A DNA stretch of 64,000 nucleotides from an uncultured bacterium (GTDB lineage Bacteria; JAGOEH01): assembly GCA_964632485.1 (NCBI GenBank), contig CAZWDO010000009.1:76850-140849 (forward strand). The letters run 5' to 3'. The notes under the pieces were generated by a model. It searched no databases and was not told the origin of the DNA. It saw only the letters and a list, made by a program, of their open reading frames with translations. Positions 1-64,000 of this stretch are shown piece by piece; the first letter of the stretch is position 1, and each line of letters starts with the position of its first letter. The position numbers were made by a program, and so were the translations under genes.

Positions 1-1
1 T

Positions 2-1618
2 TTTAACCTGCTTGCGGATTGCTGGATTATGGATGCGGCTTCCCGTGAAGTCATTTGGCAAGTGCCAATTTTAAAACTCAAACCGATTGAAGGCACCCGG
101 AACAGTTATGAATATCAGACTCGAATTGACATTGATACGGGTTACTACTATTGTATATTTGTGCGTAATCATTCATTTTCAGATATAGTTTCCAGTATCG
201 ATGAGTTTCGTATCCTGATCAATGAATTTGTGGTTAAAATTATCCAGGGAGATGGCGGTACAAAAGCTGAAAAAGATAGCTGGTGGGCGGAGATTACTTT
301 TGATTCGGACAAGGTCTCTGAAACGTCAGATCCCGATATATTTAGGCATTCCCCCTGGAAGGTTAGTTTAAATCAACTGAAAGATGATGAGTACCGAAAA
401 AGCTCATTTACGATAAATAAACCGGGAGAAAAAGGGGTTGTCATACAGATCTATGCCCAGGGGGAAGGCAATCGCGCAGAGCGGATGATGTATGATTATG
501 GATGGTTATCGAACTCACGGGGAGAAAAAGTGTGGGATTTTTCAACGGAAACGGTGCGCCATGCCGGCGGAGCCAAAAAGAATATATGTTATAAGGGCCA
601 GCTTTTTTTACCCAATGATAATTATACGCTGGTGTGGATTACGGACGATTCTCATTCATTCGATAATTGGAATGAGTCTCCGCCTTTGGATGCTCTTTTT
701 TGGGGAGTGGCCATCCGGCCGCGCACAGATGCCGATACGGCCTATTGGAAATCAATGGACCCTCCCAGTGAAGATATGTCAATACTGATTGAAATGACTA
801 AAGTGGGAAGTGATCAGCTCCTCAGTCGTGATTTTATTTTAGATAAACCAGCCCTGATCCGTATCGTTGCCCTGGGAGAATATAGTTTCGCTTCGCGGGA
901 AATGGTCGATTACGGTTGGATTATCCAAAAAAAAACGCATTCAAAAATTTGGCAAATGGATTATGACAATACGGTTTTTGCGGGAGGGAGTCGCAAAAAT
1001 CGGGGTTTTGACGATGCAATCCGCCTCGATGCAGGGGAATATACGCTTTATTATGTTACGGATGATTCTCATGCCTGGAATAACTGGAACGATCAAAAAC
1101 CTAAGAATTCCGAACGGTATGGGATTACTCTTTATCGGATGAATCTGGAAATGCCGCCCTCACAGCCGGAAAAACCTCAAACTCCACTGGTTCCCCTTCC
1201 CCCGGAGAAGAAGATTTCTGAACCCGAGGGTCCGGCGGATAAATCTGATGTTCCATTGATAGCCATTCAAAAAGTTGGGTCCGATCAACTGATACAAAAG
1301 GAATTTACCTTAAACCGTCCGAGTAAACTTGAAATCTATTGCCTGGGAGAAGGTAAATATGGCATGATGTATGATTATGGATGGATTGTTGATAATACGA
1401 CTGGTAAAGTTATTTGGAAAATGCTTTATGAAAATAGCGCTCCTGCAGGTGGATCTCAAAAGAATCGTCGGTGTACGGATACGATCATTCTGGAAAAAGG
1501 ACGATACCGGGTTTATTATATTACCGATGATAGCCATGCCTATCATGATTGGAATGAAAAACCTCCGAATGATCCATTCAACTGGGGAATACAGATCAAA
1601 TTACTCGAAACGTATTGA
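2..1618 (+). CDS. Repeat-domain hypothetical protein, 5'-truncated by the window edge
   Basis: Frame is open from base 2. Three ~120-aa repeats with DYGW..VW/IW..AGG..KN..Y.L/V..TDDSH..WN..P; Pro-rich linker before the last repeat. Confidence 0.8.
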   Translation, partial: FNLLADCWIMDAASREVIWQVPILKLKPIEGTRNSYEYQTRIDIDTGYYYCIFVRNHSFSDIVSSIDEFRILINEFVVKIIQGDGGTKAEKDSWWAEITFDSDKVSETSDPDIFRHSPWKVSLNQLKDDEYRKSSFTINKPGEKGVVIQIYAQGEGNRAERMMYDYGWLSNSRGEKVWDFSTETVRHAGGAKKNICYKGQLFLPNDNYTLVWITDDSHSFDNWNESPPLDALFWGVAIRPRTDADTAYWKSMDPPSEDMSILIEMTKVGSDQLLSRDFILDKPALIRIVALGEYSFASREMVDYGWIIQKKTHSKIWQMDYDNTVFAGGSRKNRGFDDAIRLDAGEYTLYYVTDDSHAWNNWNDQKPKNSERYGITLYRMNLEMPPSQPEKPQTPLVPLPPEKKISEPEGPADKSDVPLIAIQKVGSDQLIQKEFTLNRPSKLEIYCLGEGKYGMMYDYGWIVDNTTGKVIWKMLYENSAPAGGSQKNRRCTDTIILEKGRYRVYYITDDSHAYHDWNEKPPNDPFNWGIQIKLLETY

Positions 1619-1786
1619 ACTTTGGGTATTTATCGAATTTGCTCTTCGGGGATTAATAGATAGCTCCGTTTTATAGAGCCCTATCAGTTTCTTTAGACCA
1701 GTTATTTCCGGGGAAATGAGTCGGGCCACAAATTCCACAGTCGTTGAAAGATAAAGAGGATGGTAATTCCTAAAATATTTCCAATA

Positions 1787-3157
1787 TTAACTTTGTAATT
1801 TTAGATATTCGGGGAGGATATCCCAATACGCAGCAGGGTTCAGCAGTGGTTTGCGTCGATCAATATCCAATCCCGTGCCCTTGATTTTAATATCATTGAT
1901 ATTGATAGGCTCGGATTTGGCCGTCATCGGGGTTCCATGGCGATCGGTAAAAGGAAGGACAATCGGCCCCTGGCTATCAATAATATAACCTAATTGACCA
2001 TTTTGCAATTGCACTATACTTCCGGTCGGATAAACGCCGACAGTTTTAATGAAGGCGTGCAGAATTAGTTGCAAAAACGGGTCCTTATTCGCATATTTAC
2101 GGACAATATCAGTTACTACGACAACCGGATTGATTGCTTCTTTGTAAGACCTTTTTGAAGTCATAGCATCAAAAATATCTGCCAATTTACAGATTTTGAC
2201 GTAGGGCGGAATTTCAATAGGAACTCGTTCCTGTGGATAGGTGTTCGGTTCATTCTGGAAGAGATTGGCGTGATGATATCGTATGATATTCTGAACGAAA
2301 TAGTTTTCAATATGGCTTTTTTTTAGGATGATCGCCCCTTTTTCGTAACTATGCGTCTTGACCAGGCTGTATTCTTCCTCCGACAGTTTGCCCTGTTTAT
2401 TCAGTATTTCTTCCGGTAAGAGTACTTTCCCCATGTCATGCAAAAAAAAACCCAACGCCATTTCTTTCATTTCATCAGGCTGATAGTGGACATAGCAGTT
2501 TGGCGTGTCCGAATTAGTAATATTATTCTCAATCATTGAATTATTTAATTGCTGGTTTACCATTTGGCTGAACTGCTCATTGAATTTCTTTAAAATAGCA
2601 ATGCCAAATGTACAAACATTCACTGAGTGATTATAGAGATAATCATCGAAAGTAAATAATTCCCGCGCCAAATATGTGAATGAGCTTTCATTCCGCTCAA
2701 GAAAGGTAAAGACTTCAGTGACCGATTCCTCAACAGTATCGACTTCGATTACGCCATCATTCTGTTTGATGGAATCCAAGGCGTTACGAATATTTTCCTT
2801 GGCTTTAGTATGAAGAGCCGAAGCCTCTCTTTTTAATTCATTAATTTCCTTAACTTTGCGTTCAACCTCTGTAAGCGTATATTTTTTCTCGGATCCGGAA
2901 GAATCCGTGTTAACGCTTTTTACTAGAACTTTACGTCCGTTTTTATCCCAAATTCCACCTTGGTTTTTAGGGTCCACGGGAATAAATTGGATCCCATTTT
3001 GCTTTAATGTGAGTAGAATACTAACATTGCGAATGAGCACATCTTTTTCGATGAGAAGAATGTTTTTACTATTGAAAACATCTACCCCGGTTTTTATCGC
3101 TCCACCTTCGCTGACAACTTCTATCAGTCGATCAATATCCATTACTTGGCTTTTCAT
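1787..3157 (-). CDS. HD-GYP family phosphodiesterase
   Basis: HSVNV, LHDMGK, HH and ADIFDAMTSKRSYK motifs; the GYP position reads TYP. Confidence 0.85.
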   Translation of the reverse strand: MKSQVMDIDRLIEVVSEGGAIKTGVDVFNSKNILLIEKDVLIRNVSILLTLKQNGIQFIPVDPKNQGGIWDKNGRKVLVKSVNTDSSGSEKKYTLTEVERKVKEINELKREASALHTKAKENIRNALDSIKQNDGVIEVDTVEESVTEVFTFLERNESSFTYLARELFTFDDYLYNHSVNVCTFGIAILKKFNEQFSQMVNQQLNNSMIENNITNSDTPNCYVHYQPDEMKEMALGFFLHDMGKVLLPEEILNKQGKLSEEEYSLVKTHSYEKGAIILKKSHIENYFVQNIIRYHHANLFQNEPNTYPQERVPIEIPPYVKICKLADIFDAMTSKRSYKEAINPVVVVTDIVRKYANKDPFLQLILHAFIKTVGVYPTGSIVQLQNGQLGYIIDSQGPIVLPFTDRHGTPMTAKSEPININDIKIKGTGLDIDRRKPLLNPAAYWDILPEYLKLQS

Positions 3158-3196
3158 TACCCTTTCCTCCGTATTAAATACTCCCCATTTTTTTTG

Positions 3197-4348
3197 CTAT
3201 AATTTTTCTTTTAAGCATATTATAAAAGCGGGGATTTGTGAATTATCAGTGATGACTCCCTGTAACAAACTCTCGCTCCCTCCACCTTTCCAATCCATTT
3301 GTTGAACGAGTTCAGCCAGGTTGATATGATAATTGATTGATGAGGCTAGCACAAAATGTCCCTCGTTGTTATAAATAAAAACTAACAAATTCTGTTTTTC
3401 AATAAGATACTGGGCAGTCAAGCGCAACATTTCCGCGCTGACGTCATTTTTTTTGGTTAATAAGCGGTATTTTTTTACTGGTTCTGCTTCGTGATAGAGA
3501 ATTTCTGCCAAGTAACCGGCCATTTTGCGTTTATGTTCATCAATTTCTTTTTTTAACAAAGAGGAATCTCCGGTCAGACGAGAAATTTCCGCTTCGATAT
3601 TTTCAACAGGGACGGAGAGAATTTGCACCAAGCGGTGAAGAATGCGGTGTTCAAAGGCGAAAAGATTTAAAGCTCGTTTACCGAATACAAAGGAAATCCG
3701 ATATCCGCCTTTATAAGCTTCCACTCTCGTGATTTTTAGCAGTTGCAATTCTGAGGTGTTACGGAGATGAGTCCCTCCGCATGGAGTTGCATCCAAATCG
3801 CCAATGCTGACAACGCGAATATTTTGTTGCATTTTGGGCGGTTTTCGTAAATGGATTTGACCGAGCTCGTCTAAATTGTTGTAGAAAACGGTTGCAATCG
3901 GTTGCGCGTTGAGTATGGCTTTGTTGACCATATCTTCAATTTCGTCTATATTGATTGGAAATGCGGATTGAACGTCAATGGTCGACTCATTCATTCCCAT
4001 GTGAAAACTTTTAGTGTAAATCTGATAATACACATCCAAAATTCCGGAAATCAGGTGTTGGCCACTATGCTGTTGCATAAAATCAAAGCGCCGCTCCCAA
4101 TCGATTGCGCACTTAACAGATTCGCCGGGCTGAAAAGGGGCGTTATCCTCCAAAAAATGAATTACTTTATGATCTTCGTCAAGGCAGACATTCACAACAG
4201 AGAGCCCATTTATTGTGCCTGTATCACATAATTGCCCACCTGAAGCGGGATAAAAGTAAGTATCCTCTAAATATATCTTGTTACCGCATATTTTTTCAAT
4301 AACCGTTTCAAATTCAGTAACATATGAGTTTTCGTAATACCGTTTCAT
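3197..4348 (-). CDS. AlaX-like alanyl-tRNA editing protein with C-terminal DHHA1 domain
   Basis: FYPASGGQLCDTG, QQHSGQHL (HxxxH) and CGGTH zinc motifs; C-terminal GGG. Confidence 0.9.
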   Translation of the reverse strand: MKRYYENSYVTEFETVIEKICGNKIYLEDTYFYPASGGQLCDTGTINGLSVVNVCLDEDHKVIHFLEDNAPFQPGESVKCAIDWERRFDFMQQHSGQHLISGILDVYYQIYTKSFHMGMNESTIDVQSAFPINIDEIEDMVNKAILNAQPIATVFYNNLDELGQIHLRKPPKMQQNIRVVSIGDLDATPCGGTHLRNTSELQLLKITRVEAYKGGYRISFVFGKRALNLFAFEHRILHRLVQILSVPVENIEAEISRLTGDSSLLKKEIDEHKRKMAGYLAEILYHEAEPVKKYRLLTKKNDVSAEMLRLTAQYLIEKQNLLVFIYNNEGHFVLASSINYHINLAELVQQMDWKGGGSESLLQGVITDNSQIPAFIICLKEKL

Positions 4349-4361
4349 TTCACTCGTTTCT

Positions 4362-4814
4362 TTATTGAGTCAGATTGCTATCGCTTGAACTCCGCCATCG
4401 GTACGGGATCTTTTTTAAATCAGTTTTAGTGCCTTTTACTGCCGCGGCGGATTGAACGGTCAATTCGATTTTTTTGTCTCCCTGGCGCGGGCTTGGTATT
4501 TTATTAAACACTGATTGTAGCTCATTGCTGGTATATTTACTGTCGTCAGAAAGTAACCGACCCAACATTCCCTGGAAAGGTCCTGGAATAACGACATCAC
4601 CTTCGTCGGAGCGAACGGTCAAACGGGAATTTTGACCAATACATAACATTGTCTCTAACTGAAGTTCCGATTCTTCAGTAACTTTTTCCCAAATTTGTGA
4701 GTTACTATTATAAAGCGTAACATCGCCTCTTATCTGACGTATAGAAAACGCCTGAACAGAGATCGCAAAGAGCGCGATCATAATGAGAGCAAGTATAACT
4801 AAACGTGGTTTCAT
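4362..4814 (-). CDS. Secreted hypothetical protein, weakly FecR-like
   Basis: Signal peptide MKPRLVILALIMIALFAISVQA; AAAVKGT motif; GGAGG RBS. Confidence 0.6.
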   Translation of the reverse strand: MKPRLVILALIMIALFAISVQAFSIRQIRGDVTLYNSNSQIWEKVTEESELQLETMLCIGQNSRLTVRSDEGDVVIPGPFQGMLGRLLSDDSKYTSNELQSVFNKIPSPRQGDKKIELTVQSAAAVKGTKTDLKKIPYRWRSSSDSNLTQ

Positions 4815-4873
4815 TGGATTTCCTCCTTCTTTTCAGTTAAAATATAATCTTTTTTTACAAAAAGTCAATATTT

Positions 4874-4981
4874 TTATTTCATCGTTAAAAAAAATTTCCT
4901 CACAGCCTTATTGGCAAAATAAGAAGCTAAAATTGTGCCGCTGGCCGTCATGAACCCAAGCAGTACGACTAAAATAAACAT
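4874..4981 (-). CDS. Small hydrophobic peptide, 35 aa (MFILVVLLGFMTASGTILASYFANKAVRKFFLTMK)
   Basis: Hand-translated; AAGGAG RBS 7 nt before ATG; one hydrophobic segment plus basic tail; below the ORF-track cutoff. Confidence 0.55.
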   Translation of the reverse strand: MFILVVLLGFMTASGTILASYFANKAVRKFFLTMK

Positions 4982-5025
4982 TTTCTTTCTCCTTTCTGGT
5001 TCCACTTTTTTACACTTATATTTAT

Positions 5026-5042
5026 TGCATCTTTTGTGCCAA
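5026..5042 (-). promoter_or_regulatory. Putative sigma54 (-24/-12) promoter
   Basis: Minus strand reads TTGGCAC-AAAAG-ATGCA (GG-N10-GC), ~45 nt upstream of the small ORF start. Confidence 0.55.
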
Positions 5043-5083
5043 AAAAGAGAATAATTATTGATCTAATGTTTAATAAGCAATTA

Positions 5084-5590
5084 TTAAGGATTTGAGGCTA
5101 CATAAACGGGAAAATCGGTGACTTTTATGCGCGCCAAAGCCTCTGGCCCCAGTTCCGGGAACTCCACTACTTCCATAGAAGTGATCGATTTCGCCAGCAA
5201 GGCGCCTGCTCCGCCNNNNNNNNNNATCAAGTATATAGCCCCATGAGCGGCAATGGCTTGAAGAACAAATTGTGAGCGAGGCCCTTTGCCGATCAACACT
5301 TTGATTCCCATATCCAAAATTGCTGGCGTGAAAGGATCCATCCGGGATGAAGTGGTAGGCCCAGCCGATCCGATAACCTTTCCCGGGGGAGTCGGTGTTG
5401 GCCCACAATAGTAGATGCCCCCGCCTTCAAATCCCAATTTAATAAGCTGTTGAGTCGATTTCGTCTCAGTGAGACGTCGATGGACCATATCCCGCGCTAT
5501 CCAGAGTTCTCCCTGGATCAACAGCTTTGAGCCAGGGGCGAACTCAAGCCGCGCGCCTGCCGCCACCGGCAGTGTTAATTTCTCAATCAT
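5084..5590 (-). CDS. Fe-S hydro-lyase (class I fumarase/tartrate dehydratase) beta subunit
   Basis: ARDMVH, IYYCGPTP, GSAGPTTSSRMDPF, IGKG and ELGPEA motifs; spans the N gap at 5216-5225. Confidence 0.9.
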   Translation of the reverse strand: MIEKLTLPVAAGARLEFAPGSKLLIQGELWIARDMVHRRLTETKSTQQLIKLGFEGGGIYYCGPTPTPPGKVIGSAGPTTSSRMDPFTPAILDMGIKVLIGKGPRSQFVLQAIAAHGAIYLXXXXGGAGALLAKSITSMEVVEFPELGPEALARIKVTDFPVYVASNP

Positions 5591-6347
5591 ATTTCCATCC
5601 TCTCTCCTCTTTTACAATATGAATGACTTCTTTGAGGTCTTGTTTTTCACTATCCGACAGTTGATAGCGTTGGGATATAGTGTCGGTATTAATAATTGCG
5701 TCGAAAATATAAGGTTTCGCTTGTAAAAGTTTTCCGGTTTTGTTTAGTTTACGTTGAATATTGAGTATCATCCGATCGGCATAGAACCCAAAACCCATTT
5801 TAAGTAAGGCAGTCAACATAATCCGAGCCATCCGCTCATTGGGATAGACATATATCTCGGCGGTAAAGGCAGTTCGCAACAAAGGCGCTGGACGATAATG
5901 AACCAGCATGCTTCCTTTGAGTGGGTAGTCGTGAAATAGAAAGCGCGCGGTTCCTTCAGCGTAAAACCAATATGTTGCGCTATCCTGGAATAAATAATAG
6001 AGGTCGCCTCTCAAGCCGATGCTGTCGGTTGCATAGTAATGAAAGGGTTTATCGAGGAGGCGAATAGCGTAATTGTTTTTTCCGCTCATGTTAATCACTT
6101 TTGCCGCTAAAGGCAAATTTTTACTTAATCTGGCTAAAACGCGCGCGCTGACTTCTAATGTATCGTTGATTTCACGTTTCAAACATGCGCTATGGGTCAG
6201 AAAATCAATTTGCTCGATAAAATAAGATTGCTCTGATAGCGGAATTAAGCTACTTTTTTTGATTAAATCATTATAATCTGTAAGAAAAAGTGATCCTAAA
6301 ACTGCGGTAACGCAAATTATTAAAAAGAGTATTGCATTTTTCTTCAT
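5583..6347 (-). CDS. Exported hypothetical protein
   Basis: 254-aa ORF with N-terminal signal/TM segment; overlaps the next gene. Confidence 0.6.
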   Translation of the reverse strand: MKKNAILFLIICVTAVLGSLFLTDYNDLIKKSSLIPLSEQSYFIEQIDFLTHSACLKREINDTLEVSARVLARLSKNLPLAAKVINMSGKNNYAIRLLDKPFHYYATDSIGLRGDLYYLFQDSATYWFYAEGTARFLFHDYPLKGSMLVHYRPAPLLRTAFTAEIYVYPNERMARIMLTALLKMGFGFYADRMILNIQRKLNKTGKLLQAKPYIFDAIINTDTISQRYQLSDSEKQDLKEVIHIVKEERGWKYD

Positions 6348-6385
6348 TTTGTGTTATCCTCTGGTAAACTAATTAAGGAACTATT

Positions 6386-7075
6386 ATGGTGCATTACTGG
6401 CGGAAAAAGACCGACTCTCTACGGTCATTCATCGAACTGCTGGAACCGTATCTGACGCTGCGGCGAAGGGAACGAATCGAAACGGTTTTGGATCAACGGA
6501 AAAGGCAGACCCTCATGGTGCTGGATTCTCTATTGGATGTTCATAATATCAGCGCCATTACCCGTACCTGTGAAGGTTTGGGTCTGACCGATTTGTTTAT
6601 CATCCCTTCGATTTTTGAAAAGAACCATCATCGTCGCTCCGTGTCCCGTAATACGCAAGATTGGCTGAATGTGCAAACCATGCAGAATCCCGGGTTCGAA
6701 TTGAACCGGTTACGGGAAATGGGGTATTCCCTTTGGGTCGCGCACTGTGACGCTAATAGCCGCAATTTATTTGAATTGCCTGTTCCTGAAAAGCTGGTTT
6801 TGATCATGGGTAGTGAACACGATGGTCCGTCCAGTACCGTATTGGAATTGGTTGATCAAACCGTCCGCTATCCGATTTCAGGGTTTACTGAAAGTTTTAA
6901 TGTTTCAGTTGCCGCGGCGCTGTTTCTTTCCTATATCCTTGAACGCCAACCCTGGCTTCCGCTAAGTCCGGAAGAGCGGTTGGAACTTACTTTTCAATAT
7001 TATTATCATTCAGTTCCGTTTGCGGAGCGTTTATTAAAGGCATCTTTTCCCAATCTTAGTGGAAAAAATCCATAA
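6386..7075 (+). CDS. trmH: SpoU/TrmH family tRNA 2'-O-methyltransferase
   Basis: HNISAITRTCEGLG, MGSEHDG and GFTESFNVSVAAA SPOUT motifs. Confidence 0.85.
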   Translation: MVHYWRKKTDSLRSFIELLEPYLTLRRRERIETVLDQRKRQTLMVLDSLLDVHNISAITRTCEGLGLTDLFIIPSIFEKNHHRRSVSRNTQDWLNVQTMQNPGFELNRLREMGYSLWVAHCDANSRNLFELPVPEKLVLIMGSEHDGPSSTVLELVDQTVRYPISGFTESFNVSVAAALFLSYILERQPWLPLSPEERLELTFQYYYHSVPFAERLLKASFPNLSGKNP

Positions 7076-7156
7076 AGAATCCCATCCCGGCTAATTCTGG
7101 GTGGTTTCATTTTGCGGTAATTAAATGCTCTTCAGCAGCAAAAACGGGTAAAGGAA

Positions 7157-8542
7157 TCATTCACTGGACGATTGGATTTTATCCGGAAAATATTTGTTGA
7201 TTTTAATATATAAATTGCTTCTTTGCATCCCCAGGTCCTGCGCTGCGCGGGAAACATGCCAATTATTTCTATCTAGGTGATACAATAGATATTCTTTTTC
7301 CGATTCGTCTCGGAACCCCTGGAAGCTATGGATTTCACATAAGCGGCTCCATTTATCGTGGGCAGAGGGGAGGCCGCGGATAGGATCCAGGATTAACTGG
7401 TTAGCTGTTATCAGTGAGTGACGGCAAAGAATCACAGCCCGTTCAATCACATTGCGCAGTTCCCGAATATTGCCATACCAGGGCTGCCGTAATAATAGCG
7501 TCATGGCTTCTTCGTCGAGCTCTTTCAAACTCATGTTTTCCCGGTCACAAAATTGCCGAATAAAATAATCTACTAATAATGGAATATCATCGCGTCGTTC
7601 TCGTAAGGGAGGGAGATGAATCGGCACGACATTTAATCGGAAATATAAATCTTCGCGGAATCGACGCTGGTATATTTCCTGTGAAAGCTCCTTGTTAGTA
7701 GCTGAGATGATGCGAACGTTAACATTGATGGTCTCTTTCCCGCCAATTCGCTGGATCACGCCTTCTTCAATCGCTTTAAGGGTTTTCGCCTGGGCAGATA
7801 GCGCCATATCGCCGACTTCATCAAAAAATAAGGTTCCCTTGTCAGCGTGTTCAAATTTTCCTATTTGACGTTGATGCGCGCCGGTAAAACTTCCCTTTTC
7901 ATGGCCAAACAGTTCACTTTCAATCAATTCTCCGGGAATGGCTGCACAGTTCAGTTCGATAAAGGCTTGTTCGGCGCGTTTACTCAATCGGTGAATGCGT
8001 CGCGCCACCAGTTCTTTTCCACTGCCATTCTCACCTGTGATTAAAACCCGGGCCTCAGTAGGAGCTACTTGATCAACGATCTCTAAAATTTTCTGCATGG
8101 CGGAACTGTTTCCAATGATTGTGTATTTTTGCTCCAACTGTGCTTGAAATCCAGCATTTTCCTTTAATAACTCACTTTGTTGCAATGCATTACGCAAAAC
8201 AATCAGTACGCGGTCCCGATCGAGGGGTTTTTCTAAAAAATCGTAGGCCCCACTGCGTACGGCTGAAATTGCCATATCTACCGATGCCACACCCGACATC
8301 ATGACGACTGGTAACTGGGGAAACAGTTTCCGCAACTGATTGAGACACGTCAACCCATCCATCCCCTCCATTCGGATATCAAGCATGACGGCATCGATGC
8401 TTTCGCTATCGGCTATTTGCAGGCCTTGCATAGCATGATTAGCTGTCAATACACGATAGCCGGCAAATTCAAGAACCATACGCACGCTATCCAGTATGGT
8501 CTGCTCGTCATCGACGACCAGTATTGTTTTATATTTCATCAC
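7157..8542 (-). CDS. Sigma54-dependent response regulator (NtrC/NtrX family)
   Basis: REC domain (DDE, LDIRM), Walker A GENGSGKE, ESELFGHEKGSFTGA, RFREDLYFRLNV, C-terminal Fis-type HTH. Confidence 0.93.
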   Translation of the reverse strand: MMKYKTILVVDDEQTILDSVRMVLEFAGYRVLTANHAMQGLQIADSESIDAVMLDIRMEGMDGLTCLNQLRKLFPQLPVVMMSGVASVDMAISAVRSGAYDFLEKPLDRDRVLIVLRNALQQSELLKENAGFQAQLEQKYTIIGNSSAMQKILEIVDQVAPTEARVLITGENGSGKELVARRIHRLSKRAEQAFIELNCAAIPGELIESELFGHEKGSFTGAHQRQIGKFEHADKGTLFFDEVGDMALSAQAKTLKAIEEGVIQRIGGKETINVNVRIISATNKELSQEIYQRRFREDLYFRLNVVPIHLPPLRERRDDIPLLVDYFIRQFCDRENMSLKELDEEAMTLLLRQPWYGNIRELRNVIERAVILCRHSLITANQLILDPIRGLPSAHDKWSRLCEIHSFQGFRDESEKEYLLYHLDRNNWHVSRAAQDLGMQRSNLYIKINKYFPDKIQSSSE

Positions 8543-8935
8543 GCTTCCTCGTTAAATTGCATATTGGCTAATTGTAAATCCAATGAGCGTCTCTTAGTTT
8601 AAACTTATCCATAGTATGATATTTTTTTTAAAAAAAGTCAAGCTCTTTTCCAGAATGTTATAAATTCTGTTTGCCACTTTTTAAAAGAATCTTCTACATT
8701 GATTGCTTTTTTGTTTTAGTGTGGGTGTCAATTCTGGGCAATATCTCTGCTGCCTGAAAAACCTATATCTATTTTTAAGCGTATAAATTTTAAATCATCA
8801 GTGGGAAGAATAAAAAAACTAATTCATTGCTAAATCGAACGTTTACTTTTAATGGATTACAAATATGTCTTGTGAAATGAAACAAAATAACTCAACTTTT
8901 ATTTCAGAAACTTTTAGTAGTGATTGGTTTTGGAA

Positions 8936-9025
8936 CGGAGAGGCAGGGATTCGAACCCTGGATAAGGCTTTTGACCCTATAACCGCTTAGCAGGCGGTTG
9001 CCTTCAGCCACTCGGCCACCTCTCC
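8936..9025 (-). tRNA. tRNA-Ser (GCT)
   Basis: Minus strand GGAGAGG...CCTCTCC-G acceptor, anticodon loop CTGCTAA, long variable arm, TTCGAAT T-loop; CCA not encoded. Confidence 0.95.
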
Positions 9026-9037
9026 TGACTACCCTAA

Positions 9038-9120
9038 CGGAGGAAGAGGGATTCGAACCCCCAAGGGCAGAGCCCGGTGGATTTCAAGTCCACTGCCTTA
9101 CCAGTTAGGACTATTCCTCC
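9038..9120 (-). tRNA. tRNA-Ser (TGA)
   Basis: GGAGGAA...TTCCTCC-G acceptor, GTGGA-CTTGAAA-TCCAC anticodon arm, variable arm, TTCGAAT; CCA not encoded. Confidence 0.95.
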
Positions 9121-9129
9121 AGACAGCTC

Positions 9130-9158
9130 AATATAATCATTTATCGGTTTTAAGTCAA
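9130..9158 (-). promoter_or_regulatory. Sigma70-type promoter for the tRNA-Ser pair
   Basis: TTGACT-17 nt-TATATT on the minus strand, ending ~10 nt before the first tRNA. Confidence 0.65.
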
Positions 9159-9337
9159 GTCATTTTTTATCATTTCTCTCAAGAAAATATTTTATATTAT
9201 CATCCAGGTTAATAGTTGAGGGTATTTTCGCTTAATTTAAGTTGATTTCTACTTGACTTCAATCTAAAATTAAGTTATATATTATAAGCTAGAATGTGTC
9301 ATAAAAAACAACCTGTTGACAGATAAAAGGAGACGAC

Positions 9338-10813
9338 ATGTCCGAACTTGCTCATTTGGACCCCCGGGAAGTCCGTATTGAAAAAATGAAACGGCTCCGA
9401 GCGGAAGGAATTGAACCCTATGCCTATTCATTCAATGTAACTCACACGACCACTGAGCTGATTGCCCAAAGTGAAGAGTTAATCCAGAAAGAAACGCAAA
9501 TTGCCTTGGCTGGACGCTTGATGTCTCTGAGAGAAATGGGAAAAACACGGTTTGGCCATCTCCAGGATAGTTATAACCGGATTCAAATCTATATTCGTAA
9601 AGATCAGATTGGCGAGGCGGCATTTGATCTGTTTAAATTCTATGATATTGGCGATATCTTTGGCATTGAGGGGGTGTTATTCCGTACTAAAACTCTGGAA
9701 CTTACGGTAGTAGTTAAAAAAATTCAGTTACTGTGCAAGACCTTACGTCCGTTGCCGGAAAAATGGCATGGGCTTAAAGACATTGAGACCCGCTATCGGC
9801 AACGCTATGTGGATTTAATAGTGAATCCTGAAGTGCGCCAAACATTTATAACTCGTTCTCGAATTGTGCAAGCCATGCGTCAATTTCTGGACGCGCGCGG
9901 TTTTTTAGAAGTGGAAACGCCAATTCTTCAGCCTGTTTATGGCGGCGCTAATGCCCGTCCTTTTATTACCCACCATAATACTCTTGATATGGATTTGTAC
10001 CTGCGCATTGCCAATGAGCTTTACCTTAAGCGTTTGGTTGTGGGGGGATTCGATCGAGTGTACGAATTCTCCCGTGATTTTCGCAATGAGGGTATGGATA
10101 AATTCCATAATCCTGAGTTCACTCAGGTTGAGTTTTATTGCGCTTATGTTGATTATCGTTTTATGATGGATTTTGTTGAAGAGATGATTGTCTATACGGC
10201 GCAACATAGCATCGGATCATTAAAAGTTTCGCATAGCCTGGGTGAGATTGATCTGACTCCACCCTGGCAGCGGCTTTCGATGGAAGAGGCGATCGAAAAA
10301 TTTGCGGGGATCTCGATTTCCTCCTCCGACAAGGAAGAATTATATCAATTTGCAAAAAAACATAATATGGATGTTGATGCAAAGATGAACCGGGGCCAGT
10401 TGATCGATGAAATATTTGGCGCAATGGTGGAACCTAAACTAATTCAGCCGACTTTTATTTATGATTATCCCCTTGAAATGTCCCCGTTGGCAAAAAAGCA
10501 CCGTTCTAAAGAAGGTTTAACCGAACGCTTTGAATTGATCGTAGCGGCAAAGGAATTGAGTAATGCCTTTTCCGAGCTGAATGATCCCCTTGACCAGAAG
10601 GAGCGTTTGATGCGTCAGGTAGAACTGCGTCAGCAAGGAGATGATGAAGCCCAGGTGATGGACGATGATTTCGTTCGCGCTCTGGAGTATGGTATGCCGC
10701 CCACGGGAGGGGTCGGGATCGGCATCGATCGGTTGGCCATGCTTTTAACGAGTAATGAATCGATTCGGGAGGTTATTTTATTCCCACACATGCGACCGGA
10801 ATCGAATCTATGA
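9338..10813 (+). CDS. lysS: Lysyl-tRNA synthetase (class II)
   Basis: LPEKWHGL, RYRQRYVDL, GGANARPFITHHN, FRNEG, YGMPPTGGVGIGIDRL. Confidence 0.98.
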   Translation: MSELAHLDPREVRIEKMKRLRAEGIEPYAYSFNVTHTTTELIAQSEELIQKETQIALAGRLMSLREMGKTRFGHLQDSYNRIQIYIRKDQIGEAAFDLFKFYDIGDIFGIEGVLFRTKTLELTVVVKKIQLLCKTLRPLPEKWHGLKDIETRYRQRYVDLIVNPEVRQTFITRSRIVQAMRQFLDARGFLEVETPILQPVYGGANARPFITHHNTLDMDLYLRIANELYLKRLVVGGFDRVYEFSRDFRNEGMDKFHNPEFTQVEFYCAYVDYRFMMDFVEEMIVYTAQHSIGSLKVSHSLGEIDLTPPWQRLSMEEAIEKFAGISISSSDKEELYQFAKKHNMDVDAKMNRGQLIDEIFGAMVEPKLIQPTFIYDYPLEMSPLAKKHRSKEGLTERFELIVAAKELSNAFSELNDPLDQKERLMRQVELRQQGDDEAQVMDDDFVRALEYGMPPTGGVGIGIDRLAMLLTSNESIREVILFPHMRPESNL

Positions 10814-12051
10814 AATTCGAATTTTTTATTGCCAAACGCTATTTCCTAAGTAAGCGCAAGATTGGCTTTATCTCGGTTATCACTTATTTTGCGACTTTTG
10901 GCATCGTATTGGGGGTTGCTGTGCTCAATATTGTGTTATCGGTAATGAACGGTTTCGAGGATATAGTCAAGCAAAAAATAGTCGGCGCTATTTCTCATAT
11001 TCAGGTTGCCTGTTATCACAATGAAGGTATTGGGAATTATCAGGAACTGGCGGAACGGATTCGCAGATTTCCAGAGGTAACTGCCGCGTCACCGCTGATT
11101 TTTGACCGCGCTGCTATCCAATCGGATGCGGGATTGGATGCCGCGATTATCAATGGAGTAGACACCAGCTCGATCTACGAGGTGATCGATATTTCCAAAT
11201 ATTTGATCGCCGGGGATCTGGTGTTGAGGAACGTTGAAGAGCCAGCCACCGGTGACACCCTGGACGGTATTGTCCTTGGCTATGACTTGGCGGATCGATT
11301 ACGGGTAGTTGTTGGGCAAACTCTCCTGCTGGGGAATTTCGGCAAGGCATCCTTGTCCGGCCGGATGATCCCCAAGTTGAAGAAATGCATCGTAACCGGT
11401 ATTTTTAAAAGTGGATTCTATGATTATGATGCGGCATTCGGTTTCATCTCCATGAATGCTGCCCAGGAACTTTTTTATCTGCCCGATAAAGTCAACCAGA
11501 TCGACATTCGAATACGCGATATGTACCAGGCCCGCGCCGTCGCTAAGATGATTGAGGATACACTACAATACCCCTATTATACATTGAATTGGATTGATCG
11601 CAATCAAAAGCTTTTTACCTGGATTAAACTTGAGAAAACGATGATGTTCGTTATCTTGAATTTGATTATTGTCGTAGCGGTCTTTAACATCATTTCCGCC
11701 CTGATCATGCTGGTATTGAATAAAACTCGTGAAATTGGCATTCTCCGCGCTATGGGCGCTACCCGTCGGAATATCTTGCATATCTTCATGCTGGATGGAC
11801 TCAGCGCCGGGATCATTGGCGTCATTGGGGGAACTTTATTAAGTTTAGCTATATGCTATTTGCAAATGGAATATAAAATTATTTCCATTCCAGCCGATCT
11901 TTATACTATTGATTCATTGCCAATTAAAATGGTCCCCCTTGATTTTTTTTGGGTGGGGGCCTCTGCATTAAGTCTGAGTTTTCTGGCCACTCTGTACCCT
12001 TCTTTAAAAGCGGCCAACCAAAAACCAACCGAGGCGCTGGTTTATGAGTAA
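10810..12051 (+). CDS. lolE: Lipoprotein-releasing ABC transporter permease LolC/E
   Basis: VLSVMNGF, MacB-like periplasmic domain, REIGILRAMGA, four TM segments. Confidence 0.9.
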   Translation: MKFEFFIAKRYFLSKRKIGFISVITYFATFGIVLGVAVLNIVLSVMNGFEDIVKQKIVGAISHIQVACYHNEGIGNYQELAERIRRFPEVTAASPLIFDRAAIQSDAGLDAAIINGVDTSSIYEVIDISKYLIAGDLVLRNVEEPATGDTLDGIVLGYDLADRLRVVVGQTLLLGNFGKASLSGRMIPKLKKCIVTGIFKSGFYDYDAAFGFISMNAAQELFYLPDKVNQIDIRIRDMYQARAVAKMIEDTLQYPYYTLNWIDRNQKLFTWIKLEKTMMFVILNLIIVVAVFNIISALIMLVLNKTREIGILRAMGATRRNILHIFMLDGLSAGIIGVIGGTLLSLAICYLQMEYKIISIPADLYTIDSLPIKMVPLDFFWVGASALSLSFLATLYPSLKAANQKPTEALVYE

Positions 12052-12730
12052 TTCAATCTTGGTGAAAGTCGAAGACCTGGATAAATCGTATCTGACGGGC
12101 CAGGAAAAAATTTCTATTTTTGAGAGTATGGATTTGGAACTTCCTGCCGGTCAGATTACTGCGCTTTATGGCCCTTCCGGTTCCGGTAAAAGTACCCTGC
12201 TTCATTTATTAGGGGGGCTGGATCGACCCGATCGGGGAACTATTATTGTGGACGGTAAAGAGTTAAATTCTTTAAGCGATGATGGTTTAGCCGTTTTAAG
12301 GCAGCAAACAATCAGTTATGTTTTCCAATTTCATCATCTGCTGGTTGATTTTACTGCCCTTGAAAATATTCTGATTCCCCTGATGATCCGTAAAATGCCA
12401 TATCATGAGGCATATAAAAGCGCGGAACAATTTTTGCAACTTGTCGGTTTAAGTGGAAGGGAAAACCATAAGCCGGGAGAACTTTCCGGTGGTGAACGTC
12501 AGCGAATTGCCATTGTACGCGCCTTAGTTACTCAACCTAAACTAGTATTGGCCGATGAGCCTACCGGAAATCTGGATTTAGAAAATGCGAGTAAGCTATT
12601 GAAAATGATTGAAGAGTTATGCCGCACGCTGGGACAAACCTTTCTGATTGCAACCCATGATCCCGAAATAGCTTCTATTGCCGATCAACGGTTGCATATC
12701 AAGAATAAACGAATATCGAGGTTAACTTGA
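12044..12730 (+). CDS. lolD: Lipoprotein-releasing ABC transporter ATPase
   Basis: GPSGSGKST, LSGGERQR, ADEPTGNLD; follows lolE. Confidence 0.92.
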   Translation: MSNSILVKVEDLDKSYLTGQEKISIFESMDLELPAGQITALYGPSGSGKSTLLHLLGGLDRPDRGTIIVDGKELNSLSDDGLAVLRQQTISYVFQFHHLLVDFTALENILIPLMIRKMPYHEAYKSAEQFLQLVGLSGRENHKPGELSGGERQRIAIVRALVTQPKLVLADEPTGNLDLENASKLLKMIEELCRTLGQTFLIATHDPEIASIADQRLHIKNKRISRLT

Positions 12731-13209
12731 TTTGTCAGAACTGCTCTAAAAACAAAGCGATTGTACTCGTTCGGGAAATCGTCGGCGGTAATGAAAAATT
12801 GGCTTTTTATTGTGAAGGTTGCGCTATGGATAAGGGTTTTACAGAAGTCCTCAGCCAGGAAAAATTTTCGATTGCTAATTTTATAAACCAATTAGTGAAA
12901 ATTCCCGATTCCGACGTTGAAACTTGCGTATGTGGCCAGACTCTGGAAAGTTTTAAAGAATCCGGACAATTGGGCTGTTCCCACTGTTATCGGACGTTTG
13001 AACCGGTATTGGTGGAATTGGCGCAAAATTTGTTTGGAGCCCACACTCATAGTGGTAAGATTCCCACAGCGTTACGGCAAAATTTAAATGCATTGCGCCA
13101 AATCGAAGATTTGCAAAAAAAACTGGCCATCGCCGTTCAAACTGAAAACTATGAAGAAGCGGCGCGTTTGCGAGATTCAATTCAAAAGTTCAAACACCAA
13201 ACGGAATAA
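12727..13209 (+). CDS. mcsA: McsA, activator of protein-arginine kinase
   Basis: CxxC motifs, GQLGCSHCY, UVR domain (ENYEEAARLRD); TTG start. Confidence 0.9.
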   Translation: MICQNCSKNKAIVLVREIVGGNEKLAFYCEGCAMDKGFTEVLSQEKFSIANFINQLVKIPDSDVETCVCGQTLESFKESGQLGCSHCYRTFEPVLVELAQNLFGAHTHSGKIPTALRQNLNALRQIEDLQKKLAIAVQTENYEEAARLRDSIQKFKHQTE

Positions 13210-13215
13210 TATACG

Positions 13216-14274
13216 ATGACCCTGCCTGAATCTATCAAGTTGTCTGCTCCACCTTGGCTTAATAGCGATCAGACTATCGTCTTAAGCCATCGCTTACGGC
13301 TCGTTCGCAACCTCGAACGATTTTCGTTTACCCATATAGCGGAAAATAATACGTTAAAAGAGATACTTGAACTGGTTGAATGGTCTCTTAAAAAGAAATC
13401 TCTTGAGGGTGATTGGAGTTTTTTTCCATTTAGTCAATTGTCGCAAAGTGATCTAAATATCATTCAGGAGTATTTTTTCCTTCCCATGAGAAGTATTAAT
13501 GAGCAATATGGCGCGATTGCGGTTAATGAAACCCATGAACAGACGATCCTGGTGAATAGCCAGCACCATCTGAAAATCAGTTTGATAAACACTGGTGAAG
13601 ATCTGGTTCAAAGTTATTTGCAGCTCAATCTGATTGAAGAACAGCTTTCCTCGCATCTATCGTTTTCCTTCCATCCGGTGTTCGGATATCTTTCCCCTTC
13701 ACCGGCCGATCTGGGAACGGGTTTGAAAATTAGTTATTTACTTCACCTTCCGGCAATTAATCTGCTCAATCGGCTTCCACAGGCGTGTCGTATTGCAGCC
13801 GACCATAATTCTGTTTTGCGGACTTTATCACTCAATCATTCATCCAATATGGGAAATCTGTTCGTTCTGGAATATTTTAATAGCTTTGGCCCTAAGGAAG
13901 AATCCATGTTGGCTGAGGCTTCTCAATCCTGCAGCGCCATCCGGCAATTGGAAGAAGAGAGCGGGCAATTTTTACAAGACAGGATTCCTCATTCCATCAA
14001 TGATAAAGTGAAACGTTCCTGGGGAATACTCACCCATGCAGAATTACTTGACGTGAAGGAGACATTCAATATGCTATCCGCATTACGTCTTGGAACCCGG
14101 CTCAATTATCTCGAAACGGTTTACCGTCCTTTACTGAACCGGCTGTTAGTTCAATCGCTACCGTATCATCTTTCCCGGCTGGCGGGTTTTACAAAACCGG
14201 AGCCGGAACAATTGGAAATTTTCCGAGCAGGTTATATCAGAAAATTATTACATGAACAAGAAGGTGCAAAATGA
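13216..14274 (+). CDS. mcsB: McsB-like protein with degenerate kinase active site
   Basis: LSHRLRLVRNL, GYL...GTGL...LHLPA, RSWGIL, LSALRLG; lies between mcsA and clpC; NEEDH and CP motifs are altered. Confidence 0.85.
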   Translation: MTLPESIKLSAPPWLNSDQTIVLSHRLRLVRNLERFSFTHIAENNTLKEILELVEWSLKKKSLEGDWSFFPFSQLSQSDLNIIQEYFFLPMRSINEQYGAIAVNETHEQTILVNSQHHLKISLINTGEDLVQSYLQLNLIEEQLSSHLSFSFHPVFGYLSPSPADLGTGLKISYLLHLPAINLLNRLPQACRIAADHNSVLRTLSLNHSSNMGNLFVLEYFNSFGPKEESMLAEASQSCSAIRQLEEESGQFLQDRIPHSINDKVKRSWGILTHAELLDVKETFNMLSALRLGTRLNYLETVYRPLLNRLLVQSLPYHLSRLAGFTKPEPEQLEIFRAGYIRKLLHEQEGAK

Positions 14275-16685
14275 ATGATATGTTTACCGATCGCGTACGG
14301 CGGGTTATGGAAAATGCGGCAATGGAAGCTCAGAAATTGGGTAGCGATTTTATCGATGGTGAACATATTGTCCTGGGGATGCTGACTGAAGGCAACGGTG
14401 TTGCAGTGACATTATTTACGCAAATCCAGCTGGATCTCGAAGAGCTTCGTTCAAGCCTTGAAGAATCCATCCTCAACCGGGCGACTACCATCGTCATGGG
14501 CAATGTTCCGTTTACTGATACGGTGCGGAAGATTATCAACCGCGCTCAGGTGGAAGCGGAAACGATGAACTACAAATATGTTGGAACCGAGCATCTACTG
14601 CTGGCAATGCTGGCATTGAAGGATACGCCGATATATCGCATTTTACTTTCTTTTGGATTGAATTATGAAGCCGTGAAAAAGCAGTTAAGCATTATCCACC
14701 GCAATGGCGAAACGCGCTCTGATCCGAAAGCGGCGGGCACGAAGACTCCGTTTTTAGATAAATTTGGACTTGATCTGGTTGAAGCTGGCCGACAAGGGAA
14801 ATTGGACCCGATTATTGGCCGGGAAAAAGAGATCGATCGCGTGATGCTGATTTTAAGCCGCCGGAAAAAAAATAATCCGCTATTGATTGGAGAACCCGGG
14901 GTTGGCAAGACCGCTATTGTCGAAGGCGTGGCCCAGAAAATTGCGAATGGGGAAGTCGCCCATAATATTAAAAATAAACGACTGATTACCCTTGATTTGG
15001 GCATGGTCGTCGCCGGCACAAAATTCCGGGGCCAATTCGAAGAGCGTATTAAAAATATTATCAATGAAATTCGGGCAACGGGCAATGTTATAATTTTTTT
15101 GGATGAGATTCACACGATCATCGGAGCCGGTGGCGCGGAAGGAACTCTTGATGCGGCAAATTTGCTCAAACCCATGCTGGCCCGTGGCGAGGTTCAATGT
15201 ATTGGGGCTACTACCGCAGAGGAATTTAAAAAATATATTGAAAAAGACGGCGCTTTGGAGCGTCGATTCCAACCCGTACAGATTGATCCCCCCGATGTTA
15301 TCGATACAATTCGAATTCTCCAGGGGGTTGTGAAGAATTATGAGACTTTCCATCAGGTCAAATACACTGTCGACAGTCTCAAGTATGCCGCTCAATTATC
15401 TGACCGCTATATTAATGATCGATATCTTCCTGACAAAGCATTGGATATACTGGATGAAGCCGGTGCGTATCTGCATTTGACAACCTATAAAATGCCGCCG
15501 GAAATAAAAAAAATGGAAGAGGAGCTTAATTCCCTTCAGGATGATAAACAACAAGCAGTCAACCAACAAAATTATGAAAAAGCGGCGCAATTGCGTGATA
15601 AGGAAAAACGCTTAAAACATGAGTTGGATGTTTCACGGCAAGAATGGAATCGTTATTACCAGAAAGATCAATCCGTTGTTACCTCTGAAGTGATCTCCGA
15701 AATTGTCAGCCAGGTTACCGGCGTCCCTCTGCGTCAGCTCGATTCTGATGAAAGCCAACGCTTGCTTAACCTGGAAAAAGAATTAAAAAAATCAATTGCC
15801 GGACAAACTGAGGCCATTTATCGTTTATCATCAGCCCTGCGTCGTTCACATTCCGGGTTGCGCGATCCACGTCGCCCAATCGGCTCGTTTATTTTTTTGG
15901 GGCCTTCTGGTGTAGGTAAAACTCATACCGCTATCACGCTCGCTAAAATCCTTTTTGGGAGCGAAAATGCGATTATTCGCCTTGATATGACGGAATTTAT
16001 GGAAAAATTCAATGTGTCCCGCCTGATTGGCGCCCCTCCGGGTTATATCGGATTTCAGGAAGGGGGGCAACTTACGGAACGAGTTAGAAGAAAACCCTAT
16101 TCTATCATCCTTTTTGATGAATTTGAAAAAGCTCATCCCGATTTGCAGAATATTCTTCTACAGATTCTTGATACAGGCACGCTTACTGATAGCAACGGAC
16201 GCAAAATTAATTTTCGCAATACGGTGATCATTCTAACTACAAATATTGGATCCAGCGAGATCAAAAATGCTTCCCGGCTGGGCTTCAATAAAACAGATAA
16301 CTGGTCAAACAAGGAAATCGAGAATTTCCTGATTAAAGAACTGAAAAAAGACTTCAAGCCGGAACTCGTAAATCGCTTTGACGATATTATCACCTTTCAT
16401 CATTTGAGTAGTGAAAACCTGAACCAAATTACAGAGCTGCTTTTCCAGGATGTTTCCCAAAGAGCTCATGAACGTTCAATTACCCTTTCATTAAGCTGTG
16501 AAGCCCGTGAATTCATTGCCCAACAACAATTCGACCAGAAAATCGGCGCGAGGCTTATCCGGCATTCCATCCAGAATATGATCGAAGATTTGCTGTCTGA
16601 AAAACTATTAAGCGGAGAAATTAAAGCCGGTGATCATATTAACATCAATTTGATAAAAGACAAGATTACCTTGCATAAAGATTAA
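14271..16685 (+). CDS. clpC: ATP-dependent Clp protease ATPase ClpC
   Basis: Clp-N repeats, two AAA+ modules (GEPGVGKT, GPSGVGKT), UVR M-domain, GAPPGYIG pore loop. Confidence 0.96.
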   Translation: MNDMFTDRVRRVMENAAMEAQKLGSDFIDGEHIVLGMLTEGNGVAVTLFTQIQLDLEELRSSLEESILNRATTIVMGNVPFTDTVRKIINRAQVEAETMNYKYVGTEHLLLAMLALKDTPIYRILLSFGLNYEAVKKQLSIIHRNGETRSDPKAAGTKTPFLDKFGLDLVEAGRQGKLDPIIGREKEIDRVMLILSRRKKNNPLLIGEPGVGKTAIVEGVAQKIANGEVAHNIKNKRLITLDLGMVVAGTKFRGQFEERIKNIINEIRATGNVIIFLDEIHTIIGAGGAEGTLDAANLLKPMLARGEVQCIGATTAEEFKKYIEKDGALERRFQPVQIDPPDVIDTIRILQGVVKNYETFHQVKYTVDSLKYAAQLSDRYINDRYLPDKALDILDEAGAYLHLTTYKMPPEIKKMEEELNSLQDDKQQAVNQQNYEKAAQLRDKEKRLKHELDVSRQEWNRYYQKDQSVVTSEVISEIVSQVTGVPLRQLDSDESQRLLNLEKELKKSIAGQTEAIYRLSSALRRSHSGLRDPRRPIGSFIFLGPSGVGKTHTAITLAKILFGSENAIIRLDMTEFMEKFNVSRLIGAPPGYIGFQEGGQLTERVRRKPYSIILFDEFEKAHPDLQNILLQILDTGTLTDSNGRKINFRNTVIILTTNIGSSEIKNASRLGFNKTDNWSNKEIENFLIKELKKDFKPELVNRFDDIITFHHLSSENLNQITELLFQDVSQRAHERSITLSLSCEAREFIAQQQFDQKIGARLIRHSIQNMIEDLLSEKLLSGEIKAGDHININLIKDKITLHKD

Positions 16686-19600
16686 TGCCCAAAAGACATG
16701 GACTTGTTGTTTTCCTTTTTACCCTGACCTATATGGTTTTGATTTATTTACATGTATATATGGAATTTTCGCATTCTTTGCTGTTAAAATTGGTATATCA
16801 TTTAACATTGGCTGAGGGTAGCAACGTCAATGTAACCTCCAGCGGCTTTAAACTATCTACTACTTACATACAGATCGATACGATCGAAGTGACCCGTCCC
16901 GACCATCTTCATTTGACAATTGATCGGGTTTCCATGCACTATAACATCTGGAATATGATTCTTTTCTATCTTCATGCCGATCATTTGAGGTTTTCTCTGT
17001 TGGTTGAAAAGCCTTATTTAAGTTTACCTCAACCGCAGGAAGCCACTTCAGCCACGAATTTTAACTGGCCCGATTTGAATCGTGAAATTTATAGTTACAC
17101 GAGTCATTGGTTTCAGGGAATCTGCTATATCACCGATGGGCAGATTGCCATAGATTCTCAAAAATACGAATTTGATTTTTGGTTTAAATCGGCTCAAGAG
17201 AACAAATTTGAGGGTGAACTCAATTTTAATAGTCCCGATTCGCTGGGTATCCAGATTGATCATGATTGCCAGTTGCGAACATTGACTTTAAAAAAAAAGG
17301 AAAACTATCCGACGAACATATTCGATTTTTTTCCCAATTATGGACAAATTGATCAAATGACTGCCCGGGCATTGTGGGAAACAGGAACAATGCAGGTGGC
17401 ATGGACTCAGCCGGATGTTCCGCATGTGAACGCCGATTTTCTTTTAACAACGATCCGCATTGAGTGGCCCGGGGATACAATTGCTCTAGATCAGTTGCCG
17501 TTGCAAATCCGCGATAATTATTTAGAGATTCAGCCGACGGAAATACTCACCCGGAGGGTAGACCTCCGATTTTCTGCGGCTATACCGGATATACATCGTT
17601 TAAAACCGCTTAATATCAGACTGGAAAAATTGATCTTCAAGAACATATTGCCAGTTGGTCAATCAATTTCTCTCGACGGAGACATTTCACTTCAGACTCT
17701 CTTTCCCGTCTGCCGAGGGGATGCCTCCCTGAATTGGACCAGCCCCCATTTATCAAGTGGGTTTGATATTACCTGGCAATATGATATGGTTCGTCGCGCT
17801 ATCGAATTGACTCTGAAAAAAAAAGATGATGTTCCGTTCGCACTGCAAATGAACAGCAGGATTTCCCTTGCTCCTCCCCCCCGTTTTAATATCCTCTTCA
17901 ATTCCAAGGGCCACCCCGGTGGTTTGCCGTGGATTCCTCTTTTTCTTAAGGAAACGGAGTATTCAATCGATGGTTCGTTTTCTGGTGAGTGGCCGGAGTT
18001 GGAGTATCAATTCAAAATGCAATTGAATCATCCGCATTTGGAAGCGTTGGCGCTATCTCACCTCGAAATCCAATTTCAGGGTAACCGAACCCGCGCCTTG
18101 GTTAGAGGAGCGCTAAGCGCTTCACTGCAATTCTCGGGTGACATTCAGTGGATGGACTTCAAACAGCCTAAAGTCAATCTGGATTTTCAACTGAACCATT
18201 TTCGTTCACCTGTTTCCTTAGAAAATCTCAATATGCCTTTTTTCAATGGCCACATCGATCTGGTTTTGGACAAGGATCTGAAATGGAATGGTTCCATTTA
18301 TGTGAATAACCCTGATACATTAATGTGTAATATCTCATTAAACGGCCGGTCATCGATTTCGTTGGACACAATTTCTTTTCAAATGCTTTCTGATTCGAGT
18401 ACGATTTTTAAAACACCCTATAACTGGAATTTGATATTTAATCGCATTGGCGCTACCAGTAGCTGCATTGTCCATGTCGACAGTAGTGTACTGCATTACA
18501 CAGGTAGCGCGGAACATCACTATGCGACGCTCCATTTAAACCGGATTCCGTTCTATAAAATTCGTAATATTTATTCAAAACTGGGTTTTTTAAAAGAATT
18601 AAACGGCGATATCATGGCTCGTTTTGAATTGTCCCCGGATAGCAATTCTCTTCAAATCCATGGCGTAATTGATGTTATTAACGCCTCCTACCGGTATTTG
18701 CACCATTTTGACACACATAGCGATTTTCAGTTTCGAAACGGCATGGCGCTTTTTCGCAATATTGAATTAGTTCATAATAGCAATGTGATTGCTCAATCTG
18801 ATTCTTTTATTATGAGTACAGATACTCTGATGGGTGAAATCAGAGGGCGGGCCCTGGACGCCTGGTACATTCCGCTTGCCTATGATTGGCTGAATGAAAA
18901 ACTTAAAGGAAATTTCTCCTATACTATGACGTTAGGAGGTACTTTTAAGCGTCCTCGAATAGTTTGGGATATCCAGGGACTTAACGGTGATTTCTGGTTT
19001 ATGTATTTTGACCAGTTGATTGTCAAATTAGTGTATCATAATTTTACTCTTTTTTTCGAAAAAATGGTTCTGGAAAAAAGTGATGGATATCGGCTCGATG
19101 GTTCCGGATTTGTGTACCATGTTTTTGACAAAACGCCGGAAATCCCACTTAATCATCCTTTTTTCTATCAGTTTCAGTTCAATCTAAAAAACAATATTGC
19201 CTTGCTGCTACCCCGACTCTTACCCGATGTTTTTACCCGGGCGGAAGGTAAGGGCAGCGCCTGGCTCAGTTTTAATGGGACAAGGGACACGATTCGTTTT
19301 ATCCGGGCGGGTTGTCGCATTGAAAATTCAATCGTTTATCCCACAATGATTTTACCGGAAATAAAAAACGTTAGGGGTAGCATAACCTATGACCCTCAAC
19401 GGAATTTTTTTCAGATTGATTCCCTTCAGGGTCAGGCTGGTGATAGTCGAATTAGGATTTCAAATCTTGATACATTGGAATGGCCCGTTAAAAAGACCCC
19501 TCCTCCGCCTTTTTATTTGCAACCCGATGCTATATTCAGCCGGCTGGGGTATTTTTTTATTGAAACGGATTGGGTGAAAGTAAATCTACCCGGGATTATG

Positions 19601-20668
19601 AAATCCTATGATCAATGCGAAGTGCGGTTGCTTCCGTTAACCGGATTTCCAGCCTTTACCGTGGCTGGACCTTTTCCAAATGCCCATGTTATAGGGCGAA
19701 TTGAAGGTAAGGATATGGAGTTTTTCTATCCTCCCGAGAACCAATCTCCCGTTGAAGCCGGGGATACATTACTATTGGATCGCTTATATTATAATTTGGA
19801 ATTGGTGCCCTTCCGAAATGTCCGCTATCGGAATAATTTGATGGAAGTTCGTATTCAGGATAATAGCGGACTGGAGATGGGCGGCCGGTTTCTCGACAGC
19901 AGTTTTCATATTAATGGCCAGGTCGGTTTAAAAGAGGGAACTGTTGAATATCTGGGAAAAACCTTTCAACTGGAAAATGCTTCGATTGAATTTAGTGGGA
20001 ATGATATTCTGACTACTATTTACGGAAAGGCGGCGCATGTTTATTTTGATCCGACTTATGGTCAAGATGTTACGCTGGAAATACGTCCCTATTTTCAAGA
20101 CCCAATTTCAGGGCAGGCAGTTAACCGTGGCCGAATCGAAGATATCAGATGGCAATTAAATACGAATTTTTGGAATGCAGACAAAGATAATGAGGTTCTG
20201 ACGGAACAATTTGGTCCCCAGGAAGACCGCTATCGGCAATATGCAACCCAACTGGTGCTGACTAGTATGAATACTTATTTGGCACAGGAATATATTCAAT
20301 ATTTTGAGTCCCGGATCAAACACAATTTACCTTTTCTTGACTTTCTCCGGATCAACCCCGGGATTATCAATAATATTGTCGCTAATCAAAATAATTTTAC
20401 ACAATTGTCCAATTGGAGTCTGCTTTCGAATTCCCGAATTACACTCGGAAAGTATCTGACTAACCGTTGGTATTTCAGCTATTCGGGTACTTTTCTGTCG
20501 CGTGAATTAGGATATAATACCTATACGTTTGATATGCGTCACAGCTTCAATTTGGAATACCGGCTTCACCGCTATATGAATCTGAATTATGGCTATTTTT
20601 ATGATACGGAAACCAGGGAAACCGACAAACGGATTCAATTGAATTTACATTTTCCGCTACAATTTTAG
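16685..20668 (+). CDS. tamB: TamB/AsmA-like translocation and assembly protein
   Basis: 1327 aa, N-terminal anchor, beta-rich body, C-terminal TLGKYL...LEYRL...F pattern typical of DUF490. Confidence 0.65.
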   Translation: MPKRHGLVVFLFTLTYMVLIYLHVYMEFSHSLLLKLVYHLTLAEGSNVNVTSSGFKLSTTYIQIDTIEVTRPDHLHLTIDRVSMHYNIWNMILFYLHADHLRFSLLVEKPYLSLPQPQEATSATNFNWPDLNREIYSYTSHWFQGICYITDGQIAIDSQKYEFDFWFKSAQENKFEGELNFNSPDSLGIQIDHDCQLRTLTLKKKENYPTNIFDFFPNYGQIDQMTARALWETGTMQVAWTQPDVPHVNADFLLTTIRIEWPGDTIALDQLPLQIRDNYLEIQPTEILTRRVDLRFSAAIPDIHRLKPLNIRLEKLIFKNILPVGQSISLDGDISLQTLFPVCRGDASLNWTSPHLSSGFDITWQYDMVRRAIELTLKKKDDVPFALQMNSRISLAPPPRFNILFNSKGHPGGLPWIPLFLKETEYSIDGSFSGEWPELEYQFKMQLNHPHLEALALSHLEIQFQGNRTRALVRGALSASLQFSGDIQWMDFKQPKVNLDFQLNHFRSPVSLENLNMPFFNGHIDLVLDKDLKWNGSIYVNNPDTLMCNISLNGRSSISLDTISFQMLSDSSTIFKTPYNWNLIFNRIGATSSCIVHVDSSVLHYTGSAEHHYATLHLNRIPFYKIRNIYSKLGFLKELNGDIMARFELSPDSNSLQIHGVIDVINASYRYLHHFDTHSDFQFRNGMALFRNIELVHNSNVIAQSDSFIMSTDTLMGEIRGRALDAWYIPLAYDWLNEKLKGNFSYTMTLGGTFKRPRIVWDIQGLNGDFWFMYFDQLIVKLVYHNFTLFFEKMVLEKSDGYRLDGSGFVYHVFDKTPEIPLNHPFFYQFQFNLKNNIALLLPRLLPDVFTRAEGKGSAWLSFNGTRDTIRFIRAGCRIENSIVYPTMILPEIKNVRGSITYDPQRNFFQIDSLQGQAGDSRIRISNLDTLEWPVKKTPPPPFYLQPDAIFSRLGYFFIETDWVKVNLPGIMKSYDQCEVRLLPLTGFPAFTVAGPFPNAHVIGRIEGKDMEFFYPPENQSPVEAGDTLLLDRLYYNLELVPFRNVRYRNNLMEVRIQDNSGLEMGGRFLDSSFHINGQVGLKEGTVEYLGKTFQLENASIEFSGNDILTTIYGKAAHVYFDPTYGQDVTLEIRPYFQDPISGQAVNRGRIEDIRWQLNTNFWNADKDNEVLTEQFGPQEDRYRQYATQLVLTSMNTYLAQEYIQYFESRIKHNLPFLDFLRINPGIINNIVANQNNFTQLSNWSLLSNSRITLGKYLTNRWYFSYSGTFLSRELGYNTYTFDMRHSFNLEYRLHRYMNLNYGYFYDTETRETDKRIQLNLHFPLQF

Positions 20669-20783
20669 GAAATCCATAGATTGTACTTGACAATGTACGG
20701 TTTTTTTATTAATTTAGAGTGTTAGTTCAACCTGTATGAATTTTAACAAAGCAGAGATTATAACCCCAAACAGGAGAATGACT

Positions 20784-21293
20784 ATGGTTAAACGTGTTAT
20801 CATGAGTATTGTATTAACACTATTAAGTTTTTCTTTCTTGAACGCCGGCGAATTTTGCCCGGAAAATATTCAAGCTGTATTACTGGTTAAAGTGCTTTCA
20901 TTCACTCGGGAACTGGGCGGCGCATCCAAAGGGGATGTATCGATCGGAGTGCTCAATGGCGGCGCCGCTTTAAATGCGATTAAGGATGCTGCAACTAAGG
21001 CCGGCGGCGGTGTGTCCGTTAAATCCGTTACTACCGGAGATATTGCTGGTATCAATGTTCTTTACGTTTCTAAGGGCACCAGCGCCGATCAGGTACAATT
21101 AGCCAAAGAAAAGTGCAAGCAACTGAAAATCATGTCAGTCGGAGGGGATCCGCAATTTGTACTGGATTATAATTATTCACTGACCTTTCATCTGGTTGAC
21201 TCCAAGCCCCGGATGTTGGTCAGTATTGAATCAGCCGATGAGGAAGGAACAAAATTTGCGGCGGAATTTCTCAAAATTGCCGAAAAAAAATAG
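20784..21293 (+). CDS. YfiR/HmsC-like periplasmic protein (DUF4154)
   Basis: Signal peptide; QAVLLVKVLSF and C-terminal KFAAEFLKIA patterns; AGGAG RBS 7 nt before ATG 20784 (ORF track starts at 20736). Confidence 0.7.
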   Translation: MVKRVIMSIVLTLLSFSFLNAGEFCPENIQAVLLVKVLSFTRELGGASKGDVSIGVLNGGAALNAIKDAATKAGGGVSVKSVTTGDIAGINVLYVSKGTSADQVQLAKEKCKQLKIMSVGGDPQFVLDYNYSLTFHLVDSKPRMLVSIESADEEGTKFAAEFLKIAEKK

Positions 21294-21315
21294 TGTTCTT
21301 TTTTTTTAACTTGAT

Positions 21316-21352
21316 AAAAACACAACAAGCCAAGCTTGTTGTGTTTTTTTTT
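21316..21352 (+). terminator. Intrinsic terminator
   Basis: AAAAACACAACAAGC-CAA-GCTTGTTGTGTTTTT hairpin running into a T tract. Confidence 0.8.
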
Positions 21353-21410
21353 GGTATGGTTTTTTTGATTTTATTGGCGTTGAACAGATAGAATAGCGAA
21401 AGGAAGGACC

Positions 21411-22718
21411 ATGGACTATCCTATTTTGGATGAAAACCTGGACATGACTATCCGCAACTTGGGTGAGTGCGCGTACCAATCACCGATCGAGGGAGTGACT
21501 TTTTTCCACGATCTGTACCGAATTGTTTACAATATTCAGGAATTTAATGTTGCCCGTCATATAGACGAAGGAACATTACCCAAGTCAGTAGAAGTAGGCG
21601 GACCCCGTAAAAAATTGTTTTTTGATCCAAAACAAACAAAAGTAGCTATAGTTACGTGTGGTGGATTGTGCCCGGGCTTGAATAATGTCATTCGCGATCT
21701 TACAATGTGTTTATATTACAATTATGGAGTGAAAGATATCTGGGGTGTTCAATACGGGTATCGAGGGTTTATTGAAAATTATGGACATCCTCTGATTTTA
21801 TTGACCCCTTCCCTGGTGGACGATCTTCACACTAAGGGAGGAACTTTTCTTTCCTCTTCCCGGGGGAATCAGAGTAAGGAAGCGATTGTTGATTTTTTAG
21901 AGGAGAAGAAAATCAATATTGTGTTTACCATAGGTGGAGACGGAACCTTAAAGGGCGCTCATAGTATCTATGAAGAGATTGAATCCCGAGGCGCCAAAAT
22001 AGCCGTTGTGGGTTTGCCGAAAACGATTGATAATGATATTTGTTTTATTAGCCGCACATTCGGCTTTGAAACCGCTGTATCAGAAGCAACTTCTGTAGTA
22101 GATTCCGCTCATGTAGAGGCCAAAGGCGCGCTGAATGGAATCGGTTTGGTTAAACTGATGGGCCGCGATTCCGGTTTTATCGCCGCTGCCGCCGCATTAG
22201 CCTCCAACGAAGCCAACTTCGTGCTGATCCCTGAAATGGATTTCGATCTGGAAGGACCCCATGGTCTTTTTGAACAGATAAAAGAACGCATTAACCATCG
22301 GCAGCATGCAGTTATCATTGTGGCCGAAGGGGCGGGGCAAAAATACCTGGAAACTGACGGATACGATGCCAGCGGCAATAAAAAACTAGGCGATATCGGA
22401 CTTTTTCTGAAAGAGGCTATTCAAAACTATTTTAAACAAATTAAAATGTCGATCAGTCTTAAATACATCGACCCCAGCTATATTATCCGTTCCGTACCGG
22501 CAAATGCCAATGATTCCGTGTATTGTACCAATCTGGCGCATACCGCAGTGCATGCCGCAATGGCCGGTAAAACCGATCTTTGTGTCGGGTTGCTTTATGA
22601 CACTCTGATTCATTTGCCAATTCCACTGGTCATCAGCTATCGTAAAAAAGTGGATTTGTATGGCACAATGTGGCAAACCGTTATGATGTCAACCGGTATG
22701 CGTAGTCTGAAAAACTAA
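21411..22718 (+). CDS. pfkA: ATP-dependent 6-phosphofructokinase
   Basis: TCGGLCPGLNNVIR, GGDGT, PKTIDND, LMGRDSGFIA, YIDPSYIIRS. Confidence 0.93.
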   Translation: MDYPILDENLDMTIRNLGECAYQSPIEGVTFFHDLYRIVYNIQEFNVARHIDEGTLPKSVEVGGPRKKLFFDPKQTKVAIVTCGGLCPGLNNVIRDLTMCLYYNYGVKDIWGVQYGYRGFIENYGHPLILLTPSLVDDLHTKGGTFLSSSRGNQSKEAIVDFLEEKKINIVFTIGGDGTLKGAHSIYEEIESRGAKIAVVGLPKTIDNDICFISRTFGFETAVSEATSVVDSAHVEAKGALNGIGLVKLMGRDSGFIAAAAALASNEANFVLIPEMDFDLEGPHGLFEQIKERINHRQHAVIIVAEGAGQKYLETDGYDASGNKKLGDIGLFLKEAIQNYFKQIKMSISLKYIDPSYIIRSVPANANDSVYCTNLAHTAVHAAMAGKTDLCVGLLYDTLIHLPIPLVISYRKKVDLYGTMWQTVMMSTGMRSLKN

Positions 22719-22733
22719 GAAAGGATCAGTTTA

Positions 22734-23654
22734 GTGGAAAAAAACTTCATTGGACGCGACATTATCTCGCTGCATGATTTTTCGCGTGAAGAAATTCTTT
22801 TTATCCTTGCATTTGCCCAGCAATTTGAAAATCTTCGTAATTCCATGATGAGTGGTCGCATTCTGGCAACTTGTTTTTACGAACCATCGACTCGTACCCG
22901 GCTCAGTTTTGAAAGCGCTATGTTTCAATTGGGGGGAGACGTTATTGGTTTCGATGCCGGCAGTAGCAGCTCAGCGGTTAAAGGTGAAACCGTTGCCGAT
23001 ACGGCAAAAATGATCGAAGGTTATGCCGATGTCATGGTAATCCGCCATCCCCAGGAAGGATCGGCCCGCGTGGCCGGAGAATCATCTACCATTCCTGTCA
23101 TCAATGGGGGCGATGGCGCTAACCAGCACCCGACTCAAACCTTTCTTGATCTCTATACGATTTTAAAAACCAAAGGGACCCTTTCCAATCTTAAAATCGG
23201 TTTCATCGGTGATTTGAAATACGGCAGGACCGTCCATTCTTTAGCTGAGGCCCTTACCCATTTCAATAGTTCGCTTTATTTTATTTCTCCTACCTCCCTG
23301 CGGATGCCAAGCCATATTCTTTCTTTTTTGACCGAACATGACCAGCTCTATTATGAAACTACCGATCTTTACGACTACCTCTTTGAACTGGATATCGTTT
23401 ATGTCACCCGCATCCAGAAAGAACGGTTTTTCGATTCCCTGGAATATGAGAAAGTAAAAAATTCGTATGTCCTGGACAAACGAATCCTGAAAACTGTTAA
23501 ACAGGACCTCAAGATTCTTCATCCTTTGCCTCGTGTCAATGAAATTGATAGTTCACTGGACAGCAGCCCCCAGGCTGAATATTTTCAGCAGTCAAAAAAT
23601 GGGGTTACAGTTCGCAAAGCTTTATTATCATTAGTATTAGGAATCTACCCATGA
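22734..23654 (+). CDS. pyrB: Aspartate carbamoyltransferase catalytic subunit
   Basis: FYEPSTRTRLSFE, HPTQ, RIQKER, HPLPR. Confidence 0.97.
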   Translation: MEKNFIGRDIISLHDFSREEILFILAFAQQFENLRNSMMSGRILATCFYEPSTRTRLSFESAMFQLGGDVIGFDAGSSSSAVKGETVADTAKMIEGYADVMVIRHPQEGSARVAGESSTIPVINGGDGANQHPTQTFLDLYTILKTKGTLSNLKIGFIGDLKYGRTVHSLAEALTHFNSSLYFISPTSLRMPSHILSFLTEHDQLYYETTDLYDYLFELDIVYVTRIQKERFFDSLEYEKVKNSYVLDKRILKTVKQDLKILHPLPRVNEIDSSLDSSPQAEYFQQSKNGVTVRKALLSLVLGIYP

Positions 23655-24118
23655 AAAAAAATTATGATGAATCGAAAACCATTCGTGTGTCTAAACTAAA
23701 AAACGGAGTCGTGATCGATCACCTGAAACCCGGCACGGCCTTTAAAACCCTGCAAGTGCTGGGATTGGGGCATGATGGAATTTTAACCATCGGCATCAAT
23801 TATGACAGCCAGCGGCTGGGTAAAAAAGACATTATTAAGCTTGAAAATTTTACCCTTTCACCGGCTCAGATCAATAAAATCGCAATTATAAGTCCCCAGG
23901 CGACTTACTGCGTAGTAGAAAATTACGAAGTAATATCGAAAGCCGATGTCGCCTTGCCGGATATTCTGGAAAATATAGTCAAATGTACGAATCCCCGTTG
24001 TATCACCAACCAGGAAAAAGTGGCGACCCGTTTTTATATTTTGAAAAAGGACCCTCTATCGCTGAAGTGCCACTATTGTGAAAAGCGAATGGATGAGATG
24101 GATTTGGACTTGTTATAG
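23651..24118 (+). CDS. pyrI: Aspartate carbamoyltransferase regulatory subunit
   Basis: GVVIDH, KKDIIK, CTNPRCIT and CHYCE zinc motifs. Confidence 0.96.
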   Translation: MKKNYDESKTIRVSKLKNGVVIDHLKPGTAFKTLQVLGLGHDGILTIGINYDSQRLGKKDIIKLENFTLSPAQINKIAIISPQATYCVVENYEVISKADVALPDILENIVKCTNPRCITNQEKVATRFYILKKDPLSLKCHYCEKRMDEMDLDLL

Positions 24119-24166
24119 TGTCTGGAAAAAATGGCTTGACTTTTCTGGCAAAAAATATTATATAGT

Positions 24167-24420
24167 AGCTGAATTGATGCCGATCGTATGCGAGTAGTGC
24201 GAAATCTGAACATCAGGTGATCAACTTCCTTGCTTATGATGGTCCATCCTGCTATTCCACAAGCAGATGTGTAGTCCAAAATTCCTGATTGCCCAAGGAA
24301 TGGTATCTTGTAATCTCATTATTCCGGATGTAATCGGGAGAACTTGATTAACGCTATGTCGGGGTGACTGACCCCGTCATACTGATAGCGGTTAGGAATT
24401 GTACGTGGAAGATGTTTGAG
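24167..24420 (+). ncRNA. Candidate structured RNA / long 5' leader of rpsU
   Basis: Non-coding stretch after a TTGACT (24136) promoter-like element; several long-range helices found by eye; no family recognised. Confidence 0.4.
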
Positions 24421-24459
24421 AATTAACCTTTATTGGCTCTTGGAAAGAGGTGATATACA

Positions 24460-24660
24460 TTGCCGGGTATTATTGTACAAGAAGGTGAATCTTTTGAAAA
24501 AGCGGTGAAGCGTTTTTCAAAAATGTGTGAAAAAATCGGGATCATCGCTGATTACAAGAAACACCAACGCTATGAAAAGCCCAGTGAACGCAAGAAACGC
24601 GAAGAGAATGCGGCTCGTCGTAAAATGGTAAAACGCTTGCGTCAATTACAGGAAGAATAA
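24460..24660 (+). CDS. rpsU: 30S ribosomal protein bS21
   Basis: ESFEKAVKRF and YEKPSERKKR motifs; GAGGTGA RBS with TTG start. Confidence 0.95.
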   Translation: MPGIIVQEGESFEKAVKRFSKMCEKIGIIADYKKHQRYEKPSERKKREENAARRKMVKRLRQLQEE

Positions 24661-24667
24661 TCATTTT

Positions 24668-24701
24668 AAGCGGCATCAAGTTGCCTGATGCCGCTTTTTT
24701 T
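24668..24701 (+). terminator. Intrinsic terminator after rpsU
   Basis: AAGCGGCATCA-loop-TGATGCCGCTT followed by a T tract. Confidence 0.85.
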
Positions 24702-24721
24702 ACGAGAACGGCTTTAATTTA

Positions 24722-27174
24722 ATGGATCAACACTCGATTCAACTATTGGAATTTGAAAAAATTATCAGCATATTGCAATGCTATTGTTATTCAATTATCG
24801 CGCGGGAATATTTTCAAAAATATTCATTTTACAGCAATGGAAGTATCCTCAAAACGAAATTAGCTGAAGTTCAGGAAATTGTTGAAATTAACATAAATCA
24901 ACTCAATTTTCCATTGACGACTTTTAATGATATTCGTCCCTGCCTTCGAAAGCTTCAGATTGAAGGATCATCTCTGCAACCCCAGGAATACCTGGAAATA
25001 TATCAAATATTGACAATTTGCCAAAACCTGAAAAACCAATCAGAAAAGCTGCAAGCCGGTTATCCGTTGACCATTGACAAATTGGATAAACTGAATGGTT
25101 TGAAAGATGTATCTCAGTATATTCAGGAACGTATTGAAGAAGATGGTACGATTAAGGACCATTCGAGTTCCCAATTATATGCTATCCGGGCGAAAATTAA
25201 GGAATTGACAAATAAAATCCAGATTAAATTGCAGGAATTGCTGCAACGCTATAACTTGGCGGGTCTGCTTCGTGAGCCCTATGTCACTGTTCGTCAAGGC
25301 CATAATGTTTATCCAGTAAAATCTCAAAACCGGACGGCAGTGCCAGGAATTGTTTATGATCAAAGTGAAACGGGAAATACTATTTTCATTGAACCCATGG
25401 AAATTGTCAATCTTAATAATAAGATGTCTCAATTGGAGTTGGAAGAAAAAAAAGAGATAGAAACCATATTGCGCGATATAGCCATAAAACTCCGTCGGAA
25501 TTTAATGGAAATTGATTCAAATACCAAAATTCTCGCCTACATTGATTCGTTACATGCCCGCGCCCATTTTGCCCGGGAATTTAATTGCAATATTCCTCGC
25601 ATTAATGAGCAGGGTATTGTTCGACTGATCGATGCCCGCCATCCGCTGCTGTTATTGCAACAAAAACCCCACCTGATGGCAATGCTGAATGAAGAAAAAA
25701 ATATTACGTCCATACAGGAAGTCGTTCCCATGAATGTTGAATTGGGAAAAAAAGACACGCTGATTGTTCTGATTACCGGGCCCAACACGGGAGGGAAAAC
25801 CGTAGCGCTCAAGACTGTCGGGCTGCTTTCTTTGATGACCTATTTAGCTATCCCGATCCCTGCATCCCCCGATACCGATANNNNNNNNNNTTCCAGGAAA
25901 TATTCGCGGATTTAGGCGATGAACAATCCATTGAACAGGGATTAAGCACTTTTTCGTCTCATATCCGCAATGTTTCTAAAATAATCAAACGCGCAAATGA
26001 CAAGACGTTAGTCCTGATTGATGAAATCGGCAATGGAACTGACCCTGAAGAAGGCAGTCTATTAGCAATGGCCATCCTGGATGAGTTAATCGCTCGATCG
26101 GTAAAAGGCATTATAACCACCCACTATAGCGCCCTTAAGGTATATGCGCATCAAAAAGACGGTATCATCAACGCCTCAATGGAATTCGACCGAACGGTTT
26201 TTAAACCCACTTACCGGTTATTAATGAATATTCCTGGGAACAGTTTTGCAATTGAAATTGCCAGTAATCTGGGTCTGCCCAGTCTGATCATCCAAAATGC
26301 CCGATTACGGCAGGATGAACAGGAACTGAAATTGAACCAGATGATTATCGATTTGGAACGAAAAGTTAAATTATATGAAGATAAATTAATAGAGTTGGGT
26401 ATGAAGGAAAATCAACTTCATGAGATCATCGACGAATATCAATCGAAAACGATGAATATTAAACAGATACAACAGGAAGTTAAAACCCAGGCGCTTGAAG
26501 AAGCTCAGCGGATCATTGAAACCGCGCGGTCCGTCGTTGAAAAGGCGGTCACCGAGATTAAGGAAACCCAGGCGGATAAAGAGACTATTCAGCAAAGTCG
26601 GCAGGCGATTGATACAATTCGCAATGAGATTAAAAAAGACTTGCGCGAAGAGCGGAAACAATTAGAACAGCAAAAACCAAAGCAGCCCCCATTGACCCAT
26701 ATAGCCATTGGCGATATGGTATGGGTGGAAACCATGAACAGTGTCGGTGAAATTGCTGGAATCTCGCATCATGGAGCTAAAGTTCAGGTCCGATTCGGTA
26801 ATATTATGGTTTTAACCAATCGGGATGAATTGTTTGCCACTCCCCCGGAAGAAAAAGAAAAGAATCAGCCAGCTCGACCATTGGATATCGGCGGCAATTC
26901 GGTTAATATTTCATGGGGAGTGAATATGCAGTTTACCAATCAGCTCGATATTCGAGGCTATTCACTGGAACAAGCGCAGAAAAAAGTGGATGAGTTTCTC
27001 TCCCGGGTGTGTATGACGGATTTTCCGGAAGTCAAGATTATTCATGGTCTGGGCAATGGCGTGCTGAAATCAAGTATCCGGGATTTTCTAAAAACCTACC
27101 CGGTTGTTGCCAGTTTCAGGAGTGGGGATATGGAAAGTGGCGGGGACGGCGTAACTTTCGTGCGTCTGAAATAG
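24722..27174 (+). CDS. mutS2: MutS2 (endonuclease/ribosome-collision ATPase), split only by an assembly gap
   Basis: LEFEKI N-terminus, ARHPLL, GPNTGGKT; after the N gap DEQSIEQGLSTFSSH and DEIGNGTDPEEG; C-terminal Smr domain (IIHGLGNG). Frame break coincides with N10 at 25881-25890. Confidence 0.93.
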
Positions 27175-27224
27175 AGCATCTAATTTTTCTGTATTCCGGG
27201 CCAATTTTAGGCATCACACGGGGA

Positions 27225-28349
27225 TTAACGCATGGAAATTACTTTGCGCCAATTGGTTAGATATTTTTGTGGGCTATAGGCATTGAGGGCATGTTGGCGC
27301 GAATTCCGGCTGATTATATTCATGATGTCTGCCATTTGAGGGGCCTGTTGCAGAAAAATAAGCGCTTCATCCAATTGGTGTGGCGGGACTAACCATCCGG
27401 TAACACGATGCTTGATTAGTTCCAGGGGTCCGCCAACAGCATAGGCAAGCGTAATGCGGCCCAGCGCCTGGCTTTCCATAACGACGCGCCCAAGGGGCTC
27501 AAAACTTGAAAACACACTAACGACATCCAACTTAGCAATTAATTTTAATACATCTGCTTTATAACCTTCCCAAATTACCCAATCTTCAAGATTTTCGCTT
27601 TCGATCAAACGTTGCATTTCTTCGATGTAGAATGAACCTCCATAAAGCGGGCCGCCAAAGATATGGAATTGCCAGGGCAATTGCATATCTCGCGTTTTTA
27701 TGGCTAATTGGAGAAAATCCAACTGCCCTTTTTCAGGGGAGAGCCGGCTATAGATGCCAATATGCCAGGGGGGATCGTGATTAAAGGGGATAGAAAATGC
27801 TTCCTGCTGAATCTGCATTGATTCGAGATCGACAATATTATGAAACACATGAGTCATCGGAGATTGTTTGGCAAAACAGGGCAATTGATGGCGAACAAAA
27901 AGTGAGATGGAAACGCGAGCATTGAGTAAATGTAAGGCCAGGTGCCGATGCCAGGGATAATCGGAAAAAATATTGCGGATATGAGATATGATTCGCAATT
28001 GCGGAAACCGAAGCCGCATGGCGAGAATGAGAAGTTCGCTTTTAAAGAGGCCGTTACAATATAAGTATAGAGAAGATGAACCTATATTTCGGATGAGCCG
28101 GGCTAATCGCGCGAAATTATACCAATAACGTCCGTTTACCAGACGATAATTTCCCAAAAAATAGGGGATTGGCGCTATGTGGACCGGAATTTCCAGCGCC
28201 CGGCATTTATCGGCCAGCGGACCCTCTTCACCCAGCGCAAGGTGCAGGTGGTATTCGTTATGGGCAGCGGAAATAAAGGCGAGCAAACTCTGCTCGCCAC
28301 CTCCCCAGTCAGCATGGGCCGAGAAGATTAAAATGGTTTTCCGGGGCAC
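27225..28349 (-). CDS. GT4 family glycosyltransferase
   Basis: GGGEQSL, RLSPEKG, EPLGRVVMES (Ex7E); likely GTG start at 28349 just after the upstream stop. Confidence 0.85.
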   Translation of the reverse strand: MPRKTILIFSAHADWGGGEQSLLAFISAAHNEYHLHLALGEEGPLADKCRALEIPVHIAPIPYFLGNYRLVNGRYWYNFARLARLIRNIGSSSLYLYCNGLFKSELLILAMRLRFPQLRIISHIRNIFSDYPWHRHLALHLLNARVSISLFVRHQLPCFAKQSPMTHVFHNIVDLESMQIQQEAFSIPFNHDPPWHIGIYSRLSPEKGQLDFLQLAIKTRDMQLPWQFHIFGGPLYGGSFYIEEMQRLIESENLEDWVIWEGYKADVLKLIAKLDVVSVFSSFEPLGRVVMESQALGRITLAYAVGGPLELIKHRVTGWLVPPHQLDEALIFLQQAPQMADIMNIISRNSRQHALNAYSPQKYLTNWRKVISMR

Positions 28350-28350
28350 T

Positions 28351-29667
28351 CTAAAACGCCTTTTTATGAAATAGAAACTCCAACAAAGTACGTACATAAA
28401 TTTTAAATTCCAGATACCAGGAGAAATTATAAATATAATAAAGGTCATGGTTCAAGCGGTCCCGAACAGAAGATGGGCCCCGCAAACCATTGACCTGCGC
28501 CCATCCGGTTAAGCCTGGTTTTACAAGATGGCGAAAGGCATATTCGGGCCATTGGCTGGAAAATTGTTGTACGAAAAATGGCCGTTCCGGGCGGGGGCCG
28601 ATCAAGCTCATATCCCCCCGCAAAACGTTCCATACCTGAGGCACTTCGTCAAAGCTAAAGCTTCTTAAATAACGGCCCAGGGCGGTAACCCGGGGATCAT
28701 TTTCGGTGGCCCAAACCGGACCCGTCTGCGCTTCGGCATTTTTCACCATGGATGTAAATTTATAGAGAACGAATTCCCTTCCCCGCAATCCGACCCTGAT
28801 TTGCCGATAAAATATCCCTTGCCTCTGGAACACTAATGCCAGTACGATCATGATCAGAATCGGAGAAAATACGATGAGCATTAAAATTGAGCCCACTATA
28901 TCTATAATTCGTTTAATAATCATTGTATGACGTTTAATAGCAGATAGATCAATGGTCAGTCCATTATATCGCATGAATTTAACTTCACGCAGCCGCAAGG
29001 GATGGTCCAGCAGAAAGCGCGGAATTAATACTAACTGGCAATTATAGAGTAAAACCCGATTACTGAGGTTAACTAATTCCTCTACCCTGAAATCGTCAAT
29101 GATAAGAAGCAGTTGAGCTGGTTTTGTCCGGTCAACCCATTCATGCAGGACTTCCAGTTCCGGACGAGCGTTGTACTCTTTGATCTCTATCGATTTATTG
29201 CCTGATATGTTTTCATCTAATCGGCACCGGTCTTCATAGCTGATCCAGGCCAGTACCTTTGGAATAGGTAATAAACGATTCCATAATAAATGGAGACAAA
29301 TGGAAAAAAAAGTCAGGAGAAACCAAATCAGGATAAAAAGCAGGCGGGAAAATGAGATGCTGCGAATAAAAAAGCTGAGGGCAAAACAAATCAACAGGGA
29401 AAGGCTGATTCCCTTAAACCGTTGGCGAATGATTTGCGCGGGAACTAGCGGTTGATGAAACTCATAGATGTCGAAAAGGGTTAAATTGAAGATATAAATA
29501 GGCGAAAGAGAAATCATTATCCAGAAATAGTGTATTTGCCAGTGGCTGGTAATATATCCTCCCGGAAAAAAAGGAGTATTGAACCGCAGCCACCAGGCTA
29601 TGTAGAACGCGGTCCAGAGAATAAAAAGATCGCTGATTACTTTGAATAATGTTATTTTTTTATACAT
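28351..29667 (-). CDS. Polyprenyl-phosphate hexose-1-phosphate transferase (WcaJ/WbaP family)
   Basis: Four N-terminal TMs; KRIIDI, KFTSM, DEVPQVWNVLRGDMSLIGPRPER, PGLTGWAQ. Confidence 0.92.
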   Translation of the reverse strand: MYKKITLFKVISDLFILWTAFYIAWWLRFNTPFFPGGYITSHWQIHYFWIMISLSPIYIFNLTLFDIYEFHQPLVPAQIIRQRFKGISLSLLICFALSFFIRSISFSRLLFILIWFLLTFFSICLHLLWNRLLPIPKVLAWISYEDRCRLDENISGNKSIEIKEYNARPELEVLHEWVDRTKPAQLLLIIDDFRVEELVNLSNRVLLYNCQLVLIPRFLLDHPLRLREVKFMRYNGLTIDLSAIKRHTMIIKRIIDIVGSILMLIVFSPILIMIVLALVFQRQGIFYRQIRVGLRGREFVLYKFTSMVKNAEAQTGPVWATENDPRVTALGRYLRSFSFDEVPQVWNVLRGDMSLIGPRPERPFFVQQFSSQWPEYAFRHLVKPGLTGWAQVNGLRGPSSVRDRLNHDLYYIYNFSWYLEFKIYVRTLLEFLFHKKAF

Positions 29668-30755
29668 AGTTGTTGGTAAACCTTGCTATGTTGTTGGGCG
29701 ATAATTGGCCAAGAATGATAGGTCTGAATGAAGTGCGCCAAAATTTCTGCTTCGCGGATAAATAAAGCTGGGTTATTGGTAAATCGTCGCAATTGTTGAA
29801 ATATCTTATCGGGAGTCACGGTTTTAATCATTGAGCAGGGTAAACGCCTTGATAATTCTCGGGGTGTTGATGGACCTGAATTGCAGATCATTGGAATACC
29901 CAATCCGGCGCTCCCGATAAAACTGGTGCGGCGGAGACTGATCCCATCACGAAAAAAGAGACAGGAAAGATCAGAGGCAAGCAATTCCTGTTCAACTTCA
30001 TCTTCAGTTAAAAAACCGCTGCATTCGACCTCTGATTTCAATTCCCAGCGAGTGATCATATCTTCATATTTTTTTTGTTGCGCCAGTGAAATATTTGTCC
30101 AGCCGGGAATCAGGCGTAAAGTAACGGGCCCGATTTCACGGCGATACTGGTTAATCGCCGGTAATATCCTATCCAGCAGGCGATTGGGATGAGGAAACCC
30201 GTATATCGTTACGCGCAAATGATTTTTTTGATCCCCTTGACTCCATCGGCTTCGCCATGGCAGATTCGCTCCGATGGGAATTTGAAAGACGAGCTTACCC
30301 CATTTTTTAAAGCGTTTAGAATCTTCTTTAGTGGTGCCTACTAAAGCATGACAAAAAAGAGCTGCCAGGCGGAGCCGAACCCGGTTTAATGGATGCAGGG
30401 TGCGATAATCATGCAATGTAACGAGTTGAATATATTTTCGGTTTCGAACACGGCAATAAAACATCCAAAAAAGAAATAATAAATCCATACGAAACCCGCG
30501 AGTGATCAGATGCCAGTGAATCAGACCTCCAGAGGGAAACCTTTCCAAGTGAGCCAGTTGGGCAGGATAAGGAGCATATTCGATTCCTGGTAATTGACTC
30601 GATTCCGGTGGAATACGGGGCGTGACCAGCATAATTTGCAGCCTGTCGGCAAGCGCCGACAAGACATGAAAAATATAATCGCCAATTCCGCAGGGCTGAG
30701 GTGGGTATGAACCGGTTACAATAATGATTTGGTAAGGTGGTTGTTTCTTAATCAT
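29652..30755 (-). CDS. GT-B glycosyltransferase (GT4-like)
   Basis: YPPQPCGIGDY, VTLHD, IPIGAN, DGISLRRTS patterns; operon context. Confidence 0.75.
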   Translation of the reverse strand: MIKKQPPYQIIIVTGSYPPQPCGIGDYIFHVLSALADRLQIMLVTPRIPPESSQLPGIEYAPYPAQLAHLERFPSGGLIHWHLITRGFRMDLLFLFWMFYCRVRNRKYIQLVTLHDYRTLHPLNRVRLRLAALFCHALVGTTKEDSKRFKKWGKLVFQIPIGANLPWRSRWSQGDQKNHLRVTIYGFPHPNRLLDRILPAINQYRREIGPVTLRLIPGWTNISLAQQKKYEDMITRWELKSEVECSGFLTEDEVEQELLASDLSCLFFRDGISLRRTSFIGSAGLGIPMICNSGPSTPRELSRRLPCSMIKTVTPDKIFQQLRRFTNNPALFIREAEILAHFIQTYHSWPIIAQQHSKVYQQLCIKK

Positions 30756-30787
30756 TGGAAGAATCCTGGCTTAGAATCGACAGAAAT

Positions 30788-32152
30788 TCACGCGCTGACT
30801 CGGTGAAAAAGAGCAATCGATTCGATATGAGGCGTCTGAGGAAACATATCTACCGGTTGTAATGCGGCAAGTCTATATCGCCCCCCCTGACAAATAAAGC
30901 TTGCATCCCGGGCCAGTGTATCGGGATTGCAGGAAATATATATAATTTTTACCGGCGCTATCCGATGGATTAGCTGGATAGCTGACGGAGGAACGCCGGG
31001 CCTGGGCGGATCTACAACAACAGTCGTAAAATTGGTATCGAAAAGAGTGGGGGATAGTTTTCCGACATCGGCTTGAATAAAGCGGCAATTGGCAATCCCC
31101 TGACGTTTGCAATTTTCTTCCGCCATTTGGACCGATGCTTCCACCATTTCGACTCCGCAGACAGATTCAACATGAGACGCCATAATCAAAGAAATTGCGC
31201 CTACACCGCAAAAGAGTTCCAATACACGGTCCTGGGAATTAAGCTCAGCCAACTCCATCGCTCGGTTGAAAAGATGTTCCGCCTGAAGAGGATTGCTTTG
31301 GAAAAAAGTTTGAGGGCCGATCTGGAATTGTATATTGTTTAAATTTTCTCGGATGAATCCAGCGCCGGTAATCGTCCTGTATCGGTCGGCGGTGGCGATC
31401 GCGGCGTAATTCAGGGAAATGCCATGGACCAGGGACAGATTTTTCGGCAATTGTCCGGCCAGATAGTCGAGAAGCTGTTCCACTTCACAGGGCTGCTGAT
31501 CGGTTGTGATCAGAGTGAGCAGCCATTCGTCGCGAGACCAACTGTAACGTATTATGGCAAATCGGAGAGTTCCGGTATGCTTGATATTATGGTATGAAAT
31601 CAATTTTAATTCCTGGGCGCGGGAACGGATTAGCCCTAAAAAATCCATCATGGGAGCGGGTCCCAAAAGACAACCGGTTGTGTCGAAAACGCCGGCCCAA
31701 CTGCCGCTATAGTGCAGCCCCAATGTTAATTGGTCCAGGTTGCCGCCAAATGAAAATTCCATTTTATTCCGGTAATGCAATGGATCAGGCGCGCCCATAA
31801 TGGGTAATAGAGGTAAAGAATCACGAAACCCACCGAGATGTTGAAATGCGCCCGCCAGAATTTGTTCTTTGGCATGAAGTTGTGTTTCATAGCGAATCAT
31901 TTGCCATTTGCAGCCCCCGCAATCCCCAGCATGGGGACAAGCGGGAGCGCAACGGTCCGGGGATGGTTCTAAAAGAGAAATTAACTGGGCCTGAGCATAA
32001 TGGTTTTTGCGTTTGGTGAGTCGGATGGACGCCCGATCTCCGGGAACCGTTTCCGAAACAAAGACTACCATTCCATCGGGCAAAGTTGCCAGACCGTTGC
32101 CGCCGGAAACTAACGAAGTTATTTCCACAGTGATTTCCTGGTTTTTATTCAT
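30788..32152 (-). CDS. rlmD: 23S rRNA m5U methyltransferase
   Basis: TRAM domain, CPHAGDCGGC Fe-S motif, FFQSN, DPPR, YISCNP, DMFPQTPHIE. Confidence 0.93.
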   Translation of the reverse strand: MNKNQEITVEITSLVSGGNGLATLPDGMVVFVSETVPGDRASIRLTKRKNHYAQAQLISLLEPSPDRCAPACPHAGDCGGCKWQMIRYETQLHAKEQILAGAFQHLGGFRDSLPLLPIMGAPDPLHYRNKMEFSFGGNLDQLTLGLHYSGSWAGVFDTTGCLLGPAPMMDFLGLIRSRAQELKLISYHNIKHTGTLRFAIIRYSWSRDEWLLTLITTDQQPCEVEQLLDYLAGQLPKNLSLVHGISLNYAAIATADRYRTITGAGFIRENLNNIQFQIGPQTFFQSNPLQAEHLFNRAMELAELNSQDRVLELFCGVGAISLIMASHVESVCGVEMVEASVQMAEENCKRQGIANCRFIQADVGKLSPTLFDTNFTTVVVDPPRPGVPPSAIQLIHRIAPVKIIYISCNPDTLARDASFICQGGRYRLAALQPVDMFPQTPHIESIALFHRVSA

Positions 32153-32374
32153 AGCTACTATAATAAATGATTAACGCTTGGAAGTCAAGTAATTTTTTTT
32201 AAAAAAGTTGACAAGCGGTAATGATGGATTTAAATTATAAAAAAGGTAGTTTTAAAATTTATTTCAAATTCGAATTTCAGCGCCTTGTTTCGTTTGGAAT
32301 AGATTAAATTGGAACGATAGAAACCTGTTTTACTAAATGTTAGTGAATCGAACTATCCAGTATCCCTGATTGAA

Positions 32375-33133
32375 GTGAGGTCTCCTATTTTTTTAAAAAA
32401 TGATCGCCGAGTTTTTGTAGTTGCATATTGTCAGTGGCTCATAATATATTTCTGGATGGTAGCGCAGGCGCATGGCGATAATCGATACCGCGATTACGCT
32501 CACAATTGGCAAACCTATTCCTTAATAGCGCAGGATGAGATGAGATTTGTCGGCGCTACATGTCATGCCGCAGTCGGTTATACCCGGTTGTATAGCCTTG
32601 CCAATCTCGGCCGGCAATCGCTTGACGTTCATTGGGGGCCATTCTATTTCAGTTATGTCCAGATGCCGGGAAGCCTCATCCGCCAAACGGTTTTTTATCA
32701 TGAGACCCGATTCCGTCGGGGTGTTTGGCAGCTCAATTTGGGTGTGGAACGATGGAGAGAGGAATTGCCCGGGATATGGCATGAAACCGGCTGGGGGGGT
32801 AGCCTGACTGGTGGCGTCCATGGAGAGAGAGCCATTCTGTTAACATGCCTCAACCAGAACAGTTTGACGTGTAGCGCTGCCTGGCAAGAGCTTTCCTGGT
32901 TGCTTGAGTTGAGTGTTTATCGCGAATTTGAGAATAGTCAAAGTGAGATATCGCCGCGCATTGTTTGGACAATCAGCCCGGAATGGAGCGCTGAAGTCAA
33001 TTATTATACTGTGAGCGGCATGTTTCAATATGGCATCAATGGCCGTCAGGGATGGCTTATGTGGAGTTTTGGCGGTCGTATTCATCCGTTATTACCACCG
33101 ACTTTTTATTTTCGAACCGGAGTGAGTTCATGA
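32375..33133 (+). CDS. Putative outer-membrane beta-strand-rich protein
   Basis: Hydrophobic N-terminus, aromatic-rich alternating pattern, HPLL motif near C-terminus; ATGA-coupled to the next gene; start uncertain. Confidence 0.5.
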   Translation: MRSPIFLKNDRRVFVVAYCQWLIIYFWMVAQAHGDNRYRDYAHNWQTYSLIAQDEMRFVGATCHAAVGYTRLYSLANLGRQSLDVHWGPFYFSYVQMPGSLIRQTVFYHETRFRRGVWQLNLGVERWREELPGIWHETGWGGSLTGGVHGERAILLTCLNQNSLTCSAAWQELSWLLELSVYREFENSQSEISPRIVWTISPEWSAEVNYYTVSGMFQYGINGRQGWLMWSFGGRIHPLLPPTFYFRTGVSS

Positions 33134-35022
33134 TACGCGTTTTTTTGTTTATAGGTTGTTTGCTCTCGATCAGTTTAGCCGAATTGCCGGCTTTGTTGGA
33201 AGATTATCTAGCTCGATATGGCCATGAAATGCTGCCTGATGAAGCTTTGCTGGAACTGGAGGGGATTTATGACCGGCGGCCCTGGTTGACGCAATTGACT
33301 GAAGAGGAACTATCTGCTTTCTTTTTTTTAACGATTGGCCAACAGGAATGGATGGCCCGTAATCACCCATTAGACATTAAAACATTGAGAGACAGCGCAA
33401 TTGTCACGGATCGCGAGAAATTGGCGCTGTTGCGAGTTTTTGTGCGGGAAGGCGATCCGCGACGGGTTAAAGAGAATGATTACTTCGCTAAAGCCGCTGT
33501 TCGCATCCATGAACGCTATCCTCATATTCCCGATACAAGCTGGCATGGCGCGCCAGTGAATTTTTACAGTCAATGGGAAATCCGCTATGGAAGCTATTCC
33601 GCCCATCTGACCAGCGAGAAGGATTGGCAGGAGACGAACTGGCTTGATTATATCGGTTTTGCCATAACCAAAGAATTTTCTCCTCAAACACGTTTGTTGG
33701 CAGGAGATTTCCAGATTAACTGGCAGCAGGGACTGGTTTGCCGGCAAAGTTTATCGATTGATAACCTGGCCGATAACCCCGCATTTATTCAAAAAAAAAC
33801 ACGCAGCATGAGCCCTTATCGCGGTCAGGCGGTTAATACCGGATTTCGTGGTTGCGCTTTCCGGGGAGCGTTTGGCGGTTGGCTTTATGAGACCTTTGCC
33901 GCATATACCCATTATGATGCCAACTTTAATAGCCGGGGTGAGATCACTTCCTTCTATAATGACGGGTACCACAGGGATGAACGGGAAGAGGAGAAGCGAA
34001 ACCGTTTACTGGAAAAATCATTTGGCGGGTATCTGGAAAGACGGTTTAATCAATCGGCATGGTCAGCGGCATTTTATACGGCCGATTATTCTCCTTCCTT
34101 TACGACAGAATTGGACGATCGTAGTGCCAATGATTTTAAGGGGAATCAGCAATGGGTGTTGGGAGGCGCGGGACAATGGCAATTGCCGTATCAGGTCAGT
34201 TGGAGCGGTGAAGGAGCTTTAAGCCGCAATGGAGCGGGCGCCGGATTGAGTCAGTTGGTATATCACCAGAGCGATTTGAGCCTGGCTTTGCATTTTCATT
34301 ACTATTCCGCCAGTTTTCAAAATTTTCATAGCTCTGCTTATGCCATTGGGAGTCAGAATCGCAATGAATTGGGTATCGCCCTGGCGGCGCAAAAAAAATG
34401 GCCGGGAGGACACCGACTTTCCGTAGTATGGGAAAACGCTAAAAACCCGGAACGCACCTATTACTCAATTTTTGGCGAAAAAACGCGCCACCGGTTAATC
34501 AGATATGAATACCGCCAAATACAGATCGATTTCAAATCGACCAGCAATCAACGTTTTAATACCACTTTGTCGCGAGATATCACTGAAGATCAGCAAACGG
34601 TTCGTATGACCGTTGATCAGGGATTAAACAAATATTTTAATGTTTGGGGTCGGGTGGAATATCATCGGTACATTGAAACGAATCAATCCGCGCAAAACGG
34701 ATTTTTAGCATCGGTTCGCATGAGCTGGCGCAAGAATTCATGGAAAAGCCATTGGCAATTAGCCTGGTTTGATACGGATAGTTATGATACGCGAATCTAT
34801 CTTTATTGTTATGAATTACCGGGATTGTGGAGTATCCCGGCGTTTGAGGGCGCTGGATGGCATACTTATTGGACCGGTAGTTATTCATACAATGGATGGT
34901 TAGTTCAAATAAAAACAGCCATCACGATCTATCCTCATGGGAAGACTTATAGTGATGGCCGTGATGGTAAAATATTTTATACCTGCGGGGGGTATGTAAC
35001 TAAGCTTGTTCCACTGCCTTGA
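33130..35022 (+). CDS. Putative outer-membrane protein resembling Bacteroidota ComEA/HhH-domain barrel proteins
   Basis: Signal peptide, EEELSAFFFL (HhH-like), EKD..E, GDFQINWQQGL, FDTDSYDTRIY..E..L patterns. Confidence 0.6.
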   Translation: MIRVFLFIGCLLSISLAELPALLEDYLARYGHEMLPDEALLELEGIYDRRPWLTQLTEEELSAFFFLTIGQQEWMARNHPLDIKTLRDSAIVTDREKLALLRVFVREGDPRRVKENDYFAKAAVRIHERYPHIPDTSWHGAPVNFYSQWEIRYGSYSAHLTSEKDWQETNWLDYIGFAITKEFSPQTRLLAGDFQINWQQGLVCRQSLSIDNLADNPAFIQKKTRSMSPYRGQAVNTGFRGCAFRGAFGGWLYETFAAYTHYDANFNSRGEITSFYNDGYHRDEREEEKRNRLLEKSFGGYLERRFNQSAWSAAFYTADYSPSFTTELDDRSANDFKGNQQWVLGGAGQWQLPYQVSWSGEGALSRNGAGAGLSQLVYHQSDLSLALHFHYYSASFQNFHSSAYAIGSQNRNELGIALAAQKKWPGGHRLSVVWENAKNPERTYYSIFGEKTRHRLIRYEYRQIQIDFKSTSNQRFNTTLSRDITEDQQTVRMTVDQGLNKYFNVWGRVEYHRYIETNQSAQNGFLASVRMSWRKNSWKSHWQLAWFDTDSYDTRIYLYCYELPGLWSIPAFEGAGWHTYWTGSYSYNGWLVQIKTAITIYPHGKTYSDGRDGKIFYTCGGYVTKLVPLP

Positions 35023-35218
35023 TTTCCGGCAATGCCATCTTTAATGCGCGTTCAACGCCCTGTTTAAGAGTCATCACGGAAAACGGACACGTACCGCAGG
35101 CCCCGGTTAATTGAACATAGACAATATTATCCCGGTAACTGACGAAATGAATGTCTCCGCCGTCGGCTTGTAAACTGGGCCGAATTTTTTCAATTTCTGC
35201 AATAATTTTTTCTTCCAT
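35000..35218 (-). CDS. NifU C-terminal (Nfu) Fe-S carrier
   Basis: IRPSLQADGGD and GACGTCP motifs. Confidence 0.92.
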   Translation of the reverse strand: MEEKIIAEIEKIRPSLQADGGDIHFVSYRDNIVYVQLTGACGTCPFSVMTLKQGVERALKMALPEIKAVEQA

Positions 35219-35230
35219 AGTTCTACTCCT

Positions 35231-35264
35231 GAAAAAAACCGGAGGCGAGGATTCCCCTCCGGTT
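35231..35264 (-). terminator. Intrinsic terminator between ferredoxin and nfu
   Basis: Minus strand AACCGGAGG-loop-CCTCCGGTT running into a T tract. Confidence 0.7.
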
Positions 35265-35271
35265 AATAAAT

Positions 35272-35439
35272 TTATTCCGGTTTAGGCGCGCCAACCGGAC
35301 ACACATCGGCGCATCCGCCACAATCGGTGCATTTGGCGGAATCGATGACGTAAATATCACCCTCGGTGATCGCATCAACGGGGCATGCGCTTATACAAGC
35401 GCCACAAGCGATACATTCCTCAGAAATTTTGTAAGCCAT
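35272..35439 (-). CDS. fdx: 2[4Fe-4S] clostridial-type ferredoxin, 55 aa (absent from ORF track)
   Basis: Hand translation [55 protein letters not shown]; two CxxCxxCxxxCP motifs; AGGAG RBS. Confidence 0.96.
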
Positions 35440-35586
35440 GTCTAACTCCTTTTTTGAAATTATTCCATCATATATAATATTTTTTCAGGTAATTGGCAAG
35501 AGAATTTTTTTTGTTTATTCATTTTTTTTATTTTTTACATTGACAATTAACTGATTTTTGGCTTTATTAAATTATAGGAGACCTAT

Positions 35587-37389
35587 ATGCTAAATAGCCA
35601 ACTTGCTAAAATGAAGGAATACCTTGAGGATTTCCTGTCTATTGCCAGAAAAGTCCGGGACAATATAGAACAAAATCCGGATGAATTGGAATATGCCGAT
35701 CTTGTGGCAATCCAAAAGAGACTTGACGATATTTTTGATTTATTATTAAAAGATAATGAAACAGATAACCCTGCATTAGGCGTTGAAGAGCAATCCTCAT
35801 CTTTGATTCAGCCGACTTCCCCCCCTCTTTTGCAAAGCCTTCAGGGTGATAAAAGAATTCATTTAGCCATTATCGACGATGAGCCTTCCATTCTCCACAT
35901 CTTTCAGGAATTTTTCAATGACAAACCCTTTGACGTCCACTATTTAGATTCAGGTCTTAAATTATTCCCTCTTATAAAACAGGGGGTCCCATTCGATGTT
36001 ATTGTCAGTGATGTGCGTATGCCGGGTTTGGACGGAGTGGAACTGCTGAAAGAGATAAAAAATTCGCCGCGCCATAAAACAGAAATTATTCTGATGTCCG
36101 CTTACCGCGATGTGAATGTGCTGATGGAAGCAATTAACCTGGGCGCGTTCAGCTTTATATTTAAGCCATTGAATTTTGACTATATAATCAATCAAATATA
36201 TAAAGCGTTTCATTATCGTAACCTGCAGGAAGATGAACAGATCATTGAAAATCGAATCCAAACTCGTTACCAGGATTTAACATCCAGAATCCAAGGCGAT
36301 CATAACCGCTTGCAAAATATATTTGATTCATTGACGTCCCTGGTTTTAATCATTGATAAAAAATTCAATATCATTAATTCCAATTATCATCGTTTGGAAA
36401 CGCTTCCATTGAAACAGGGTAAAAATGCCTCTACCTTGTGTGAATTAATTAACTGCAGCGTTTGCGAGCAGTGTCCGTTTTTAAAAACAATCGAACAATT
36501 GGACCAACAATCCGATATTCACTGCCAGGTAACCCTGAGGCGCAAAGAAGATGAGCAATTATATTACCTATTTCTTGGCGTTCGTGTATTTGATTCCGCC
36601 AAAAAAACCTATGTCCTTATTATAGATGATATTACCCACCAGAAAGAAATGGAATTGCGTATTCTCCATAACGATCGTTTGATATCGTTGGGTCGGCTTG
36701 CCATGAGCATTGCGCATGAAATCAATCAACCTCTTAATGGAATTAACGCCATTGTCCAGGGCCATCAGTTTCGTTTGCAACGCGGCCAGGATATTCCGGT
36801 TAAGCGATTAGACCAGGATTATAAACTGATTATCGACCAAATTCGGAATATTACTTCAATTATTGACCAATTGCGATTGTTTGGACGAACTTATAAACAT
36901 ATTTCGACGGAGAAAATTGAGTTAAAGGAATTAATTCATAAAACCCTGATTTTGATCAACTATAATCTAAAGCAACAGCGCATTGAATTGATCATTGATT
37001 TGAGTAAGGAGACGATCAATTTTATAGCGAATGCTTTTCAGATCCAGCAGGTGATTATTAATTTATTGCATAATGCGGCCGAGAGCATTGAAGAAAAAAT
37101 GCGCAAATTTGAGCAGTTCAAAACTCCGCAAATCAAGCTTTCGCTTTACAAAGATGACCGCTTCATTCACCTGACTGTCAACGACAACGGAATGGGCATC
37201 CCCCTTGAAGACCGATACCGGATTTTTGATCCTTTTTTTACAACAAAGGAGGCGCAGGGAGGTACCGGGCTGGGTTTATCCATCAGCTATGGGATTATAA
37301 AATCGTACAATGGCGATATTGAAGTAAACTCCGATTACACACACTATGCCACCTTTCATATTAAACTTCCGCAGATGCGCGAAGAATAG
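35587..37389 (+). CDS. Hybrid REC-PAS-histidine kinase
   Basis: REC (IDDE, SDVRMP), PAS-like region, H-box AHEINQPL, N/G boxes DNGMGI, FFTTK, GTGLGL. Confidence 0.92.
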   Translation: MLNSQLAKMKEYLEDFLSIARKVRDNIEQNPDELEYADLVAIQKRLDDIFDLLLKDNETDNPALGVEEQSSSLIQPTSPPLLQSLQGDKRIHLAIIDDEPSILHIFQEFFNDKPFDVHYLDSGLKLFPLIKQGVPFDVIVSDVRMPGLDGVELLKEIKNSPRHKTEIILMSAYRDVNVLMEAINLGAFSFIFKPLNFDYIINQIYKAFHYRNLQEDEQIIENRIQTRYQDLTSRIQGDHNRLQNIFDSLTSLVLIIDKKFNIINSNYHRLETLPLKQGKNASTLCELINCSVCEQCPFLKTIEQLDQQSDIHCQVTLRRKEDEQLYYLFLGVRVFDSAKKTYVLIIDDITHQKEMELRILHNDRLISLGRLAMSIAHEINQPLNGINAIVQGHQFRLQRGQDIPVKRLDQDYKLIIDQIRNITSIIDQLRLFGRTYKHISTEKIELKELIHKTLILINYNLKQQRIELIIDLSKETINFIANAFQIQQVIINLLHNAAESIEEKMRKFEQFKTPQIKLSLYKDDRFIHLTVNDNGMGIPLEDRYRIFDPFFTTKEAQGGTGLGLSISYGIIKSYNGDIEVNSDYTHYATFHIKLPQMREE

Positions 37390-37439
37390 ATTTTGTCTTT
37401 CTGGAATAGCGGCGTATCTTGCAAAAAATTATTTTTCCC

Positions 37440-37468
37440 TTGACTTTTGGGGCAAGATATGTTAAAAT
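37440..37468 (+). promoter_or_regulatory. Sigma70 promoter of the pse operon
   Basis: TTGACT-17 nt-TAAAAT with extended TG. Confidence 0.7.
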
Positions 37469-37515
37469 AGCTATATATCTCCTGCGGAATTAAACTGTTT
37501 TCCGCTTATTTTTTA

Positions 37516-37540
37516 ACATTGACCAAGCGATAGCTATATA
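37516..37540 (+). promoter_or_regulatory. Conserved leader element, copy 1 (ops/JUMPstart-like)
   Basis: ACATTGACCAAGCGATAGCTATATA; 24/25 identical to 45242-45266. Confidence 0.6.
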
Positions 37541-37544
37541 AAAA

Positions 37545-38696
37545 ATGATTTATTATAGTCATCAAACCATTGCAGACGATGATATCGAGGCGTTGGTCTC
37601 GGCAGCGCGATCGTTCCATTTAACCCAGGGACCCCGAGTTGAGATTTTTGAACGTCACCTGGCCGAGTATTGCGGCGCCCGGTATGCGATAGCGTTAGCC
37701 AATGGTACGGCAGCTTTGCACCTGGCATATTTAGCTGCGGGCTTGAACTCCGGTGATGAGTTGATCACTTCGCCGATTTCATTTCTTGCAACGGCGAATG
37801 CCGCCCTTTATTGCGGTGCGAAACCTGTTTTTACCGATGTATTGCCCGAATTTCCTTTAATCGATCCCCAATGCGTGGAAAAACGTTTAACCTCTCGTAC
37901 CCGTGTTATAGTAACGGTTGATTTCGCCGGTTTTCCGGTCGATTATACCCGGTTTTTGCAACTGGCGCGCGAGTCCGAAACCGTACTTATTGCGGATGCG
38001 GCTCATGCCCTGGGCGCGGTTTATCGTGGTCAACGGGTGGGTTCATTGGCCGATATGACTGTTTTCAGCTTCCATCCCGTTAAATCGATTACTACCGGCG
38101 AAGGAGGCATGATCCTCACCGACAGTCCCGAATATGCCGAGCGCTTGCGGTTGCTGAGATCGCACGGCGCCACTAAGGAGTCCCGGCGATTGGAATCCTG
38201 CTCCCCGGGTCCCTGGTATTACGAAATGCAGGAACTGGGTTACAATTATCGCATTACCGACTTTCAATGCGCGTTGGGAATTTCGCAGATGCAAAAACTG
38301 GAACGCTTTATTCATCGACGTTCCATGCTGGCTCAGCGATATCGCGATCAACTCCAGGGAATCGAGGGTTTTATAATGCCGCCATCGGTTAACCATTTGG
38401 AGGATTCGAATGATCGTTCAGCCTGGCATCTATTCTCTTTGCAAATCGAATTCCAGCGGTTCGGCATCACGCGCGCTGAATTATTTGAAATTTTTGAGAA
38501 ACAGGGCATCACCCTTCAGGTTCATTATATTCCTATTCCCATGCAGCCTTATTACCGTCGACTCGGTTATAATGTTCAGGATTATCCTAACGCTTTGCGA
38601 TACTATAACCAGGCAATCAGTCTCCCATTATATCCCCAACTGACTGAAAACGAACAAGATCGGGTGATTCAACTATTGCGGCACTGCTTTTCGTAA
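37545..38696 (+). CDS. pseC: UDP-4-amino-4,6-dideoxy-AltNAc transaminase
   Basis: LTQGP, FSFHPVKSITTGEGG, WYYEMQELGYNYR, QVHYIP; adjacent to pseB. Confidence 0.9.
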   Translation: MIYYSHQTIADDDIEALVSAARSFHLTQGPRVEIFERHLAEYCGARYAIALANGTAALHLAYLAAGLNSGDELITSPISFLATANAALYCGAKPVFTDVLPEFPLIDPQCVEKRLTSRTRVIVTVDFAGFPVDYTRFLQLARESETVLIADAAHALGAVYRGQRVGSLADMTVFSFHPVKSITTGEGGMILTDSPEYAERLRLLRSHGATKESRRLESCSPGPWYYEMQELGYNYRITDFQCALGISQMQKLERFIHRRSMLAQRYRDQLQGIEGFIMPPSVNHLEDSNDRSAWHLFSLQIEFQRFGITRAELFEIFEKQGITLQVHYIPIPMQPYYRRLGYNVQDYPNALRYYNQAISLPLYPQLTENEQDRVIQLLRHCFS

Positions 38697-38793
38697 CCAG
38701 AATCGCCCCTGAATTTGGCTTTTCGGTTGATTTGTAGCTGATGGATTGCAATCCCCCTTAAACACTTTTTGACCCAACTGATGGAGTACAAGC

Positions 38794-39780
38794 ATGATCG
38801 ATTTGAATGATAAAAGCGTATTGATTACCGGTGGTACCGGTACTTTCGGTAAGGCTTTTGTGAAACGGGTATTAAATGATTATCGACCGTCCAAACTCGT
38901 TATTTTTAGTCGCGACGAGATGAAACAGTACGAAATGCAAAAGGAAATCCCCGCATCGCGCCAGGTGCGCTATTATATAGGCGATGTCCGGGACCCTGAA
39001 CGTTTGCATCGCGCGTTTCATGGCATTGATTTCGTTGTCCATGCCGCGGCCATGAAAATTATTCCTACCGGAGAATATAATCCTTTTGAAGTGGTGAAAA
39101 CCAATATTCTCGGCGCTCAGAATATTATTCAGGCCGCCATTGATCAAAAAGTGAAAAAAGTGTTGGCATTAAGCACCGATAAGGCCGTTAATCCGATTAA
39201 TCTTTATGGCGCTACAAAATTAGCGGCAGAAAAGCTGTTTGTGGCCGCTAATGTGTATACCGGCGATGCTAAATGCTGGTTCAGCGCCATTCGCTACGGC
39301 AACGTTATCAACAGTCGTGGCAGTGTGATCCCCTTGTGGCGGGAGCAACAGGCAACGGGTGAATTAACGGTTACTGATCCGGCCATGACTCGCTTTTTTG
39401 TAACGATTGAGCAAGTCGTTGAATTTGCGTTGACGGCGTTGAGTGAAATGCTCGGCGGAGAAATTTTCGTGCCTAAATTGCCGGCGTTGCGGATTGTCAA
39501 TCTGGCGGAGATTGTGGCGCCCGGTTGCCGTCATCGTTTCATCGGTACTCGGCCCGGTGAAAAGCTCCATGAAATTTTGATTTCGGAAGATGAAGCCCGC
39601 CACACGATTGAGCGGGGAAATCATTATCTGATCGCGCCTGAATTTTTACATAACATTGTAGAAGAGGATTACCGCAGCGCGCCGAAACTGCCCACTGGGT
39701 TTCGCTATAGCAGCGAACCCGTCGAAAATCTTCTGAACTCCGAGGAAATCAGCAAATTGCTAGCCCAGGCCAGGGTATAA
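38794..39780 (+). CDS. pseB: UDP-GlcNAc 4,6-dehydratase (inverting)
   Basis: TGGTGTFG, SRDEMKQ, STDKAVNPINLYGATK, RYGNVINSRGSV, MTRF, RPGEKLHE. Confidence 0.92.
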   Translation: MIDLNDKSVLITGGTGTFGKAFVKRVLNDYRPSKLVIFSRDEMKQYEMQKEIPASRQVRYYIGDVRDPERLHRAFHGIDFVVHAAAMKIIPTGEYNPFEVVKTNILGAQNIIQAAIDQKVKKVLALSTDKAVNPINLYGATKLAAEKLFVAANVYTGDAKCWFSAIRYGNVINSRGSVIPLWREQQATGELTVTDPAMTRFFVTIEQVVEFALTALSEMLGGEIFVPKLPALRIVNLAEIVAPGCRHRFIGTRPGEKLHEILISEDEARHTIERGNHYLIAPEFLHNIVEEDYRSAPKLPTGFRYSSEPVENLLNSEEISKLLAQARV

Positions 39781-39782
39781 AA

Positions 39783-40096
39783 TTGATCACCAACATCAAA
39801 GCGGCTTATCAGATTGATTATACAAAATGGAAAGATATTCTCCATGAAGTTTATCAATCGCGTTTAAAGGCGGCGGTAATTTTCGGCTCCTATGCCAGTT
39901 TATGCATACAGGTTCCTCAGATATCGATTTATTACAGATTGTCAGTGAAGAACACTCGCCTCGGGACTATCATCGCTTTGCCCTTGGCATTGAACCGCGT
40001 TTGGAATCGCCGATGTCGGTGAATCCGATGTTTCCTGCCTATACTCGAGTATTTGTGTCTAAGGCGCTTTATGTCATACTGACGCAAATGGATTAG
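39783..40096 (+). pseudogene. Frameshifted minimal nucleotidyltransferase (MNT-like)
   Basis: AVIFGSYA in one frame continues as HTGSSDIDLL in another; shift near 39897-39902. Confidence 0.7.
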
Positions 40097-40144
40097 GCAT
40101 TATTATGGGGCTAACCAAGCAACTACAACAAGTTGAGAACCGGA

Positions 40145-41167
40145 ATGAATAGATTAAACTCAAGTGTGCGAATTGTAGCGGAACTTTCCGCTAATCATGC
40201 GGGCCGTTATGAGACTGCATTGGAACTGTTGCGGGCTGCGCATCAAGCTGGCGCTGATGCTGTTAAGCTCCAAACCTACCGTCCCGATACCATCACGTTC
40301 AAGTCGGACAAAGAATGGTTTCGTCTGGCGCCGGGTAATCCCTGGGGAGCTGAAACCCTCTATGAACTGTATGAAAAAGCCTATATGCCATGGGAATGGC
40401 AGCCGCTTTTGAAAGCGGAGGCGGATAATTTGGGAATCGAGTTGTTTTCCACGCCATTTGACGAGAGCGCGGTGGATTTTTTGGAAGCCATGCGCATCCC
40501 TCGTTATAAAGTAGCGTCATTTGAGTTGATCGATTTACCTTTAATCGCCTATATCGCCCATACAGGCAAACCCATGATAATGTCAACCGGTATGGCGACT
40601 TTGGGCGAAATTCGCGCCGCAGTGGAGACGGCTCGTGATAACGGCTGTGGCGATTTGACACTGCTGCATTGCGTCAGCGCTTATCCGGCCTCGCCTGAAG
40701 GATTTCATCTGCGGACCCTGGGCCATTTGGCCGAAACCTTTGGCGTTTCTGTCGGACTTTCGGACCATAGCCTCGGAACCGAAATCAGCATTGCTGCAGT
40801 AGCGTTGGGCGCGACCATGATCGAAAAACATGTAACGCTTGATCGCCGTCTCGGTGGACCCGATGCCCGCTTTTCGCTGGAACCCTCGGAATTGGCAATA
40901 CTGACGCAAGCGGCGCGCACAGTGGAAAAAGCTATGGGCGGTATTCACTATGGACTGAAACCGGGCGAAGAGGAAAACGCGCGATACCGTCCGTCCGTGT
41001 ATGCCGTGCAAGCGATTCGCCGGGGAGATACTTTCACGCGTGAAAATATCGCCACAATTCGTCCCGGGAATGGCTTGCCCCCATTTAGATACCCTGATCT
41101 GCTTGGTCATCAAGCGTCCCGCGATATCGAAGCCGGCGACCCTATTACCGATGAGCTTTTATTGTGA
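40145..41167 (+). CDS. pseI: Pseudaminic acid synthase
   Basis: AELSANH, ADAVKLQTY, PWEWQ, KVASFE, GLSDH, IEKH, C-terminal SAF domain; start 40133 or 40145. Confidence 0.9.
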   Translation: MNRLNSSVRIVAELSANHAGRYETALELLRAAHQAGADAVKLQTYRPDTITFKSDKEWFRLAPGNPWGAETLYELYEKAYMPWEWQPLLKAEADNLGIELFSTPFDESAVDFLEAMRIPRYKVASFELIDLPLIAYIAHTGKPMIMSTGMATLGEIRAAVETARDNGCGDLTLLHCVSAYPASPEGFHLRTLGHLAETFGVSVGLSDHSLGTEISIAAVALGATMIEKHVTLDRRLGGPDARFSLEPSELAILTQAARTVEKAMGGIHYGLKPGEEENARYRPSVYAVQAIRRGDTFTRENIATIRPGNGLPPFRYPDLLGHQASRDIEAGDPITDELLL

Positions 41168-41188
41168 AAAGTAAAAGGAGGCAATATG
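41160..41188 (+). repeat. 29-bp direct repeat, copy 1
   Basis: TATTGTGAAAAGTAAAAGGAGGCAATATG, identical to 42789-42817. Confidence 0.9.
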
Positions 41189-41350
41189 TATCAAAATATA
41201 ATTAAAAAATTCTGAATGAAATCCAATTAAGCTATTGAATACACAGAGGTTATTTATTATAATGCGCTGGAGGCAATTAATGGTAGTTTTACTGAAAATG
41301 GGAAACTGTTAGCTTATCAATAAATCCATAGAGCAAGAAATGGAGTAAAA

Positions 41351-42373
41351 ATGAAAATCGCCTTAGTCGGCTGCGGCCGTATATCGAAAAACCATTTATC
41401 CGCTATTAAGCAGACCGGGGAATTGGAATTGACGGCGGTTTGCGATATTATCGAAGAACGGGCAAAAGCGGCAGGGCAGGAATATGACTGCCCCTGGTTT
41501 ACAAACTATAATGAAATGCTCAATCAGGTTGATTGTGATATAGTTACGTTTGCCACGCCTTCGGGCATGCATGCCCGTCAGGGGATGGAGGCCGCGCGAA
41601 TGAAAAAACATGTTCTTGTGGAAAAACCCATGGCCATCAAGTTAAGCGATGCCGACCAGTTGATTCAGGCTTGCGACGAAGAAGGTGTCAACTTGTTTGT
41701 TGTCAAGCAGAACCGGCTTAATCCCACCATGCAGTTACTAAAAAAAGCCGTGGACAAAGAGCGTTTCGGACGCATTTATATGGTCATTTGCAATGTCTTG
41801 TGGAATCGACCCCAGGACTATTTCGATCAGGCAAAATGGCGCGGCACCTGGGAATTTGATGGTGGCGCCTATATGAATCAGGGAAGTCATTATATCGACG
41901 CCCTGCAATGGTTGTTCGGGCCTGTCGATTACGTGATGGCGACGACTACGACCCTGGCCCGTCGTATAGAAACTGAAGATACCGGCGCGGCGATATTAAA
42001 ATTTAGAAATAGCATTGTCGGGTCAATGAATATCACCATGCTAACCTATCATAAAAACTTTGAAGGTTCGATCACCGTAATCGGTGAAAAAGGTACAGTG
42101 AGAATTGGTGGAATTGCGGTAAACAAAATCGAAAAATGGGAATTTGCCAATTATGACGATGATGATTTATTGATCGATTCAATCAATTATAATCCCCCTA
42201 ACGTGTATGGCCACGGACATTTTATTTATTACCAGAACGTTTTGAAATATCTCAAAGGGGAACATGTCGAAAATGTGGATGGTCGGTCCGGGCGCAAATC
42301 ACTGGAAATCATTCATGCCATCTATCTCTCGGCTAAAAACAACCAAAAAGTAAACCTTCCCCTGCAAATTTGA
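41351..42373 (+). CDS. Gfo/Idh/MocA oxidoreductase, WbpB/WlbA-like sugar-nucleotide 3-dehydrogenase
   Basis: GCGRIS, EKPMA, VVKQNR, WRGTWEFDGGAYMNQGSH, VYGHGH. Confidence 0.85.
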   Translation: MKIALVGCGRISKNHLSAIKQTGELELTAVCDIIEERAKAAGQEYDCPWFTNYNEMLNQVDCDIVTFATPSGMHARQGMEAARMKKHVLVEKPMAIKLSDADQLIQACDEEGVNLFVVKQNRLNPTMQLLKKAVDKERFGRIYMVICNVLWNRPQDYFDQAKWRGTWEFDGGAYMNQGSHYIDALQWLFGPVDYVMATTTTLARRIETEDTGAAILKFRNSIVGSMNITMLTYHKNFEGSITVIGEKGTVRIGGIAVNKIEKWEFANYDDDDLLIDSINYNPPNVYGHGHFIYYQNVLKYLKGEHVENVDGRSGRKSLEIIHAIYLSAKNNQKVNLPLQI

Positions 42374-42508
42374 AGGTAAGATGCGTCATCTCCGCGAATG
42401 GGCCATTAGAGTTAAGGAACCGATCCCTTCGGGACGGCTCATCGGCGCGAAGGGTAATCGCGATCGGGATCAAGAGGTTTTCGGCCCTAACAAAAAGACA
42501 AGATAACC

Positions 42509-42760
42509 ATGGAGAAGTGCATGAGTGATTGTTTATTCGATGCCGAGGAACTGGAAAAAATGGAACAGGGGCGAAGCGTGAATGTATCGAATGCCTCTAA
42601 AAAGAAATTAAGTTATAACCAGCGTATCTTTAACCGATTACTCGCTCGATTCAGGAATGGCAGGAGCGAATTCACAAAGAGACAAAAAAATATGATTGTT
42701 TGCTTGAATACTACTACCAGGAAATGGGTGAATTAAAAACGGAGGTGGCGCGTCATCCAT
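42509..42760 (+). pseudogene. Frameshifted, truncated coiled-coil gene fragment
   Basis: KLSYNQRIFNRL continues plausibly in another frame as TRSIQEWQERIHKETKKYDCLLEYYYQEM; runs into a CGTCATCC motif. Confidence 0.4.
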
Positions 42761-42788
42761 TTTTCCCCCGTGGATTACTTATTAATAA

Positions 42789-42817
42789 TATTGTGAAAAG
42801 TAAAAGGAGGCAATATG
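42789..42817 (+). repeat. 29-bp direct repeat, copy 2 (RBS and ATG of the Rpn-like gene)
   Basis: Identical to 41160-41188. Confidence 0.9.
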
Positions 42818-43846
42818 CAAATCGCCAATCCGATCTATGATGTCGTATTCAAGTATTTGATGAATGATAATCGAATTGCGCGGATGATCATATCGGCGAT
42901 TATTGGGGAAGATATCGAGTATCTGGAGTTCAAATCGACCGAAAGTTCAATGGAATTGGAATATAAATCATTGACAGTATATCGGTTGGATTTTTCAGCC
43001 AGAATCAGAACTCCGGGTGGGGGAAGCAAACAGGTGATCATCGAAATACAGAAGGCAAAGATGCCGACGGACATCATGCGGTTTCGGCGGTATCTGGGAG
43101 AGCAGTATAGCAGCGAGCAGAATCTATATTACGACCATGATGATGAACAAGGCAGGAAAAAAGCGTTGCCGATAATCAGTATTTATTTTTTAGGGCACAA
43201 GTTGGAGCATACGGACTCGCCGCTGATCAAGATTGATCGGAAATATTATGATATGACGACGCAAGAGGAGATCACGGAGAGAGAGGAGTTCATCGAGAGT
43301 TTGACGCATGACAGTTATGTGATTCAGATACCGTATTTGAAGGAGCGAAGGCGGAATGAACTGGAACGGTTGTTGAGCGTATTTGATCAGAGCGCTCGCA
43401 GTGGCGACGATTATCATATACTGAATATCCGGGAAGAGGATTATCCAGTGAAGTACCGGGAGATAATCCGGAAGCTTCAGCGGGCGATCCTGGAGCCGGA
43501 GATACGCAAGGTGATGGATGTGGAAGATGAGATATTGGAAGAATTGCAGAATCAGGAGCGGATCATTGCCTTGAAGGATAAAGCTCTCGAGGAGAAGGAT
43601 AAGATTATCGAGGACAAAGACAAGGTTATTGAGGATAAAGATAAGGTTATTGAGGATAAAGATAAAGCGCTTGAAGAGAAGAACCGGATAATTGAACAGA
43701 CTGGGGAAGCGTTGGAGAAGCAGATCAAGACAATTGCCGAGAAGGAGCGGGAGCTGCAGGAATTCCAAGAAAAGCTGAAAGCAACTATGAAAAATCATGG
43801 ATTATCGGACGAATTGATTGAGCAAATGCTCAAAACTCGGCAATGA
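42815..43846 (+). CDS. Rpn-like PD-(D/E)XK nuclease-family protein with heptad-repeat tail
   Basis: NPIYDVVFKYL, RLDF, IIEIQK motifs; C-terminal KDK(V/A)(I/L)E(D/E) repeats. Confidence 0.8.
   Translation: MQIANPIYDVVFKYLMNDNRIARMIISAIIGEDIEYLEFKSTESSMELEYKSLTVYRLDFSARIRTPGGGSKQVIIEIQKAKMPTDIMRFRRYLGEQYSSEQNLYYDHDDEQGRKKALPIISIYFLGHKLEHTDSPLIKIDRKYYDMTTQEEITEREEFIESLTHDSYVIQIPYLKERRRNELERLLSVFDQSARSGDDYHILNIREEDYPVKYREIIRKLQRAILEPEIRKVMDVEDEILEELQNQERIIALKDKALEEKDKIIEDKDKVIEDKDKVIEDKDKALEEKNRIIEQTGEALEKQIKTIAEKERELQEFQEKLKATMKNHGLSDELIEQMLKTRQ
43574..43699 (+). repeat. In-frame 21-bp tandem repeat, 6 imperfect units
   Basis: Units such as AAAGATAAGGTTATTGAGGAT encoding KDKVIED. Confidence 0.85.
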
Positions 43847-43897
43847 TGTTTTCTTGTACCCTCTTCCGCCGACTTTCCTCCATCACTCAGCCCTTTT

Positions 43898-44142
43898 CGT
43901 CATGCCGGACCCCGATCCGGCATCCCCAGGTCCCCCTCACCGTCATTCCGGACTTGACCCTCAACCCATCTGTTCAGTCATTTCCGAACCCCTTATATTT
44001 TCCCCTTGCCCCCTTGGGTGAGAGGGCAGGGTGAGGTGGATTGTTATCCCCCTTTGTCATCCCTGCGCCCCCCTTTCGTCATTCCTGCGAAAGCAGGAAT
44101 CCAGAGCGCCCCTTTACTCATGCCACACGTGATGTGTCATCT
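43898..44142. repeat. Cluster of CGTC-tagged REP-like palindromes
   Basis: CGTCATGCCGGACCCCGATCCGGCATCC (43898), half CGTCATTCCGGACTTGA (43941), half TGTCATCCCTGCG (44055), CGTCATTCCTGCGAAAGCAGGAATCCAG (44077), degenerate copy at 44117-44142, plus a CCCCTTGCCC..GGGCAGGGTGAGG element at 44002-44036. Confidence 0.8.
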
Positions 44143-44245
44143 ATCTTGATCATTGGCTTCTGGTCTATGCCCGAATAACCGAACTAACATTGATATCGTT
44201 GATATAAAATTTGATTCCCTTAAAATTCCCACAAAGAAGGATAAA

Positions 44246-44956
44246 ATGGAAGCCTTGAAATTGGAAGATGTGGCGATACGAACGGATAGCCTTGAAACCA
44301 TCCTTGGAGAGTTTATTGTCCAAACTGGAAATGCTCTTAAGGAGCTTAAAAGAAGCCAAATGACCCTGCATAAAGAGATGGGAGAATTCAAGGATGAGAT
44401 GAGGGCCTTCAAGGACGAGATGGGAGAGTTCAAGGATGAGATGAAGGAATTTAAACGAACAAGCGAACAGCAGGCAAAGGATTTGAACAAGAAATGGGGC
44501 GAATTAGCAAATCGGCTGGGCACGTTTGCGGAAGATATCGTGGCGCCGAATGTGCCTTATATCGCCGAAAAGTATTTCGGATTGAAGGATTGCGTGGATT
44601 TTGTAACCCGATCGGTCCGTAAAATGCCGGAATCCCGTACATTCGTCCGTGAGTTCGATGCCATGGCGGTTTATGCGGATTGGGTCATATTGAACGAGAC
44701 GAAAGCGACTGTTCGGATGAACTATGTTGAAGATTTTATTCAATTTGTAAAGGAAGAGAAATTTTACGACTATTATCCGGAATATCGGGGGAAAAAGCTG
44801 ATTCCGGTGTTTTCCGCCATGAGCATCCCTGTAAATATCGTAGAATATCTGAGCCGGAACAATATTTTCGCCATGGCCATGTCCGAAGGAACAATGGATT
44901 TACTGAACTATGACGCAGTCAGCTCAGTCTACACTTTTCCGGAAATTAACAATTAA
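44246..44956 (+). CDS. Coiled-coil protein with C-terminal PD-(D/E)XK-like domain (DUF3782-like)
   Basis: EM.EFKD heptads, KWGELANRLGTFAEDIVAP, EFDAM...NETK motif; AAGGA RBS favours ATG 44246. Confidence 0.7.
   Translation: MEALKLEDVAIRTDSLETILGEFIVQTGNALKELKRSQMTLHKEMGEFKDEMRAFKDEMGEFKDEMKEFKRTSEQQAKDLNKKWGELANRLGTFAEDIVAPNVPYIAEKYFGLKDCVDFVTRSVRKMPESRTFVREFDAMAVYADWVILNETKATVRMNYVEDFIQFVKEEKFYDYYPEYRGKKLIPVFSAMSIPVNIVEYLSRNNIFAMAMSEGTMDLLNYDAVSSVYTFPEINN
44375..44458 (+). repeat. In-frame 21-bp tandem repeat, 4 units
   Basis: GAGATGGGAGAATTCAAGGAT-like units encoding EMGEFKD. Confidence 0.85.
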
Positions 44957-45186
44957 CGTATTGAGATTTAATTTATGAATTTTTCAGCTATAGCGCCAAA
45001 TCCAGCATAAAGGAAAGGTGATATAGGCGGAAAAGCGGAATTGAGGAGGGTCGTCGCTGTCTAAGACCGGCGCTCTTCCTCAGAAAAAAGTGAAATATGA
45101 AGAATCGGAGGACCAACAAAAATAATGTACAATTTACAATGTACAATTCATATTGTTTTATATAGAAGCTTGAAGATAAAAAAGGC

Positions 45187-45215
45187 TTGACAAAACATCT
45201 TGAATTGATTATAAT
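45187..45215 (+). promoter_or_regulatory. Consensus sigma70 promoter of the second glycan operon
   Basis: TTGACA-17 nt-TATAAT, perfect consensus. Confidence 0.85.
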
Positions 45216-45241
45216 AATAGCAAATCATGGTAATATAAATT

Positions 45242-45266
45242 ACATTGACCAAGCGACAGCTATATA
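45242..45266 (+). promoter_or_regulatory. Conserved leader element, copy 2 (ops/JUMPstart-like)
   Basis: ACATTGACCAAGCGACAGCTATATA; 24/25 identical to 37516-37540. Confidence 0.6.
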
Positions 45267-45321
45267 CATAAAAAATATTTTGTACGATCTTGGTTGAAAT
45301 AGACAACTAAAGGGAGAAAGT

Positions 45322-46971
45322 TTGCAAAAAATAAAAATCATTAGTTATACACTGAGCGTTATTGGTTTAATAGTTGCAATTGGCTGGATTTTTAAATACC
45401 ACACTCATTACCATTGGTATCATTTAGCCATTTACCATTTAATTGGCGATCGTTATAAGGATGGCGATGGTTTACGAAAATATTATTCTAATGCCGAAGA
45501 AATCTTCACTAATCCATCATTAAAAACTGTCCCTAAATGGTATTTCCGCCCCAATCATTTAGGCAATTTTTGTCTTGCCGGTTTAGTCGCGGATGCCAAC
45601 CGGGATGGTCAAATCTGTACCTATATTGCGGGTGATACCAAAGATATCTATTGCCTAAATGGCAAGACCGGCGAAATTGTCTGGCAATATACCTTGCCAT
45701 TTGGAAAATTTTCCGAACTTTCCTATCTTTTGTTTGACGTTGATCATGATGGAAAAACTGAGTTGTTGGTTGGAACTTGTGGATCAACACTTCCCAACAG
45801 AGTTTACTGCCTCAGCTCGGAAATTAATCCAACGGAACGCGTAATATGGCATGTCAATGTACATGGAGATTTCATTCAGGGTGGATTGACGGCATTCAGA
45901 AACGAAAACGATGAGGCGCGTATTATTGTTTCAACGCGAGATGCGCCCTATTCCAGAGGCACTTTATATGTACTGGATCAACATGGTAAAGATGTTATCA
46001 CTCCTATTTCCGGAGTGGACAATTGCAATTGCCGGCCCGCAATCGCAGATTTGGATCTGGATGGACACTATGAGATGGTAATAGGCAGTCATAGTTATTA
46101 CGGAGCGAAATTTGGCTGGAAGATTACTGCCTTAAGGGTGGAAACCGGCGAAATACTCTGGAGTACGGATGCTGGTTATGACACGGGAGCTATGTCATTT
46201 CCAATTTGTGATTTTACAGGTGATGGTATCTCTGAAGTAATTGGTTACAAGAAGATTTTGGATGCCAAAACTGGACAAATTATTTTTGATTTTGAAAAGA
46301 ATGCTGAATACAACATCAAATGGCTAAACGGTATAGCTTACAAGGATTCGGTTCTCTACCGGCTATATGGTTTTACTGACGATACTTTAAAACATGAAAT
46401 GATAGTCGATTATTCAGACAAAAAGATTATAGCTAAGCTGGATACCTATTCTTATAAGCGTTCGACTCCATTATTGGATATAAACAATGATGGTCAATTG
46501 AATTATATTTCTGCTTATATTGTACGTGATACTCTTCCCAAACTGAATATTTACCTGGTTGATGCGTATGAAGGGAGCCATATTGATAGCATCTCCATTG
46601 AATTTGATGAGAACGCATACGCGAAACTGAGTGAAAGGATACCCTCACAGATAGAGTTCGCCAATATGCAGAAAAATGGTCCAACTAACTGGAAAAGTAA
46701 TGATTATACACTAATTGTCAATACGATAACAGCCCCCATACTTGACACATTGTTTATTAAATATGCAAGCCTGTCGGATGTTGATGGGGATTCTAAATGG
46801 GAATTGCTGGCGACTGTTAACAGCATGTATTTTTGTTTCGATTTGCCATATTCAATCGCTGACCGCTATAAAAGAGATAAACGTTTTGTAATGAACCAAT
46901 TTATCGATAATACGGGATTCGACTACGATTATCCCTACAGGGATAGGAATTTTGTCAGAGAAGCAAATTGA
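45322..46971 (+). CDS. Membrane-anchored FG-GAP/VCBS-repeat beta-propeller protein
   Basis: N-terminal TM; repeated DxD/NxDG..E loops (DVDHDGKTEL, DLDLDGHYEM, DFTGDGISEV, DINNDG, DVDGDSKWEL) and TGEI.W blades; TTG start. Confidence 0.75.
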   Translation: MQKIKIISYTLSVIGLIVAIGWIFKYHTHYHWYHLAIYHLIGDRYKDGDGLRKYYSNAEEIFTNPSLKTVPKWYFRPNHLGNFCLAGLVADANRDGQICTYIAGDTKDIYCLNGKTGEIVWQYTLPFGKFSELSYLLFDVDHDGKTELLVGTCGSTLPNRVYCLSSEINPTERVIWHVNVHGDFIQGGLTAFRNENDEARIIVSTRDAPYSRGTLYVLDQHGKDVITPISGVDNCNCRPAIADLDLDGHYEMVIGSHSYYGAKFGWKITALRVETGEILWSTDAGYDTGAMSFPICDFTGDGISEVIGYKKILDAKTGQIIFDFEKNAEYNIKWLNGIAYKDSVLYRLYGFTDDTLKHEMIVDYSDKKIIAKLDTYSYKRSTPLLDINNDGQLNYISAYIVRDTLPKLNIYLVDAYEGSHIDSISIEFDENAYAKLSERIPSQIEFANMQKNGPTNWKSNDYTLIVNTITAPILDTLFIKYASLSDVDGDSKWELLATVNSMYFCFDLPYSIADRYKRDKRFVMNQFIDNTGFDYDYPYRDRNFVREAN

Positions 46972-47040
46972 AATATAAGTACAATTCTTATAAATGAATA
47001 GAGACTTATAACTGAACTTTTTAGTCAATAAGGAGATATT

Positions 47041-47997
47041 ATGATTACTGGGAAAAAGATTTTTATAACGGGAGGGGCTGGTTTCATCGGTTCGACTTTG
47101 GCCAATCGTTTGAAGGATCAGAATCACATTATTCTGTATGATAATTTAGCGCGGAATACGATTCAGTATACCGGAATTGATCAGTCGCCCAATATAAGCT
47201 TGGTAGAAGGCAATATTCTTGATTATTCCCGGCTCGCGGAAACGATGAAAGGCGCCGATATAGTCGTCCATGCCGCCGCGATTGCCGGTATCGATACTGT
47301 GATTAAAAAGCCGATCTATACTATGGAAGTCAATATGATCGGTACGGCAAACGTGTTGAAGGCGGCTGTTGAAAACCGGGTCTCGTCGCGTGTGATTGAG
47401 TTTTCGACGTCGGAGGTGTTTGGGTCAATGGCCTATCGGGTGAGCGAAGATACCAACGCGGTTTCCGGTTCCGCCGGTGAAGCGCGTTGGGTTTATGCAG
47501 TAAGTAAACTGGCCGGCGAACATCTGGCGCATGCCTATTATAAACAAGAGGGATTGCCAACTGTTACAATTCGTCCTTTCAATGTATACGGTCCAGGCCA
47601 AACCGGAGAAGGCGCCTTGCAGATTTTTATTCGGAAAGCCTTGAAAAATGAGGCAATTACGATTTATGGCGACGGAACTCAAATTCGGGCTTGGTGTTAC
47701 ATTGACGATATGGTGGAAGGATTGATGCTGGCTATGGAAAAGGAAGAGGCAATTGGCCAATCCTTCAATATTGGCAATTCAAAGGCAGTGACAACGATTT
47801 ATGGGTTAGCGGAAACCGTATGTCGAGTATTGAATTCGCAGTCAAATATTCAGTTTGTCGATGCGCTGTCTGCGGATGTGGAATTACGGATTCCTGAAAC
47901 CAGAAAAGCCTGGGATATTTTAGGCTTTAAGGCTAAAATCGGTTTAGAAGAGGGAATTCAAAAAACTGCTGAATGGTATCAAAAGAACATAATATGA
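47041..47997 (+). CDS. NAD-dependent sugar-nucleotide epimerase/dehydratase
   Basis: [29 protein letters not shown]. Confidence 0.9.
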
Positions 47998-49118
47998 TAA
48001 AGCTGGCATCCCCGGATATTCGGGAAGAAGATATTCAACGAATGGGCGATGTTTTGCGTTCAGGCAATTTGATCCAGGGCGAATATGTGGCCGAGTTTGA
48101 AAAAGCGTTGGCGCTTTATTGCAATAGCCCGCATAGCGCGGTAGTATCGTCCGGTACGGCCGCGTTGCATTTGGGCTTGATGGCTTGCGGAATTCAGCCG
48201 GGGGATTATGTGGTAGTCCCTGCGTTTACATTCCCAGCGACGGCCAATGTTGTTGAATTGATGGGAGCTCATGCCTTATTCTGTGATGTGGATGCGTGTT
48301 CGTATGTCATGACGCCTGAACTTTTAACTCTTTGCTTGCAATCGAACGCTGAAAAGCCGATTAAAGCGGTTATGGTTGTGCACGAGTTCGGTTACCCGGC
48401 CCCGATTAAGTCTATTAGCAAAATATGCAGGGATCATGAGTTGACAATAATAGAAGACGCAGCCTGCGCGCTGGGCACGGTGGCGGATGGTTTTCCCGTC
48501 GGCGCATACAGCGACCTGGCCTGCTTTTCGTTTCACCCCCGCAAATCGATCACTAGCGGTGAGGGTGGAGCAGTGATTTGCATGAATCCGCAAATCATAG
48601 AACGAATCCGACGCTTAAGAAACCATGGCATTGAAAAAAGTCCAGCCGGACTTGATTTTGGCGAAGCCGGACTGAATTATCGGATGACTGAATTTCAGGC
48701 CGCGCTCATACTTGGGCAGCTAGATAGATTGGATTATGAGATTAGGAGAAAAAAGGAGTTGTCTGAGATATATACACAGTTACTTTGTAAAAATGAATGG
48801 ATAACATGTCCGGAAATCCCCGCGGGACATTCACTGCAGAGTTACATGATCGTTTTGGATCGCCGTCTTGACCGCCGGGATATCATCGATAAACTCTATC
48901 AGCATGGGATTGAAACCAATTTAGGCGCCCAGGCCCTACCGGCATTGAGCTATTACCGCCACAAGTATCATTCGGATTCCTGTACCAACGAGTATTCAGC
49001 GGCGTTGAATCTGTATCGACAGGGGTTGGTCTTACCGTTATACGGAAAATTGACGAATTCAGATATCGTGTATATTGCGTCAACTCTTTGTGAAAGTATC
49101 GTTTCCATTATAAACTGA
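47994..49118 (+). CDS. DegT/DnrJ/EryC1/StrS sugar aminotransferase
   Basis: [34 protein letters not shown] coupling gives start 47994. Confidence 0.92.
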
Positions 49119-49134
49119 TCCGGAGCCTGAATCC

Positions 49135-50163
49135 ATGCCTTTGTTTAATCACCCGCGAGCTAAAAAACTGATTGCGGAAACGATCGACCGACTGGAACTT
49201 TCGCTTGCAGGTTTGCATATATTCACCGAGGCGGCATCGAATAATTTTGTGGTAACGCCGATCATTGCCGCAATGGCGGGAGCGGAATCGGTAGCCGCGA
49301 TAGCACGGGATTCGGCGTATGGTTCCTTTAAGCAGATCCGCGAAGAGACGTTGCAGCTTGCCGAGTATTGTGGGATTAGTTCTCGGCTTGAAGTTGTTTC
49401 TCATAAAGAGCAAGCATTGCTTGATCGTGCGGACATTGTGACAAATCTCGGTTTTGTGCGTCCTTTGGACGCTGATACGATCGCCATGATAAAACCCGGA
49501 GCCGTTATCCCGTTGATGTTTGAAAAATGGGAATCCCGGCCGGGAGAAATTGATCTGGAACTGTGCCGTCGGAAAAATATATCAGTCGTAGCGACCAATG
49601 AGGACCAGTCATTAGTAAATGTATTCAATTATATGGGTTCCTTGGCGCTAAAAATGGTTTTGGATGGGGCGATCGAGCTTTACAAATCGAGATTGGCTGT
49701 CATCGGAAGAGACAAATTTGCTAAAGCGGTGCATTCTCTGCTTTCAGCCATGGGATTGCATATCGAGCATTTCAGCTCTTTGAACGGAGTTATGGAGAGA
49801 GCGATGCTCGGCAGTTTGGATGCCCTAATAATTGCCGATTATGTGTCGCAAGAATTAATCATCGGCGCTGGCGGTCAAATCGAGGCAGAGGAACTGGCCC
49901 GACTTGCCCCAACTCTGACAGTGATTCCGTTATGTGGAGAAATCGATGTCGTAGGGATTAAGGATAACGGGATTCGAATCCATCCCGAGCATTGCCAGCC
50001 GTATCGCATGTCTCGTACCCTTGCCTATTTAGGCCCACGTCCCGTTATTGAGCTTCATGCCGCCGGATTGAAATCGGCCGAATTGGCGCTCAAGCGGAAA
50101 ATAAGAAATTTGACTGTAAAAGAAAGCAGGCTGTGGTCTGAACTCGCAGAACTTATTGTTTGA
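49135..50163 (+). CDS. Hypothetical protein, possible Rossmann-like fold
   Basis: 342-aa ORF in the operon; ADIVTNLGFVRP and IDLELCRRKNISV resemble 2-hydroxyacid dehydrogenase segments. Confidence 0.6.
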   Translation: MPLFNHPRAKKLIAETIDRLELSLAGLHIFTEAASNNFVVTPIIAAMAGAESVAAIARDSAYGSFKQIREETLQLAEYCGISSRLEVVSHKEQALLDRADIVTNLGFVRPLDADTIAMIKPGAVIPLMFEKWESRPGEIDLELCRRKNISVVATNEDQSLVNVFNYMGSLALKMVLDGAIELYKSRLAVIGRDKFAKAVHSLLSAMGLHIEHFSSLNGVMERAMLGSLDALIIADYVSQELIIGAGGQIEAEELARLAPTLTVIPLCGEIDVVGIKDNGIRIHPEHCQPYRMSRTLAYLGPRPVIELHAAGLKSAELALKRKIRNLTVKESRLWSELAELIV

Positions 50164-50294
50164 AGCTTATGGATTGATTTTCAGAATATAATAATGTGTC
50201 ATTTCAAATTGCATCAATATATCCGATAGTAAACCGAATCTTCCGTTGGTATGAAGATGGGCAACAATGAAAACAAGATTTCAAGGACAGATGA

Positions 50295-51035
50295 ATGTCA
50301 ATTTATATTGATCCCCGTGCGGAAATAGCCAACAATGTCGTCATAGAGGAAGGCGCCATGATAATCGGGCCGAGCAAAGTAGGCGCTGGAAGTATTATCG
50401 GAAATCATGTCGTATTAGGCCACCCGTCCAAGGCGACGATTACTGAAACTCATACTCTACGACAATCCATTGGCGCAAGCATTGGCGAAGGAAGCATTAT
50501 CCGCTCAGGTAGCGTGATCTATGAAAATGTCCAAATCAAGGAGAAATTCCAATGCGGACATAATACTGTAATCCGTGAAGGAGTCTCAATTGGATCGAAT
50601 TGCGCTATTGGCAATAGCTGCATTATTGAATGGGGTACGACCGTTGGGGATAATGCCCGCTTTCAGAATTGTATCACAATCGGAGAAAAAGTTTTGCTTG
50701 GAAAAAATATTTTTATTGGGCCAAATGTAACACTAACGACAGGGCGCTATATGCTTTCAGCTTTGGTGGCCGGAGGCAAACTGACAGATCGTGATTTTCA
50801 GGATATGGAAAAAGAATATTTATCTCAGCCTGGAGTGATTGCCGAGGATGATGTGAGAATTGGCGCCAACGCCGTGGTTCTGGCAGGGGTACGCTTGTAT
50901 TCAGGGGCTGTTGTTTCGGCCGGAGCCGTGATTTCTGTCGACGTGCGAAGCGGATACATGGCTGTTGGGAATCCGGGAAGGGTCTTTGTGTTGGAAAAAA
51001 GCAGAAAGGAACGCACCAGTGATGATGGATTTTGA
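50295..51035 (+). CDS. Left-handed beta-helix acyl/acetyltransferase
   Basis: Hexapeptide repeats, IGANAVVLAGV, AVGNPGR. Confidence 0.88.
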   Translation: MSIYIDPRAEIANNVVIEEGAMIIGPSKVGAGSIIGNHVVLGHPSKATITETHTLRQSIGASIGEGSIIRSGSVIYENVQIKEKFQCGHNTVIREGVSIGSNCAIGNSCIIEWGTTVGDNARFQNCITIGEKVLLGKNIFIGPNVTLTTGRYMLSALVAGGKLTDRDFQDMEKEYLSQPGVIAEDDVRIGANAVVLAGVRLYSGAVVSAGAVISVDVRSGYMAVGNPGRVFVLEKSRKERTSDDGF

Positions 51036-52293
51036 ACAATTGAATATCGGTGACGAAAAAGTATTCCTTCATTGTATAGAGGCGGAAGATGTTGATCGAT
51101 TCGCTGCGTTGTCAGGAGATGATAATCCGCTGCACATGGATGAGGGCTTCGCGAAGTCCATGGGATACCGAAGTCGGGTCGTTCATGGGATTTTATCCAT
51201 GGCCTATATTTCCAAACTGATCGGTATGGATTTACCGGGCCCTGGAGCATTGTGGACGGAGCAGAGATTCCGGTTTCTGAAGCCTGTTTATATAGGAGAT
51301 GAAATCGAATACAGGGTGAGAGTCCAGCATAAATCTAGCTCGACGCGGATGTTGGTTATCCATATATCCGCACATAATCAATCCGGGGAGAAGATTCTCG
51401 ATGGGGAGGGACATGTTGCCTTATTATCTTCCGATCGGGCGGCTGTAGCATTTGCTAATGGTTTTGAATCCATCCGGACAGTGGCGAATGTGTCCGCTAT
51501 AGAAGGGAGCGCTTTTAGTAATATCAAAGCGGGAGATTCGCAGCAGTCAAGTAAGACTTTGGCCCTAATTACGGGTTCATCGCGGGGCATTGGATCGGCG
51601 ATTGCGACTCAAATTGCCGCATTGGGAATACCGGTAATTGTTAATTATCATACAAATCGATTAGAAGCTGAAAAAGTATGCCAGCGCATTGAAGAATCAG
51701 GTGGCCGGGCCATAGCCATTCAAGCCGATGTTACGAATCGAATGGATTTGGAGGAGATGATTAAGCGTGGTGAAAGTGAATTGCGCGGAACAATATCAAT
51801 TTTAGTCAACAATGCCGGAGGTAGTATTCCAGTTAAAAATTTTTTGGAAAGTGAATGGCAAGAAATTGATCGCCATTGGCAGATACAGGTGAAAGCGGCT
51901 TTTGATTGTACGCAATTAGTTTTGCCTGGGATGATCCAAGATGGATGGGGGCGAATTGTGAATATCGGTTCCATTTTCACATGGGGAGTTCCGCCTAACA
52001 ATCTCACTGGATATGTCATCGCTAAAAACGGGTTGAAAGGATTGACGAAGAGCCTGGCAAACGAATTCGGTCCCAAGGGGATAACTGTCAATATGATTTC
52101 TCCCGGAATGACTGAGACAGAGCTGATTGCGGATATTCCGGAACGGATACGAAAAGTGAACGCCATGCAAACACCCTTGCGGCGCTTAGCCTCTCCGCGG
52201 GATATTGCCGGTGTCGTGGCCATGCTGGTCTCACCCGCGGGGAATTACATCAACGGCGCCGACATTCCCGTCTGTGGCGGAAAGGAAATGTAA
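51022..52293 (+). CDS. MaoC (hot-dog) dehydratase fused to FabG-like SDR ketoreductase
   Basis: FAALSGDDNPLH..VVHG hydratase motif; TGSSRGIG, NNAG, YVIAK SDR motifs; likely start 51022. Confidence 0.9.
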   Translation: MMDFEQLNIGDEKVFLHCIEAEDVDRFAALSGDDNPLHMDEGFAKSMGYRSRVVHGILSMAYISKLIGMDLPGPGALWTEQRFRFLKPVYIGDEIEYRVRVQHKSSSTRMLVIHISAHNQSGEKILDGEGHVALLSSDRAAVAFANGFESIRTVANVSAIEGSAFSNIKAGDSQQSSKTLALITGSSRGIGSAIATQIAALGIPVIVNYHTNRLEAEKVCQRIEESGGRAIAIQADVTNRMDLEEMIKRGESELRGTISILVNNAGGSIPVKNFLESEWQEIDRHWQIQVKAAFDCTQLVLPGMIQDGWGRIVNIGSIFTWGVPPNNLTGYVIAKNGLKGLTKSLANEFGPKGITVNMISPGMTETELIADIPERIRKVNAMQTPLRRLASPRDIAGVVAMLVSPAGNYINGADIPVCGGKEM

Positions 52294-52305
52294 ACCGGTA
52301 AGTTT

Positions 52306-54171
52306 ATGATTGAAGTATCAATAAAAAGAAAGATAGAGTCATTAATCCAATCAGGAGCAACGGATGAGGCGCTTGTCGAACTGAATCGGATAGCCAGGCA
52401 AGTGGCCTATAGCTCCGACGCCGGGTACCTGATTAGCCAATACCAAGCCATAAGCGTATCGTTTCCGCTACGAAAATTAGCTGTTTTGAGATCCTATACT
52501 CTGGAGCCGCTGATTCCTTTCATTCGTTGTTACGGATACAGCTTTGGGATATCGTTCGATATCCAATTGGGCGGTTATAATACCTTTTATCAGGAGTTGA
52601 CCACTGATGATGCTTTTCTGGTAAAAATGGCTCCGGATATTGTGTTGATCGCATTAAGCGCCTCGGATGTACTTCCACGGCACTGGTTTGAGTTTACACA
52701 GTCTCGTTGTGAGGACTTGGATCGCGAAAGTGAGCGGCTTCTGACTGATTTACGATCCGCTTTGGAGACTTTTCGCAGGAAATCCGATGCGACAATACTG
52801 ATCCATAATTTTGACATTCCGGTATATGCGCAGCAGGGAGTTCTGGATGTCCGATCTGCGGGAGGGCAGATAGAGCGTATTGCTCGTCTGAACCAACGAT
52901 TGCAGGAGTTATGTAGTCTTTATCCGGGTTGCTATGTATTTGATTATCAGGGATTGGTGGCTAACAACGGTCGGTTTCGGTGGTACGATGAATACAAATG
53001 GGCGACGATGCGAATGCCATTGGCAGCTCATTCAATACCGCTGTTGGCGATGGAGCATTTTCATTATTTTCTGCCCATAATGGGCAAGACTTGTAAGGCA
53101 TTGGCGATAGATCTTGATAATACCCTCTGGGGCGGCGTTATCGGGGAGGATGGACTCGAAGGTATTCAACTGGGTATCGAATATCCCGGTGTTGCGTTTC
53201 GTCGGCTTCAGCAGGCGATATTGGACTTGTTTCATCGTGGAATAATACTAGCAATATGCAGCAAAAACAACAGGGAGGATGCAATTCAGGTTTTCAAAGA
53301 GCATCCGTACATGATTCTGAAAATGGAACATTTTGCGGCAATGCGGATCAATTGGCAGGACAAAGCGGCCAATCTACGGGAATTGGCAAAGGAAATCAAC
53401 ATCGGATTGGATTCCATGGCGTTTTTGGATGACAATCCCTATGAACGCGATCTCATCCGGCAGGAGCTTCCAAGTGTTATGGTTTTCGATCTTCCGGATC
53501 AGCCCATGGAGTATTCCAATTGTCTGCGATCTCAACCATTTTTCCAAAAATTGAACGTGTCAAAAGAGGATAGAGAACGCGGCCGCTATTATGCGGAACA
53601 ACGCCAACGCATAGAATGGATGGAGTCGGCTTCAGATATGGAAAGCTTCTTGAAATCACTGGACATGGAGGTTGCCATCAAACCTGTCAATGCCCTTACC
53701 CTTCAGCGGGTTGCGCAGCTAACTCAGAAAACTAACCAGTTCAATCTAACGACCCGGCGTTATTCGGAACAGCAAATCTCTGAAATGATGAACCGGGATG
53801 ATTATGAAATTATAACTTTATCACTGTACGACCGCTTTGGTGACAACGGATTGGTAGGAGTGGCAATTATCCAGTACTTTATGGATAAGGCTATAATAGA
53901 CACATTTTTGTTGAGCTGCAGAGTTATCGGACGAAAGGCGGAAACAGCTCTTTTGGCTTACATTATTGAACAAGCGGTGAAAAAAGGAAAAGAATCTGTT
54001 GAAGGCTGGTATTTGCGTACAGCAAAAAATGAGCCGGCCCGGGATTTTTATCCACAACATGAATTTAGCGCTGTCGAGAAGAATGCTAACAACATTCGTT
54101 GGCAATTAGACATACGCATGAATTCAGTCCCATACCCGGATGTCTTTAAATATAACTTGTCAGGGAGTTAA
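52306..54171 (+). CDS. FkbH-like HAD-IIIC phosphatase / glyceryl-ACP synthase
   Basis: DLDNTLWGG, CSKNN, FLDDNPYE, KTNQFNLT, DRFGDNG, LSCRV. Confidence 0.92.
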   Translation: MIEVSIKRKIESLIQSGATDEALVELNRIARQVAYSSDAGYLISQYQAISVSFPLRKLAVLRSYTLEPLIPFIRCYGYSFGISFDIQLGGYNTFYQELTTDDAFLVKMAPDIVLIALSASDVLPRHWFEFTQSRCEDLDRESERLLTDLRSALETFRRKSDATILIHNFDIPVYAQQGVLDVRSAGGQIERIARLNQRLQELCSLYPGCYVFDYQGLVANNGRFRWYDEYKWATMRMPLAAHSIPLLAMEHFHYFLPIMGKTCKALAIDLDNTLWGGVIGEDGLEGIQLGIEYPGVAFRRLQQAILDLFHRGIILAICSKNNREDAIQVFKEHPYMILKMEHFAAMRINWQDKAANLRELAKEINIGLDSMAFLDDNPYERDLIRQELPSVMVFDLPDQPMEYSNCLRSQPFFQKLNVSKEDRERGRYYAEQRQRIEWMESASDMESFLKSLDMEVAIKPVNALTLQRVAQLTQKTNQFNLTTRRYSEQQISEMMNRDDYEIITLSLYDRFGDNGLVGVAIIQYFMDKAIIDTFLLSCRVIGRKAETALLAYIIEQAVKKGKESVEGWYLRTAKNEPARDFYPQHEFSAVEKNANNIRWQLDIRMNSVPYPDVFKYNLSGS

Positions 54172-54177
54172 TAACGA

Positions 54178-54420
54178 ATGGAACCGATTAATTACCGTGT
54201 GGTTGAAATTATTGCGGATGTTTTCAATCTTGAATCGTCGCAAGTTCAGATGGATGCCAGTCCCGACACCATTGAGGAGTGGGATTCCATCCAGCATCTC
54301 AACATCGTTTTAGCTTTGGAACAGGAATTCCATCTTCAGTTCTCGCCTGAGGAAATTTCCGAGATGTTGAATGTGGAGTTGATTGTAATGCTGATAGCTG
54401 AAAAGCTGAGTAAGAACTGA
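54178..54420 (+). CDS. Acyl carrier protein
   Basis: Acidic 80-aa protein with WDSIQHL phosphopantetheine serine motif. Confidence 0.92.
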   Translation: MEPINYRVVEIIADVFNLESSQVQMDASPDTIEEWDSIQHLNIVLALEQEFHLQFSPEEISEMLNVELIVMLIAEKLSKN

Positions 54421-54444
54421 TATGGCAAAGGAGTTCTCCAATAA

Positions 54445-55923
54445 ATGAAGATTCTGCTAATTGTGCCGCCTAACGTCGAAGGGCAAATGACTGATCGTGA
54501 AGATCGCCATTCCGGTTTTGCTTCGGGAATGTATCCGCCTTATACGGCCGCTCAGATATTAAGCGCCTTGCGTTTGAAGTATTCGGAGATTGATATGTCA
54601 GCCATCGATGGCAGAATTGATTACATCAGCCATTCATCGCTGTTAAGTCGAATCGACGAATTAAATCCCGATTTAATCATCTGCCTGATGGGTGTCTATA
54701 TGATCCAGGAAGACCGGGTATTTGCCGAATTATCATACCCGACTATTGGCGTGCTTTGCCCGTCATCTGTAAGCCCCCGGGAAGCCATTGAGCTTTTCAA
54801 ACTGAAAACCCCCTACTTCACTAAGAGCGAAATTGAAAATACGTTAGTGGAGGCTGTGGGAGAATTTAAGAACAAAGGACTAATAGAAAAATCTTGCGGA
54901 TTGTTAATCAATGGGGAAACCGGAATTAGAGATACAGGGGATCAAAAGACTCTTGATATTTCATGGCTACCTATCCCCGCTTTCGACATGTTTCCTATGG
55001 ATCGCTATTTTACCTATCAGCGAGATGTTTTGAAATGGCACTGGGAGTTTGGAAAAAATAAGTATATGTGGATGGTGACTTCAAAAGGGTGTGTTAAAAA
55101 ATGCCTTTATTGTGATTCAAGTTGCATTAATCCAGTATATAAAAGCCCCCGTCAGGTCGTGGATGAGTTGCGGCACTACGTGGCGACTTATCAAGTTCGC
55201 CATTTCGATTTTTTTGACAGCGAATTTACGGTCAATCCCAAAAGGAGCAAGGATATCTGCCGTCTGATTTTTGAAGAAAAGCTTGGGATTACATGGGTAG
55301 CGCACAATATTGTCGATTTTGCCGATGATGAACTGATGGAGTTGATGAGTCGGGCGGGTTGTATTAAATTAAAATATGGACTTGAGACAGGGGATGATAA
55401 TATTAAAAGAAAAATAAATAAACCATGGACAATGCAGCAAGCCCATAAAGCTTTTAGCTTGACGAAAAAATATGGAATGAAAGTGCATGCAAATTTTATG
55501 GTAGGTTTTCTTGGAGAAAACAGGGAAAGCCTTAAAAAAACATACAAGGCATTCATGGAACTAAAACCGGATATTGCCTGTAGTTCGATATTATTTCCTT
55601 CGCCGGGATCTAAGTTCTATTATGAACTCAAAAAAGAAGGGTTACTTTTAGAGACCAACTGGAGCGAATATAAAAATTACCGTAAAATGATTTTTAAGCA
55701 TGATACATACAGTAATTGGGAAGAAATTGTTAAAAATTACCACTGGTTAGAGCAGAAAATAGCTTTTGGATTAGCGGTTAATAACTTATTCATAAATAAA
55801 AATCAAAAATTTATAATTCGTATATTAAATGTATTAAAGTCAATTCAACTGCTTAAAAGAATAATTTTAAAGCTGCCATACTTTAATAAGATGCTAGTTG
55901 ACCTCATGCATAGAACTGATTAA
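54445..55923 (+). CDS. Radical SAM enzyme, probably B12-binding (class B-like)
   Basis: TSKGCVKKCLYC (Cx3Cx2C), GLETG, FMVGFLGE; N-terminal B12-binding-like domain. Confidence 0.82.
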   Translation: MKILLIVPPNVEGQMTDREDRHSGFASGMYPPYTAAQILSALRLKYSEIDMSAIDGRIDYISHSSLLSRIDELNPDLIICLMGVYMIQEDRVFAELSYPTIGVLCPSSVSPREAIELFKLKTPYFTKSEIENTLVEAVGEFKNKGLIEKSCGLLINGETGIRDTGDQKTLDISWLPIPAFDMFPMDRYFTYQRDVLKWHWEFGKNKYMWMVTSKGCVKKCLYCDSSCINPVYKSPRQVVDELRHYVATYQVRHFDFFDSEFTVNPKRSKDICRLIFEEKLGITWVAHNIVDFADDELMELMSRAGCIKLKYGLETGDDNIKRKINKPWTMQQAHKAFSLTKKYGMKVHANFMVGFLGENRESLKKTYKAFMELKPDIACSSILFPSPGSKFYYELKKEGLLLETNWSEYKNYRKMIFKHDTYSNWEEIVKNYHWLEQKIAFGLAVNNLFINKNQKFIIRILNVLKSIQLLKRIILKLPYFNKMLVDLMHRTD

Positions 55924-55934
55924 TAGAGAATAAT

Positions 55935-57059
55935 ATGAAAATTGGAATGTTTGGAAATGTGCTCAACTGGGGTTATTTGTTGGGAAAAGCTTTAATATTA
56001 AGTGGTCATGAAGTAGATCTATTTCTTAAAATTGATGAAAACATTAAATGCTATGATCCAAGCTGGGAAGATGATGATTTTGATATCCAATCAAATAAAT
56101 GGATACATTATGAAAACCTAAAGTTGAGCAATATCTTCAATCTTCGGTTTAGAAGTAAGTTATTAAAGACAATGAATGTTTTTGATGTATTGATTGCAAT
56201 CGGAGAATATGCGATATGGGTTTCACAAGCTCAAAAACCATATATAGTGATCAGTTATGGAGGTGATTTAGACGAGTTACTCAAAGTTAAGTGTTCTGTT
56301 AAGAGCATTTTGTTATCTAGGTTGCTCAAGTCATCATTCAGAAAAGCTGCGAGATTTATATATGCTCTTCCCACTCAAAGAGCACTGATAAATAAGCATA
56401 AAATAAAAAATAGTTTGTTTAAATCAAATGTTGTACCGATTGATGTGAAAAAGTACTTAATGTTAGATGATGAAAAAAAAGCGATTTTTCGGAGTAAATA
56501 TTCAGAGCAGTATGTCTTTTTCCATCCTGCAAGACAAGAATGGCGTCTTAAGGATTCAAACGATAAAGGGAATGATCGGTTATTTTATGCGTTTGCAAGA
56601 TTCGTTTGTAAAAACTGCTCAAACTCCTTATTAATTGCAATTGAAAAGGGGAGAGATGTTAATAATAGTAAACAGCTTGTTAAGGAACTTGGAATTGAAC
56701 GCAATGTGTCATGGCGTGGGGAGATGAATAAAGAAGATTTAATCAAAATGTTTAACAGTGTGGATGCATTGTTTGATCAATTCGTTTATGGTTATTATGG
56801 AGTACTTGATCTTGAGGCGATGTCATGCGGATTACCAGTTTTCACATACATAAATGTCGAAACAGCAAAAAATATAGAGTTGCCATCCATTTTCAATGTT
56901 AGTTCAATAGATGAAATTTATACTCAAATGATAAGATTTTCTCAAGGACAGTTAGAATATTCACCCGAAGGACTCTCAAATTGGGTTAAGAAGCATCATG
57001 ACAGCAATAGAATTGCCAATGAACTTATTGAAATAATAAATCAGTATTGTAATGCTTGA
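55935..57059 (+). CDS. GT4-like glycosyltransferase
   Basis: DQFVYGYYGVLDLEAMSCGLPV motif; KG motif. Confidence 0.82.
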   Translation: MKIGMFGNVLNWGYLLGKALILSGHEVDLFLKIDENIKCYDPSWEDDDFDIQSNKWIHYENLKLSNIFNLRFRSKLLKTMNVFDVLIAIGEYAIWVSQAQKPYIVISYGGDLDELLKVKCSVKSILLSRLLKSSFRKAARFIYALPTQRALINKHKIKNSLFKSNVVPIDVKKYLMLDDEKKAIFRSKYSEQYVFFHPARQEWRLKDSNDKGNDRLFYAFARFVCKNCSNSLLIAIEKGRDVNNSKQLVKELGIERNVSWRGEMNKEDLIKMFNSVDALFDQFVYGYYGVLDLEAMSCGLPVFTYINVETAKNIELPSIFNVSSIDEIYTQMIRFSQGQLEYSPEGLSNWVKKHHDSNRIANELIEIINQYCNA

Positions 57060-58497
57060 ACATATAAAAAAAATCCTAAGCCATACTACTTTATACGGCT
57101 TTGCAAGTTTATCTAACATTGTATCTGGTTTAGTCCTTCTCCCCTTCTATTTAAAGTATCTTTCAATTGAAGAATTTGCATATTTTTCTTTAATAATGAA
57201 TTTTGGGACACTGATAGTGTATATTGTGGATCTCGGGTTAATCACGTCAATTGTGCGACTATACTACGATATGAGTGATGATATAAACGAAGTTAAAAAG
57301 CTTTTCTCCACTGGGTTAATTGCTTATTCAGTTCTATCTCTACTAGTAATCACATTTGTTTTTTTTTCTCGTTTTAAATTGAATTCTTTTATTACGAACA
57401 GTAGAACTGATCCTTTATTGATCTTATTAATGACGGGAATTGCGTGCTTGAATTTGATCTTTTGCGTTCCTCAAAATATGCTCAGAGTCAGATTTGAGCC
57501 AAGTAAATATTTCTTATTGTCTATTCTGAAGTCGGTATTGACAGTACTGATTCTATTTTCTTTTATTATGATATTTAAAAATAAGTTGATTTTTATATTT
57601 ATGACATTTTTAAATGTCTCTTTATTAGTCACATTCTTAGGATTATTTATTAATTATAGGTATTTTAGCATTTCATTTTCTGCAAAATTGCTAAAAACAA
57701 TACTATTGATTGGGCTGCCTTTCTGGCCAACATTAATTTTTACATGGTTGATAGACTCATCTAACATCTTTTTCATAAAGCATTTTGTTTCTTTAGAAAG
57801 CTCAGCGGTATATTCATTTGGACATAAAATCGGCCAAATAGTATACTATATTGTCACTTCTTTCGCGATAGCCTGGATTCCAATTTCATTCAGAATTAAA
57901 GAAAATGAAGCAACTCCGCAATTAACTTTATCGCGGATTTTTAATTGGTACGTTTTGGTGCTATCTTCGATTTCATTGTTTCTCTGCATGATTAGCTATA
58001 GATTTATATATTTTTTTGCTAAAAGCGAGTATTATGCGGCTACATCCATTATTCCAATAATCGCTTTTGGATACATAATGTATGGAGTATATTATTATTT
58101 TCTGACAGGAATACTATATTCAAAAAAACTTTATTTACAGACCTATACATTAATGGCAGCGGCTGTTTTAAACATTCTTTTAAACCTATTTCTTGTACCG
58201 AAATTTACACTTATAGGTTCAAGTATAGCTTTGGTAATGTCTTATCTCACAGCGGCCTTAGTAGCGCTTTACTTTTCACAAAAGCAGTTTTATATACCAT
58301 ATCAATTCAACAGATTAGCCAAATCAGTTGGATCAGTATTATTGACATATGGTATTTTTATCAAAATAGATAATTTAATCCCAAATATATATTTACATTT
58401 GTTCTTTGGAATAATTATTTATTTTGTGTTCATTAGCATACTAAAGCTTATTGATATTCGATCCCTATACAATTCAGTAGTCAATGCCTACGGATAA
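57052..58497 (+). CDS. wzx: Wzx-type polysaccharide flippase
   Basis: Many TM segments, LLPFY, DLGL, LNILLNLFLVP patterns. Confidence 0.85.
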   Translation: MLEHIKKILSHTTLYGFASLSNIVSGLVLLPFYLKYLSIEEFAYFSLIMNFGTLIVYIVDLGLITSIVRLYYDMSDDINEVKKLFSTGLIAYSVLSLLVITFVFFSRFKLNSFITNSRTDPLLILLMTGIACLNLIFCVPQNMLRVRFEPSKYFLLSILKSVLTVLILFSFIMIFKNKLIFIFMTFLNVSLLVTFLGLFINYRYFSISFSAKLLKTILLIGLPFWPTLIFTWLIDSSNIFFIKHFVSLESSAVYSFGHKIGQIVYYIVTSFAIAWIPISFRIKENEATPQLTLSRIFNWYVLVLSSISLFLCMISYRFIYFFAKSEYYAATSIIPIIAFGYIMYGVYYYFLTGILYSKKLYLQTYTLMAAAVLNILLNLFLVPKFTLIGSSIALVMSYLTAALVALYFSQKQFYIPYQFNRLAKSVGSVLLTYGIFIKIDNLIPNIYLHLFFGIIIYFVFISILKLIDIRSLYNSVVNAYG

Positions 58498-58509
58498 TTC
58501 TTAAATTGA

Positions 58510-59535
58510 ATGAGGTTGAACATGGTTTATAAATGTATTAATTGTAATTCACAATTGATAGAACATATAGATTATCTTGATTGTGAAAAATGTAAAAGAA
58601 CATACCCTAGAATATCGAAAGTACTTGTTTTTGATGATGAAAATGATCGGAACTGGAGCAATTTCTATGATGATTGGCATGAGAATGTAACAAAAAAAAA
58701 TATCGCAAAAGGAACCCCACGTATTTTATCTAAAATCAAAAAAAATATTTTGATAGAATCGTTTAAACGAGTTGGGTTTTACCATGAATATAGAAAAACA
58801 GCTTTTATAAAAGATGCCTTAAAAAAACAGAAATCATTACAAATACTGGATGTTGGATGCGGTAAAGGCAATCCCATTTTGAGCGCGTATGGAAATGTGT
58901 ATGGGGTGGATTTAAGCATGAATGCATTGTTATATAATAATCATAATTTTAACTATACTGAATTAATAAAATGCAATATTTATACATTGCCTTTTTTTGA
59001 TAACCAATTTGATTTGTTGGTGAATATTTTTGTGTTTGGTCATATTGAATTCAATAAAAAGGATGAACTTTTAAGAGAATTTTATCGGGTTTTGAAACCT
59101 GATGGACAATTGATCATGATTGTAGAAACAGACAACAACAATTTTGTATTAAGATTCGCAAAAAAATACCCGGATATTTATCAAAACAGGGTAGTTATGC
59201 AATATGGACATATAGGCATGGAATCTGTAAAACAGACTATTGAAAGAATTAAAAATAATAATTTTATAATTATTAAACGAAATAAAACGTGGGGGCCTTT
59301 ATGGAGTATTAACGATTATATTGAAGTTTTTGATAATGAATATAAAGATAAATCTGTATTTATACGTCTATTTATTCGTATTTGTAAGGTGCTTAAGAAA
59401 AATCGACTGGTTGAAATTGTTTTTAATGCATTGTTAGGTTTGCTATCAATGATTTATGATTCAATTACAAAGTTAGATAATTCGATGGGATTGATGATTT
59501 TTGCGAGAAAATTTAAAGCGGAGCTTTATGAATAA
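58510..59535 (+). CDS. Class I SAM methyltransferase with N-terminal zinc ribbon
   Basis: CINC/CEKC, ILDVGCGKG, LPFFDNQFD, RVLKPDG. Confidence 0.87.
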   Translation: MRLNMVYKCINCNSQLIEHIDYLDCEKCKRTYPRISKVLVFDDENDRNWSNFYDDWHENVTKKNIAKGTPRILSKIKKNILIESFKRVGFYHEYRKTAFIKDALKKQKSLQILDVGCGKGNPILSAYGNVYGVDLSMNALLYNNHNFNYTELIKCNIYTLPFFDNQFDLLVNIFVFGHIEFNKKDELLREFYRVLKPDGQLIMIVETDNNNFVLRFAKKYPDIYQNRVVMQYGHIGMESVKQTIERIKNNNFIIIKRNKTWGPLWSINDYIEVFDNEYKDKSVFIRLFIRICKVLKKNRLVEIVFNALLGLLSMIYDSITKLDNSMGLMIFARKFKAELYE

Positions 59536-60277
59536 AGAGTTTATTTTTACTTATGATCAATATATACAATTCTTGAAATTCTCCTTAAATTATCGAAAAT
59601 TTTCCTTTTTTAATTCTGAAGAACAGCAAGACATCTTTATATTAAGACATGATATTGATGTTTTTTTACAGCCTGCGGTCAAGATTGCATTGCTCGAGAA
59701 GGAAATCGATATTTCGTCGACTTTTTTTTTATTACAGACTAGTCCTTGTTATAACCCAAATACACAAAACAATCATAAAATGATAATGGAAATTATCAAT
59801 CTTGATCATCAGATTGGATTGCATTTCGATCCTCTGGTATATCAAACTATCGATATAAATGTACTTTCACAAAAACTGGCTCAAGAAAGAGATTGTTTGG
59901 AACAATTAATTGGGAGAAAAGTGAGTTGTTTCAGTTTGCATAATCCATCAGTATCAGGTCAAATGCCTCAATTAGATACTGACATGATAAATGCATATAG
60001 CATAAATTATTTTAATAATGATTCATATTTATCAGATTCTTGTCGAAATTTTCGGGGGAAGAACCCTTATGACTTTGTACAGAAAGTAAAATCTAAGAAA
60101 GCCCAGCTTCTATTTCATCCATTTCATTTTTCAGAACACGAAGTAGGTTATAAGAAACTTTTTCTGAATTATACTCAAAGATTTCTGGAGGATATTGATG
60201 AAGTATTTAGGATTAATTCTCAATACAATAGAGAATTACCTGATGGGTTATCAACAAATTTTATGAGATGTCAGTAA
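59528..60277 (+). CDS. Polysaccharide deacetylase-like protein (WbmS-like)
   Basis: LRHDID, STFF, IGLHFD, SLHNP, YLSDS, LFHP motifs. Confidence 0.78.
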   Translation: MNKEFIFTYDQYIQFLKFSLNYRKFSFFNSEEQQDIFILRHDIDVFLQPAVKIALLEKEIDISSTFFLLQTSPCYNPNTQNNHKMIMEIINLDHQIGLHFDPLVYQTIDINVLSQKLAQERDCLEQLIGRKVSCFSLHNPSVSGQMPQLDTDMINAYSINYFNNDSYLSDSCRNFRGKNPYDFVQKVKSKKAQLLFHPFHFSEHEVGYKKLFLNYTQRFLEDIDEVFRINSQYNRELPDGLSTNFMRCQ

Positions 60278-61201
60278 ATGATTATTTTAGCAAATACAAT
60301 AATCCATAGATTTAAAGATATAATCAAAATCGTTGGTGACTTCAATGATATTGAGATTTCAGGAATTTCAGCAATCGCCAATGCTCATGAAAATCATTTA
60401 ACATGGATTCACCCTAAAAAGCCAAACAAAAGTGAAATTATTCTAAATACGAAGTCACGGTTAATTATAACAGATGAATCTATTGAAGAAGAAATTTGTA
60501 AAGCATATAAAAAATGCTTGATTGTAAATTCTAACCCAAAATTGTTATTCACTGAAATCGCTAATCTTTTTTTTTCAAACCAGCAGAAGTATGAAATATG
60601 TGCTGACACTCATATCCATTCAGATGCCAAAATATCAAAAGAGGTCTATATTGGCCCGAATACAATTATTGGAAGAGCTACAATTGGCAAAAATGTAAGA
60701 ATATTGGGAAATGTCTATATCAGTGATAATACTTATATTGGTGACAATGTAACGATATCTGCTGGATCGGTAATTGGTTCGGAAGGTTTTGGTTACACGA
60801 GAAACATTGATGGTAAATTTGTAAATTTCCCTCAAATTGGTGGAGTAATTATTAGCGATAATGTTGATATTGGTCCCAATAGCTGTATTGACAGAGGGGC
60901 GCTATCAGATACAATCATCGAAGAGAATACTAAAATAGGCCATTTGGTTTATATTGCGCATAATTCAAAAATCGGAAAAAGTAATTTGTTAATTGCCAAT
61001 ATTGTTATATCAGGAAGTGTTACAACGGGAGATGAAGTTTACATTGCACCAGGTGTTGTAATTTCAGATAATATTAGCATTGGAAATAACTGCTTTGTTG
61101 GAATTGGAACAATTGTCACAAAATCGATTCGTGATAACAAGCGAATTTTATCACGGAATATTGAAATTATTGAATTGGATCAACATACATTTAAAAAGTA
61201 A
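60278..61201 (+). CDS. LpxD-like N-acyltransferase paralog
   Basis: LpxD N-domain (NPKLLF), IGSEGFGY, PQIGGV, IDRGALSDT, KIGHLVYIAHN; lacks the LpxD C-terminal helical domain. Confidence 0.85.
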   Translation: MIILANTIIHRFKDIIKIVGDFNDIEISGISAIANAHENHLTWIHPKKPNKSEIILNTKSRLIITDESIEEEICKAYKKCLIVNSNPKLLFTEIANLFFSNQQKYEICADTHIHSDAKISKEVYIGPNTIIGRATIGKNVRILGNVYISDNTYIGDNVTISAGSVIGSEGFGYTRNIDGKFVNFPQIGGVIISDNVDIGPNSCIDRGALSDTIIEENTKIGHLVYIAHNSKIGKSNLLIANIVISGSVTTGDEVYIAPGVVISDNISIGNNCFVGIGTIVTKSIRDNKRILSRNIEIIELDQHTFKK

Positions 61202-61242
61202 CTGTTCAATAGCTTTCTAAGAATAAACTAATCAATCGAGCG

Positions 61243-61442
61243 AACTCCCTGAATTTTATTGGGGTGCTAATATGGATTCTCAACAAGTATGACCATTATA
61301 ACAAAATCTATCTGAGAATGTTGATAATTCGGTAAGGCATAAATCTAGGAGGGTAAGGAATTTTCTTGAAATGCAATTGAAGCAGGATTTGGACTATTTT
61401 TCACGTTATTACCTGGAACTGAATCCGAACCAAAGAGAATAG
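61243..61442 (+). mobile_element. Decayed IS630-family transposase fragment
   Basis: NSLNFIGVL...KIYL / DNSVRHKSRRVRNFL...YFSRYYLELNPN matches the DDE_3 pattern (KIYLIVDN..H..V..FL..YSPELNP); frameshift near 61315-61322, then a stop. Confidence 0.6.
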
Positions 61443-61600
61443 CATGAATTGAGTCAATTAAAAACACTCAACCGCCAGTTTGGGATGTAATTGAAGATCA
61501 TTTCAATTCAAAGAAAATAACAAACAATCATTTTTTATGTCAAGTCATTTAATGGAATTTAAATTTTTAAAGCAATCCAAATAACAAACTACAGACAATC

Positions 61601-63058
61601 ATGGCATTCAACTCAATTCAGTTTTTCGTATTTGTTTTATTCATTTTTATTGTTTATTACTGGGTAAAACCCAAGGCTGGAATGCTGGTTTTAGCAGTTG
61701 GAAGTTTTCTTTTCTATTTAACGTTTCAGAGTCTGATTTCCACATTGGTATTGGGCAGTGTTATTACGATAGCCTATATCTCTGGTCTTCGTATTGAAAA
61801 ATGCCAATCACCCGCGGGCAAAAAGCTTTGGCTGTTCGGGGGCATAGCGCTGATTCTCGCTGCTCTGATTTACTTTAAGTATGGTTCTTTTATTTATAAT
61901 CTCTATATTACGAATCTGATTCAGGAAAACACCTCAACCGGCACATCCTCGTATCTGGCAGTCATTGGCATATCATATTTTACATTTCAAGCTATATCAT
62001 ATATTGTGGATATATATTTAGGAGTTAGTACCGCGGAAGCAAACCCTTTGGCTCTCTTCCTATATTTTGGTTTCTTTGCTAAAGTGCTCCAAGGTCCAAT
62101 CGAGCGCGGAAAGAGTTTTCTTACACAAATCCGAGGAAGGGAGAATTTTGAATATTCAATGGTATTGAGTGGTTTTTTACTATTCATGTACGGCTTAGTT
62201 AAGAAGATTTTAATTGCCGATAATATGGCCAGTTTTGTTGATCCTATTTTTGATTCGGCTTCAACTCAATCAGGGTCGCAATTGTTGGCAGCTATTAATT
62301 TCTATTCACTTCAAATTTATTTTGATTTTTCAGGTTATACGGATATGGCGCTGGGAGTCGCGAGATTGTTCAATATTAGGCTTACTGATAACTTTCATAA
62401 TCCCTATTTCGCGACAAGCATCGCTGATTTTTGGCGTCGCTGGCATATATCATTGTCCAGATGGTTGATGGATTATCTGTTCAAACCGATTCAGATGAAA
62501 TTCAGAAACTTGAAACAATATAGTACGATAATAGCTGTTTTCATTACATTTGCCATATGCGGTTTGTGGCATGGCGCTGCATTGCATTACATTGTTTGGG
62601 GCTGTTTGCATGGGATAGTGATGATTCTGGGGATTATGACCCAACCATTTCGGGCCGATTTAGCAACGCAATTTAAGAGACTAAATAAGCGTTTTATAAC
62701 AGTATGGAGAATATTTATTACATATAATATAGTCACTTTTTTATGGATTTTCTTTCGTTCAAAATCGCTGGTTGCTGCTTTGGATAACTTTAAGGCGATT
62801 TTTTTCAGGTTTGAACTCGGGAGCTTAGACCTTAGTTTTTTCAATGGATCTGTTTTCATAGCAGCATGGATTATTCTGATCATTGAGTATTTGAATTGGC
62901 CTCAGCGTTTTATTCAATTGTTCAGTAACCAAAAGTTAACATTTTTTAAGCACTTTTCCTATGCTTTCATTTATTACGCAATTATTTTGTTTTTATTTAT
63001 CATAATGTACTCATTTACCATAAATACAAATCAACCTTTCATTTACGTGCAGTTTTAA
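61601..63058 (+). CDS. MBOAT family O-acyltransferase (AlgI/DltB-like)
   Basis: GISYFTFQAISY, QGPIER, DFSGYTDMA, FWRRWHISLS, GLWHGA. Confidence 0.93.
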   Translation: MAFNSIQFFVFVLFIFIVYYWVKPKAGMLVLAVGSFLFYLTFQSLISTLVLGSVITIAYISGLRIEKCQSPAGKKLWLFGGIALILAALIYFKYGSFIYNLYITNLIQENTSTGTSSYLAVIGISYFTFQAISYIVDIYLGVSTAEANPLALFLYFGFFAKVLQGPIERGKSFLTQIRGRENFEYSMVLSGFLLFMYGLVKKILIADNMASFVDPIFDSASTQSGSQLLAAINFYSLQIYFDFSGYTDMALGVARLFNIRLTDNFHNPYFATSIADFWRRWHISLSRWLMDYLFKPIQMKFRNLKQYSTIIAVFITFAICGLWHGAALHYIVWGCLHGIVMILGIMTQPFRADLATQFKRLNKRFITVWRIFITYNIVTFLWIFFRSKSLVAALDNFKAIFFRFELGSLDLSFFNGSVFIAAWIILIIEYLNWPQRFIQLFSNQKLTFFKHFSYAFIYYAIILFLFIIMYSFTINTNQPFIYVQF

Positions 63059-64000
63059 TGATGACGGACCGGATAAAGCTCAGTCTCGCTACTTTTTTTG
63101 CATTTGTGTCATTTTTAATTATGTTCGGGTTCATGCTGCTTGTTTTCGATCAGTTGTTGCATCGAAAATTCGACAAAATCGCCGGATTGAATTATAAAGG
63201 TTATCGGGGAGAAATCCGCAAGGAGAAAGCCTCCGACGAATTGCGTATTGCGATGTTCGGAGGTAGCCCGCTTTGGGGCTATGGTGTCTATTATTGGGAG
63301 GCCATTCCACATGTTTTGGAGAAAAAACTACAACATCATGTGGACTCCTTGGGGTTAAATAGGAGAATTACGGTTTTCAACTTAGGATATAACAATGAAG
63401 GTATCTATGCCATCTATAATAATATGCAGGATTTCCGGTTTTTGGATTATGATATCGCTATCATATTTACAGGCTATGATGATTTGGGGATTGGCAATAC
63501 TACAAATTTCAGACGAGAGAATTTATTCTTTAAATACTTTAAATATATGCCGATTTTGCCAGTATATTTAAGCGAAAAGATCATGTTGTTAAAGTCGGAT
63601 GGAAATCTTGAGGATGCATACTGGGGCACTAACCAAAAAGCGCAGGCTGATGTTGACCATAATCTTCACGTAAATGCTCTTGCCAATATCCTCTCGGTTT
63701 ATAATTCCACTGAAAATGTATTGAAGAGAATTGGAAAAGTTCAGAAACAGTATCTTGTTGATTTTGATCTTAAAAATGATAAATGGGCTTGGATGAAATA
63801 CTATTTAAGACAGAGCATTGATTATTCGGTGGAAGATGGTGTACAGGTTCTTATTATTACTGAACCGGTATTCACGGAAGAGTGTCTTGAACAACAGAAA
63901 ATCATGAAAGCAGTTGTAGATGAAGCGGTCGATGAAAGTGGAATGGTTCATTTTATCGATCTAGGCTCTCGGATCGAACTGAATGATGATTTATTGATTG
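63058..64000 (+). CDS. SGNH/GDSL-family protein (MBOAT partner), 3'-truncated by the window edge
   Basis: Hand translation: TM, NYKGYRG, RIAMFGGS, VFNLG, FTGYDDL; TAATG coupling to MBOAT. Confidence 0.75.
   Translation, partial: MMTDRIKLSLATFFAFVSFLIMFGFMLLVFDQLLHRKFDKIAGLNYKGYRGEIRKEKASDELRIAMFGGSPLWGYGVYYWEAIPHVLEKKLQHHVDSLGLNRRITVFNLGYNNEGIYAIYNNMQDFRFLDYDIAIIFTGYDDLGIGNTTNFRRENLFFKYFKYMPILPVYLSEKIMLLKSDGNLEDAYWGTNQKAQADVDHNLHVNALANILSVYNSTENVLKRIGKVQKQYLVDFDLKNDKWAWMKYYLRQSIDYSVEDGVQVLIITEPVFTEECLEQQKIMKAVVDEAVDESGMVHFIDLGSRIELNDDLLI

What the first reader, a model, noticed from the sequence alone, without database searches (positions are those of the whole stretch)
51022..64000. Stand-alone glyceryl/lactyl-ACP module inside a surface-glycan operon, with a possible deacetylate-then-reacylate route
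Seen: adjacent genes for a MaoC dehydratase-ketoreductase fusion, FkbH and an ACP. The same run continues with radical SAM, GT, flippase, methyltransferase, deacetylase, LpxD paralog and MBOAT/SGNH. No ketosynthase is present. Known: FkbH loads glycerate from 1,3-bisphosphoglycerate onto ACP. DH+KR+FkbH+ACP is the domain set proposed to make a lactyl starter in trans-AT PKS loading modules (bryostatin BryA type). LpxD uses acyl-ACP to N-acylate a deacetylated amino sugar. Inference: these free-standing genes make glyceryl- or lactyl-ACP. The deacetylase + LpxD-like pair, or MBOAT/SGNH, would then install it on an amino sugar of the glycan, perhaps with later methylation.
Basis: partly seen in the sequence, partly recalled or inferred. 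Interest (0 to 1): 0.8.

Follow-up and report, generated by a model that had tools for sequence, protein, structure and literature searches.

The report
Three-carbon acyl-carrier cassette in glycan operon
A surface-sugar operon of an uncultured bacterium contains a small enzyme set, borrowed from antibiotic-type chemistry, that most likely makes a lactyl or glyceryl group on a carrier protein and attaches it to an unusual amino sugar, giving a testable genetic route to such sugar decorations.

Summary
The gene run is real. It holds a MaoC-SDR fusion, a full-length FkbH (324 bits, cut-off 147), an 80-aa ACP, a radical SAM enzyme, GT4, Wzx, a methyltransferase, a CE4-fold deacetylase, an LpxD paralog and MBOAT plus an SGNH-like protein. 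There is no ketosynthase. The genuine lpxD lies on another contig.

FkbH-ACP pairs are widespread: 597 stretches in species genomes. ACP sits directly downstream in 58 of 80 loci. A MaoC gene lies within 4 kb in 24 of 80. Their neighbours are glycan genes.

- A QdtC-like hexapeptide acyltransferase (50295-51035) overlaps the fusion gene.
- The two genes before it are orthologs of the Psychrobacter UDP-uronate oxidase/decarboxylase (62% identity) and its aminotransferase, so the acceptor is probably a 4-amino-pentose.
- The deacetylase-LpxD pair is an independent conserved module (23 of 80 loci, none with FkbH).

My odds:
- A C3 acyl-ACP decorates this glycan: about 0.8.
- Transfer by the overlapping acyltransferase: 0.4.
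- Transfer by deacetylase plus LpxD paralog: 0.3.
- Transfer by MBOAT: 0.12.

This scan has noted the same kind of cassette on other DNA eight times. No enzyme has been tested.

The parts
47041..47997 (+). NDP-hexuronate 4-oxidase/6-decarboxylase, an ortholog of Pcryo_0617. It is not a 4,6-dehydratase.
   Evidence: PDB 8vr2 at 445 bits. Foldseek gives 62% identity and TM 0.9 to 'Pcryo_0617 oxidoreductase/decarboxylase'. Pfam Epimerase 196 bits.
47973..49118 (+). DegT-family sugar aminotransferase that forms the 4-amino group.
   Evidence: DegT_DnrJ_EryC1 312.8 bits. About 313 bits to PDB 8vr3/8vr5/9bgp aminotransferases. Overlaps the previous gene by 25 nt.
49135..50163 (+). Conserved protein of unknown family with a fold like D-2-hydroxyacid dehydrogenases.
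   Evidence: No Pfam or NCBIfam hit. The Atlas structure search gives TM 0.57-0.60 to 2-Hacid_dh clusters. Homologs are present in 5 of 80 CE4-centred loci; in L139 the homolog directly follows the aminotransferase.
50295..51035 (+). 246-aa left-handed beta-helix (hexapeptide) sugar N-acyltransferase. My preferred user of the acyl-ACP.
   Evidence: Hexapep 86.8 bits. The nearest solved relative is QdtC (3fs8, E 3.9e-21); it scores only 23.4 bits to the Psychrobacter acetyltransferase 8vr6. Its stop lies 14 nt inside the next gene.
51022..52293 (+). MaoC hot-dog dehydratase fused to a FabG-like SDR. Proposed to convert glyceryl-ACP to pyruvyl-ACP and then lactyl-ACP.
   Evidence: Motifs SGDDNPLH, TGSSRGIG, NNAG and YxxxK are present. 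Fused homologs lie next to FkbH in 8 of 80 loci, and separate MaoC and SDR genes in 4 more.
52306..54171 (+). Full-length FkbH-like loader: N-terminal domain, HAD phosphatase domain and C-terminal Cys domain.
   Evidence: TIGR01686 324.3 bits against a cut-off of 146.65. D269, D271, T273 and C538 are invariant in 20 sequences. Residues 50-419 match PDB 3slr at E 1.8e-52. It is the only copy in the genome.
54178..54420 (+). Dedicated 80-aa acyl carrier protein, with Ser37 as the attachment site.
   Evidence: Starts 6 nt after FkbH. W35 is invariant, and D36 and S37 are at least 90% conserved in 28 homologs. An ACP lies directly downstream of FkbH in 58 of 80 loci.
54445..55923 (+). Radical SAM enzyme resembling PhpK, HpnJ and BchE. 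Role unknown.
   Evidence: Radical_SAM 80.9 bits. All NCBIfam hits are far below their cut-offs. The nearest solved relative is AprD4 (6fd2, E 1e-12). It is not a recurrent neighbour of FkbH.
55935..57059 (+). GT4 glycosyltransferase.
   Evidence: Glycos_transf_1 38.7 bits. First gene of the low-GC block, with GC3 0.285.
57052..58497 (+). Wzx-type flippase.
   Evidence: Polysacc_synt 55.5 bits.
58510..59535 (+). Class I SAM methyltransferase.
   Evidence: Methyltransf_11 67 bits.
59528..60277 (+). CE4 (NodB)-fold de-N-acylase of an unnamed family.
   Evidence: AF2 pLDDT 93. Foldseek hits to CE4 enzymes at probability 1.0, with ArnD and WbmS also listed. D42, D44, H99, H138 and H197 are invariant in 27 sequences.
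60278..61201 (+). LpxD paralog, a 307-aa N-acyltransferase. It starts at the base after the CE4 gene's stop.
   Evidence: The catalytic His228 is invariant in 21 homologs. The C-terminal helical domain is truncated compared with this genome's own LpxD. The genuine lpxD is elsewhere.
61601..63058 (+). MBOAT membrane O-acyltransferase of AlgI/DltB-like type.
   Evidence: MBOAT 85.4 bits. TIGR04091 DltB 169.8 bits against a cut-off of 375. It lies 399 nt after the LpxD paralog.
63058..64000 (+). Membrane-anchored SGNH-like partner of the MBOAT. The gene runs 86 nt beyond the window, and the full protein is 342 aa.
   Evidence: Lipase_GDSL_2 E 0.0017, below cut-off. The full ORF is L009:108-1136.

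Best explanation
**Tier 1 (about 0.8).** LbH246, MaoC-SDR, FkbH and ACP form a self-contained unit that builds a three-carbon hydroxyacyl group on a private carrier protein and uses it to decorate the glycan made by this operon.
- FkbH takes 1,3-bisphosphoglycerate, removes the phosphate with its HAD domain, holds glycerate on Cys538 and passes it to Ser37-phosphopantetheine of the ACP. This step is inferred from the family's established chemistry; the motifs are shown here.
- The MaoC domain then eliminates the 3-OH, giving enol-pyruvyl and so pyruvyl-ACP. The SDR domain reduces the 2-keto group to give lactyl-ACP. This is inferred by analogy with the DH-KR-FkbH-ACP loading logic of trans-AT polyketide synthases. 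I put lactyl at about 0.55 and unmodified glyceryl at about 0.2. Possible methylation by the radical SAM enzyme or the methyltransferase is open.

**Tier 2 (the full statement, 0.4).** The acceptor is the 4-amino group of an NDP-2-acetamido-4-amino-pentose of arabinose type. The three genes just upstream make it: a uronate oxidase/decarboxylase, an aminotransferase and a protein of unknown family. The transferase is the QdtC-like hexapeptide enzyme at 50295-51035. It occupies the place of the pathway's N-acetyltransferase and is translationally coupled to the cassette.

Under this reading the CE4 deacetylase and LpxD paralog further downstream are a separate, widely conserved module. They swap the sugar's inherited N-acetyl group for another acyl group drawn from a general pool.
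For: **Shown.**
- Domain content and intact motifs.
- Gene overlaps and 6-12 nt gaps from LbH246 to ACP.
- One compositional block from 47041 to 54420 (GC3 0.43-0.53), against 0.23-0.29 for GT4 through the LpxD paralog.
- The FkbH family is large: 7997 proteins at E <= 1e-10 and 597 stretches in species genomes.
- Among the 80 best loci, an ACP hit occurs in 70 and lies directly downstream in 58.
- A MaoC gene lies within 3 kb in 20 loci. It is fused to an SDR in 8 and sits beside a separate SDR in 4.
- The neighbours are glycan genes: NeuB, DegT, PglF-like, CMP-transferases, GT4, Wzc/Wza, sulfotransferases and UDP-sugar dehydrogenases.
- Candidate acyltransferases within 4 kb fall into largely exclusive classes: a GNAT-like 376-440-aa family in 20 of 80, hexapeptide in 18 of 80, AAC(3)-like in 13 of 80. 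Seven hexapeptide genes abut FkbH or the ACP directly.
- Acceptor pathway: 62% identity to Pcryo_0617 oxidoreductase/decarboxylase and about 313 bits to the matching aminotransferases. LbH246 scores only 23 bits to that pathway's acetyltransferase 8vr6, so the acyltransferase here is a different one.

**Literature (passages read).**
- P. cryohalolentis O-antigen carries 2,3,4-triacetamido-2,3,4-trideoxy-L-arabinose (PMC8040287).
- C. jejuni 11168 makes Pse with a 5-N-(2,3-di-O-methylglyceroyl) group, and its flagellar glycosylation island carries the FkbH-domain gene cj1302 (PMC3068675; PMC7099621).
- The genes for N-glyceroyl groups on Pse were stated to be unknown in 2017 (PMC5378307).
Against: - No enzyme of such a glycan cassette has been assayed, so every chemical step is inference.
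- LbH246's nearest solved relatives (QdtC, DapD-type, WxcM-like) use acyl-CoA, not acyl-ACP (donor use recalled).
- Hexapeptide transferases are about as common in CE4-centred glycan loci that lack FkbH (16 of 80) as near FkbH (18 of 80). Their presence alone is therefore not specific.
- LbH246's best-scoring relatives (61-68 bits) are in FkbH-less loci, while those next to FkbH score 23-41 bits.
- The LpxD family is the one hexapeptide family known to use acyl-ACP. In genome G011 an LpxD-paralog-like gene directly follows FkbH-ACP.
- The MaoC-SDR pair is hot-dog/FabG type, not the PKS DH/KR type of BryA, so the lactyl chemistry is an analogy.
- The uronate precursor's dehydrogenase is not in the locus. 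Three candidates lie on other contigs.
Confidence: 0.4

Rival explanations
1. The CE4 deacetylase removes the N-acetyl group that the sugar inherited from its GlcNAc-type precursor. The LpxD paralog then re-acylates that amine with lactyl- or glyceryl-ACP from the cassette. This mirrors LpxC and LpxD in lipid A synthesis. LbH246 would then simply N-acetylate the 4-amino group.
For: - LpxD enzymes use acyl-ACP donors (established knowledge).
- The catalytic His228 and the GFG motif are retained.
- The CE4 and LpxD-paralog genes abut with no gap.
- The pair is conserved. The paralog lies directly downstream on the same strand in 23 of 80 CE4-centred loci, which is 22 of the 53 that have room for it.
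- In 13 of the 37 loci of 5 kb or more a formyltransferase is present; in L094 it sits directly after the CE4 gene, where the paralog would be. This fits a freed amine being re-acylated.
- KASIII genes lie in three such loci, L117, L123 and L146; L117 and L146 also carry the paralog and a weak FabG-type SDR hit. This suggests short 3-hydroxyacyl-ACP donors.
- In G011 a 296-aa homolog (32% identity over 279 aa) directly follows FkbH-ACP.
- Glyceryl-ACP is itself a 3-hydroxyacyl-ACP.
Against: - None of the 80 CE4-centred loci contains FkbH or this ACP.
- None of the 80 FkbH-centred loci has an LpxD-like gene within 4 kb.
- The closest syntenic loci, L139 and L154, have the same decarboxylase, aminotransferase, unknown protein, CE4, LpxD paralog and GT4 order without any FkbH cassette. 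The orthologous paralog there must use another donor.
- The paralog family lacks most of LpxD's C-terminal helical domain, which in E. coli LpxD docks ACP (the docking role is recalled).
- It lies 6 kb from the ACP in a block of different composition.
Confidence: 0.3
2. This is a Dlt-like route. FkbH plays the part of DltA and the ACP the part of DltC. The MBOAT takes the lactyl or glyceryl group from the ACP across the membrane. The membrane-anchored SGNH-like protein then esterifies a hydroxyl of the exported polymer.
For: - DltB-type MBOATs take their acyl group from a phosphopantetheinyl carrier protein (established knowledge).
- This MBOAT's only NCBIfam hit is DltB, at 169.8 bits.
- In a Saccharibacteria locus, L062, the gene order is AcpS, FkbH, ACP, MaoC, SDR, MBOAT, a membrane-anchored 398-aa protein, then GT4. 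No other acyltransferase is nearby.
- L061 has a similar gene set (AcpS, FkbH, ACP, MaoC, MBOAT and a homologous membrane protein), less tightly packed. In L070, from a Thaumarchaeote, an MBOAT directly precedes FkbH-ACP-MaoC. G011 has an MBOAT in the same operon.
- None of the 80 CE4-centred glycan loci has an MBOAT hit.
Against: - The DltB score is far below the 375-bit cut-off, and at 485 aa the protein has AlgI/PatA-like length.
- MBOAT plus SGNH pairs are common O-acetylation modules.
- Only 2 of 80 FkbH loci have an MBOAT within 4 kb, with L061's further away.
- A 399-nt gap separates it from the rest of the operon.
- The SGNH-like protein shows no detectable similarity to the partners in L061, L062 or L070.
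Confidence: 0.12
3. The cassette is not a glycan-tailoring unit here. It might feed a lipid or a small metabolite. Alternatively the MaoC-SDR fusion acts on CoA thioesters such as crotonyl or 3-hydroxybutyryl-CoA, independently of FkbH.
For: - MaoC-SDR fusions resemble the hydratase and dehydrogenase parts of beta-oxidation multifunctional enzymes (recalled).
- 13 of the 53 FkbH loci with at least 4 kb on both sides show none of my candidate acyltransferase classes nearby.
Against: - The cassette is packed tightly inside one glycan operon.
- MaoC or MaoC-SDR genes repeatedly abut FkbH or its ACP across phyla.
- The neighbours are consistently sugar-pathway genes.
- There is no ketosynthase, condensation domain or lipid-synthesis gene in the run.
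Confidence: 0.08

Closest known systems
FkbH/OzmB-type glyceryl-ACP loaders of polyketide pathways, and the DH-KR-FkbH-ACP lactate loading module of trans-AT PKSs (BryA type; recalled)
   Same: A full-length FkbH well above its curated cut-off, with the HAD DxDxT motif and a conserved Cys, beside a dedicated ACP. A dehydratase plus ketoreductase pair accompanies it.
   Different: The genes are free-standing. There is no ketosynthase or assembly line. The dehydratase is a MaoC hot-dog and the reductase is FabG-like, not PKS DH/KR domains. The context is a Wzx-type glycan operon.
Campylobacter jejuni NCTC 11168 flagellar glycosylation island: the FkbH-domain gene cj1302, ACP genes and Cj1295, with the product Pse7Ac5(2,3-di-O-methylglyceroyl)
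   Same: FkbH and ACP sit inside a locus for an N-acylated amino sugar. A 'remove the acetyl group, then add a glyceroyl-type group' idea was already proposed there (PMC3068675; PMC7099621). A Sporomusa locus, L060, shows PseBCFGHI with ACP, FkbH, an AAC(3)-like transferase, DUF4910/DUF2172 and a methyltransferase.
   Different: The window has no AAC(3)-like transferase and no DUF4910/DUF2172 protein. It adds MaoC-SDR. Its cassette sits with an amino-pentose pathway, 11 kb from PseI. The genome lacks recognisable PseF and PseG.
Psychrobacter cryohalolentis K5 pathway to 2,3,4-triacetamido-2,3,4-trideoxy-L-arabinose (Pcryo_0617 oxidoreductase/decarboxylase, aminotransferase and N-acetyltransferase; PDB 8vr2, 8vr3/8vr5, 8vr6)
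   Same: The decarboxylase is 62% identical. The aminotransferase scores about 313 bits. The order of steps is the same: oxidise and decarboxylate, aminate, N-acylate.
   Different: The N-acyltransferase is not the ortholog (23 bits to 8vr6), and it is coupled to an acyl-ACP cassette. I could not read the paper behind those PDB entries, because it is not in the library. Their substrates are inferred from the entry title and from PMC8040287.
LpxC/LpxD of lipid A synthesis, and ArnA/ArnB/ArnD of the aminoarabinose pathway
   Same: A de-N-acylase is paired with an N-acyltransferase acting on a nucleotide-linked or lipid-linked amino sugar. The upstream chemistry (decarboxylase plus aminotransferase) is ArnA-C/ArnB-like. 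ArnD appears among the structural matches of the CE4 protein. An ArnT-like PMT_2 glycosyltransferase follows the window.
   Different: The deacetylase has the CE4 fold, not the LpxC fold. The LpxD paralog is below the equivalog cut-off and lacks the C-terminal helices. The genuine lpxD is elsewhere.
DltABCD D-alanylation system
   Same: A carrier protein, an MBOAT and a membrane-anchored esterase-like protein occur in one operon. The Saccharibacteria locus L062 has a strikingly parallel gene order.
   Different: There is no DltA adenylation enzyme. The MBOAT is far below the DltB cut-off. No DltD family hit was found.

Membership tests
FkbH family (TIGR01686) | Score above the curated cut-off over the whole FkbH domain | tested here: met
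   324.3 bits against a cut-off of 146.65, covering residues 262-588. The whole-genome search gives 326.4 bits and a single copy.
FkbH family (TIGR01686) | HAD phosphatase DxDxT motif, and a conserved Cys in the C-terminal domain (the acyl-enzyme site; its role is recalled) | tested here: met
   D269, D271, T273 and C538 are invariant in 20 aligned sequences. The DLDNT motif aligns to PDB 3slr.
FkbH family (TIGR01686) | A dedicated ACP partner with a phosphopantetheine-attachment serine | tested here: met
   The ACP gene starts 6 nt downstream. The W35-D36-S37 motif is conserved.
FkbH family (TIGR01686) | Forms glyceryl-S-ACP from 1,3-bisphosphoglycerate | not testable with these tools
   Needs an enzyme assay with mass spectrometry.
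BryA-type DH-KR-FkbH-ACP loading module | PKS-type DH and KR domains fused within a ketosynthase-containing assembly line | tested here: not met
   The dehydratase is MaoC/FAS1_DH-like and the reductase is adh_short/FabG-like. The Pfam KR hit scores only 23.3 bits. No KS is present in any of the 17 proteins. It may work like this module, but it is not a member.
LpxD (TIGR01853 equivalog) | Score above the equivalog cut-off | tested here: not met
   215.7 bits against 242.5. The broader subfamily model NF002060 is met, at 219.6 against 207.
LpxD (TIGR01853 equivalog) | Catalytic histidine in the beta-helix | tested here: met
   His228 (motif IAHN) aligns with the genome's own LpxD and is invariant in 21 paralog-family sequences.
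LpxD (TIGR01853 equivalog) | C-terminal helical domain (ACP docking in E. coli LpxD; recalled) | tested here: not met
   The paralog ends about 20 residues after the helix, against about 50 in the genome's LpxD.
LpxD (TIGR01853 equivalog) | Is the genome's lipid A enzyme | tested here: not met
   A separate gene on contig C5 scores 364.7 bits, with a second hexapeptide-transferase gene (a 288-aa frame, possibly lpxA) about 2 kb away.
CE4 / NodB polysaccharide deacetylases (PF01522) | Sequence match to the family model | tested here: not met
   No Pfam hit at E <= 0.1. A profile of 27 homologs reaches CE4 chains only at E 0.0011-0.18.
CE4 / NodB polysaccharide deacetylases (PF01522) | The CE4 fold | tested here: met
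   A model with pLDDT 93 gives 27 PDB matches at E <= 0.001. Nearly all are CE4 enzymes, at probability 1.0 and TM about 0.45-0.59.
CE4 / NodB polysaccharide deacetylases (PF01522) | Asp-His-His metal site and a catalytic Asp | tested here: inconclusive
   D42, D44, H99, H138 and H197 are invariant. I did not superpose them on a solved active site.
Pseudaminic acid pathway (PseB, C, H, G, I, F) | All six enzymes present | tested here: not met
   PseC (472 bits), PseB (448.6) and PseI (440.5) are above their cut-offs. PseG has no match. The best PseF match is 40.5 bits, on another contig. PseH was not searched for. An orphan CTP_transf_3 gene lies on C13. The genome is 97.95% complete.
Dlt system | DltB equivalog score, DltA ligase and DltD | tested here: not met
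   TIGR04091 scores 169.8 bits against 375. None of the 17 proteins has an AMP-binding domain or a DltD hit.
Pcryo_0617-type amino-pentose pathway | Orthologous oxidase/decarboxylase and aminotransferase | tested here: met
   62% identity and TM 0.9 to 8vr2. About 313 bits to 8vr3 and 8vr5.
Pcryo_0617-type amino-pentose pathway | Orthologous N-acetyltransferase (8vr6) | tested here: not met
   LbH246 scores 23.4 bits (E 3.6e-4) to 8vr6, against 78.9 bits to QdtC.

The most novel reading that the evidence does not exclude
The cassette is the cytoplasmic half of a Dlt-like system. FkbH replaces the DltA ligase and, with MaoC-SDR, charges a carrier protein with lactate or glycerate. The MBOAT and its membrane-anchored partner then ester-link that group to an exported cell-envelope polymer. 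This would be a new class of carrier-protein-dependent envelope acylation, shared by Saccharibacteria, Thaumarchaeota and this bacterium.
Probability: 0.12. Interest if true: 0.8.

Novelty: new variant of a known kind. Interest (0 to 1): 0.6.

Why it matters
N-glyceroyl, di-O-methylglyceroyl and related hydroxyacyl groups occur on pseudaminic acid and other amino sugars of Campylobacter, Tannerella and Vibrio surfaces. A 2017 study stated that the genes responsible were unknown (PMC5378307). My searches for FkbH together with pseudaminic, O-antigen plus acyl carrier protein, polysaccharide, or lactyl found 1, 0, 3 and 0 papers. Of the two hits I opened, one (PMC7099621) only names cj1302 as an FkbH-domain gene and the other concerns polyketide domains; I did not open the third.

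If the cassette works as proposed, three things follow:
- A polyketide-type loader has been recruited widely to diversify surface glycans. There are at least 597 stretches encoding it across bacteria and archaea.
- It gives a simple genomic marker for predicting non-acetyl N-acyl sugars.
- It provides enzymes for making such sugars.

This locus adds a new acceptor pathway (an amino-pentose). It also holds three candidate transferases side by side, which makes it a good test bed.

Tried and rejected
- **Complex prediction.** ACP against a trimer of the LpxD paralog (residues 95-307) returned 'no answer' (score 0.00, controls not run). This is no evidence either way.
- **Sequencing runs.** No RNA holder was listed for 50295-60277. 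The only run holding the stretch may be the source sample. I did not lay reads.
- **Promoter and terminator scan.** For 46.5-64 kb it found 62 promoter-like and 14 terminator-like sites, against 60.5 and 12.7 in shuffles. It is uninformative about transcription units.
- **Plain sequence searches of the PDB.** They found nothing usable for the CE4 protein, the 342-aa protein or the 343-aa protein at 42815-43846.
- **Literature.** Searches for 8VR2/8VR3/8VR5/8VR6 and for Pcryo_0617/0618 did not find the paper behind those structures. A broad six-term search with min_terms 2 was too loose to be useful.
- **Reading rejected: the 47041 gene as a 4,6-dehydratase.** I first held this (bacillosamine-type pathway). 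I dropped it after the 62% match to an oxidoreductase/decarboxylase.
- **Reading rejected: pseudaminic acid as the acceptor here.** I considered it and ranked it low. PseI is 11 kb away, PseF and PseG are not found, and the cassette is embedded in the amino-pentose genes.
- **Other checks.** Relatives: FkbH was found in only 2 of 40 other genomes searched. It was not found in the one same-family genome (92% complete) or the one same-order genome. Earlier notes near this place: none.

Full report
**Observation.** The window is contig C9:76850-140849 of a 4.45-Mb, 97.95%-complete genome of an uncultured bacterium. From 47041 to 61201 the genes all lie on the + strand. Gaps are at most 131 nt and there are four overlaps. 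After a 399-nt gap an MBOAT gene and an overlapping partner follow.

- a MaoC-SDR fusion at 51022-52293;
- FkbH at 52306-54171 (TIGR01686 324.3 bits against a cut-off of 146.65);
- an 80-aa ACP;
- a radical SAM enzyme, a GT4, a Wzx flippase and a methyltransferase;
- an LpxD-like protein (215.7 bits, below the equivalog cut-off of 242.5);
- an MBOAT.

None of the 17 proteins scanned has a ketosynthase.

Two labels needed work. The 'deacetylase' matches no family model. However, a model built on 27 homologs (pLDDT 93) matches CE4 chitin and peptidoglycan deacetylases, and also ArnD and WbmS. Its D42, D44, H99, H138 and H197 are invariant. The 'SGNH' protein rests on a sub-threshold hit, E 0.0017.

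There are three points.

1. A 246-aa hexapeptide acyltransferase (50295-51035) ends 14 nt inside the MaoC-SDR gene. Its nearest solved relative is the sugar N-acetyltransferase QdtC, E 3.9e-21.
2. The gene at 47041 is not a 4,6-dehydratase. It is 62% identical (TM 0.9) to the Pcryo_0617 oxidoreductase/decarboxylase of Psychrobacter cryohalolentis. The next gene scores about 313 bits to the aminotransferases deposited with it. That organism's O-antigen contains 2,3,4-triacetamido-2,3,4-trideoxy-L-arabinose (PMC8040287, passages read). I infer that these two genes make an NDP-4-amino-pentose. The window's acyltransferase is not the ortholog of that pathway's acetyltransferase, scoring only 23 bits to 8vr6.
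3. Composition splits the run into blocks. GC3 is 0.43-0.53 from 47041 through the ACP. It is 0.23-0.29 from GT4 through the LpxD paralog, and 0.38-0.40 for MBOAT and its partner.

**The cassette elsewhere.**
- The FkbH protein has 7997 database relatives at E <= 1e-10. The best is only about 48-50% identical.
- It has at least 597 encoding stretches in species-representative genomes, from Acidobacteriota to CPR bacteria, Thaumarchaeota and Asgard archaea.
- In the 80 best loci an ACP hit is present in 70, lies within 500 nt in 64, and lies directly downstream on the same strand in 58.
- A MaoC gene lies within 3 kb in 20 loci. It is fused to an SDR in 8 and sits beside a separate SDR in 4. 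With more seeds, MaoC lies within 4 kb in 24.
- The surrounding genes are sugar-pathway genes. Examples are a legionaminic-type set with Wza/Wzc in a Solibacter locus, a complete PseBCFGHI set in Sporomusa, and a Maf-linked set in a Clostridium. Sulfotransferases, UDP-sugar dehydrogenases and GT4s also occur.
- Within 4 kb of FkbH the candidate acyltransferases fall into mostly separate classes: a weakly GNAT-like 376-440-aa family in 20 of 80, hexapeptide in 18, AAC(3)-like in 13, FemAB-like in 10, MBOAT in 2, and LpxD-like in 0.
- CE4 deacetylases lie within 4 kb in 17 of 80 loci.
- All catalytic motifs of the window's FkbH, ACP, MaoC and SDR parts are intact.

**The deacetylase-LpxD pair.** The genome has its own lpxD on contig C5 (364.7 bits), so the window's copy is a paralog. 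It keeps the catalytic His but lacks most of the C-terminal helical domain.

I examined 80 metagenome loci centred on the CE4 protein.
- The paralog lies directly downstream in 23. That is 22 of the 53 loci with room for it.
- In 13 of the 37 loci of 5 kb or more there is a formyltransferase; in L094, the one I checked by position, it directly follows the CE4 gene in the paralog's place.
- Orthologs of the decarboxylase and aminotransferase co-occur, at up to 451 and 324 bits.
- None of the 80 has FkbH or this ACP.

So this is an independent, conserved 'free an amine, then re-acylate it' module of amino-pentose loci. Two loci (L139, L154) share the window's gene order without the FkbH cassette. 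Against that, genome G011 has FkbH-ACP followed directly by a homolog of the paralog (32% identity over 279 aa), with no other acyltransferase beside it.

**Mechanism and odds.** That a C3 hydroxyacyl-ACP is made and ends on this glycan I put at about 0.8. With MaoC-SDR present I favour lactyl (about 0.55) over glyceryl (about 0.2). For the transferase:
- 0.4 for the overlapping QdtC-like enzyme acting on N4;
- 0.3 for CE4 plus the LpxD paralog acting on the inherited N-acetyl position;
- 0.12 for MBOAT with its partner. This is supported by the Saccharibacteria order AcpS-FkbH-ACP-MaoC-SDR-MBOAT.

The radical SAM enzyme's role is open. It resembles PhpK, HpnJ and BchE, and its nearest structure is AprD4. 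The methyltransferase's role is open too.

**Known or new.**
- C. jejuni 11168 carries an FkbH-domain gene in its flagellar glycosylation island, and makes Pse with a di-O-methylglyceroyl group. A deacetylate-then-substitute idea was proposed there in 2010.
- The genes for N-glyceroyl groups were called unknown in 2017.
- My literature searches found no paper linking FkbH functionally to glycans. Subscription journals are not covered by the library.
- This scan has noted the same kind of cassette eight times on other DNA.

I class it as a new variant of a known kind. It is untested biochemically and moderately interesting. Its specific value here is the amino-pentose acceptor and three candidate transferases in one operon.

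Noticed in passing
window 37545-41167; whole genome: PseC, PseB and PseI score above their NCBIfam cut-offs. The genome, 97.95% complete, has no PseG match, and its best PseF match is only 40.5 bits. A second, orphan CTP_transf_3 gene lies on contig C13 among gliding-ABC and peptidase genes. How, or whether, a nonulosonic acid is activated here is unclear.
   Followed up: partly
window 49135-50163: A 342-aa protein of no named family has a fold like D-2-hydroxyacid dehydrogenases (TM 0.57-0.60). Homologs are present in 5 of 80 CE4-centred loci (L115, L137, L139, L154, L169); in L139 the homolog directly follows the aminotransferase. I did not see a clear GxGxxG motif.
   Followed up: partly
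L011:11995-13317, L041:12124-13254 and 18 other FkbH loci: A 376-440-aa family with only a weak GNAT signal (Acetyltransf_1, E 7.6e-5) is the commonest gene within 4 kb of FkbH (20 of 80 loci); in most of the 13 clustered members its start lies within about 430 nt of the end of FkbH. It is probably the acyl-ACP transferase of those cassettes. It is absent from the window.
   Followed up: partly
L062:9204-15308; L061; L070: In the Saccharibacteria locus L062 the gene order is AcpS, FkbH, ACP, MaoC, SDR, MBOAT and a membrane-anchored protein. L061 (also Saccharibacteria) holds the same gene types less tightly packed, and in the Thaumarchaeote locus L070 an MBOAT directly precedes FkbH-ACP-MaoC. 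The L062 layout parallels dltABCD.
   Followed up: partly
L094:9729-10778 and 12 other metagenome loci: Formyltransferase genes (Formyl_trans_N/C) occur in 13 of the 37 CE4-centred loci of 5 kb or more. In L094 one directly follows the CE4 gene, in the position the LpxD paralog holds elsewhere. FemAB-like, WbqC-like and asparagine-synthase-like genes also recur there.
   Followed up: partly
18-21 of the 80 FkbH loci, e.g. L012:9280-9903 and L060:11570-11959: A small Glyoxalase_4 (VOC-fold) gene abuts FkbH in many loci: 21 of 80 within 4 kb. Its role in the cassette is unexplained. There is none in the window.
   Followed up: no
window 54445-55923: The nearest solved relative of the radical SAM enzyme just after the ACP is the diol dehydratase AprD4 (6fd2, E 1e-12). 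Glyceryl-ACP is a 1,2-diol. The similarity is low, and the PhpK, HpnJ and BchE models score higher.
   Followed up: no
L009:1133-2425 and L009:4342-5777 (contig C9, just beyond the window): An ArnT-like PMT_2 (GT-C) glycosyltransferase follows the SGNH-like gene. An IS element (HTH_Tnp_1 plus rve) then interrupts the glycan region. After it come a further epimerase, a FAD enzyme, methyltransferases and a carbamoyltransferase.
   Followed up: no
L175:1388-2836 (genome G011): The MBOAT in the G011 FkbH operon is split into two ORFs of 169 and 279 aa. This may be a frameshift or an assembly error.
   Followed up: no
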